Source: Promethearchaeota archaeon | GTDB taxonomy: Archaea > Asgardarchaeota > Lokiarchaeia > Sigyniarchaeales > SOKP01 | Reading direction: 5' to 3' | Length of the DNA stretch: 64,000 nucleotides | NCBI GenBank assembly: GCA_030603385.1 | Contig: JAUVXW010000011.1 | Span: 1 to 64,000, forward strand | Shown: one piece after another, positions 1-64,000 of the stretch | Layout of the letters: each line of letters begins with the position of its first letter | Numbering within the stretch: the first letter of the stretch is position 1 | Notes under the pieces: model-generated | What the model saw: the letters and a program-made list of their open reading frames with translations, nothing else | Databases searched by the model: none | What the model was told of the DNA's origin: nothing | Made by a program: the position numbers and the translations under genes

Positions 1-345
1 AATTTCCAGAAAAAGCCTGCAATAACAATCTATGCCACAAATTGTAAGAAAAAGAAGTTTTATCAAAGTGCCTCGTGAATGATCGTGCCGTACCTCAAAA
101 TAAGGAGCAAATCCCTTTACTTTCTCTTCAATACTAGAATACTCGAATTTGGAGATAGCGACCTTCCGTGTTAACTTGGATTTTGAGATTTGGAAACAAT
201 AATAATCCCCACTACTTTCATTGTATACTTTACGATACGTTGAGTCGTCTTTATTTTTCCCCATTTCATCCTCAATTGCATTAGACGCAAAGAAACCAAC
301 TCTATTACTGCAATAATAACATCTGGGTTTATTTCGTTTGAACAT
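1..345 (-). CDS. Hypothetical Cys-containing protein, partial (runs off the window edge)
   Basis: Not in the ORF track. Hand translation from ATG at 345 is open to base 1 (MFKRNKPRCYYCSNRVGFF...LTICGIDCYCRLFLEI). A GGAGAG Shine-Dalgarno-like motif lies just upstream and there is an N-terminal CxxC. Confidence 0.6.
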   Translation of the reverse strand, partial: MFKRNKPRCYYCSNRVGFFASNAIEDEMGKNKDDSTYRKVYNESSGDYYCFQISKSKLTRKVAISKFEYSSIEEKVKGFAPYFEVRHDHSRGTLIKLLFLTICGIDCYCRLFLEI

Positions 346-401
346 TTTTCTCTCCGTGCATGTTTATCAATTCTTTAATTATATTTATAAATATAAAAAG
401 C

Positions 402-520
402 GACTCCTACCAGCAGGACCTAATAACAAGGTCAAAATTAAATAGGGGGAGGATGGCGAAAATTGAGTGTACGCACGTACACTACCAAAAGACAAAAATC
501 CAGGATATCTGGTAGGAGTC
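402..520. repeat. 12-bp perfect inverted repeat enclosing two internal hairpins (structured element; ncRNA, leader or MITE-like)
   Basis: GACTCCTACCAG at 402-413 pairs with CTGGTAGGAGTC at 509-520. Internal stems are GACCT/AGGTC (417-433) and AGTGTACG/CGTACACT (466-483). Confidence 0.6.
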
Positions 521-737
521 ATGGTTAGGTTTTTATCTTCCTTATTCTAAAGATAAATATTTTTACATTTAAATCTATTTACCGTACATTGTTTTAAATA
601 TATAAAGAAAAAAAGATCTGGATTTTTCATCTGTTCGCATTCTTATTTAAAAAAATCAAAAATGGTGGCAAATTGTTAGTTTGAACTATTAAATCGGTTA
701 ATACAAATATTCATGTAATTAATTTAGAGCTTTACTT

Positions 738-1751
738 TTATTCTATATCTAAATTCCAATTAACAGACTCTCTTAATATTTTTAAAACCTCAAGTTTTTT
801 ACCAAAATCTGGATCCTCTTTTAACATTTTCTTTACAATTTTTTTTAGAATTTTTTTAGGATCTTCCAATGGATCTTCAATATTAAAGTGTTTCTTATAT
901 AAAAGGTTTTCAAATGTATTTCTTTTAATTCCAAGGCTTTCAAGTATTTCACGTTGTTCTAATCTGTGTCTTTTATCCTTATAATTTTTATACAATCTAT
1001 TAATATATTTAATTGATTTTTCTACTATCTTTGTTGTTAATGCTCCTATTAATCCAGTGATTACACACATTAGTATAAATGAACCTGGTTCTATTGATTT
1101 TATTAACACTGGTGGAATATCTATTTCAAAAAGGTCTCCAGTAAGAATTTTTGCTAATTTTTGAAATCCTTCTATTATTTCTGTAAATTCAATCAAATTA
1201 GGAAGTTTTTCCCCATCAGTATATTCTAATCTTAGTGTGAAATTGTAATCACGTCTTTCTATATCTTTTATCTGATCCTTATAAAATCCTATAATACTTT
1301 GCGCAGATTCTCCCAAAAGAAATATTTGTGTAATTTTAATAGGATTATCAATGAGAATTAGTGTTTCTAGATACTCAAGGTTTTCTAATCCCTTAATATC
1401 TTTAATAAAATTCATACCTAAATTTAGATATTGCAATAAATTTAAAGTCTCAAAGCCTTCAATGGTGGTAATGCGATTATTCCATAAAGATAAATATTCT
1501 AAATTTTTTAGATTCTCAAGCCCTTCAATTTTCGTAATTTGATTCATAGTTAAATTTAGTGTTCTCAAGTTTGTAAGAGATTCAAGCCCTTCTATTTTGG
1601 TAATTTGATTCATAGCCAAAACTAAATGCGTTAAATTTTTTAATTTATTTAAACCAATTATTTCTGAAATGTTTTTTACATCTTCATTTATTATCTTTAA
1701 TTTACCTTCTTCTACTAAAAACTTCTCTCCTTTATATATAACATGTGTCAT
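738..1751 (-). CDS. Leucine-rich repeat protein (SDS22/internalin-like 22-aa repeats) fused to an unrelated C-terminal domain with a hydrophobic helix
   Basis: About 5 repeats of LxxLxLxxNxIxxIEGLExL. The C-terminal half has IKSIEPGS followed by FILMCVITGLIGALTT. Confidence 0.85.
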   Translation of the reverse strand: MTHVIYKGEKFLVEEGKLKIINEDVKNISEIIGLNKLKNLTHLVLAMNQITKIEGLESLTNLRTLNLTMNQITKIEGLENLKNLEYLSLWNNRITTIEGFETLNLLQYLNLGMNFIKDIKGLENLEYLETLILIDNPIKITQIFLLGESAQSIIGFYKDQIKDIERRDYNFTLRLEYTDGEKLPNLIEFTEIIEGFQKLAKILTGDLFEIDIPPVLIKSIEPGSFILMCVITGLIGALTTKIVEKSIKYINRLYKNYKDKRHRLEQREILESLGIKRNTFENLLYKKHFNIEDPLEDPKKILKKIVKKMLKEDPDFGKKLEVLKILRESVNWNLDIE

Positions 1752-1835
1752 TGATCCCGCTCCTCAAGTAATTTAATTAATATCTATTCAACCGTAATTT
1801 TTATATTTTGCGTAGATTAATGGATTAAATATCAA

Positions 1836-2474
1836 TTATTTTATCAAATTCAAAATATAATGATACCACTCAGTTTTCGTTTTGAAACCTTTTTTTAGCC
1901 AAGTTCTTAGAAGAAATAATATGAAGAACGGGAAATTTTCCTTAATAAAATGACTTAAAATTTGTTCCATTGTAGAGTGAGGATATAGATATTCCTCCTT
2001 TATATTGATAGGTTTTATGTTTTCGGGGTGAGCGATGTTGTTTCTATAGGTGAAACTAAGATTAATGAAATATTCAAGATCTGCTTTAGTTTTAAATTCT
2101 TTGAGTGAAGCCGCTAGCGGATATTTATTTTGGAAAATATATTGCCAATATTCCTTTTGATCCTGATATATTTCTAAAAATACTTTTGTGCATGGCACCC
2201 TTTTATTATGCTTAGTTACATCGTTCGTTATAGTAAATTTTATCTTATGGGTATTTAATGATTTATAGACATCGCGCTGATACAATAATCCTTCAAAAGT
2301 AGATATTAGAAGAAAATTTTGTATTAGATCATAAGGGATATTAATGAAGGTTCTTAATACTTCTAAGGCATATCTAAAAATATCATTCTCTTGTAGAGAT
2401 GTAGCACTGTGATAGAAATTATTATAGAAATCAGTTGATAGGAAACAGCTCTTTTCACCTTTGAATAGTTTCAT
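1836..2474 (-). CDS. HEPN-domain protein (RxxxxH ribonuclease-type motif), possibly 5'-truncated
   Basis: Upstream helix LLISTFEGLL and motif YRNNIAH. An in-frame TAA lies 5 codons before the ATG, so no longer N-terminus exists in this frame. Confidence 0.6.
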   Translation of the reverse strand: MKLFKGEKSCFLSTDFYNNFYHSATSLQENDIFRYALEVLRTFINIPYDLIQNFLLISTFEGLLYQRDVYKSLNTHKIKFTITNDVTKHNKRVPCTKVFLEIYQDQKEYWQYIFQNKYPLAASLKEFKTKADLEYFINLSFTYRNNIAHPENIKPINIKEEYLYPHSTMEQILSHFIKENFPFFILFLLRTWLKKGFKTKTEWYHYILNLIK

Positions 2475-2764
2475 CGAAGTGAAGAATTATGGGAATAAAA
2501 CAATCTCGAAAGATGATGTTGAGAGGGTAATTGTGTATAAAAAGCAGAGTGAGATCGTTATTGCTAAAGATAGCTTAGAAGTAAATAAGTCGTTGAAAAT
2601 TGAAAGCTAAAAATATTTTAATTTGAAGAATAATTTCATATTCGATGAGAACAGAAAGTGTAAAGAGCAAATCTTAATAAGGGTATTGGACTATTTTAAT
2701 GTGAATAACGTAAGGTGAATCCATTATTCCCTGTTTTTTCGAAAAGGTAAGAATTAAACAATTA

Positions 2765-2938
2765 ATGCGAACACTTAAAGATATCTCTCAAGAACAGATC
2801 TATCAAGAGCTCCTTAAAGAAAATAGTGATGATGAGCTTCATGAAATGGAAGAAAATGAGCTGTTGCTCTTAATTCTTGAAGTCTTAAAGCGAATCAAAA
2901 AAAAGATGAGAAAGGAAGTAAAACTTATCTATATTTAA
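2765..2938 (+). CDS. Small helical hypothetical protein (57 aa)
   Basis: Not listed in the ORF track. Hand translation is MRTLKDISQEQIYQELLKENSDDELHEMEENELLLLILEVLKRIKKKMRKEVKLIYI, ending 14 nt before the next ATG. Confidence 0.45.
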   Translation: MRTLKDISQEQIYQELLKENSDDELHEMEENELLLLILEVLKRIKKKMRKEVKLIYI

Positions 2939-2952
2939 TCTGTGAGAATGTT

Positions 2953-3162
2953 ATGCACCAATATAAAATTAATGAATATTTAGAACTAAGGCTGGAAGGG
3001 AACACTACAAATATTTATGTAAGGGGCAAGTTGTTTAGACAATGTAAATATTTACTTCTTAATATCTCTGAAGATAAAATTGAAGAGTATAAGGAAATCG
3101 AATCTATAGATGAGGCAGGAAAAACCTTAGACCATTTCTTAAGTTCAATTAAGAATCCCTAA
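2953..3162 (+). pseudogene. N-terminal fragment of an expanded Lokiarchaeia protein family (often LRR-associated)
   Basis: YKINEYLELRLE...TNIYV.G.LFRQCKYLLLNI...IESIDEA matches the family N-terminus as I recall it. It stops before the usual FWGHCSN-like motif and collides with the opposite-strand fragment. Confidence 0.55.
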
Positions 3163-3342
3163 AGCTTCACACATCTTTTTAGCAGCATCATTTTCTGCTG
3201 ACTTTTTGCTTTTTCCATTACCTATTATTGTATTTTGGACATTTTTAAAGATTTCTTGAAAAGAATTTGCATTATTACCTGGTTTAATAATTAATTTTAT
3301 AATATAACTAGGTGCATGATTTGGGCCACTTTTATTTATCAT
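3145..3342 (-). pseudogene. Isolated double-stranded RNA-binding domain (RNase III C-terminal-like) fragment
   Basis: dsRBM signature SGPNHAPSY...IGNGKSKKSAENDAAKK. The first helix and any catalytic domain are missing, with an in-frame stop about 14 codons upstream. Confidence 0.7.
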
Positions 3343-3388
3343 AATAATGACAAAAAAGTTTAAAAATCCTATGTTGAAATATAATTAT

Positions 3389-5644
3389 ATGGAGCAAAAT
3401 AAAGACGATATCGTTATTATGTTCATTTCTGATCTTCATTTTAATCATAAACAAGATAATGACCCAAACGATTTTTATTTTTGTCAGCGCAAGATATGTT
3501 TAGACAACCTTTTAGATTTTTTAACAAAGATTAAACTTGATTGGAAACCAGATATTCTTTCTGTTGTGGGAGATCTTGCATATTATGGAATAAAAAAAGA
3601 TTATGATTATGCACTTACATGGCTTAAAAAAATACAGAAAATTCTAGGAATAACTTCACAAAATCTTTTATTATGTACAGGAAATCATGATAGGGATCGT
3701 AATAAATGTAAAGATATAAAATATTGTAAGGATAGGAATGAAGCGAATAGCCTTATATCGTTAAATTATATTTCCAATTTATTCTGTGGATTTGGAGATT
3801 TTATCAATTTTAAAAAAAATGAATTAAAAATAGTCCCAAACAAATTTGGATCAAGATCTGGTTCTTTCTATGAAAATTATTTATTTGGGTCAAAAACAAT
3901 TGAAGACATAAACTTTGTTGAATTAAATTCGTCATGGTTTAGCAAATCAAATGAAGATTTTGGTAAATTATATCTGGGGAAAAAATTATTACACACATTA
4001 AATGCTCATAATCAAATTCAAAATAGAAATAATTCAAATCAATTAAGTGTAGTGATTTTCCACCATCCTCCACATTGGTTCGGAGATTATAATGAATTTT
4101 ATAATGATTTTGAATATATCAACGAAAAATGTCAGGTAGTCGTAACTGGACATGAGCATAAAGCTAGTTCTTTGATTAACTGTCAAACAAAAACATTACA
4201 AATACGATTAGGATCAACATACTCTAATTACATGAGTAAGAACTCTTTTTATTTATTAAGAATATCAAAAGATATTAATTTTTTAGAATTACAGCAAGTA
4301 AAATGGGATCCATATAGTGAAAAATGGGAAATAAATTATCAAAATGAATACTGTGGTTATTATCGATCCCCCAATCCTGAGAATTATACAACAGCTCAAA
4401 TAGAAAAATTGATAAAAAAAGAACTTTCATTAGAAGAAAATAAACACGCTAATGAATTTTTAAAGAGAGTCTTACCTCAGTTAAAAAATATTGGACCTAT
4501 TCCTTTAGAAGTGATAAAATCATCAATTTTTCCAACAGTTACAAAAGAAAAAGGAATAAATGAATTCATACCAGATCAAGATTACATATTCCGTTATGTT
4601 CATTTAGGATTTATTAATGATAAAAAACCAGAACAAATTATGCCTCGTTTCTTTTCCTTTTTAAATGGCTCTATGTCAATTGCATGGTCGAAATATATAT
4701 CTGCAGAGGAGTTATTTGAGCAATTAAAAGAAAAGAAAAATGAGTATGGTATTCTTAGAATGAAAGTTAGTCAATTAAGAGAAATAAAGGAATTAGAAGT
4801 ATCCCATACTCCAACACCAGAAAACAAATCTCATGCTTTAATCACGATCAAGTCTCATGAACCAAAGAGCACTCAAATTCTTATTAGAGTTAACCTCGCA
4901 AAAATTGCAGAATGGGCTATAAAACCAGTAGTAAAAAAACCAATTCAGATCGTTATTACCTGTATTGGTTGTGATGAAAAGGAATTACTTGAAAAAATTA
5001 TTAGTATAATAAATTCTAGTCAAAAATCGTTTGAATACACGATTTTCTCATCGCTAAAAAGTGAAAATTATCGAAATAGAAAGGAATATTTTACAACTAA
5101 TGAAATCTTTAATTTACTAAGAGATTTACGGAAACAGCTTTCTGGAAATAAGTCCAATATTATTGGTCTATGCAAATTAAGACTAAATGGAGAGACATAT
5201 TCTAATCTATTTAGCTCTCTTGAAGAAAAGGAAGGGCGTTTTACGGGTCTTGGTGTAATAACTCTTTATCAGTTAACTAAACTTTTGGATAAAATTCCTA
5301 TAGAGGTCTACTTGTTATACCGATTTATTGATTATGGATTTCGATTAATAATTGGCCATGCCATGGGACATACTGAACCAGAGCATCGATTTTGTTTTTA
5401 TGATCTAAAAACTACCAAAAAAGACATAAATGTTATCTTAAAGAATGGTATTTTGTGTGAAAAATGTACAGGAAAGCTTAAAAGTAAATTTCGTTCAGAT
5501 CAATTAGCTGAATTTTATAATCTTCTTGAAAAAATTGTTTTAATTGCAAAATCTTCTAATCCAAAAGCAAATTTTTTAGATTTATACAACAATTGTATCT
5601 CAAAATCAGAATTTAAGCAAATCGCTTGGTCAAATACCATATGA
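3389..5644 (+). CDS. Calcineurin-like metallophosphoesterase fused to a putative ART/RES-like domain and a degenerate zincin-like Cys domain
   Basis: Motifs SDLH, VGDL, GNHD, FHHP and TGHEH. Middle domain YIFRYVH...MSIAW...HTPTPENKSHALI. C-terminal GHAMGH...FCFYD...KDI...LCEKC. The track starts at 3347 but ATG 3389 is the more plausible start. Confidence 0.8.
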   Translation: MEQNKDDIVIMFISDLHFNHKQDNDPNDFYFCQRKICLDNLLDFLTKIKLDWKPDILSVVGDLAYYGIKKDYDYALTWLKKIQKILGITSQNLLLCTGNHDRDRNKCKDIKYCKDRNEANSLISLNYISNLFCGFGDFINFKKNELKIVPNKFGSRSGSFYENYLFGSKTIEDINFVELNSSWFSKSNEDFGKLYLGKKLLHTLNAHNQIQNRNNSNQLSVVIFHHPPHWFGDYNEFYNDFEYINEKCQVVVTGHEHKASSLINCQTKTLQIRLGSTYSNYMSKNSFYLLRISKDINFLELQQVKWDPYSEKWEINYQNEYCGYYRSPNPENYTTAQIEKLIKKELSLEENKHANEFLKRVLPQLKNIGPIPLEVIKSSIFPTVTKEKGINEFIPDQDYIFRYVHLGFINDKKPEQIMPRFFSFLNGSMSIAWSKYISAEELFEQLKEKKNEYGILRMKVSQLREIKELEVSHTPTPENKSHALITIKSHEPKSTQILIRVNLAKIAEWAIKPVVKKPIQIVITCIGCDEKELLEKIISIINSSQKSFEYTIFSSLKSENYRNRKEYFTTNEIFNLLRDLRKQLSGNKSNIIGLCKLRLNGETYSNLFSSLEEKEGRFTGLGVITLYQLTKLLDKIPIEVYLLYRFIDYGFRLIIGHAMGHTEPEHRFCFYDLKTTKKDINVILKNGILCEKCTGKLKSKFRSDQLAEFYNLLEKIVLIAKSSNPKANFLDLYNNCISKSEFKQIAWSNTI

Positions 5645-5846
5645 GAATAAAACAAAACTCTGGGCACCTTGCAAAAAAGGTAAGAAAGAAAGAGCAGAGT
5701 AATTTTCATTACTCCCAGAGGGGCGATAAGGTAATCCACAAAAATGAGGTTATGAGAAAAATAGTGATCGTCTTTACATTCGATATTAACTATTTAAATA
5801 CCACATAAAATTCTTCTTTTAAATGCAGTCAAGTTATTAGGGGATT

Positions 5847-6908
5847 GTGACTTCAGAAGCAAAAGACGTCTATGAGCCGGATCAAAAATATAAGAAATCT
5901 TTACCCTTAGTCAAAACACAAAAATCTGAATATAACGGACAAAAATGTAGTCATTGTGGTAAGCGGATAAAGGTTACCGATCGTTTCTGTGGATTAAGCT
6001 ACGAAAGAACCGATCATATTACTCATCAAAGGTTATATTATTACCAACAGGCAATGTATTCTATTTATAAGTTTGTAAAGACAACTTATGATTTAATCCC
6101 CCAAACTTCTAAAGGTGGAGCACTTTTTAAGAAAGATTATTTCCTTGATTTTGCTTCACCATCGATAGAAAGCATGACTTTGATTCAATCTTTTGAAAAA
6201 GCTGGAAGACCACCATTACCTACTGAATATATCGCAAATGGTTATGATTACAATTATTGGTCAACAAAAATCAATTATGCTTTCCAAAAGGTATTTCATT
6301 TATGTAAATTTAGGGGATTTGATCCATTTTTCAGACCACTCCAAGATGGAGAAACACTTGACAGACATCATTTCAGAGTCTTTCCATTTAGGAAAATGTC
6401 TTCTCATGTCCGAGACTTTGTTATGACAACACAAAGCTATCATAAAGCAGATTTTGAACAACTTTATAAGGAGATGGGATGGCTTCAAGCAGAAGCTTAT
6501 GTCGAAGCTCTTATAGGAACTATTGAAGAACTTGACGGTTTAAGAGAGCATGGTAAAATCAAACAAATCACCGAACAGGATTTAATCAATGCCCTGAAAC
6601 ATAATTTCGGTGCTGAATGGAGAGATCCATATAATAGAATACTAGAAAAGAATGATGGCGATTTAGAGGAAGCTATTAAGGTTTTTAATGAGAGGGGAAA
6701 AGAAATTCAAAATAATGGGTATTCGGGATTTCTAGAAGTTGATTTTAATTCAGCTTATACAAAACAGCTCAGTTTAGTAAATAAAATTCAATTAGCAAAG
6801 GTATTAGGAGTTATAGCTAGTAAAGAAGATTTTCTTATTTTTGATGAAATGTTTCCAGGAATGCTACCACTACCAAGGAACTTCGCAAGAATAACTAATT
6901 TCATATAA
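5847..6908 (+). CDS. Orphan HNH-like nuclease module homologous to the C-terminus of the giant protein, with a chimeric zinc-ribbon N-terminus
   Basis: GFDPFF...RHH...SSHVRDFVMTTQSYH...ITEQDL...FNER aligns with the giant's GFDSLFF...IHH...SIHIRDLLITKTQYH...ITEQDI...FNKR. The N-terminal CSHCG...RFCG is an incomplete zinc ribbon. Confidence 0.75.
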   Translation: MTSEAKDVYEPDQKYKKSLPLVKTQKSEYNGQKCSHCGKRIKVTDRFCGLSYERTDHITHQRLYYYQQAMYSIYKFVKTTYDLIPQTSKGGALFKKDYFLDFASPSIESMTLIQSFEKAGRPPLPTEYIANGYDYNYWSTKINYAFQKVFHLCKFRGFDPFFRPLQDGETLDRHHFRVFPFRKMSSHVRDFVMTTQSYHKADFEQLYKEMGWLQAEAYVEALIGTIEELDGLREHGKIKQITEQDLINALKHNFGAEWRDPYNRILEKNDGDLEEAIKVFNERGKEIQNNGYSGFLEVDFNSAYTKQLSLVNKIQLAKVLGVIASKEDFLIFDEMFPGMLPLPRNFARITNFI

Positions 6909-7003
6909 ACATGGATATTATAAAATTAAAACACACGTAAAATATATATTTGGAATTTTTTTCTTTTATTATAATATATACATCTTGTAAGGTTTATATT
7001 TTT

Positions 7004-7381
7004 TTGAAGACAAAGAGATTAATACAAATAAAAGATCCATTATTAAGAAAAATACGCTTAGGGCTTCGCCAGATTCTTTTAAATGAATCTAAAAAGAGAT
7101 TAAATCTCTTACATGATAAAAGAAGAGATCTACAAGATAGTCAAGAATTAAATCAGTTAAGTTATGATGAATATATACACTTAGTTAATCCAATTGTTGA
7201 AAAAGTAAATAAAATTCGAATAGAATTATCATCTTCAATAGTTGTGTGTGCAATTTGTCGAGATATCGAAGGGGACCGTGTTTTTAGTCCTAAAGATAAA
7301 ATCTGGTATTGTCCTAAATGCTATGCAATTCTCGAGAAATCTTATAAGAAGGAGATTGAAGCTCTCGGGAAAATCAATTAA
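7004..7381 (+). CDS. Putative immunity/partner protein: helical hairpin plus CxxC-CxxC zinc finger, paralog of 18727-19287
   Basis: KRLIQIKDPLLRKIRLGLR...SIVVCAICRDIEGDRVFSPKDKIWYCPKC matches RAIIIKSQRLRKVRSELR...SICSCSLCGSSDKDMIYIPKFKQWDCVEC. TTG at 7004 chosen as start by alignment with the paralog (track start 6950). Confidence 0.75.
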   Translation: MKTKRLIQIKDPLLRKIRLGLRQILLNESKKRLNLLHDKRRDLQDSQELNQLSYDEYIHLVNPIVEKVNKIRIELSSSIVVCAICRDIEGDRVFSPKDKIWYCPKCYAILEKSYKKEIEALGKIN

Positions 7382-7471
7382 TCTTTAATTTACTTTTATT
7401 TTCAAACCACAAATTTTAATTAAGTGTGCTGTTTTATGTACTTAAACATAATAATTATAAGTGAATATTTT

Positions 7472-8089
7472 ATGGCTCAGCAAATTATGGTTCCTGGAGC
7501 GTGTGGTGTAGCTATCAAATGTAAGGATGGTGTTGTTCTTGGAAATGACCGACGGGCAACTTGGGGATATACAGTTACAAACAAATCAACAAAAAAAGTG
7601 TTTAAAATAACTGAATATATTGGAATGGCCGCTTATGGATTAATTGGGGATTTTCAAATTCTTGTAAAAATCCTCCGAGCGCAAGCAAACCTGTACATAT
7701 TAGACGCAGGTGAACGAATTTCTACTAAAAGTATGGGAAAAATGGCATCTAACTATTTATATTCAAGGAAAATGATGCCATTGTATACCAATTTGGTTGT
7801 TGCGGGTATGGATATAGGTGGTCCTGAATTATATACACTAGACGCAATTGGCTCATTAATGCCAGATGATTATGCTGCTGTCGGGACAGGTATGCTGTTG
7901 TCTTTTGGAATTCTTGAGGCGGAGTATAAGCCCACCATAAACGTTACTGCTGGCGAAAAATTAGTAGAAAAAGCAATAAGGAATTCGATTTCACGGGATG
8001 TAATGTCTGGTAATGGTATTGATATTTTGACAATAACGAAGGATGGAGCAAAAGAGAAGTATTTAGAGGTTAAAGAATTAGGTGAATGA
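7472..8089 (+). CDS. psmB: 20S proteasome beta subunit, probably non-catalytic (Ala at the Thr1 position)
   Basis: PGACGVAIKCKDGVVLGNDRRAT...KKVFKI...LDAIGS...AVGTG...RDVMSGNGIDI is an Ntn-hydrolase beta-subunit pattern. ATG at 7472 preferred over GTG at 7424. Confidence 0.92.
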   Translation: MAQQIMVPGACGVAIKCKDGVVLGNDRRATWGYTVTNKSTKKVFKITEYIGMAAYGLIGDFQILVKILRAQANLYILDAGERISTKSMGKMASNYLYSRKMMPLYTNLVVAGMDIGGPELYTLDAIGSLMPDDYAAVGTGMLLSFGILEAEYKPTINVTAGEKLVEKAIRNSISRDVMSGNGIDILTITKDGAKEKYLEVKELGE

Positions 8090-8203
8090 CTTTCACAGCT
8101 CTTTTTCTTAAAATTTAATAACTTACCTAATAATCATTAATAATTTATTGTATGATTTCTTCCTTTTATTATGTATTAGAATCCATATCGCGGGTAAATA
8201 ATT

Positions 8204-10270
8204 ATGAATTTAACCAATAACACTTTCAATGATACTAAAGAAGTAAGTACCTTTACTAAGGAAGAAATTCTCGAGATTAAAGGTACGTTAACAAAACTTA
8301 AATCAAAAAATGCTGAGGATTCAGAAATTACTGAATTTATTGAATCGAAGTTAAATTTATCATCTCCTATTTTGAATTCATATTCTAAGTATTTAGAAGA
8401 AATAACCGCTTTCTTAAATGTGTATATAATCAGTTCTGAGGTAGAACTCAATTATAAATATTATTATCATTTAAAATCCGGGATTCTAACAGAATTAAAT
8501 CAAATAATAAACAATTTCCAAGATTTAAATTCAAATTGTTCTAACATAAAACGTTTAATTAAAAATGGTAACGTAATCTTAAACAATTTGCTATCAAATA
8601 TTCTTGACCTACTTCGCCAAAGTAATGATATTGCGTCTAAGATTATAACTTCATTAAAAGAAACTCAGAATCTTTATGATGATCAACTTTATTTATGGAT
8701 TGAAATAAACAAAATTAAAAATTTAAACTTTAAATTAAATGAAATTCCAGAAGCTTTGGAAAATTGGAATGAGATTAAAGAGTTATATATCTTTATTAAA
8801 AGCTTAAATGAAGTATTTATTAAAAAAAGAAAAAGGGATAAGCAAGAATTTCTATTAACATTTCATTTTGATGAGCTTTATCAATTTTTTTTATCAAAAG
8901 AAGAAAAAAAGGTCAATTTCTATTCTGATTTAACTTATCTTTTAAGTTTTAATAAGATCATTGAAGAATATCAAGGGGATGAGTTTATAAACATTCTTGA
9001 AAGGAAAGAAATTATACAAAATCTCAAACTTTTCATAAAACCCCTTCTTAAGGAGTTAATATTAGAAAAATTTCAAGATATTATTGTGGAAATTGAAGAT
9101 TTCAATTTAAAAGATAAACATGTAGATATCGAACTCAAAACTTTGAAGGATCAGAAAATTGGGGTCTTTGTTCCTAAATTAGTAGATTACTATATTCTAG
9201 GATTGGAAAAGAAATTCCAAGAAAAGATACACGATGATACTAAAACCGAAGAATTCGAGAAGATAGCAGACTTTTATTACACAAAAATAGATGATTTTTA
9301 TTCAAAAATTCAGGAAATCGAAGATTGGGTTTTAACCTTAGAAAATTTTCTTATTCCATACGATAGTATAACAGAATCATATAGGAAGATTTTTACAAAT
9401 GTATCTTCTGAAATATATCGTAGAAAAAATGAATATTTATCTTTCATCAAAACTGTCAAAGATGAAGATGTTAGAGTAAATATTAGAAAATTTATCAAGG
9501 AAAAAATATCAGAACTTAATGAACTAATCAGAACATATGAAGATGAAACATCATTAATAATTAAAGAAGAATTTCCTCAACTAAAACAAATTAGGGAGAT
9601 TCTAAGCCGATATACCGCAAAAATTCAGAAAATAAAAGACGAGGTATATAAAATACTTGATTCTAAAAAGACTCAAGACATTGATATTTACCAATTAATA
9701 AAATTTTGGGAAGAAAATTTTAATCGTAAAAGACAGCAATTAACTTTTCTTATATCTCTTTTGATAAACAAATTATTTAAAAGTTTTAAGGAATTGCTTG
9801 ATAAAGAAGGATTTTTATTTGCAACTATTACTGAAATTTCTGAACAGACTGAAAATTTTGAGAAACTACCACTAAATTTTGCGTTATCAGCATTCCTTGC
9901 AGAAAAATTGACTGAGGATGAGTTAAGAGAAAGAATAGCTGAAATAGGTTCAAAGATCAATCATTTAAATAGCTCTCTTGGACTTTATCAAATAGAATTA
10001 TCAAAATTAGAAAAGATTTTGACGAATCGAGTAAAATTAAGCAAAGGAATTTCAGATTCAGAAGTACAATGCACGGTTTGTCACAAATATATTAATTTTG
10101 CTAAGGGTCAAGTTATTACTTGTCCTTTCTGTGGTAGTACATATCATTATCTTTGTGTTGCATTTTGGCTTTCAAAATATAATTCGTGTCCAATGTGTCA
10201 AAATAACTTTCTTGAGCCTCATTCACACTTATTTGAAGGTCAAGAAGATCAAGAATTAGAAAAATATTAA
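8204..10270 (+). CDS. Long helical/coiled-coil protein with C-terminal RING-type zinc finger (putative E3 ligase)
   Basis: C-terminal CTVC-x13-CPFC-x4-HYLC-x3-W-x6-CPMC. The remainder is E/K/L/I-rich helical sequence. Confidence 0.8.
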   Translation: MNLTNNTFNDTKEVSTFTKEEILEIKGTLTKLKSKNAEDSEITEFIESKLNLSSPILNSYSKYLEEITAFLNVYIISSEVELNYKYYYHLKSGILTELNQIINNFQDLNSNCSNIKRLIKNGNVILNNLLSNILDLLRQSNDIASKIITSLKETQNLYDDQLYLWIEINKIKNLNFKLNEIPEALENWNEIKELYIFIKSLNEVFIKKRKRDKQEFLLTFHFDELYQFFLSKEEKKVNFYSDLTYLLSFNKIIEEYQGDEFINILERKEIIQNLKLFIKPLLKELILEKFQDIIVEIEDFNLKDKHVDIELKTLKDQKIGVFVPKLVDYYILGLEKKFQEKIHDDTKTEEFEKIADFYYTKIDDFYSKIQEIEDWVLTLENFLIPYDSITESYRKIFTNVSSEIYRRKNEYLSFIKTVKDEDVRVNIRKFIKEKISELNELIRTYEDETSLIIKEEFPQLKQIREILSRYTAKIQKIKDEVYKILDSKKTQDIDIYQLIKFWEENFNRKRQQLTFLISLLINKLFKSFKELLDKEGFLFATITEISEQTENFEKLPLNFALSAFLAEKLTEDELRERIAEIGSKINHLNSSLGLYQIELSKLEKILTNRVKLSKGISDSEVQCTVCHKYINFAKGQVITCPFCGSTYHYLCVAFWLSKYNSCPMCQNNFLEPHSHLFEGQEDQELEKY

Positions 10271-10271
10271 G

Positions 10272-10547
10272 TTATTTTTCTTGGTATTCAATTTTTATAA
10301 AATTTGATACTTCATTTCCCCTGACAGAAAAACCAGAGTCAAGATAAAGTGTTAAAGCATGTAATGGTACATTATTACTTGTATGACAATGAATATATCT
10401 TAAAGGCCAATGGTTTATTTTGGATGTGTCAATATTCAATATGTCAATATCCTTGCCGTAGATTTTTTTTTGGCATACTGGACAAATAGTTAATAGTTTT
10501 CGTATAAGAAATTTACGAAATTCATTATTTGTTAGATTTTCTTCCAT
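10272..10547 (-). CDS. Small zinc-binding hypothetical protein (Asgard-type family)
   Basis: CPVC...YIHCH...HALTLYLDSGFSVRGNE. Confidence 0.7.
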   Translation of the reverse strand: MEENLTNNEFRKFLIRKLLTICPVCQKKIYGKDIDILNIDTSKINHWPLRYIHCHTSNNVPLHALTLYLDSGFSVRGNEVSNFIKIEYQEK

Positions 10548-10640
10548 GGAGATCAGAAAAATAAGTCTTATTTAAATTACGATCCTAATTTCTGAGAATT
10601 AATCATTAAAAAGCTCTAAAATATATGAATAATATTTGGA

Positions 10641-11300
10641 TCATACACTAGGTGGAAACAGAATTATATTAAAAGACAAATACAATCCGAAGATTATCAT
10701 AAAGCCTGCGCAACTAATTAGAACATATTTATAGATTTTAGGATTTAACGCTTTCCCTCCAAGATACACAAATGTAGATATTGGTAAGTACCACACAATA
10801 TCTCCTAACTCATGTCCTATAAAAAAAAGTAAGAGTGCAATTGGAGTCGCGAATGTAATGTTAAAATTAACCAAAAATCCTAATCCAACTACAGCCCACC
10901 AAAATGTCCAATATGGGTTGCTTAGGCTAACAATAATGCCACCTATAAAACTATTTCCTTTATACCCTTTTAGGTTATTATCTTTAAGATTGAAATCCAC
11001 ACTAGGATCTGACTTGATAGTATTTCTAATAACTAAAAATCCAAAAATGAGCAGAAATATTCCTCCTATAATTCCGATTAATGTTAAGAATATTATGTTC
11101 TGAAATAATAATGATGCACCAGCAAGGAGAACAAGGATCAAAATTAATTCAATTAGAGCATGCCCTAGTATTATGAAAATTCCTGCAAGGTAACCCCTTT
11201 TTTGTTGTAAAGATTTATATATTGTAAAGGTCAACAACGGTCCGGGTGTTAATGCACCTGTTAAGGCAACTAAAAAAGAGTAAAGAAGGATATTCAACAT
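10641..11300 (-). CDS. LysE/RhtB family transporter
   Basis: GALTPGP, GHALIE and SLSNPYW motifs with about 6 hydrophobic helices. Confidence 0.9.
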   Translation of the reverse strand: MLNILLYSFLVALTGALTPGPLLTFTIYKSLQQKRGYLAGIFIILGHALIELILILVLLAGASLLFQNIIFLTLIGIIGGIFLLIFGFLVIRNTIKSDPSVDFNLKDNNLKGYKGNSFIGGIIVSLSNPYWTFWWAVVGLGFLVNFNITFATPIALLLFFIGHELGDIVWYLPISTFVYLGGKALNPKIYKYVLISCAGFMIIFGLYLSFNIILFPPSV

Positions 11301-11330
11301 AATTTTCTTATAATGAATGGAATTTCAAAA

Positions 11331-11801
11331 TCATCCGATCAATCTAGTTACTACAGCTAATACAACTACAACTATAATAAGAATCGGAATAGTTAACAGC
11401 AAAAACCAAAAATAAGCTTTAAAAAATCCCTTTCTAAATGCTTTAACACCATCATTCCAATCTTGCTTTGTTTTTTCCTGCCAATTATTAAAATCTTGAC
11501 TAACCTTATTCTTATAAGCGTCCCATTGTTCTTTTGATTCTATTTTCTTTTTTTCCATATCAGCGTTCCATTCTTTAACTTTATTATCCCAATCTTGTTT
11601 GGCATCTTTAAAAAATTTGGTGGCCTTTTCTTTATTTTCTTCCCACAATTCTTTGTTTTTCTTCGATTGTTCCTCTAATGATTTTTGAAATTTCTCAAAT
11701 CCTCCTTTAAACCCGTCAATTAGGTTATTCCATCCTTTTCTAAAAGGTTTCTCATCTGTTTCTTTTTGTTCAGGTTCTCTAAAATTATTTTCATCACTCA
11801 T
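11331..11801 (-). CDS. Tail-anchored amphipathic-helix protein (apolipoprotein/LEA-like Trp/Phe periodicity)
   Basis: Charged helix with recurring W/F and a single C-terminal hydrophobic segment FWFLLLTIPILIIVVVVLAVV. Confidence 0.7.
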   Translation of the reverse strand: MSDENNFREPEQKETDEKPFRKGWNNLIDGFKGGFEKFQKSLEEQSKKNKELWEENKEKATKFFKDAKQDWDNKVKEWNADMEKKKIESKEQWDAYKNKVSQDFNNWQEKTKQDWNDGVKAFRKGFFKAYFWFLLLTIPILIIVVVVLAVVTRLIG

Positions 11802-11915
11802 ATTTCTTCTTTAATATTTTTTCATATTTAAATTCTGTAAATTAATTTCATATATATTCCTTATTTATTTATAGATAAGGTTTTAAATAAAATTTAAAGA
11901 AGGAATAAAAGTATC

Positions 11916-13295
11916 ATGAAATTTAATTATATTCAAAAAACCCCATTATATGATTCCTTTTCAGAAATAGGAAAAAGAATATTTTTACCAGAAGGAATTT
12001 TTCATTGGTCAGGAAGAGCAAAAAAGGAAGCAGAATTAATAGGAACAATAGGAACTGCTTATGGATTTGAAAAAGATTTTATTGAAGGAGGTAGTTCTGA
12101 TTGGTTACCATGTTATCTTAATGAGATCGCAGAATATACCAGCTTAAATGTTAAGCAAATTGTCCCTTATGCTTCTATAGGAGGATTAATTGAAATAAGA
12201 GAAATTTGGAAAGACTGGATTATAAGAAAGGCAAACTACGATAAAGAAAAGGAAAATGATTCATTATTAAGATTGGAAAAGTATATTACAACACCAGTAA
12301 TTACAGCAGGTGTCACTAATGGAATTTATCATAGTTGTTCCTTATTTTTAAATTCTGGAGAAATTATTATTGCTCCTAATAAGAGATGGGGCAATTATGA
12401 TAACATAATTGAGAAATTTATTGGTGCTAAGATTAAGTCTTTTGAATTTTTTAAAGATCAGAATATTAATCTTGAAAGTTTGGAGTCCGCTATTAATGAA
12501 GTTGCGAAAATTCAAGAAAAAATTATTATGATTTTGAATTTTCCAAATAATCCGACGGGATATGTCCCCCTTAAAAAAGAAGTCAATGAAATCGTATCAC
12601 TTTTACGAGAACAGCAAAAGACCCAAGAAAAACCAATACTTGTGATAGTAGATGATGCCTATGAACCCTATGTTTATTCGGATGAAGTATCGAATAGATC
12701 TATTTTCTATGACTTACATCAATTAGATGAGAATGTTATTCCTATAAAGCTTGATGGAATTACCAAAGAACTCTTAATGTATGGAGGAAGGATTGGCTTT
12801 ATGACTTTTGGATTAAAATCAAGTTGGGTAAAAAAAGATGAGGAACTAGAAAGCCTTAAAAGCGAAATTCATAATAAATTAGAAGGTTTTAATCGGGCAA
12901 CAATATCCAATTGTAACCACTTCTATCAAAGTATTACTCAAAAATTATTTAAAGAAAAAGGTATTGAGCAATTTCTCTCATCAAGGAAGAAAGTGAAGGA
13001 TTTACTTAAAAAACGGTATGAGAAAATTAATTCCGAACTAATTAAAATCAACAATCCTGACATTTCGATTGATCCAAATTCGGGAGGATTTTTCCTATTT
13101 TTAAATTTGAATCCTAATAAAATAAGGGCAAATGAATTTGGAGATCATTTATTACGAAAATTTAAAGTAGGGATAATTCCTATCGAAAAACCAGAAGAAA
13201 AAATAAATGGGATTCGAATTGCATATTGTTCAATCGATCTTAATGATATACCTGAATTGGTAAGAAGAATTAATCTTGCTCTAGATGATTTTTAG
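11916..13295 (+). CDS. PLP-dependent aminotransferase class I/II
   Basis: NFPNNPTGY, VDDAY, DGITKE...GGRIGF (PLP lysine) and IRIAY motifs. Confidence 0.92.
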   Translation: MKFNYIQKTPLYDSFSEIGKRIFLPEGIFHWSGRAKKEAELIGTIGTAYGFEKDFIEGGSSDWLPCYLNEIAEYTSLNVKQIVPYASIGGLIEIREIWKDWIIRKANYDKEKENDSLLRLEKYITTPVITAGVTNGIYHSCSLFLNSGEIIIAPNKRWGNYDNIIEKFIGAKIKSFEFFKDQNINLESLESAINEVAKIQEKIIMILNFPNNPTGYVPLKKEVNEIVSLLREQQKTQEKPILVIVDDAYEPYVYSDEVSNRSIFYDLHQLDENVIPIKLDGITKELLMYGGRIGFMTFGLKSSWVKKDEELESLKSEIHNKLEGFNRATISNCNHFYQSITQKLFKEKGIEQFLSSRKKVKDLLKKRYEKINSELIKINNPDISIDPNSGGFFLFLNLNPNKIRANEFGDHLLRKFKVGIIPIEKPEEKINGIRIAYCSIDLNDIPELVRRINLALDDF

Positions 13296-13392
13296 TTTAC
13301 GAGGAGTATTTTTTCACACAAATTTTTATAAGCCTAGTTTTATAATACATTTAAAGTAAAAATTTAAAAAAAATTAAAAGTGAAAATTTTAT

Positions 13393-14400
13393 ATGAAACT
13401 TTACCTAGTCGATCAAGGTGAATTAAAAGAAATTTCCAAGTTAATCTTTTCGAGCGGGGACGTTTACTTACTTGATGCAGAAAAAACCATCTTCGTTTGG
13501 ATTGGGAATAAGTGCTCGGTGGATGAAAAAACTGCTGGAGCTGCTCAAGCAAGAACATTAGACCAACAACGTGGTGGAGCTGCAAAAATAATTACGGTAG
13601 ATCAAGGTTTTGAGTCAAAAGATTTCCTTGGATTAATTGCTCCTATGGGAGCTATGAAAATTGTAGAAAAAAATTATGCCAAAACATTGCTTAAAGACGT
13701 AACTACAGGTGATTTTGCGCAATTCCACGAGTGGAAGAACATCCTTTATCGAGTTTCATCTGAAGAATTCGAAGATATAAATACTATGAAAATGATTCAA
13801 GTACCCTTTTCTAAAAGTTCACTTGAATCAGAAGATTGCTTTGTTGCGGATTTAGGAAATAAAGTGTATATCTGGCAAGGAAAAGCATGTACTACTACTG
13901 AAAAAGTCAGAGCAGGTCAATGGGCGCGTTCTATAGACGCTGATAGGGCGGGATTACAGCAAGAAACAATCTTTGAAGAAGGTGATGACGTAGACTTTCT
14001 TGCTGCTATTGATAAAGGAGAAGACTATAAAGAATCTGATGCCATACAATTAAAAGCTGAATCTGTGTTAGAAGGAGAAGATGAAGATGATAAAATTGCC
14101 GCAGCAATCCAACCGGAATTTAAATCAGAAGTCAGAGAAGTAACTCCAGAAGAAGTGAAAGCGGATATCTCAGAAGTAAGGGCCTCTGCTGCTGCTCCAG
14201 GAATTCCTGGAAGGACAGACACTTCAATTTTAACTATCGAGAAAAAAGACGGGCGTAGAAGATGTCCTGAGTGTGAAACAGAGGACCCCCATATGATTCA
14301 TGAGAGTGTTGATAAGTCAAATGTAATTCTCGACTACCCACGAGTTTATGGAAAGAAGTACTTATGTGGAAATTGCGGAGTGCAATGGAGAGAGAAGTAG
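13393..14400 (+). CDS. Two-domain gelsolin-like actin regulator with acidic linker and C-terminal zinc ribbon
   Basis: Gelsolin repeats FSSGDVYLLD...IFVWIG...DEK and SLESEDCFVADLG..VYIWQGK...EK. C-terminal CPEC...YPRVYGKKYLCGNCG. Confidence 0.88.
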   Translation: MKLYLVDQGELKEISKLIFSSGDVYLLDAEKTIFVWIGNKCSVDEKTAGAAQARTLDQQRGGAAKIITVDQGFESKDFLGLIAPMGAMKIVEKNYAKTLLKDVTTGDFAQFHEWKNILYRVSSEEFEDINTMKMIQVPFSKSSLESEDCFVADLGNKVYIWQGKACTTTEKVRAGQWARSIDADRAGLQQETIFEEGDDVDFLAAIDKGEDYKESDAIQLKAESVLEGEDEDDKIAAAIQPEFKSEVREVTPEEVKADISEVRASAAAPGIPGRTDTSILTIEKKDGRRRCPECETEDPHMIHESVDKSNVILDYPRVYGKKYLCGNCGVQWREK

Positions 14401-14435
14401 CCCCCAAATTTAAATTATGTTTATTTTATTAATCC

Positions 14436-14444
14436 TTTTTTTTT
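14436..14444 (+). terminator. Oligo-T tract, candidate archaeal terminator
   Basis: T9 run about 35 nt after the gelsolin stop, in a convergent intergenic gap. Confidence 0.35.
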
Positions 14445-14634
14445 AAAACGAGCTGAGTTAATTGATCTTATAAAAATCATAGTATATAATAATCGGGATA
14501 AACAAATTGGGTAATTGCTATTATTCCAATAATCGAGGTTTCGCATTAAAAATAATTTATGGGAAAAAATACCTTTGCGGTATTATCTTCTTTTATTAAT
14601 TTAATATAAAGGATAAGAATTAAATACCTTTTAT

Positions 14635-15735
14635 TTATGATTTTTGCATATCTCTACGCATTAACTTAATTTTTTTCTTTAGATCTATTATTTCATTATC
14701 TCTACTTTCAAGTTCAGACTCGAGTTTGAGTTTCTCGTCTTTAATATCCTGAATATCACCTAAAATCTTTTCTTCAATTTTATTATATTCATTGAGTTCA
14801 GAATCTATTTTATCATATTTTTCTTTTAAAGCTATTACTTCATCGTTTTTTCCATCCAAAACATTCCTCAAACTTCCTAATTCTATTTCGAATCTTCCAG
14901 TAAGATTCCCTGACGTTCTATGGGCTTCTTCCAATTTCTCTTCAAGTCGATTTATTAATTCCGAATTTGTGATATTCTTTTGCTTTAATTCTTCCATTTC
15001 TACAACTATTTCTTTATTTCGCGCTGTTTTTTTCTCAAGATCTTTTTTCACTAAATTAAACGTCTCAAGTTGTTGTTGGATTTCTTGCATTTGTTGATTA
15101 GCTGTCTTTAACGAATTTTCAAGGGTAAAAATAGTTTTCTCTTTTTCAGTTATAATTTCATCCTTTTTCTCTAGAAGTACTTCGACTTTTTGAAACTTCG
15201 ACTTTTGAATTGTATCACTTTCAAGATATTTAAGCTGTTCTTCTAACTCTTTAATTTGAACATCTTTGTTACTAATCAAATCAGTCTGACCTGATTGGAA
15301 TTCCTCAATTTGAGATGTTAATTCTTTTATTTTTTGAACCTGATCATCTATAATTTTCTGTAATTTGTTAGATTCTTCATCATGAAGAGTATTAAATTGT
15401 TCTATTTCATCATTTTTACTCTCAATTGTTTCATACAGTTTTTGTATTGTTTGATCTTGATCTGATTTGTCTTCTGATTGTTTTGATAAGTTTTGAATAT
15501 TGGATTCAAGATTATGTATCATTTCAATTTTTTCATTAATAAGATTATTCTTGTCACTAATTTCCCCGATTAATCTCTTGTTTTCTTCTTTAAAGAAATT
15601 AAGCTGCTCTACAATATCTTCTTCTGTTTTCGGAACTTCCTCTTCTTCCTCTTTCTCTTCAACCCATCCGAGTTGGCCCAAAGCTTCAGTGATCGATCTA
15701 TCTTCTTCTTCGTGTTCTTCTTGTTCATCTGACAT
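14635..15735 (-). CDS. Long coiled-coil protein
   Basis: Continuous heptad-like E/K/Q/L sequence. ATG at 15735 (MSDEQEE) is preceded by AAGGTG (track start 15795). Confidence 0.8.
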   Translation of the reverse strand: MSDEQEEHEEEDRSITEALGQLGWVEEKEEEEEVPKTEEDIVEQLNFFKEENKRLIGEISDKNNLINEKIEMIHNLESNIQNLSKQSEDKSDQDQTIQKLYETIESKNDEIEQFNTLHDEESNKLQKIIDDQVQKIKELTSQIEEFQSGQTDLISNKDVQIKELEEQLKYLESDTIQKSKFQKVEVLLEKKDEIITEKEKTIFTLENSLKTANQQMQEIQQQLETFNLVKKDLEKKTARNKEIVVEMEELKQKNITNSELINRLEEKLEEAHRTSGNLTGRFEIELGSLRNVLDGKNDEVIALKEKYDKIDSELNEYNKIEEKILGDIQDIKDEKLKLESELESRDNEIIDLKKKIKLMRRDMQKS

Positions 15736-15801
15736 ATGAATTAAAACACCTTTCGATCTATTAAATTTTTTTATTCCATATAATAAAAAAATCAAAATGT
15801 T

Positions 15802-16275
15802 TTAAACATTAAAGACAAATTTACGATCTAAAAAGAATTTCGTTAAATACCCAATGGATAAAGCAATTACAAAGCTTACTTCTAAGGGCGCATTAAGAAA
15901 ATTAGTCAATAAAAATTGAATTCCAATGTTTTCAATAGTTGTAAGAATAGCAAACCCGAAATATTTCATGAATTCTATTGAGGTTTCTCTCAGTTCTGTT
16001 CCACCTCCTTTAAAAACTATAAATTTGTCTAAGAAAAATTTAATAATATAAGTCACACCGACAGCTACAATAGACCCAATTAATTCAGGCATATTAAATG
16101 GGTCAATCGAACAATAAAATGTTTGAAAAAAATCATTTCCTCCAAAGATATCACATATGGAAGGTGCAATTATTAATTGATTTAATTTCTGGATTAGATA
16201 ATTTAACCCGATCATTAATGCAGCAAAAATGAAATACAGTGTCATTTGCCTTTTAATATCATTTTCTTCTGTCAA
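15802..16275 (-). CDS. GtrA-like small membrane protein
   Basis: Four hydrophobic helices with the internally duplicated KFFLDKFIVF / KFFLDRKFVF motif. Confidence 0.75.
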   Translation of the reverse strand: MTEENDIKRQMTLYFIFAALMIGLNYLIQKLNQLIIAPSICDIFGGNDFFQTFYCSIDPFNMPELIGSIVAVGVTYIIKFFLDKFIVFKGGGTELRETSIEFMKYFGFAILTTIENIGIQFLLTNFLNAPLEVSFVIALSIGYLTKFFLDRKFVFNV

Positions 16276-16374
16276 TTTTTAACACATCCTAAGATTTATT
16301 AATCATTTCACCACATTGATGGTAGAATTTCATCAGGAATCATTTATATATAGGCGAGCTTTATCTCCCTATAA

Positions 16375-16983
16375 TTATTTTTGAATACGTTCCTTCCATG
16401 AATCTGTTCTTTCAGGAGAGCTTTCTTTTTCCTTATTTGAAGGTACCGCATCTGAAACTTGAAATGAAATTCCAGAAGTTTGTTGTGTTGGAGAAACTAA
16501 CTGCATAATTTCTCTAAAATGACTTTGGGTGGAAATATCTTTTCCTGTAATTCTTTTATAAAGCTTTTTTATCCCAAAAATAATTAGTGAGAAACTGATA
16601 GAAAACGTAAAATAAATTGCAACCCATCCATTACCAAAAAATAACAATGGAAAAGGCAATAAACCGCTATCATAATCACTATAAATAAATCCAAGAACAG
16701 CGAAGATCCCTATAAAAATAAAACATCTTAAACATAATGGAACAAATTGTTTTAGCATAATCTGTTTTGTATATTGCATTGTTTCACGTTGTACCTGTGC
16801 CATCATTCGTATGTCACCAATAGCTTGAGCATTTCTTATCCGTTCTTGAAGGTTTGAAGCCCGTTCCTTAAATTCTGTTATTTTTTCTTTTGATAAACCT
16901 AATACTTTGTTTAAAATCATACCTAAGATTAGCACGCCAATGGTTATTAGCATGATTTGAAGAATTATTACCGCATTTGACAT
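16375..16983 (-). CDS. DUF106 / EMC3-TMCO1-Get1 (Oxa1 superfamily) membrane insertase-like protein
   Basis: TM1, cytoplasmic coiled coil with Met-rich end (MMAQVQRETMQYTKQIMLKQFVP), TM2, then GWVAIYFTFS TM3. Confidence 0.8.
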   Translation of the reverse strand: MSNAVIILQIMLITIGVLILGMILNKVLGLSKEKITEFKERASNLQERIRNAQAIGDIRMMAQVQRETMQYTKQIMLKQFVPLCLRCFIFIGIFAVLGFIYSDYDSGLLPFPLLFFGNGWVAIYFTFSISFSLIIFGIKKLYKRITGKDISTQSHFREIMQLVSPTQQTSGISFQVSDAVPSNKEKESSPERTDSWKERIQK

Positions 16984-17105
16984 AAAACTATCACTATATT
17001 AGGAAAAACACGCTTTCAATTAAATTTTTTGAAATTAGTTTTTTATTTAATTTATGATTCAGGTCTTTACAAAGAATAAACCAGTATAATTATTATTACA
17101 CTTAT

Positions 17106-18191
17106 TTATCTCAAATTACCATCTAAAAACCCTTTTATGTATTTAGAATAAACTGTTTTCCAACGAGTTGGAATCGATGATGCTATAGCACATCCTAACC
17201 GGCAATTTTCACAGAAATTATAACTGTCATGTTTCTTCATAATAGCCTTAACTTCTTTCGAATAATAGATATTATGTAATGAATGTTTCAATGCATTAAA
17301 ACTGGATATTGGATGGATTTTGCATGGATAGTGAACATATCCATCATGACTAATAAAGATATAAGCTTCAGCGACATGACAACGTAATGTTTTTTGATGA
17401 TATAATGGATAACCCCCGAATCCTCCATTTTCAACCACTTCAATGGAAATAGGATCTGTTAAAATATTTTTATATCGTCTTCTTAATGATCGCATTAAAT
17501 TTGCCCAAATAGAAATATCTGGTATTAAATCGGATATATTGTTGATTTGGTAAGTATTTTCAGGATAATCCCTTATAATATCCTCACAAGGGTATATTTC
17601 AATAGAACAATTTAAATTTTCAGCCAATTCACACATATTTTCTAAATACTTTAAATTGTCTTTCATTACTACTGTACTAATTATCGGTTTTATATCATTT
17701 TTATTCGCTAATTTAATGGACTCTAATACTTTATCAAATACTTTGATTCCACGCATTTTATCATGTAATTCAGCCTTAGGGTAATCAAGAGATAGTAGAA
17801 TATAATCCAAACCTTCTAAATTATGGTCTTTAAACAATTTTGGTAATAAATACCCATTAGTAGCTATACCATTCATAAAACCATGAACTACTCCTGTATG
17901 ATATATAAGATCTGGAAGATCTTTTCTTAGGGTAGGTTCACCTCCTGTAAAAGACAAGGCTAGTACACCTAAATCATCAATTTGGTCAATTAAATGCATT
18001 ATTTGCTTAGTGCTCATATCTTCACCTATAATTGATGTTGGCAAAGAATGTATTGAACAAAAGGGACATTTCCCATTGCATCGTAGTGTTAGTTCTATTT
18101 GGGCGGAGTATGGGACCTTTATATTTGTAAAGTTATTTAGAATAAAGTTCTTTATGTACTGAACCCACTTCTTGACTCTCCAATGAGGAAT
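17106..18191 (-). CDS. Radical SAM protein with SPASM/twitch-like C-terminus; start probably a non-canonical ATT
   Basis: The frame stays open upstream of the track start (18044) through ELTLRCNGKCPFC (CxxxCxxC) to ATT at 18191. FTGGEP, TNG and C-terminal C...PC...CENCRLGC motifs are present. Confidence 0.85.
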   Translation of the reverse strand: MPHWRVKKWVQYIKNFILNNFTNIKVPYSAQIELTLRCNGKCPFCSIHSLPTSIIGEDMSTKQIMHLIDQIDDLGVLALSFTGGEPTLRKDLPDLIYHTGVVHGFMNGIATNGYLLPKLFKDHNLEGLDYILLSLDYPKAELHDKMRGIKVFDKVLESIKLANKNDIKPIISTVVMKDNLKYLENMCELAENLNCSIEIYPCEDIIRDYPENTYQINNISDLIPDISIWANLMRSLRRRYKNILTDPISIEVVENGGFGGYPLYHQKTLRCHVAEAYIFISHDGYVHYPCKIHPISSFNALKHSLHNIYYSKEVKAIMKKHDSYNFCENCRLGCAIASSIPTRWKTVYSKYIKGFLDGNLR

Positions 18192-18485
18192 TTATAAGTA
18201 CACCATTATCTCTTATCTAAGTTTCTATTAAAGAAGTTAAGTATATTCAAGATAAAAACCTAACTGAAATGACATATAAAGAATATAAAAAATCGAAATT
18301 ATAGTGTATTGCGGTTCAAAAAGGTGAAAAGTGTCAATTTTGGTTCCCTAATACGAGATAATTGATACAAGGTGTATATATAGAGCTATATAAGGAAAAA
18401 GATTGACTTGTTTATCTTTAAGTAAGCTTAAATTTAAAGATGAATTAATGGGGTATAATATTTGACAAAATTCAGGTAGAGTTAA

Positions 18486-18675
18486 ATGAAAACCAAAGGA
18501 AGCTACTTATTGATATTTATCCTAGGTTTATCTCTTGCTTTATTATTGCTTTATTATTACATGAAAGTAATTTTAATTATAACGTGAAAAAGAATATTTC
18601 CGATAAAAAAATTGATCCTGTCTTATCCAGTCCAAGTTCTCTTAAAGTTGAATGGTATCGCACATGGGGGGTATC
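18486..18675 (+). pseudogene. Frameshifted 5' remnant of a secreted (SBBP/beta-propeller-like) protein
   Basis: Signal-like MKTKGSYLLIFILGLSLALLLL, then after a frameshift ...SSLKVEWYRTWG, resembling the WxRTWGG start of Loki beta-propeller repeats. It breaks off about 50 nt from the end of the convergent zinc-finger gene. Confidence 0.4.
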
Positions 18676-18726
18676 GAAGGTTTACTTTAGCAATTTCTGC
18701 AAACACAACCTGAAACAGAGAAAATA

Positions 18727-19287
18727 TTAAATACTCAGTAAATTTGAACTTGCGTTTAGCAAAATCTCACAGTCGCAATGACCACCGTAATAACTGCATA
18801 AATGAAACAATTTATCTTGAGTTTCCTTATTTATTCCCATTTTGTCTAAAATTCTTTTAGAAGCCATATAGCCGTTGCATCTTGATCCGGAGCGCGATAA
18901 ATTAATACCCTCTTCTCCCGCTAATCTATTTAAGAACTCTTTTATTTCTTCTATGCTCATCTGGAGCTTAATTCTCAACTTTCTATAATAAACACGTTCT
19001 GAATTACATTCAACACAATCCCATTGCTTGAATTTAGGGATATATATCATATCCTTATCAGAACTACCGCAAAGACTACAAGAACAGATAGATAGCTCTA
19101 GCATTAAGTCCAAACTTGAAATTTCCTTCTGTATCTTTATTGCTCTATTATTACTATTTTTGGACCACTCTTCCCGAAGAGAGCTCCTAATATCTTCTTT
19201 CCATAATTTTAATAGAGTTCTTAACTCACTTCTAACTTTTCTTAGACGTTGACTCTTAATTATGATTGCTCTTTCCTTTTTCATCAA
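18727..19287 (-). CDS. Putative cognate immunity protein: zinc-finger domain plus C-terminal DUF2695-like domain
   Basis: Starts 59 nt after the giant ORF stop on the same strand. CSLC...WDCVEC is shared with 7004-7381. The C-terminal YGGHCDCEILLN resembles the DUF2695 signature. Confidence 0.75.
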   Translation of the reverse strand: MMKKERAIIIKSQRLRKVRSELRTLLKLWKEDIRSSLREEWSKNSNNRAIKIQKEISSLDLMLELSICSCSLCGSSDKDMIYIPKFKQWDCVECNSERVYYRKLRIKLQMSIEEIKEFLNRLAGEEGINLSRSGSRCNGYMASKRILDKMGINKETQDKLFHLCSYYGGHCDCEILLNASSNLLSI

Positions 19288-19346
19288 ATATAACTATTAC
19301 TAATATTAAGCAATTAAAATAAAAAAGACTATTTAGATATATATGT

Positions 19347-20200
19347 TTATGGTATCCAAACGCCCCAAGTCTCTCTAATAAAATCGACATCTTCTAAATG
19401 GACGTATAAATGAAGCAATTTTCTCGCATGAGGGTGATTCACCATAAACAAATATGTATCCATTTGAGTCTTACCTTTAGATATCCACAGCGGACCGTAT
19501 GTAGGATAAAGTTGGTTTATAAACTCTTCAAAGTCCTGATTAAGATCAGCTAGCTTCTGAATTCGCTTATTGAATTCTTCTAACCTAGCATTAAAGGAAT
19601 TGGTAGAACTTACACCAGTAGTACTCCCTTGCTTCCACCACTCAATCACCGTTCTACCATCGGTTAGCCTATACTGAGAACCTCCACCTAAGATTATGAA
19701 TACATCATTAATATCTTGTTCAGTAATTAAATGTCTTGGATCGGTACCTCTTCTATATTTATCAATACCTCTTTCAACTAGCATTTCTAATCCTTGTAAT
19801 AATATCTCTGTGTCTTGAAGTGAGACTTGACGAGAACCATAAACACCATGATATTGAGTCTTTGTGATTAATAAATCCCTTATGTGTATTGACCACCCTC
19901 TACTTGGGTCTTTATGATGAATATTATACATACTAGCACTAAAAAGTGTTTCATCTAACCAATCAAAAAAGAGTGAATCGAATCCTAAATCTCTAGACAA
20001 AAGGTTCATAATCAAGTATGCTCTAATGTGTTCATCATGCTCAAACAGATTTCTTAAGCTTTTATGGGTTGGCCTTCTTAGAACATTATAAAGAGTAACT
20101 TTCTTGCTCTCAGTTACAATATCTAAATAAGTATTTATAGCTAGAATTGTATTTTCATAAATGTTTATCTTTGACACATCTGTCTCCTGCCTTACAGCTC
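19347..20200 (-). other. Giant protein domain: C-terminal HNH-like nuclease tip
   Basis: YNIHHKDPSRGWSIHIRDLLITKTQYH follows the HH-x-NL-x-H pattern of His-Me finger nucleases, with Asp in place of Asn. The motif is conserved in 5847-6908. Confidence 0.6.
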
Positions 20201-23200
20201 GCTGTAGTTCATCAATGATAGCCTCTAAATTTGGTATAACCAATAACCAATCGCCTTGTAGTCCCAATCTCAATGGGGTTCTAGCTCCAACGATGTCGTC
20301 GATATCAGCAAATGATAATTTAGGATTATCTTTGTATACGGCAAATGCATACCAAATATAATTCAAAAGGTCACGCTTCATTTCATCAATATCATTTCCA
20401 TATTGAGTTTTGAAAGATTGTGAGCTCTCAAATATGTAAACTTTATCATATGGGCTACTTTTAACCCATCTATCAATTATAGAGATCATTTGTGTCTTTT
20501 TAAGATTTATAACCCAGTCATCAATCCGAGATATTTGTTCTGAAAATTGACTGAAATCAAATTCAATAATACAATATTCCATCCAATTGAGTGTTGGAGC
20601 GTTTGGTCTTTGTAGAATTTTTGGATTACTTTCGTAACTAGCCAGGAATTCATTGAATAAATAATTATCATCACCAAACAATAAACGAGATACCTTAGCA
20701 GAGTCAAGGTTAGCTAACCCGATCACTGATATAATATCCTCAATTAGATCAAGCTTTCGATTATCAGGGAAACGTTGTCTTAATTCATCAATTCTATTCT
20801 CAACAGTCGGTATTTCATTTTCAACAGCTCTGATACGGTCTAGATATGGTTTTGCGATTGTTTCAAGATTAATTCTTAATCTTCCTTTTAATGAATTTTC
20901 TATTTGAATGTTTGAACAAATCTTATCAATGTAATCATTAATTGTAGAGGACATCTGCATTTTAACAGCACCACTTTCTAACTTAGAAAGAATCGCAGGA
21001 AATGTGGATTCATGAAGACCAATAAGCCTTGCGATACTACTTAAAGAAATCCGAGGAAAATTCTCATTGTCATATTTTTTTAATATGCCACTCCAACCGT
21101 AGAATGTCTGGGAAGCATATTTATAGAATCTGCTTTCAGCTTCTAGTCCATATATTCTATACTGGAGATCAAACAAAACATCAATTCTACCCATTATCCC
21201 CTCCTGCCTTGCTATGTCATATTCATGCACAACCTCTGCTTTTATCTGCCCATATATTTGATCTAAATCTGAAAAATCCGGCTTTGATTTATACCTATCA
21301 TTTGAAGGGTCCTTAGCCATGTACTCTGTTAGGCTAATCACTTGTCTACCAGCTACATTCCTCAAAGCTGTAATAGTTTTAGATGGGATTACCCCTTGCT
21401 CATATAAGTGGTCAATTAATTCTTGCCTAAATACAATATAATGAGGCAAATTAGGATTAGATTCCGATAGCCTTACATCTTCATCAGTATATAATTGTCC
21501 CTCTGAGCGAATCCAACTATCGATAATAAGATTCTTTTCGTAATCTGTAATTGAGGAAATACCATTTTGACTAATTCTTCTCAGGATTCCTTCTATATGC
21601 ACTGTTGGCGTATCTGCAGGTACTAAGACGATCTTATCAGTGACAATATTATGACCATGTTCATCTAGCCATTTTGAGTGACTCTCCGTAGATCTTGGCA
21701 TTAAAATTAACTTGTCATCTTTCAATAAATATGGTTGCAATTGTACATCAACATCATACATTCTTTCCAACTCTTGAGTATACTCCTCTATTGTTAATGA
21801 CTCAGAGAACTCCTCTCGAAATTCAAGATCTGTGGTAATCCTTTCATTTGCATTTGGACCAGGAATAATTCCAAATGCTATATGTCTGGGATCATAGAGG
21901 ACCACTCCAGTATAATCTGTATATCTAAGAAGTGTAGGATAATCCTTTAAAGATTCTCTTACCACTTCCTTTATAGATTCAACCACTTTGGTAAACTCAA
22001 GTGTGTCTATGTCTCTTACTATTCCCTCAAGTTCAGCTTTCTTATCAGCGATTCGATAATCTTGAGTAAGTTCGCCAATCCAATCAGCTAATCGAACCTC
22101 ATTAAATTTATTCGCAAGCTGTTCTTTAGCCTTGATATCTCTAGGATTATGGTCTATGGAGGTGAGAACGTCTACTAATGGCGGAGCTCTAATTTCAGAT
22201 TCTTGCTGGTTTTTATGGACATTATTAACATCCTCTATTTCCGAATCTAAGCCCGATGGTTTTCTCAGCTTTTCTTGCACATTCCGTGTAAATTGAGAGT
22301 CTTCTCCTGAAACTTGTGATATCTTACCCTTTTTGAATACATTAATCTTGGCCTTAAATGCCGCAAATTTCTCTGGAGCAAGACTGATCGTGCCCTTACC
22401 AATACTACTTAGTCCTTTTAATGTTAAGAAAGTAAATGAACCAAATAGGACTGCTGGCAAGGCCATGAAAATTCCTTTAAAGAAGCCAGACTTGAGTAAT
22501 CGTTCCCAAGTCTTCCTTTCCTCTTGCTTCTCTGATTCTACCTCTTGTTGTTGTTGTAGAGTCTGTTCAATCTTCTGGCGCATATCAGCCTCGGTTTTCG
22601 CATCTCCTGCGTTTATAGCATCTTTCAATAAGGCGATATCATTCTTAATATCTGGACCAAGTCTACCAAGTGCTAGCTGTCCTAAAGCACCTTTAACTTC
22701 TCGATATGAAGTCGCTAAGGAAGATAACCAGAAGCCTAATTCTTCAGACCATCCTACTATATCGATAAAATTCTCGATCAATGCTTCAATAAATCCGTCT
22801 CTAATGATTTCCTCGAATGTCTCTTGAATGGCACTTGTAACCATTTTTACCGCGCCTTGTCCTATTAGTCCTGCAACAGATTGCACTCCTGCCTTTGCCA
22901 TGAATGCTGAAGTTCCCATTACTGCCCATGAACCGAAATATATGGCAGCAGAACTAATTAAAGTAGACCAGAATGTAATAGTCTCGGTATAAGCAATTTC
23001 AGAGATCATGTGAGCTGTAACTTCAGCATAGGTATATTGATTGAAATAATCCATAACAAGATGCTGGGTTGCTTGTGCTAAAGCTAAACTGTGTGTTTCT
23101 TCTGTGGTGTCTGGTACAAATATATCAAAGTAAATATGAACTTTATAATATATAAGAGAATCCACTAATCCTGAATTGAGAGCAGTTTCGAAATCTTTAT

Positions 23201-26200
23201 ATTGTTCTGATTCTGATATAATTTCTTCTAATGATTTAGTGAAATAGAGATTACCTTGGTCAATTGTATAATATAATTCATTGACAACAAAATCTTGAGT
23301 ATAGTACCCACTACCCTTTACCACATCAATAGAAATATAACTAATTGGATATTCAAACCCATTGTCGTTTATAGGAACTTTTACTTTATAACCTGCCTTA
23401 AGTTCGACATCATTCATCTCATAAGCATTTACTCCCTTTGTATTAGTATATTCTTCGCATTGAACTTGTATAATCAAATGACCTAATCTAGGTCCTATCT
23501 CGTTGTACCGCTCCTCGCTTAGAACAATTGGACGGTATAGCCCTGACTGTGGTAATACCTTCTCATAATCATTGCGATTAATAAATTCATATTGAGGTCG
23601 CCCGTCAACACATGTGGCTCGAATAGCATTAAATTCGTTATCTGATGCAATTTGTACTTTTCTCTCAAGGTATCCTAGAGTATTTAATGCATATGCGTTA
23701 TAATCATTGAAATCCCCATCGGTATTTGGGAAAGCATAATTTGATCTGTAATTATACGAGGGTAATTCACTTGCTAGCAAGAAATAATCTAAATTCATAT
23801 CATCAAAATCTAGAGCGTAAAACGCATCTGGATCAGACTCTCCCATACTCCAGAGATTCTCCCATAATAACTCCAACAACCCACCAAACGAATCTAAACT
23901 TCGAGCTGGGTTTGGAGGGCTAACTAAAAGTTGTCCGGTATATTGATTTCCAGGTTCACCACCGCTTACTGTGGTATAATAACCACCGGGATGTCCAATA
24001 AGAGCTGCCGCCATACTGTCTCCGAGAACTCTATCCCATATCATCTTCTCATTTAGAGAGATGGGTTTTTGTATCTCGTTTGATACTGGATAAAATGTCT
24101 CAGAACGAGTCCTAGATTCTGCTTCGTGAAGTTCTATATCAATAAAGAATTTAGTCATTAATGTGTAAACCCCTAAATAGGTCAACGTAGCCGCCGCTTT
24201 GGCTGCTGCCCATCCAAATCCTAAAGTAGCTGCCGTAATAATGGCCTCAACCGTCGCGCTGAGAACTGTGGCAGTGATCGTCATAAAAACTTGCTGTGCA
24301 ATATCGCCTAATAGTTGGCTTCTATATTGCTTCCATGCATCTGAATAAGTCTTATGCCTAACTTCATAGAATAATTCTGAAAATTCTTTGTTTTTAGAGC
24401 TTTTTTCTACAAGTTTATGAACTTCAAATATTTGATCTTTTGGCTTATATTCATCCCAAATAGACTCTTCTTCCCATAATAAATCACAATTCCTAAGTTT
24501 GTTGAAGTTATATACCCAATCAGATCCAAACATGGTAGATTCTCTCGCTAAGTTATCGAAGTCTGTAATTGTATGTTCTTGCTTATCTATCTTTTCATAT
24601 GGCGCGAAATCGTGAATACCATCATAGTTATATCCTATTGAAATTACATTATATTTTGGCACTGCTGAACGATCAGAACTATAGGAATTCTCTAAGATGT
24701 AGACAGTTTCATAGAAATTATTTTGATCCGTATCTACATAGAAATAATGCCCAGAAGTCTTGGCGGTTCCTTCGATGAAAGATTCTATATCGGAAGTATA
24801 GTATACTTGACCATCTTGAGGAGTGACTAACACGCCTTTTACTTCAAATTCAACCCAACCATCGTCTGCAACACTAGACCTATGATTTACACCAAAATCA
24901 TTATACAAGGAATAGCGATTTGGCATTCTGATAATGATTGTTGTTTCAAACACATTTGTGGTATAAGAATAATCTTCACCAGAAACTTGCAGAGAATCAT
25001 ATTTTACAGGCACTTGGTCTGGACCCCATGTCTTAGTATTCCAACTAATGTTTGCGGGATGTGAAAATGGTATCTCAGGATCAAAAACCACTATATTTTG
25101 CTGGTCTGTGTCAAGATTAGTTATTGAATGTTCATCAGAAAGAGTCGAGAAGAAGCTTTCTACATTATCGATTTCATAATTCTCAAAATCATCTGTATAA
25201 ATCCTCTGCTCTTCAATTTCTCCCTCGTCATCAAAGTCAATTACAGATATTGTCGAATGCTCGAAATTATCAATATAGGTGGTAGTAATGTTTTGAGTAA
25301 ATTTCCTATATGTCGCACGTAGTACATCGGCATTTTTCTGTGTATACAAGCTACATGTACTAAAATCTTGAGAATCAAGATGTTCTTCTGTTAGCTGTTC
25401 ATTAAATACGGCATCATCACCTGAGCCACCAAAAAGGGAGCTAAGACTTCTTGCAACATATTCTGCTAGATAGGTAAATATATCCTGATATTTTGCGGCA
25501 ATAATTGTCTTCTTATATTCATTTACTTCGTAATATATATCAACACTTGTACTCTCATAACTAATTTGAGAATCAGGTATGCCATCGCGGTCATCATCTA
25601 CCTTTACACTATAGAAGCTGGATTTTACATACTCCTCTCTATTTACTTGCTGCTGGGTGGATCTTTGTGCCCAATAATCCACATCGGGAAGAATCATCCT
25701 GGATATATGATAAACTATCTTGTGTAATGAAAGTACTATACGAAGTAATTTACCTATATTAAATTCATAATGGGCAAATTGTCTATCATTTATGTCAAAC
25801 CATTGTGTTCTCTTTTCTTCTAGCATCTCTTGGTTTATGCTAACTTCTGTATTCTTGAAATCTTGGATAACGGTATGCCAATAAATCTCACCTGATCCTA
25901 GTGGATCGTCAATGCCGTATTTAATAATGTCAATTTTCCCGTCTCTGTCTACATCAATCGTATGCTTATAGTCTGGCTCTCCATTCATATCAACATCTGC
26001 CATGTAAATAATGGAACTTTCATCATAATAAACTTCAAAATTATCAAATAATTCTGAACCGTATACGGTTAACTTATTATTAGTACTAATATCTGGATTT
26101 CGACAATAATCAATAGAGGTAAATGAGGTAAAATCACTTGAAATTGCTTCAGAACTTTCGGCAAATAATGCTGTTCCTGAGTCCGTTCTATAACGATAAT

Positions 26201-29200
26201 CTATATCTATGTAATTATAAAATGTTTCTTCGGGATCAGTTAAATATGTCTGATTAAACTGGTCTAATAAATAAATTTCAGTAAAGCTAGAAATTGGACC
26301 ATATGAATAATTCAAAATTGCAGTAATTTGATCAAAACGATCTAAATGGCCATTCTGATCTGTAATATTTAATGTCTTTGTCGTTTTATTAAACTCAACA
26401 GTGTAGTTAATGTTATTAGTCAATATTTCAGATTCTAAGGTCGGCGTTAATCCTATTACTTTATATAAGCTTAGATTTACAAAATCGGTCTCGAAAGAGT
26501 GGTTGCCTATATCAAAAGTATGGATATATTGAGAAACATCATTATAAACCGTGAAACTTTCGTAGTAATACTGGACGACTTCATATTCAGATTCTTCCTT
26601 AAACGAATATGCAATACTTTCATAGGAATGGTCTATGCTAAATTGCTCGATATACCACTCATAATATTCTGGCTTTAGTAAATAGTTATAATCGTAAATC
26701 ACGCGAATGGATTGAAGATCAATATTTTCTTCCTCGATTCGAATTGGTTCAGCCCAAGAAGTGTTTGCTGAGTATTCAAAGAATAGTGTCTTATTAGGTC
26801 CAACCATTAACGGTTCCTCAAATTCCATACCAAAATACTCGGGGAATTGGTTGAATGAAGGGTTCCATGTAAAAGTGTTATTGGTAGGCTCATAATGTAA
26901 CTGATGGTCATTTCCGGTTAATCCTGCGGTATAATAATTACCATCCTCGTCATAAATATTAAGATAATCTAACCATTCTGTATTAGGATAGAATAATGGA
27001 GAATTTTCTAAGGTTAATTGATAAGAGTCATCTTCGGGATTTGCGCTAGATTTATTAATCTCGACCTCAGTAAATTGCCATATACGACTATCCCAGTTTC
27101 CAGATTCTATTGTAGGTTCAGAAGATTCTTCTATGATAAGAATCTCGTTAATAGTTAACTCATAGCAAGGATTAGGTACAGAAAAGATCAGATGGCTGAA
27201 ATTTAGAATATCACTACCTGTAGATTGATAAAGAGATTTTAGATTTAGATCAATTTTTACTGCCTTAAACTTGCCATTATATTCTGTGTCAAATGGAGTT
27301 GGCTGCAATGGAACTTGATAATAATAATCACTAGTAAATTCAGAATAACTATCTGAGGAACTTGCATCAACTAATAGGAATTCTGCTTTAGGGAGATCTG
27401 GATGTGAATCATAATTATATCCTTTATTTTCAAGGTATAATCCTCCTATACCTAGAGCAATTCCTTTTTTCACAGGGGAATTGTAGCGAATAACAATATT
27501 CTGTCCTTCTTGGAATCTAACAGTCTCATTAGTATCTGGATCATAATATAATGTAGGTATATGTAATGTATAAATGTCTGATTCTATTGTATAAGTTATA
27601 TCCTCTGGAAAGCTCAGGAGTTGTAGCCTATCATTAAAAATATAGGCTAAATTATCGAGATCTGTCTTTAAATCGTATTCTAATTCGATATGGATACAAT
27701 CCACGCCGTCATCTCTCTTAGACATAATTTCAAGACTATGCTCTACAATTTGATATCTACCAATACCAATTGTATTATCTTGGTTATATTCGGAATCGGT
27801 TCTAAAAGTAGGACTAAATCTTATCTTTTTCAGTGTGTTTGAAGTTGTTGGAAGGTCTATTTTAATACTGTAATCATTCATCTCTAACTCGTCTTTAGTG
27901 ATAATCTTTGTAAATCCAGACATGAGACCTGAATCATCATAAAGTTTTATGGTAAGATACTCAAGACTTTCAATATTCTTTATATTGGTATCAAGGTAAA
28001 TGGCAAGATAATTACCGTCCTGTATCCCGTCAATTAAATCTTCATCGTAATTTTCTAACTCAGCCTTAATATTGAATTCTAATTCTTTTCCTTCATTAAG
28101 ATATGCTGCTATTTGAGAGGCGTGGCATACGATATTTTGTAAAGTAGACTTATTTTCGTTTATAAAGTAATAAGCATCTAAGTTTGGAATTACATCGACA
28201 CCCTCAAGGCCTAAAATATCCCAATGAGTTACATTTAACGTTTCAGTTATGTTCATAGTAGGATTATAATAAAATTCATAACTGGCAAACTCTCGATCCT
28301 TACTTTCTGGAATAAATGAGACATAGAATTCTCTTATATCGTTTGGGGAAACGATTATATTGCGATCATTTTTCAAGGTAATCTTATTTTCAGCAGAGTC
28401 TATGGTGTAATGAGAGGCATCTAAAAACTTCATATTACCAACCAGATCGAAATAATATACTGAAATAGCATCTTCCCCATCAACAGAAAGCTCTGATACA
28501 TATTGGTCTATGCCATCCTTCATAATATAATAGAACTCATATTCAGGATTATCGTAATCAAATTCAAATTTTTCTTCAAAATAATCTTTCTCATTTAGCC
28601 GATAGCTTAAATAAAGGCTATATTTATTTTCGACTGAAAGACTGTACTCGAAGGGGCTAATAATAGTGCCAGTGAGTTTTCTATAGCTTTCTCGATACAT
28701 AATAGAATCATATGGGGTATCAAATACATTTGACCAAGGATAGGTGACTATTAAGAAGTGCTTTCTATCGAGTAATCCTGGTTGAAGTTTAAATTTGTAT
28801 TTGAGTTGAATTTCACTGTTTGGGTCTATATATCCTAATTGGCCTTGTGATTTGTTGTTAAAATAAATATATCTACTCTCAATTTTTTGCACGTAATCAT
28901 GAAATTCGCTCTCATTTGAATAAGCAACCAATTGATCGTTGATATAAAGGGCGATATGATATGCATCATGGGCATCTCCTAAATAGTCATAGTTAAATGG
29001 TGTTCGACTTAATGGATACCGTAATAAAGTGGAATTATATTTAGATAATGCATATACATAGGAGTTTTCAACTAACTGATAATCTGGTTCATAGTATTTA
29101 ATATAGTCTTCAATTGCGGTAAAATTCATAGTATAATTGTAAGAATTTGGGGCATTTTGAACGATATAACTTCTTGACTCGAAATTAGGAAGCTCAAATA

Positions 29201-32200
29201 CCCTCATAGTGTTTTCATCTTCTCCCAATTGGATAAGAGTATAAATATTTGGGAAAACTTCATGGTCTTCAAGATATTGATCTTCTGGTACAATATATTG
29301 TACGCTAAACAAATCAGTACTTGTCTCTCCGGTATATAGTATTGAAATATTATAATACTCCAAAGGTTTGAAGTTAAATAGGTCTTGCCCATCATGAATA
29401 TATGACTCGTTAAAGATCTCCCATTCTAAAGCGCTATATTCCACAGTAAAGCTTGCCTCATCGTCAAAATCAGGATGTAAGCGGTATAGATCTTCATCAG
29501 TAAAGCCGAAATCCCATTCTATTTGAGAAATATAGGGATCTTCAGGATCTTCGTGAATATAATAATCATAATCTTGGACAAATTCACAATTTACCCAATA
29601 ATCAACCATTATTTTATTCTGGTAATCGGTATAAGAGCTTAAATCACCAATAGGTCTAAAAGATAGAATATAAGCTGTTCCATTCTCATCAAATTCTAAA
29701 GCAAAATCTAAAGGAAATTCAAGAGTCTGCTCAGATGGGGTAAATGCACCACTATAACCCGTTTGAACTTCACAATAATCATCCATGTATTTTCCTATTG
29801 GAAAGCCTTGTACCGATAATGCATAATGATATGGTAATCCTACTGTCCTAATCTCATCGACTTCAAAATCCTCTGGGAGTTGTAAACCAAAATAAATATT
29901 TCCTTCATAATTGGGGAATATATCATTCATTACTGAAGAACTATTTGTATCTACATCTAAATCGAAAATCTGATGATAGAATGCCCTTCCACTTGCAGTA
30001 ATTCTGTCTGTCGTTAAGAATTGGTAGACAAAATTATATGTATCTTCCCATGAAGTGGATTTATAATTATTTATATTAGATCTATAATCTGGTATAAAAT
30101 CTCCTTCATAATCCATAAAAATAGATGATGTATATTGTTTTTCACCATCAATTTGCGTACCAGAACCATAATATAAATCGAGAAAACCGTCTTGATATAA
30201 TGGCTCTTCGATATTATAAGTATCAATGAACATACCCAAGTTGGGAATCATATAGAAATTGGTGTCATTAACAAGAAGAGTCTCTGAAGTACCTAAGAAA
30301 CCAAATTCATAATCCTCTCCATCCGAATTTACTGAAACAAGTGTCGCGTTAGGTAAGCCTTGAAGCCCTATTGTGACTTCACTCCCATCAATTAGTTCAA
30401 AGGGGGAATCTCCATATGGGGTTCCATCAATAAAGGGCTGAGAAAATACTTGATAATAGTGGGGCGTGTTAATTGCTGATTTGGTCAGGAATTTTCCTTG
30501 TCTATTTAAAGGTGCCCTATCATAATTTTCGACAATATGTTCGTCTGCTACATAATCAAACGATTCTAAAATAATATAAGGAATATAATTAGAACTATCT
30601 CCTTCATGATGTAAAATAACTTCGATATCAACAGTATCGGCCCCAACCATATCATAAATTGCTTGAAGATCTTTATAATATTGAATTGAATATATATTAT
30701 TTACAATATCAGGTGATAAATCAGAATAGTCTAACGGAATGACAATAGGATCTGAATAAAATTCATAAAATCCATCATTTGTAATATATTTAAACTCGAT
30801 TGTGAGGTTATTAAAATCGTTATCAAATGTATCTATTAGGTCTAAAACAGTATGATCGAGTGTAAAATTTAAATTAATTTCAGGGGCATATAGCAAAGGC
30901 ACATTAAACAATTTAAGAGATGTCGTATCGTTCGAATTATCTAAAGATATATATAATGAAAGATCATCAAGATCACACGAAAATAACTCATTATCTGAAC
31001 CGTCTATTATCTTCGAAGAAGAACTATCATTATACATCAGTCTGACAGAATCACTATATGATCTATTTATTTTCTGGAATCCATAGCTGAGAGTATATTG
31101 CGATTTTACTCCATAAATTACATTAAATTCTGTACCTGGTGCCTGACTAAACAATATTTTCAAGTGGTTATTATCAAGATTCTTATCAATTGGGTTATTA
31201 TCATTAAGCTTTTCTAATTCCTCCTCATTATAGATAATAAAATCTGATAATGTGGCACTTAGTTTACCATAAGGCATTATGTAATCAGCGGTAGCCCCAT
31301 CGCAAGACTCAATAAATCGTGTATACATAGGAGAATAAGAACTATTGCTTGCTGGTAAAAATCCTTGTGGTAATCGTAGCTCAATGGAACTTTCATTATA
31401 TGTTTTGAGTTGTCCCAAATATCCTAGAGTAACATTGCCAAAAATTTTGCCTGTAAAATCAAACTTTAGCTTATAGGCAATTGAAAATTCAGAACCCGAA
31501 TCAGGTAATTTGCTTCCTATGAAACGAATGATTGAATCATTATGTAAACTACCAGAAGGATTATAAGGCATAATCCAGTCGATATCCTGAACGAATTCAT
31601 ATTCATCTCCGTCTTTTCTACCCTTTATCCTTAAAGCGTCTATTTCCACTAAGGCTAGAAGAGATAGTAACTCGCTATCAGCATCTATTCCATAATCTAA
31701 AGTCTCATTGCTAAATAATAATGCGATTTCTTGACCATATATCTGACCATTTTCTGTTCCTCCCAAATACAATATGCCTGTCTCTTCTTCGACTAACCCT
31801 TCTTTGTCTACTGTAATAATATCATTAAAATAAACCCCGTCATCATATATTGACCAAGTAGTATTAGGAGTACTACTAGAAGGATTAGCTTCTAAGCGTA
31901 GATCTAATAAGTATATCTCAACATTTCTTAAGTCTTCATAGATCTCGTCTTTGTTGAAATTAATGTTAAATGATAAATTCAAATCGCATTGTAATCCCAT
32001 TAAAAACGCATTTTCAGGCCCAAGACCAGTTTTAAAAGTCAAAATCCCATCATGATTACCAGGACGAAGCATGATGTTATTTTCTAATGGAAATGTGCTG
32101 GTGGTTCCATCATCATTATAAATTGTGCAATCTAAATTGATTTCAATATAATCTTGAATGGAGCGCTCAATCTCATCACTGGTACCCATGAAATCGGGCT

Positions 32201-35200
32201 CAACCCATATTGAACCAATAAGATGTGGGTAATTGGACTCAAATGGCATTTCTACTTCGTTATCATATGCAGTACCCCACGCAGATATAAAAGGATTAAT
32301 AAGATCGATTTGAGTGTTCTTTTCCCCAAATTTTATCCAATTAGGCGGACGAATTTCTAAGGGAACGATAACTACAGGAGATTTCTTATAATATTCAGAT
32401 TCTGCCACATAAACTTTTATTGTAGAAATACCAGGTCCTAAAGCTGTAAGTAGAATTTCTAGTTGATCATAATCATTAGTAATTTCAATAAAGCCACTAT
32501 CATATCCTTCTTGAATCTCCATATACTTAGTCTCGACTAAAGTACCTGAAGGTGTATAAAATTCAATAATGGCATGATATCTATAATCATCAGATAAAAT
32601 ATCGCCAGATTGAGCTTCCAGTTCTGAGCTTGAATAAACCTTTATAAGAGATTCAAGGGTGGTCGACGTTGTTGATGGAATAGGATCTGCCTCATTTACG
32701 TATAGATGAAGTGTTAAGGGATCATAATCGTCTCCAAGGTCAGAATCAGGTAAATTATAGGATAAGTAATCATGTACTCCTAATATGATATCTCCTTTAT
32801 GAAGCCTAATTAAACCTTCTACATATGTACTATCTTGAATAGCTAAATCATCGAAATTATAGTTGGGAAGCTTAGTACTACCATCAAACACATTCTCATC
32901 TGTGGAGCAGAGATATTGATCGGGAGTATCTATGGCAAAATCATCCCAATCAAAGTAAGTACTAAAAGCTCTTATATATAATATCATATCTTCAATGGAG
33001 TTAATTCCCTCCAAATTTCCAAATATATCGACAAAATCCTCAAGATAATCGCTGTTGAAAGACATATCGAAGTCTACCTCTCCAAACTCATCGGTTCTTC
33101 CAAAGATAAACATGTAAGGTCCGTATGCACTATAACCCGTGCTATAATTATTGAGTTCATAAAGAAGAGGTCTGCCGAACATTTTACTTGGACCTTCACC
33201 GGGACCGCGTGATGTGATTTCTTCTGTTCCTAGTGATTCGAAATATGGAGATATTCCTAGATCATCTATAACGGTTCTTGTGTTCAAGAACTCTGTCTTG
33301 CTCTTTGGCATAAATCCAATATGAAGCCATACTATCGAATTGTTTATCGGCTTATCTTTAAAATCAGTCAATTTAAAGGTGAACGTATAATTTTCTCTTA
33401 CGAGAGCATCGATAGAGACTTTAGTGTATTCTTCTCCATTTTCTAATGCTTCAGCGGGGTTGTAATTAAAGACATATTCACGTTCTTCGTAAAATCTCTG
33501 ATTAATAAGGATATTCTGAGAAGGATCCTCGATCATTTCAAGTTTGACTTTTTTAGGAATTGTTATAACAGTAAATGGTTTTGCCCATGCATTACTTTCT
33601 TTATATGGATAAATCTTGCCAAAATCAGAGCCATTATAATCAATATCCATTAGTTGGCCTGCAGATTTGTTAAAGATGTTGGAAGGTAAATATTTAAGAC
33701 ACATATGAACTAACTTCTTTCCTCCACCTAACGGAATAGAAAGGGTTCCATCTTCTCTTAGAGGTTGGTCGTATTCAAAAAGACCAATGCTATCAATTGG
33801 TACCGTATCAATTGGAATATCGTTGCCTTCAGAGTCTTGCAATGTTAAGAGTAAATTCTGAGAAAGATCAATTTTTCTTGCTAAGGAAGTGTGATAATTA
33901 ATTTCAAACCTATCATAAAGGGAGAAGTTCCCACTTTTTAAGATGGTATTATATAAATCTTTAAAGTAGATTCTATATCCGTCTGCTGAAATAATATAAT
34001 CAGTTCCTAGCTCAAAGTTATACTTAAATCCTGTACTATTTTCTACTTGAATATAATTAACCGAAGACACAAGACTATTAATTGAATGAATAATAGGGGT
34101 AGGGTTCACACTATAATATATAACCCTAAACACATCTCCAGAAGAGTATGGAAGGTCTGCTATGCTTAATTCTCCATTTACATTAATTGACCAATCATAT
34201 TGACTATCATCTAATAACTCAAATATATCAGAATTGCTCCAGTTCACATAAATACCTTCAAAAGCGATGACACCGGTCTGAATGAGCTGTCCATCATAAT
34301 ATTCTGCCCCTTGTAAGACTGCTCCGGTACTTTCCACATCTTCATAAAGTAATTTCTTATCTATTGAAAACTCCTCAATAAAATCATCTTCTGTTACCCA
34401 ACTACGATTTAACATATCATATCGAGCAAATGGAATCTCGACTAGATAATCTCTATTATCATTTCCGTATGAATCTAGCGAACTGAAAGATATTGGAGCA
34501 ATTGGTCTTCCGTTAAGTACCTTATATGAGATTAATAATTCGGTATCGTAATTGATGAAAGCCTGTGATTGTGAATCCCAATAGATATTCAAGAGAAACG
34601 CATTATCTATGTAGCTAATGTATGGATCTTTATTGAAATCTAAAATTGTCTTATTTTTGAAATATTTTCCATTTAAGGTGCTATAAAGAGGTAAAATCTC
34701 TAAAGTGTCATTGTCATTATCGATATTGCTCACATAATAAATTGCAAATTCTTCTTTATCAATAAAAGTATCATCATTAAACGGAGATTCAAAATCAAGA
34801 TGATGTACAGTCGTTCCGTCAAGTGCTTCTTGGTACCGATATGTGTATACTCTATCTTCAACAATATATTCGTCATTATCAAGTACAGCTCCTTTAAGCA
34901 TCAATGAGTCGCCATATTCTAACTCATAAGTAGTTTCCTGGAGGTAAATCGGACCACTTGCAAAAAGAGATTCTTGGGTAACATTTATCTTACATCTAAT
35001 ATCATTCAAGGGATCTATTTGCCCGTCCCCTTCATTATATAACCACTTTACTTGATCTTCTGTTAATGCACTATCATACATTCTTACGCCATCAATTTTG
35101 CCTTGGTAATCGTACGCATAACCTTGACCTATGTAAGCCGAAAGACTACTCGTGGTTGCAGCAGAATATAACGCATCGACTTCATTTGTTAACTCTCCAT

Positions 35201-38200
35201 CGATGTACCAATATAATCTCATATTTTCTAAATTTCTTACCACGCAAATAAAAGACCAATCATTTAATGGGATTGTTTGACTGGAACCAAATCCTTGATA
35301 TGGTTGAGCATTGACTCCCGCAGTTCCGTAGTAATAAGAGAGAGTGCCTGACATCTCTTGTGTAATAGTACCTTCTCCCCCGTACGCTTTTGCATAAGGA
35401 TTCCGCCTTTGTGAAAAGTCTTCTGGATATAACCACATACAAATAGTCTGGCTTCCAGTGATCTGCAACTCTTCAGGATTTCCAAGATTATAATAATCTC
35501 CGCTTCCATCGAATCGCACAGCTTTTCCTACCTTTCCATCAACTAATTGTGGATTACCAGATACAATTCCATGATTCCTATTCACCACATCATAGGCTTT
35601 TCCTTCATCTCCTAAATTCCACATTCCAACTTCCTTAAAATCACCAAAATGAATATTATGGATTGGAGTACCAAAAGAACCAAAGGTAATATCAAAGTCA
35701 CCTAACAGTTTCGGAACTTCAAATCGAGAATAATAATATTTTGAGTAATAACCAGACAAAGAGTCTTTATCATGTTTTGTAATCCATGAAGCAACGTCAA
35801 ATGAGAGTATTTCTCCTGAACTGGCATTGATTAAATTTACGGGTATTTTAATTAGATCATTTAAGATAACTGGACTTAAACTATCATTCCATCTGTAGTT
35901 TAATTCGATAAAGTCAGAATATTCAACTTCGGCATAGGGATATCTATTATCGCCAATATCATAGTTCAAGTCATGAGAAAAACCAATGGCATCAAAATAA
36001 ATCTTATATCCGGAGTTATAATCCCTCGTGTATAGCCGAATTCTATCAATACCCTCTGTAGAAGGATTAAGATAAGCGATGTCACTCACTTCTAATATGC
36101 CATTCACATATACATCGTAAGTATTCGCTGTGTCATCAAAGTCTATTCGTATATGATATAAAGTGTCCTGATTAAAACTAGAAATGGTGATATCAGTGGA
36201 ACCATTATAATACCGAAAAGCAGGGCCCGTAAGCATTAAAAAAGCAAGATTAGTCCCATCATCATCAATGTATATGTAAGCGTTTCTATAAGTATAGTCT
36301 GGATTCCAGGAACTTCCTAACCAAAATTCGATTGTATTATCTAAGGAACTCGAAAATTGTTGAAAAATGTAAGTTCTTCCAGTATCACTTTGATCGTTCA
36401 TTTGTAATACGTCTTTATGCCCGTCTAGCTCTGAAATAATGGATACAGAACAATCTTCAGCAGCGTAATAAGTATCTACAAAGTCAATATCGGCTCCTGT
36501 CTCTCCAAGTTCATCCTCAAAACTATAGGTCGCATAATACTCTCCAGCAATCTCTGTCCCATCGTTATACATTTTCAAATTAGTGAATTCAATATCAAGT
36601 CTTGTAATATTAAAGGGTGCTTGAGCAAAGAGATCATAATAATCTGGTGATATGAACATAACCGTAGATTGGACATGACCGTTCTCATCTGGGGTGATAT
36701 CATCGCTTATTAGATTGTACAATGTGAAATCTAAGATCCCTACTCTTTGATAGGGTAAGTTTAATACGGAATATTCTCCAACTTCTTGTAGGAATGAGCC
36801 CGGCCATAGTTCTGAATCTGAGATGGTTATTGTTATTGATTCTAATAAAGATAAGTCAAATGGGGTTCCTGGATTTGAAAATGCCAATTCGTTTAAGTCA
36901 ATATATAAAGGTATTGACATCATCTTGCCAAGACCGAAAATCTCAATTTCATATTGATCTCTTATGCTTTCTAAGAAATATTTGCGTAGATCAATATCCC
37001 AATATACTTTTGAAAATGTTTTTCCTGTAAAATCATGGAAGCTAACTGTAAGCTTTCCTATTGTGGTATGTTCATAATATATGGCAGGCATTGTAAAGTT
37101 AATGAAAAATCCGTCAGCATTGGATAATTGCAACTGATCATAGAAAGGTGAAGCGTCATAATTGAAATAAATTAGACTGTCCTTAACTTTAGATGGGTTA
37201 TTATATAGGTCATGTAAACGCGAACCTTCTGGGAATGTTACGACACCATTGTTATCAACAACGAAATCAATCATTAAGGCAAGGTATATGATTTCATTGT
37301 CTCCTGAAGATGTATTATAATAGAAAGCTTCTCTTATACGGGCGTAATTCTGTAGCATATATCCTCTGTCATAAATATGCTCAATCTCTAACGTGCAATT
37401 AGTATTATATGTTAACGGATTAGTTATTACAATATCTCCATCAACAAGCACATGTTTCACTACACCGAAGAAATCTGAATCTCTTACTTCCCAAGATACA
37501 TGGTTTATTGGATTTGTATTGGAATAAATATAATTAGAGGTTAAAGAATCAGAGTACGCTATGAGTGTCTCATAAGAATTCTCACTTCCAAATGAAAGTC
37601 TATAAAATCCATTTTCTAAATAGGCAGTACCGTATTTAAAACCGTTAATATAGGCATCTAAATAATCCAAGTGATTGAACTGATTGTTGTCTGCAAATGA
37701 TATCTCGCGATCAATTGTATCTAAAGAATTTAGATCAATACTATCATTTGTTAATGATATAAATTTTTCTCTGGAAAAAATAATGTGTTGATAATTATCG
37801 TTATAGGTTGAGTTTATGCATTCGTTTCCGGCAAAATCTATAACCTTATATTCAATCGTAAAGTTTTCAGGGAGATCGCCTAAATCATCAAGTATCGAAA
37901 TATCACTTGAGTCAAATTTAACCCACTCTGAAACTGATCCCATAGTATTGTCGATAATTCTATAATATTCTTGGATTTGTTTTAAACTCGTAGTACAGCT
38001 TAAAGTCACATAATTTACAGTTAATTCTGAACTATTACCTATTAGTACATATTCGACTGCAAAATCTTGGAAGGTGTTTAACTTATTATCCCTCATATAT
38101 TGAGTGATATTAAAGCTATAGACATCGGTTTCGGCGGAATTTAACGCATATAGTAAGGCGGTATCATGCCATACTCCATCGGCTTTTATTTTAAATATTA

Positions 38201-41200
38201 TCTCTAATTTGTTAGCTCTTCCATAAGTATTGTAATATGTTAGTTCATCGAGAGTTGGGTTAAATGAATATGAGGTATATAGTAAATAATCCATATTAAG
38301 AAAATTCCTTAAATTGAGCAACTCATCTTCTTCTGGGAAATCAATTTCGAAATCTTGTTGGAGCAGAATCTGATCGCTGGAGTCTAGACATTTAAAGGTA
38401 TAAGTATACTTCATATTATCTAATTCAAGTAAGCCATTTGAAATATTGAACATAAGATCAAAACCGTTCTTAGACGTGGAGTCAAATTCAATCGTATCTG
38501 AAAATATATGCCACGAGCCATCCTTAGTCAATGTATAATCGTTCCCGTCAATAGTGAACTGAGCAAAATCGTCTAAGAGTGAGTTGTCTTTGGTGAAGCG
38601 ATAATTAAATTCAACTGAAATATTATAGAGTTTTTTATAATTAGAAAATCCAGAATCATAACGGTTTAGAAAGGTCTCACTTATAGTTTTACTAATGTCT
38701 GCATAAAGATCTCCTGTAGGGGACCAAGAAAAATAATCGATCTTAAATTGATCCAAATAGAAATCAAATTGATTTAGTATTGAAGAACCTTCAAACTTAA
38801 ATTGTAAATTATAACTTGCATCATAATAATCGCTTGTGATATCATAAGTATGTTGACTAAAAGAGCTATATACTGTATCATCAATTACAGTATTCCAATT
38901 TGATTGGGCGTGGTTGTAAATACTTAGTGTTACAGGAACACTCTCAGCATTTTTATAGGAATATTTTAATTGAGCTACTACACTATCGCCAGACTCAACA
39001 CCGGTAAGTTCGGCGTTAACAGTAAAGCTAAGTTCTCCATATGGCACCGATTCCTTAGCACCTTTGGTATAAGAATTAGATGGATTGACTTGATTTTGAT
39101 AATTGGACCATAACCAACTATCACTTCGTGCGACTTTTGAAATGCGAACTTCATCCATATATCCACTAAAATACTGATGAGAATAATACCTGTCTCCAAC
39201 TCTTAGTTCGTAGCTTGAAGAAACGTCTACATTATCAACACCTGTATCTGTACCCGAAATAGCTTCAGATACCTTCACTTTTAGATTATCACCACTACGA
39301 CGACCATAAACATGATACCACACATCATTATCAAAAGTTCCGGTAGCATAGGCTACATAGCTACCACTATCTCGTAAAATTAGCCTTATATCGTGATTTG
39401 CATTTTTATCTAATGACCACCCCAAATTAGCACTGCTACTGGTCTTTGAAACCAAGGCCTCGAAAGCGGTCTTTGATGTCTTAAACCAACAACTTACCGT
39501 AAAATCTCCTGTTCCAAAATCAAAATCAGAGTCGTCGGCACGATATAGATAATCATTAGTTCCGTCAAAATATACTCCATCACTATCTCTGCCGAGAAAG
39601 CCTGTTACATCAAGATTAGGTCCTACTACAGTTAGGTCGTTATCAAAATCAGAAGAATCATCAATAGTAGCCCCGGAACTCTCTTCAAAATGCTCAACTA
39701 ATACATAATTTGAATCCCAGACACCTTCTATATTTTGCTGATTGCCACACGTTGGATTTCCGTAATATATATAAATCGTAGTTCCTGTGCTCGGCAATGT
39801 AGGAATTCTAATCCATGCACGTATATGACCACTGCCACCACCGGCATAGTGTTCCATTTCATGATCCAGTTTCGTAATTCCGTTGCTGGCTGTAAATAAA
39901 ATGTCATCGCCATCAAATTGAGCATAAATAGTAATTCCCGTATCCCACACGCTGAAGTAAAATGGAAAGTTGGTAAAAGTACTCGAGATCCAGTCACTCT
40001 TTAATGTGATTGCCTTTCTGTAAGCCCAACCTGAGTTATACCATGAGGGTACACTCGTGGATCTAAAAGTTGAGTAAGTATCTCCATAGTCTGCCAAGTT
40101 TCCTTGAGACTGAAGTGTGCCTTTGGAGAAGCTAAAGTCTGCGGGTTGCTCAGGGACGTCATAATTAGCGCCTAATATCTCTGAATTTAAATCCCCGTCA
40201 TTAAAAGTGGAATAGGTATCATCTGAATTATAATTTAAGCTCCATCCACCCCATGCTTCGGAACTTGATGTTGTTGGGAATAATGATTGCATATAGAGAG
40301 CGTCCATATTCCAGATACTGCTATAATCGTCAGGAGAAGGGGTGTAACTCATATACTGTGAATCGTAAGATGTAAATGGGTCCTCGTACGAATAAGGTTG
40401 AGAAATGGAGCTTTCTTCTTGTTCGCCTGAATTAAAATCAATAGAAGTTTCTGGACCGGCTACTTGATCATTTTGATAATTCTCAGTGCCGTTCTCAAGT
40501 GTGATCTCTGGAGTGGGATCATCAAAATCGGCAATTAGAATGTATTTATATTGACCGTTATTTCCGAGTATATCAGTGATATTGAACATAATTTTTATTC
40601 CTTCACCTGAACTTGCCCCAGTATCCCCTGCTGCATTAGTCCAAATAAAATCAAACTTACATCTATTGTCTTCATCTTGTGTCATATCTCCTTTCTTCTG
40701 ATAATCATTCCCATCGTGGTAGTAAACTTCAATTAATTTCACATCTGAATCAGATATGAAAGTTAAGCGTGTTGTATTAGTAATATAATCAGTAGGAGAT
40801 GTGATGAATCCATAAGGGATCAGAAACTTTAGAATTGCGTCTGTATATTCGCGATCAATTACAATGTTTTTAGAACCTTCAGTAAAGTTATAAAGTAACT
40901 CTTGTCTTACCATTAGTCTTTGTTTTGTGGCAGAGTTTCTCAAGAAGCCACCTAAAATACCTATATCTGTTTCTTCATCATTCTCTAAGACTTCAATGCT
41001 GCCATCGGTTTCATAATAATTCGGAGCGAAAATCTCAGCAAGATCATATGCAATATTTACTTTTTGGGCCGAAATTCGAGTGGTCTCATAGGAAGTATAG
41101 GCTGCTGTAAGGTCGTATTTGAATAAGTTTAATGTAGACAAGACTTCAAGCTTGGAGTTGCTACCCAAATTCATCTCAAGAATACAATTCCAATCATATT

Positions 41201-44200
41201 CTAATTTTGCCCTGATGAAATATTTTTCATTTTCAATGTCATGATATATGAACCGATCAATTTGTTCACGAGAAAGGGTAATTTCATCGTTTTCTAAAGA
41301 AAATTCTTCAAAATCTAAATATTCATTTCTGATATAAACATTATAATTCTCTTCAAGAAGCATATATTGGGAGAATATAAAAGAATCATCAAATTCAAGC
41401 TCGCCAAAATAATCTAAACTGAGTGTAATTTCTTCTAAATAAATATCGGAATCGGTATAATATTCAGTAAGGTCAACATCAAATATAACTTCAGGAGTTA
41501 CTTTTGCCTCTGTCTTAGGAGTATCATAATACATATTTGCCGCAATTGATGTAATTGAAAATCCTGCCTTAGATAAAAAGCTCTCATCGTTATCACCTTC
41601 TATTGTGAAGATAGCTTTTATCTCAAAATCTCCGGTTTCGGTTTCATTAAAGTAATTCTCGAACATAAGGAAATTTCTATCTACAATATAAGAAAATGTA
41701 TTCGTGCCCGTATAATCATCATAGCACACAAAGCTACTCTCATCCCATCTATTTTCTCTATAATTATAAAGATAAATTTTTAATAACGAGGAGCTCTTAG
41801 TCTCGTCACTAAACACTAGCCTTCCAGAATTGAGGTCGATATTTTCAAATTGAAATCCAGGTATTTCGGAATATTGAATAATTAGTTCCATAAATTTAGT
41901 AATGTTCTTGACATAATCATATTGAAACGTTAAAGTTACAGGACTTAACGATGATATCATACCCTCATGCCATTCGAACGCATAATATATAATATTTGCA
42001 ATAAGATATCCATTATAGCCTTTATATGGACCAATTAGCGTTATTACTTTCTGATCCTGATCAAAAGAATAATCAATGTGTTCTCGCAAGATTTCAGCTC
42101 CCGCATAAAGGCTATAAATCTCAAAATTATACTTGTATTCTAAATCACTTGACTCAAATATGTAGCTTGTTATATCTACTTGAGTTAAAATGATACCATT
42201 CTGGGCAATTGTGAAATAAGGGCCTTCAATCGATTCTTCATTATAAAGATATACAGAATCTTGGGATTCCATTTCAATATTCGCATATAGAAGTTCATGA
42301 GCGAACATCCCTTTGAAGAGATTACCGTCTACCGAACACTCGCTAATCATAACTTCTAGTGTGATATATAAATCGGAAGAAGCATCTCGAGTGAATGTTT
42401 CTGCTAAAACTGCTTCTCCACCCTCTACATAATCAATCTCATCAAAGCTAAGTTCAAGTTCATAATAATGAAATCCTAAGTAATTTGTATCTAATACTTT
42501 TTCTAACGTTCCAATAGAACTTAGTTCATTCCTACCCATATCTAATTCATATAAGCTTACTTTGAGAACATAATCCCCGCATAATACTTGAGATAATTCG
42601 GAGTGTATGACGTCTTTAAAACCTGTATTAAATTCTAAATGAAGTGTACCACCAACAAAATCAGAAGGGTTGGGTAATATATTATTTCTAAGTAAAGTCT
42701 CGTCCTTTAAAGAAAATCTATATAAGCTAGTATCATCAACTTTTCCAAAATGTATTGTGCCTTTCACTATTGAATCTAGGTGAGTGGCATTTGTGAAATC
42801 TACAAACATACCATAGTCATTAGAACCAATAGTATACCATACGTTTACATCCGGATGAATATAGGTCCCATAATGAGTATTATTTACCCATAAATCACTT
42901 ACAAAGAAAGGTTTGGTGTAGTTAATGTCTCCTGAAACGAAACTTCCTGGTAAATACCAGTATCCATCACTTGAATTATAGGTCAGTATTAATTGTGGTA
43001 TATATTCAATCGAAACATTTGTAAATTGATACTTCATAGGAGAATTAAACGCAAGTTCATTGTCTTGAGTTGTCCAATAATAATAGATTGGATATTCATA
43101 TACTACAGAATCTTCAGAAAGAATCCCTTTTACTGCCAAAATCTCTCCTAAGTTATCTATCAAGCTTAGATTGGCTCTAAAATTTTCATCAAGCTCAAGA
43201 TTTGCCGTTAAAGAAGCTTCAGGATACATTACTTGCCGACTTTCTCCGATAAATACACAATCGATAACGTCAACAGTCTGAGAGATTTCAATGGGTATCT
43301 CGGGGTTCATTCTTTCATATACGAAATTATTAGAGTCAGGATCAATTGAGATGTTGCTTGGAATAATATAAGATAGGAAGGCTAATTTCATTACTCCGTC
43401 TTTAATAGTGTTGTTGTTAAGATTATTGATCGTGAATGGATTTTTCACATTAATATCGTTATCATTTAGAATTGGAATGATATTATTCGAAACTCTAAAA
43501 TCTTGTAAATAATCAATAAAGTTATCTGAAAAAGTTACGGGATCCCACACAGCACGGTTATAATCTTGGCTTTCTATCCGTATCATGCCTTTAAAATCTT
43601 CCCAATATCCTGAAGTGTAGTTATAATACAATAGCCGAGATCGAAGACTCCATGTTGAATCAGAAGCTCTGTTATCTAAATCAATATCAAGTTCTAAGGC
43701 AAGCTCTAAAATTCCTCTCTCATACATAGCAAGATCGATCTGTCCGAAATCCAATTGTATGGGAGTTAGAAGAGGTATCTGTATATCGTCTGAGGCACTG
43801 TGGCGGAACCTGCTTGTAGAATATTCTGTATAATTACCTAAAATAGCGGGAACATATTTAGTCTCATTGTTCCCTTCAATATTATTATTTTCTAATGGCT
43901 TATTGGTATCTGGGTACACCTTAAAGTCAAGCTCAAGATCCGAAAGCTCAAGATCTGCCCAAATTATATCATTTTCACGACCAAAAATTGGAGTCTGGAT
44001 GGAATTTTTAAGTGTAAAATGAATACTATTTTTACCAAAATACGGATCATCATACAGTCCTGAATCAATTGGAGCTGGATTTTGCTGCTTATGAGACAAT
44101 GATGAAGTTACATTTATGATTTTATCGTTTTTTAATGTGATATTTACTGGTTGATTTAACCATTCTAAGTACAGATAATCTATTAATAATCTTCTGTCAT

Positions 44201-47200
44201 AGGCTTCACCATCCAATCCTTGTGCATCAGCAACGACTAAAGCCATGAGTGAATCAATATTTGCGAAGAAACCACTAAATCCATTACTATCATCGTAGCT
44301 AAAAGTATGCTCTATATTATCGTTAACATAGAAGTAAGAAGTATAATAACCCCCCGTATATTCACTCCCGTCCCATGTATCAGTCCATCCATCGAAGTTG
44401 ACAATAAAATCATTTTGACCGTTCAAAAGACTGTCAAAATTGAAACCTACTTTTGCATTGTTTGGATCGTTTTGATAACCTTTCTCATCGACGTAAAGAT
44501 AATCCAAGGTAACTTGTAATGAAGGATTCCCAAGATTATAACACCATACTTGAGTTACAATTTTAAGATCAATCTTATATATATAAGTCGGGGGCATACC
44601 TGGGCCAACATAGAGATAATATGCTTGATCTAGATCTAATGTTAATTCAGTTAATTCTTCATAGGGGATTTCTGCTATTTCCTCATAAACCCCCGAAGAC
44701 CATCTTTTTGCGTAAATTTTACAGAATGTATTCTGCCAGACAAGGTAGCTGGTTCCCCTATCGGGTCTAAAACCCCAGTGAATTTTAGCTTCAACATCCA
44801 CATCTGCAGGATAATAAGGAAGGGGATAATTGGCTAAAGCAAAATGGTAATAATCAGAATATCTAACCCAGTCTTCATTGGTGTATACCACTTCGGCCCA
44901 ATACACTCTTTCTTTACCATCATCTTCTCTGGTACTCCATCCAGCCTCATCTTGAGGACCGCTAGTATAAGGTGGGTTGTTAACTTCCGCTTCAACAGTA
45001 TAAGAACTTGATTGATATGATCTTTGGGCCCAAGCAACCTTAAAATCACATGTGACCGAGTCGTTATCTCGAATATCTGGATTTAAGTCTCCTAAAGTTT
45101 TCACGGCATCTCCATAGAAATCAGTGACATAAGAATCAGATAAACCGGTAGCAGAATCTAAGATAAACCCCGTTTCGTCGTATATATAAGATTCTAAATT
45201 ATCATAAGAACCCACAGCAAATGTAGGGAGGAGTTCATACTCAAAAATATTTTCATGCTCCATCTCATCGTGAAAACTATAAATAATATCAACGTCTGCA
45301 GAAATTTGAGCAAATGTGTTTTCGGCATTTAAAAGTCTATCGTCCGCATCAAGTTCTAGCACGTCAGCATGACCATCAACGGCTTTATAACTTGCAATTA
45401 ATGATTTATATTTAGCAAAATCTTGCTCATTTCGAATTTGTGTGTAATATTGAGATTCGATAGATTTTACAATAATTCCCTTATCTGTATCGCCGTAATG
45501 TGACTCAATTTTTAATTTTGGCGCCGTGAACTCACTATCAGCTATATTTAGTAAGTCGGTAAAATCATTATACGTATTATTATAGAAGTATCCGTGCCAC
45601 TTCTGTTCATTAGGATTATAATAAAATGATATAACATTATCACCAAAATCGAGCAAGTCGTCGTAAATAGTTATATTAATGTTATCATTTACAAAAACAG
45701 AAACATAATCTGTCTCATTTTGACCAGTTCCTACTGGTTCAAAAACAAATGATGCTCGATACAAGTCATGTTCGACGCTCCAAGGTTTATAAGTAAAAAT
45801 ATTTAGACTGTCAATATGAACGACAAATTCCGAACTTGCAATTAAACCAATCTTAAAGGAAATTGTATAAAAATCACCATCGTCAAATTTGTAGAACTGG
45901 TCTTCAAGGATCGAAAATGAAAATGTGTCCACATTCCTTAGAATATAATCAATATCTTCATAAAGACTACTATTGAGATTTCTAACTTTAAAGGTGGCAC
46001 CTTCTAAAGAGGCAGAAGTGGCGAAACCTTTCAAGTTTATTCCCATCTTGTTCATATCTACAGTCTCAGACTTTGGTACACTAAATTCAAATTCAACAAA
46101 TACTTCCTGTATTGTGGATTTTAGATTAGATGATATATTGTAATATTGACCATCTTCAAAATGAGCGAACCAAGAGGATGTTAAGGGAGTACCCGTCTCG
46201 ATATAGGGCTTGTAGGATTCTTCTACATAATCATAAGGAGATAACTGAGTATCAATTATATTTGCTCCTTCAAGAACCGAAATCGAACTAACTGAGAGGT
46301 AATTTGTGTCATCTAGCGTCCCAGAGAACATTAACTGGTCAAACTGAATAGTCTCACTGGTCTCAAGTATTATAAATTGAGAACTAAAATCGTTATTTCC
46401 TTGAGGTACGATTGTAAATATTTGGACAACTTCTCCATCACAATATAATGTAAAGTTTATTTCATTGGAAGTCTTTGGCTTAAATTCAATTACTATTTGA
46501 TCATTAGGAGTAACGGAAATATTTTTTGAGTACACTTGGCTTTTGAGGCTTAGACTTTCTGATTCATCAGATTGCATATAAAGTAGACCTGGTTCTTGGT
46601 GTCTTTTTGCCAACTGGTATTTTACTTTCGGATTCCAGTAATCAACTCCATAATGCAAGGTTTCGGTATCTATTTTGAAATAGGATTTAGTAGATTTTAC
46701 AGCCCCTAAATCTAATGTAAATGTTTGACCATAAGCAGGTGAAAAGGAAAGTAAAGCATGTGTATAAGGTCTATGTTCCCAAGTAATCGTATCTGCATTA
46801 AATCCTTCGACAGAATATAGAAGAAGACTGGTCCCACCGTCCGTGATAGTTGCTTCAAGCTCCCAAATATCGTTGCTACCCAGTGCAAGATATTCAATTA
46901 AGTCGGGCGTTATGATAAATGCCTCAATTTCTTCGATCACGTCGTATGAGGTTAACCAATCAACATCTATTTGATGGATAAAAATTGAGCTTGACATAAC
47001 CCAAATATAATCGAGATTCGGATCATTATTTTCAACACGAGTCCAACCACTTAGAGAAATTTGGACCCCATCGGTTGATGCTATCAAATGTACTGGAGAA
47101 TCTGTATCTCCAAGATAGATTTGTATTTGCGTTAAAAAGCTTGAAGTTATGTCATAATATAAATCAAATGTTTTGGTAATAACCAGATTACTATATCTAG

Positions 47201-63836: not shown

Positions 63837-63841
63837 TATTT

Positions 63842-63890
63842 TCACCTTTCATTTCTAATCTGATGAGCTGATTAATTTTTTTAATATAAA
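63842..63890 (-). promoter_or_regulatory. Shine-Dalgarno (AAGGTGA) and candidate TATA box (TTTATA) of the giant gene
   Basis: AAGGTGA ends 5 nt before ATG 63836 and TTTATATT lies at 63890-63883. The region is AT-rich, so the TATA call is weak. Confidence 0.45.
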
Positions 63891-64000
63891 TTGAAATCCT
63901 TTCAGGATGATACTTAATTTGATTAAAGTATCTTTTTAGCTGATTTTTGGCTATTTTGCGCAGGTTAGGTTTAATAGACCTGATAATTAATTGGAAAAAT

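Follow-up and report, generated by a model that had tools for sequence, protein, structure and literature searches.

Organization of the locus

The window, that is, the whole stretch of DNA analysed, spans 64,000 nucleotides of a Promethearchaeota archaeon contig (JAUVXW010000011.1). Most of it is occupied by one giant gene on the minus strand, followed 59 nt past its stop by a small co-oriented gene, hereafter the partner; a second, soluble pair of related genes lies on the plus strand at 5847-7381. The features are as follows.

19347..63845, minus strand: giant gene, 14,832 codons plus stop (44.5 kb), no internal stop
60666..63845, minus strand: predicted N-terminal polytopic anchor, aa 1-1060 (hydropathy and charge profile)
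24549..60665, minus strand: acidic ectodomain, aa ~1061-13,099 (charge profile and ortholog blocks)
52755..53057, minus strand: Big_3_3 Ig-like domain, aa ~3597-3697 (Pfam, E 2.4e-7)
39657..39914, minus strand: DUF2341 domain, aa ~7978-8063 (Pfam, E 5.2e-9)
35046..35510, minus strand: Laminin_G_3 / concanavalin-like lectin domain, aa ~9446-9600 (Pfam, E 7.7e-39)
22596..24548, minus strand: conserved pre-tail module, aa 13,100-13,750 (in 12 of 61 related genomes)
22416..22595, minus strand: cassette boundary, linker and last hydrophobic helix, aa ~13,750-13,810 (sliding identity)
19350..22415, minus strand: variable tail, aa ~13,811-14,832 (ortholog comparison)
19758..20045, minus strand: predicted HNH-like tip core, aa ~14,601-14,696 (model with pLDDT 95, Cap5 matches)
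18727..19287, minus strand: partner gene, 185-186 aa (Pfam DUF2695)
5847..6908, plus strand: second tip-family gene, soluble, 353 aa (tip profile, E 7e-23)
6950..7381, plus strand: partner-family gene of the second tip, 143 aa, helix and zinc ribbon only (partner profile, E 7e-18)

Integrity of the giant gene

An earlier note on this DNA, made from the sequence alone, had described a single 44.5 kb ORF, and this was confirmed. The deduced 14,832-residue protein, predicted to carry an N-terminal membrane anchor, is collinear over aa ~585-14,709 with an ortholog of 12,745 aa in one related genome and another of at least 11,803 aa in a second, and with its frame intact and these giants aligned to it, the gene is not a chimera. 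A chance origin of a 44.5-kb open frame in DNA of 30-38% GC is ruled out. Relatives carry giants of up to 20,619 aa, a 9,130-aa paralog is encoded on another contig of the same genome, and contigs from four independent metagenome DNA runs span the giant body at positions 22,103-34,000. The source is a metagenome-type assembly (58 contigs, 7% contamination); even so, that it is an assembly chimera, or a decayed pseudogene taken as a single ORF, is barely credible in the face of 14,832 stop-free codons, two independent collinear orthologs, the comparable giants of relatives and the four runs that span the body.

As a separate observation, the same four DNA runs also cover positions 17,567-18,700 and leave the tail and partner (18,701-22,102) nearly uncovered; this gap is a lead only and does not count as evidence for strain-level cassette exchange.

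Architecture of the carrier

The anchor has a basic segment of ~560 aa at its centre, with a cluster of hydrophobic helices on either side (aa 70-250 and aa 812-1054), in keeping with the polytopic anchor claimed earlier, and no Pfam family was matched in this region. The acidic ectodomain of ~12,000 aa with LamG and DUF2341 modules, as previously described, is likewise borne out by charge profile and Pfam: Asp and Glu make up 13-19% and Lys and Arg 3-7% of aa ~1,500-13,000, and Big_3_3, DUF2341 and Laminin_G_3 (the last in two stretches, the second nearby) are the only Pfam matches. Compared with its orthologs, the ectodomain is 44-64% identical in blocks, with domain-sized insertions and deletions. 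The DxDxDG motif on which the earlier note had remarked is present in just two copies, at aa 12,631 and 12,750, so that the word "cluster" was generous.

The pre-tail module comprises a first Gly/Ala-rich hydrophobic segment (aa ~13,600-13,650), an acidic amphipathic region and a Q/E-rich linker; it is 50-78% identical to its orthologs and is present in the 9,130-aa paralog too. The Gly/Ala hydrophobic helices noticed earlier correspond to segments at aa ~13,600-13,680, within this module, and at aa ~13,789-13,807, within the boundary.

The note had seen no haemagglutinin, YD/Rhs or RTX repeats and no gene for a secretion partner. In agreement with this, no Pfam model of haemagglutinin, Rhs/YD or RTX type matched anywhere in the 14,832 residues, and no secretion, processing or lysis partner was found within the window. 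Pfam searches of the giant and of neighbouring genes also returned no TPS domain, FHA repeats, VENN motif or CdiB partner, nor any family of the N-terminal domains of known export routes (T2SS signal, TPS/T5SS, PAAR/VgrG of T6SS, WXG/LXG of T7SS).

Exchange of the tail at a common boundary

Five orthologs are 50-78% identical to the giant up to aa ~13,750, beyond which identity falls to background unless the tail class is shared, and the point of replacement is common to all orthologs compared. Only one of them (G003_C7) has a related tail, at 26% identity against 55% in the module, the tails of the others being unrelated; the 9,130-aa paralog is collinear with the giant through the pre-tail module and then differs. 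Stand-alone cassettes also occur (L040-L042), and the stand-alone cassettes P0002 and P0055 start exactly at the boundary helix. All-against-all comparison divided the tails into several unrelated classes, and a search of 1.8 billion representatives recovered 74 relatives of the tail of the giant. Pfam and PDB profile searches found no recognisable fold or family in its first ~560 aa. For the tail of the paralog the ESM Atlas gave no usable match; a GIY-YIG-like motif seen there by eye was not confirmed by Pfam.

The downstream gene changes together with the tail. A small co-oriented gene lies 36-114 nt away at 13 of the 16 loci with downstream DNA, and related tails are accompanied by related partners in all eight testable cases (g1, the giant described here; G003_C7; L040; L042; the orphan at 5847; G022_C37; G022_C146; G005_C20). 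In other tail classes the partners are LRR proteins, an Arf-like GTPase protein or proteins of unknown fold. Homologs thus have the body in common, while their final ~650-1,800 aa and the gene that follows differ, which is the pattern that the earlier note had proposed to look for. Directly downstream of the 16 loci, tblastn found no orphan tail fragments, apart from a convergent tip gene in G022:C146. One tail class bears an archaeal signal-peptidase-I-like domain, which could be a releasing peptidase.

The HNH-like tip and its partner

The HH..SxHxRD..YH motif reported for the C-terminus begins at aa 14,643 and reads in full HH..S.H.RD..T..YH. Its core residues are H14643 and H14644 at the end of strand 1, D14657, T14661 and H14666; among 41 sequences, H14644 is kept in at least 90% and H14666 in all. 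The "N" of HNH is not strictly conserved, Asp or other residues standing in place of Asn. The motif has the spacing HH-13-D-9-H; an HH-13-(N/D)-9-H spacing resembles that of colicin DNases.

The structural model of the tip domain is of high confidence (pLDDT 95, pTM 0.91), with a helix after two strands (residues 49-53 and 67-71), the HNH-like core being set in a helical domain of ~240 aa that is conserved within the tip family only. When compared by VIA with 48,161 chains, it reached Z >= 5 for the Cap5 HNH domain only, the best match extending over 91 aa at Z 5.9 and rmsd 2.4 A; the scores of the Cap5 entries (Z 5.9, 5.0 and 4.5) are modest, and the HNH domains of Cas9, IscB, McrA, GVE2 and a retron score lower still. 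The His-Me finger fold foreseen by the note therefore has the top matches of the model on its side, whereas Foldseek searches of PDB with 443-aa and 241-aa models gave nothing at E <= 0.001 and the HNH models of Pfam did not match the tip. Over the last 1,700 aa of the giant, Pfam at E up to 10 returned noise and no HNH; PDB profile searches with family alignments gave nothing relevant; and neither NCBIfam nor PADLOC matched the tail, searched at permissive E-values, or the partner. A confident model and a modest match together point to an HNH / His-Me finger nuclease-like domain. With known HNH nucleases (Cap5 of CBASS, PDB 7rwk, 7rwm and 8fm1; Cas9; IscB; colicin E9 DNase with Im9) the tip would share a predicted beta-beta-alpha core, a His-His pair ending strand 1 and another His where the helix begins, and with the colicins also a cognate protein encoded directly downstream; unlike them, it matches no sequence model, has its Asn replaced and is embedded in the ~240-aa helical surround.

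The partner, the small co-oriented gene of the earlier note, encodes 186 aa, or 185 when counted from the ATG one codon in (19284) at which its homologs begin. The zinc-finger label given to it earlier proved apt: the deduced protein has a basic N-terminal helix, a Cys4 zinc ribbon and a C-terminal DUF2695-like Cys-rich domain, with neither a signal nor a transmembrane segment. The match of the last domain to DUF2695 (PF10905) is marginal (25.4 bits against a cutoff of 25, E 1.6e-5); many of the 54 homolog clusters of the family have a precomputed PF10905 match, and in genome G018 the domain occurs as a separate gene (32.4 bits). The predicted complex of tip domain and partner scored 0.00, which counts neither way. 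Basic and zinc-binding, the partner differs from proteins of the Im9 type, which are acidic and helical.

Tip-partner pairs in related genomes

The 5847..6908 product has an N-terminal zinc ribbon, an intact RHH..S.H.RD..T..YH motif and no hydrophobic segment. It is typical of its family: the tip gave 18 matches in 13 of 61 genomes, only two of them in giants, and most tip-family genes encode soluble stand-alone proteins of ~200-550 aa with no transmembrane helix or signal. The pair occurs in three protein contexts (giant, TM-anchored and soluble), and 14 of the 18 tip matches are followed immediately by a partner-family gene. Partners far outnumber tips, with more than 100 matches in 33 of the 61 genomes and up to 11 per genome, and the family is present in 31 of the 36 genomes of the genus that were searched.

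Many of these loci are decayed or incomplete. Stops interrupt 4 of the 18 tip matches; orphan partners stand at L043 and L050-L052; at L044 and L045 an intact partner adjoins a 3' tail stub of ~100 aa without the HH core; and upstream of the G014 giant a tandem array of partners occurs together with a truncated tip. Even if the mode of delivery proposed below should be wrong, tip and partner still make up a new module of conflict type that is widespread in the genus.

The dispersed, multi-copy and often decayed state of the pair, and its three protein contexts, might also be expected of a selfish mobile cassette, that is, an HNH gene and partner acting as a homing-endonuclease-like or addiction element that inserts at numerous positions, the 3' ends of giants (in frame) among them, with no benefit to the carrier. 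This is very unlikely, given that unrelated HNH-free tails with their own partners occupy the same place after the same module, that the replacement point is identical in all orthologs and that no sign of an integrase, intein or terminal repeat was noticed around the cassette.

Somewhat less remote, though still improbable, is a non-toxic role in kin or partner recognition, in which the giant would be an adhesin, the tail and partner a recognition or signalling pair specific to each allele, as in Proteus IdsD/IdsE or in the self/non-self hypotheses on VARTIG, and the HNH-like fold a binding scaffold. The lectin-like and Ig-like modules of the ectodomain would suit such a role, as would LRR and Arf-like GTPase partners, which are typical interaction and signalling modules, and the loose conservation of the "N" of the motif. 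The (near-)invariance of the His at catalytic positions across 41 diverse sequences speaks against it, and so does the repeated truncation of tips, or their interruption by stops, beside intact partners, which is expected of a harmful gene.

Topology of the tail and the site of action

In 13 of 17 homologs the last helix has more Lys and Arg on its N-terminal flank. Judged by helix flank charges only, this suggests an extracellular tail close to the membrane. In g1 and P0002 a K/R-rich stretch comes after the last helix; it was not accepted as proof of a cytoplasmic tail, as the survey of flank charges in the 17 homologs points the opposite way.

The location of the tail bears on a sensor-effector arrangement, or an intracellular toxin-antitoxin or defence role, in which a cytoplasmic tail tethered by the last helix would be restrained by the partner, and the ectodomain would sense contact, virus attachment or envelope damage and set off the nuclease in cis, leading to abortive infection or programmed death, with no delivery. 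Most tip-partner pairs are soluble, stand-alone two-gene modules of the cytoplasm, so the pair can act inside a cell and a role of this kind, unlikely as it is, stays a real rival. In its favour are also the absence of signal and transmembrane segments from the partner, the K/R-rich stretch past the last helix in g1 and P0002, the best structural match being Cap5, an intracellular abortive-infection HNH effector, and the failure of the searches to find export or release machinery. Intact orphan partners and arrays without a nearby tip, however, fit poorly with a restraint that acts in cis only; the flank charges of 13 of the 17 homologs favour an outside tail; the signal-peptidase-I-like domain of one tail class is normally extracytoplasmic; PADLOC, as noted, matched neither tail nor partner; and a sensor of 12,000 aa would be very costly.

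Proposed function

The explanation that we prefer, with a probability of about 0.55, is that a giant surface carrier here bears a conflict cassette of polymorphic toxin/immunity-like type. The N-terminal polytopic anchor would hold the giant in the membrane, the ectodomain of ~12,000 aa, with its lectin-like and Ig-like modules, probably binds other cells or surfaces, and the carrier would re-enter the membrane through the conserved Gly/Ala-rich hydrophobic module. From aa ~13,750 an exchangeable unit would follow, made up of a linker, one hydrophobic helix and a tail of ~1,000 aa with an HNH-like end, its cognate cytoplasmic zinc-ribbon/DUF2695 protein being encoded 59 nt downstream; such cassettes may be swapped through recombination in the conserved module. 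The tail would be a nuclease toxin neutralised by the partner. More speculatively, after contact the tail might be released or passed to a neighbour, and cells without a matching partner would be harmed.

Two further features stand against this explanation. With its ~1,000 aa the tail far exceeds the usual length of toxin domains. The partner, with a net charge of +10, is strongly basic, unlike colicin Im proteins and the other DNase immunity proteins that are known, which are acidic. The contact-dependent antagonism or kin recognition that the earlier note had proposed is favoured by the exchanged C-terminus, the HNH-like model and the intact frame, and is weakened by the finding that most tip pairs are soluble, with 2 of 18 in giants. 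Contact-dependent antagonism is accordingly the leading reading and nothing beyond that, because toxicity, neutralisation and transfer are steps that we infer.

A broader proposal is offered tentatively and is rather doubtful: Loki-type Asgards may possess their own form of contact-dependent competition or kin discrimination, in which membrane-looped giants of 9,000 to >20,000 aa would present, and upon cell contact release or transfer, swappable effector cassettes, each with a membrane-crossing helix and among them a new family of HNH-like nucleases and further new effector folds, countered by a large, fast-evolving cytoplasmic immunity repertoire of zinc-ribbon, DUF2695, LRR and GTPase type, the archaeal delivery being unrelated to bacterial secretion. 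Polymorphic toxin systems weigh heavily in the social life of bacteria. If the proposal is true, the closest prokaryotic relatives of eukaryotes would fight or recognise each other by means of giants with swappable effector tips, a new nuclease family and a first function for DUF2695-like domains would be at hand, and some of the puzzling giant genes, together with the abundant LRR and small-GTPase genes of Asgards, would gain a role. The hypothesis is testable with short expressible pieces, namely the 240-aa tip and the 185-aa partner.

Relation to known systems

Asgard genomes encode proteins of >3,000 to >10,000 aa and are reported to have the most genes for proteins of >10,000 aa among archaea (Wu et al., 2022, PMC8813620; West-Roberts et al., 2023, bioRxiv 10.1101/2023.11.21.568195). 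In the portions of these two reports considered here, the giants are listed, or some are tied to "aloposon" mobile elements, and no exchange of C-terminal cassettes or cognate downstream genes is mentioned. In archaea, polymorphic toxin systems are reported to be uncommon and to derive for the most part from bacteria (PMC3482391), and the literature searched described none in Asgard archaea.

Among archaeal systems, the VARTIG proteins of Thermococcales (Makarova et al., 2021, PMC8416519) resemble the giant in being large surface proteins with a C-terminus made hypervariable by recombination and with variable downstream genes. They have been compared with polymorphic toxin systems, their function being unknown, and no counterpart outside Thermococcales was reported (PMC8416519). 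Unlike the giant, they are Ig-domain proteins whose variable part is itself an Ig domain, and they have no nuclease-like tip, carrier of 10,000 aa or zinc-ribbon partner.

Several traits of bacterial polymorphic toxins (CdiA/CdiI, Rhs, MafB and LXG; PMC3482391) are missing from the giant: FHA, Rhs/YD and RTX repeats, markers of TPS/T5SS, T6SS and T7SS, and the boundary motifs VENN and PxxxxDPxGL. It differs from them further in its N-terminal transmembrane anchor, the re-entry into the membrane before the tail and the helix within the cassette, in tails of 650-1,800 aa, in a tip and partner without a Pfam toxin or immunity model, and in its Asgard host. The likenesses concern the logic of the system: a long surface or secreted carrier, a conserved pre-toxin region with a sharp switch to a variable C-terminus, C-terminal domains that include nucleases of HNH fold, predicted in the case of the giant, a cognate small gene immediately downstream, the occurrence of both cassettes and immunity genes as orphans, and multiple paralogs in one genome (PMC3482391). 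The LRR partners of other tail classes correspond to the Imm-LRR class described by Zhang et al. (2012, PMC3482391).

Architecture and integrity of the giant gene

The best-supported reading of the locus, at a probability of roughly 55%, is that of a polymorphic toxin/immunity-like system built on a new kind of carrier. The source genome (3.9 Mb in 58 contigs) encodes the giant protein g1 near genes for gelsolin, a RING-finger protein, a proteasome subunit and EMC3/YidC-like proteins. The main features are as follows.

19347-63845, minus strand: g1, a single open frame of 14,832 codons
g1 aa 1-1060: N-terminal region with strongly hydrophobic helix clusters (70-250 and 812-1054) flanking a basic segment of ~560 aa
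g1 aa ~1,060-13,100: acidic region (D+E 13-19%, K+R 3-7%)
g1 aa ~13,600-13,680 and 13,789-13,807: weaker, Gly/Ala-rich hydrophobic segments
g1 last ~1,020 aa: soluble C-terminus, with charge more balanced than in the acidic region
18727-19287, minus strand: partner gene of 186 codons, 59 nt downstream of g1

Hydropathy and charge profiles together with Pfam searches confirmed the architecture described in an earlier note, namely an anchor, an acidic body, Gly/Ala segments and a soluble end with an HH..S.H.RD..T..YH motif, which begins at aa 14,643. The only Pfam domains in the acidic region were Big_3_3, DUF2341 and two Laminin_G_3 stretches, and Pfam detected no haemagglutinin, Rhs or RTX repeats in g1, as that note had also stated. 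The suspicion that the ORF might be an assembly chimera was dispelled: g1 aligns collinearly over aa ~585-14,709 with a 12,745-aa frame of the related genome G003 and, as far as aa 13,919, with one in G014 that has at least 11,803 aa (block identity 36-64%, with domain-sized indels); in addition, four independent metagenome runs yielded short contigs covering its body. An artefactual origin of the locus is accordingly hardly credible.

Of 61 related genomes, 12 carry the conserved pre-tail module (aa 13,100-13,900), nearly all of them belonging to the same genus. On another contig of the source genome (C41) lies a 9,130-aa paralog that is collinear with g1, at 22-27% identity, as far as the module, beyond which the two differ; g1 is the larger member and has a different cassette. 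The largest frame with the module, in genome G024 (contig C13, 3' end in L026), comprises 20,619 aa, with a module 38% identical to that of g1 and a tail of 1,840 aa, and would rank among the largest archaeal proteins.

Exchangeable tails and their downstream partners

The boundary of the C-terminal cassette was mapped through windowed comparison (50 residues) of g1 with eight homologs, of which five (G003_C7, G014_C35, G036_C158, G022_C5 and G022_C37) span its upstream side. These five retain 50-78% identity as far as aa ~13,750. Identity then drops across the last hydrophobic helix and a Q/E-rich linker (aa 13,750-13,800), and beyond the boundary it is at background in all homologs but G003_C7, which shares the tail class of g1 (26% identity, against 55% in the module). 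Several unrelated classes occur among the 18 tails compared. Some database relatives of the g1 tail are complete stand-alone genes beginning exactly at the linker and helix, as P0002, P0055 and P0058 do; P0002 (1,062 aa) shares 39% identity with g1 across the entire cassette, and P0058 still has an in-frame module stub upstream. The cassette logic of the giant's C-terminus is firm.

A small co-oriented gene begins 36-114 nt past the giant's stop in 13 of the 16 loci having downstream DNA, and G022_C37 is a fourteenth locus with a small downstream gene. The partner is a zinc-ribbon/DUF2695 protein in the window, an LRR protein for the paralog, G012_C47 and G003_C9, and an Arf-family GTPase protein for G024_C13; several others belong to no recognised family. 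Related tails have related partners in all eight cases, which form one group with g1, G003_C7, L040 (partner 55% identical), L042 and a second pair of the window, and another with G022_C37, G022_C146 and G005_C20. The expectation that homologs would keep the body and vary both C-terminus and downstream gene was thus borne out by windowed identity and by tail and partner classes. That the locus is a selfish mobile cassette we consider quite improbable.

The g1 partner is basic (net +10), with no signal or TM segment, and its homologs come from sources labelled Lokiarchaeota or Promethearchaeota. These labels and the genes near g1 mark the source as a Loki-type Asgard archaeon. In G018 (L055, G018:C9:68500-74000, 2645-4727) three genes follow one another, for a tip of 212 aa, a zinc-ribbon partner of 148 aa and a 191-aa protein with the DUF2695 domain. 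The two halves of the partner are thus encoded apart there, and the 186-aa partner of the window is a fusion of two partner-type domains.

Some minor observations concern individual loci. Tail residues 297-347 of L033 (G003:C9), whose partner is an LRR protein, match the C-terminal part of a YneB resolvase-like family (E 5e-7, far below the family cutoff) and may be a DNA-binding helix-turn-helix. The paralog tail (L001, G000:C41, about 7900-8100) displays by eye a GIY-YIG-like pattern (G-M-I-Y ... Y-V-Y-P-G-R-T ... F-K-L-E-I-V-E) that Pfam did not detect. In G003, an actin-family gene on the opposite strand (L024, G003:C7, 6277-7419; 381 aa, start MAEEESF...VVDNGTG) lies about 0.8 kb downstream of the giant and its partner, probably by coincidence.

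Predicted fold of the tip

Models of the C-terminal tip domain, built on an alignment of 41-43 relatives, were confident, with pLDDT 88.5 (443 aa) and pLDDT 95.1 with pTM 0.91 (last 241 aa). The His-Me finger fold proposed for it found partial support: Foldseek returned no significant match for either model and curated sequence models gave none, but an exhaustive VIA search yielded Z >= 5 for one chain of 48,161, the HNH domain of the CBASS effector Cap5 (7rwk_B; Z 5.9, rmsd 2.4 A, 91 residues, 18% identity), a match that the 443-aa model also gave. Two further Cap5 structures came next, followed by HNH domains of GeoCas9, SaCas9, IscB, McrA, phage GVE2 and a retron nuclease. In the model, strand 1 ends in HH, D14657 opens strand 2 and the invariant H14666 opens the helix; H14644, T14661 and H14666 are conserved at >=90% in the alignment. 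The HH-13-D-9-H spacing resembles that of colicin-type HNH DNases. The fold evidence gives moderate support to a divergent HNH/His-Me finger, so modelled, and the tail is probably a nuclease toxin with the partner as its antidote. Non-toxic recognition is improbable as the function of the locus.

Distribution, decay and soluble pairs

Profile searches of the 61 related genomes gave 18 tip matches in 13 genomes and over 100 partner matches in 33 (31 of 36 within the genus), with up to 11 per genome. The partner gene lies directly downstream of 14 of the 18 tips, and stops occur inside four. Among six partner contexts from a public collection, four (L043, L050-L052) show the partner as an orphan, without any remnant of a tail, and in L044 and L045 an intact partner follows a ~100-aa 3' tail stub without the HH core. 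Five partner-family ORFs stand in tandem upstream of the G014 giant, the last two separated by a truncated tip. Such surplus and orphan antidotes, decaying toxins and arrays have the appearance of toxin-immunity conflict systems.

The G014 tandem (L058, G014:C35:15000-24500, about 2271-5173), ~3.5 kb upstream of the giant, looks like an immunity-gene island; its truncated tip has 162 aa and no HH part, and the giant's own tail is of a different class. The gelsolin, aminotransferase, 156-aa gene and LysE block of the window (13393-14400, 14635-18044) is syntenic in two other Loki genomes. In both, a partner homolog adjoins gelsolin; L043 has no giant, and L044 nothing of it but a 99-aa tail stub. 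The position of the Radical-SAM, EMC3 and GtrA block differs. Gain, loss or rearrangement of the giant locus has taken place at this site.

Most tip genes lie outside giants. Their products are soluble, measure about 200-550 aa, start with other N-terminal regions and have no hydrophobic segment. The window contains one pair of this type.

5847-6908: second tip-family gene (tip profile, E 7e-23)
6950-7381: second partner-family gene (partner profile, E 7e-18)

It follows that tip and partner can occur together in one cell, where they may also act. An intracellular sensor-effector or toxin-antitoxin role, which these soluble pairs favour, is an unlikely but real alternative reading of the locus. 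Elsewhere in the window, a 337-aa LRR protein (738-1751, minus strand; LRR_4, E 1.9e-34) adjoins a 212-aa protein (1836-2474, minus strand) that matches RiboL-PSP HEPN weakly (E 1e-3, below cutoff); the two could be another small conflict-type pair.

Relation to known systems

HNH toxins and an Imm-LRR class are both represented among bacterial polymorphic toxin systems (Zhang et al. 2012, PMC3482391). These work in the same way as the polymorphic toxin/immunity-like system proposed here, but Pfam found none of the export domains expected of them in the giant or its neighbours, and the locus has none of the hallmarks of CdiA or Rhs. The nearest archaeal analogue, VARTIG of Thermococcales (PMC8416519), is built differently. 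Giant Asgard genes were listed earlier (PMC8813620; bioRxiv 10.1101/2023.11.21.568195), in the portions of these sources consulted without cassette or partner analysis.

Topology and possible release of the tail

K/R residues were counted in the 20 residues on each side of the last helix in 17 homologs: the N-terminal flank is richer in 13, and the pattern is reversed at the first hydrophobic segment. These flank charges fit an order of ectodomain outside, loop inside and tail outside, although K/R-rich stretches after the last helix in g1 and P0002 run counter to an outside tail. Transfer of the toxin to other cells is speculative.

A domain resembling archaeal signal peptidase I (TIGR02228; E 5.5e-14, narrowly above the cutoff) occurs in one tail class; domains of this type normally work outside the membrane, and here it could release the tail. 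The domain occupies tail residues ~195-299 of L030 (G012:C47), where Pfam Peptidase_S24 also matches (E 1.7e-4). This S24-like segment might act as a peptidase that releases itself. A comparable 'GD...Y.HR...TQGDN' segment is visible by eye at the N-terminus of L059 (G026:C112), ahead of a stand-alone HNH tip.
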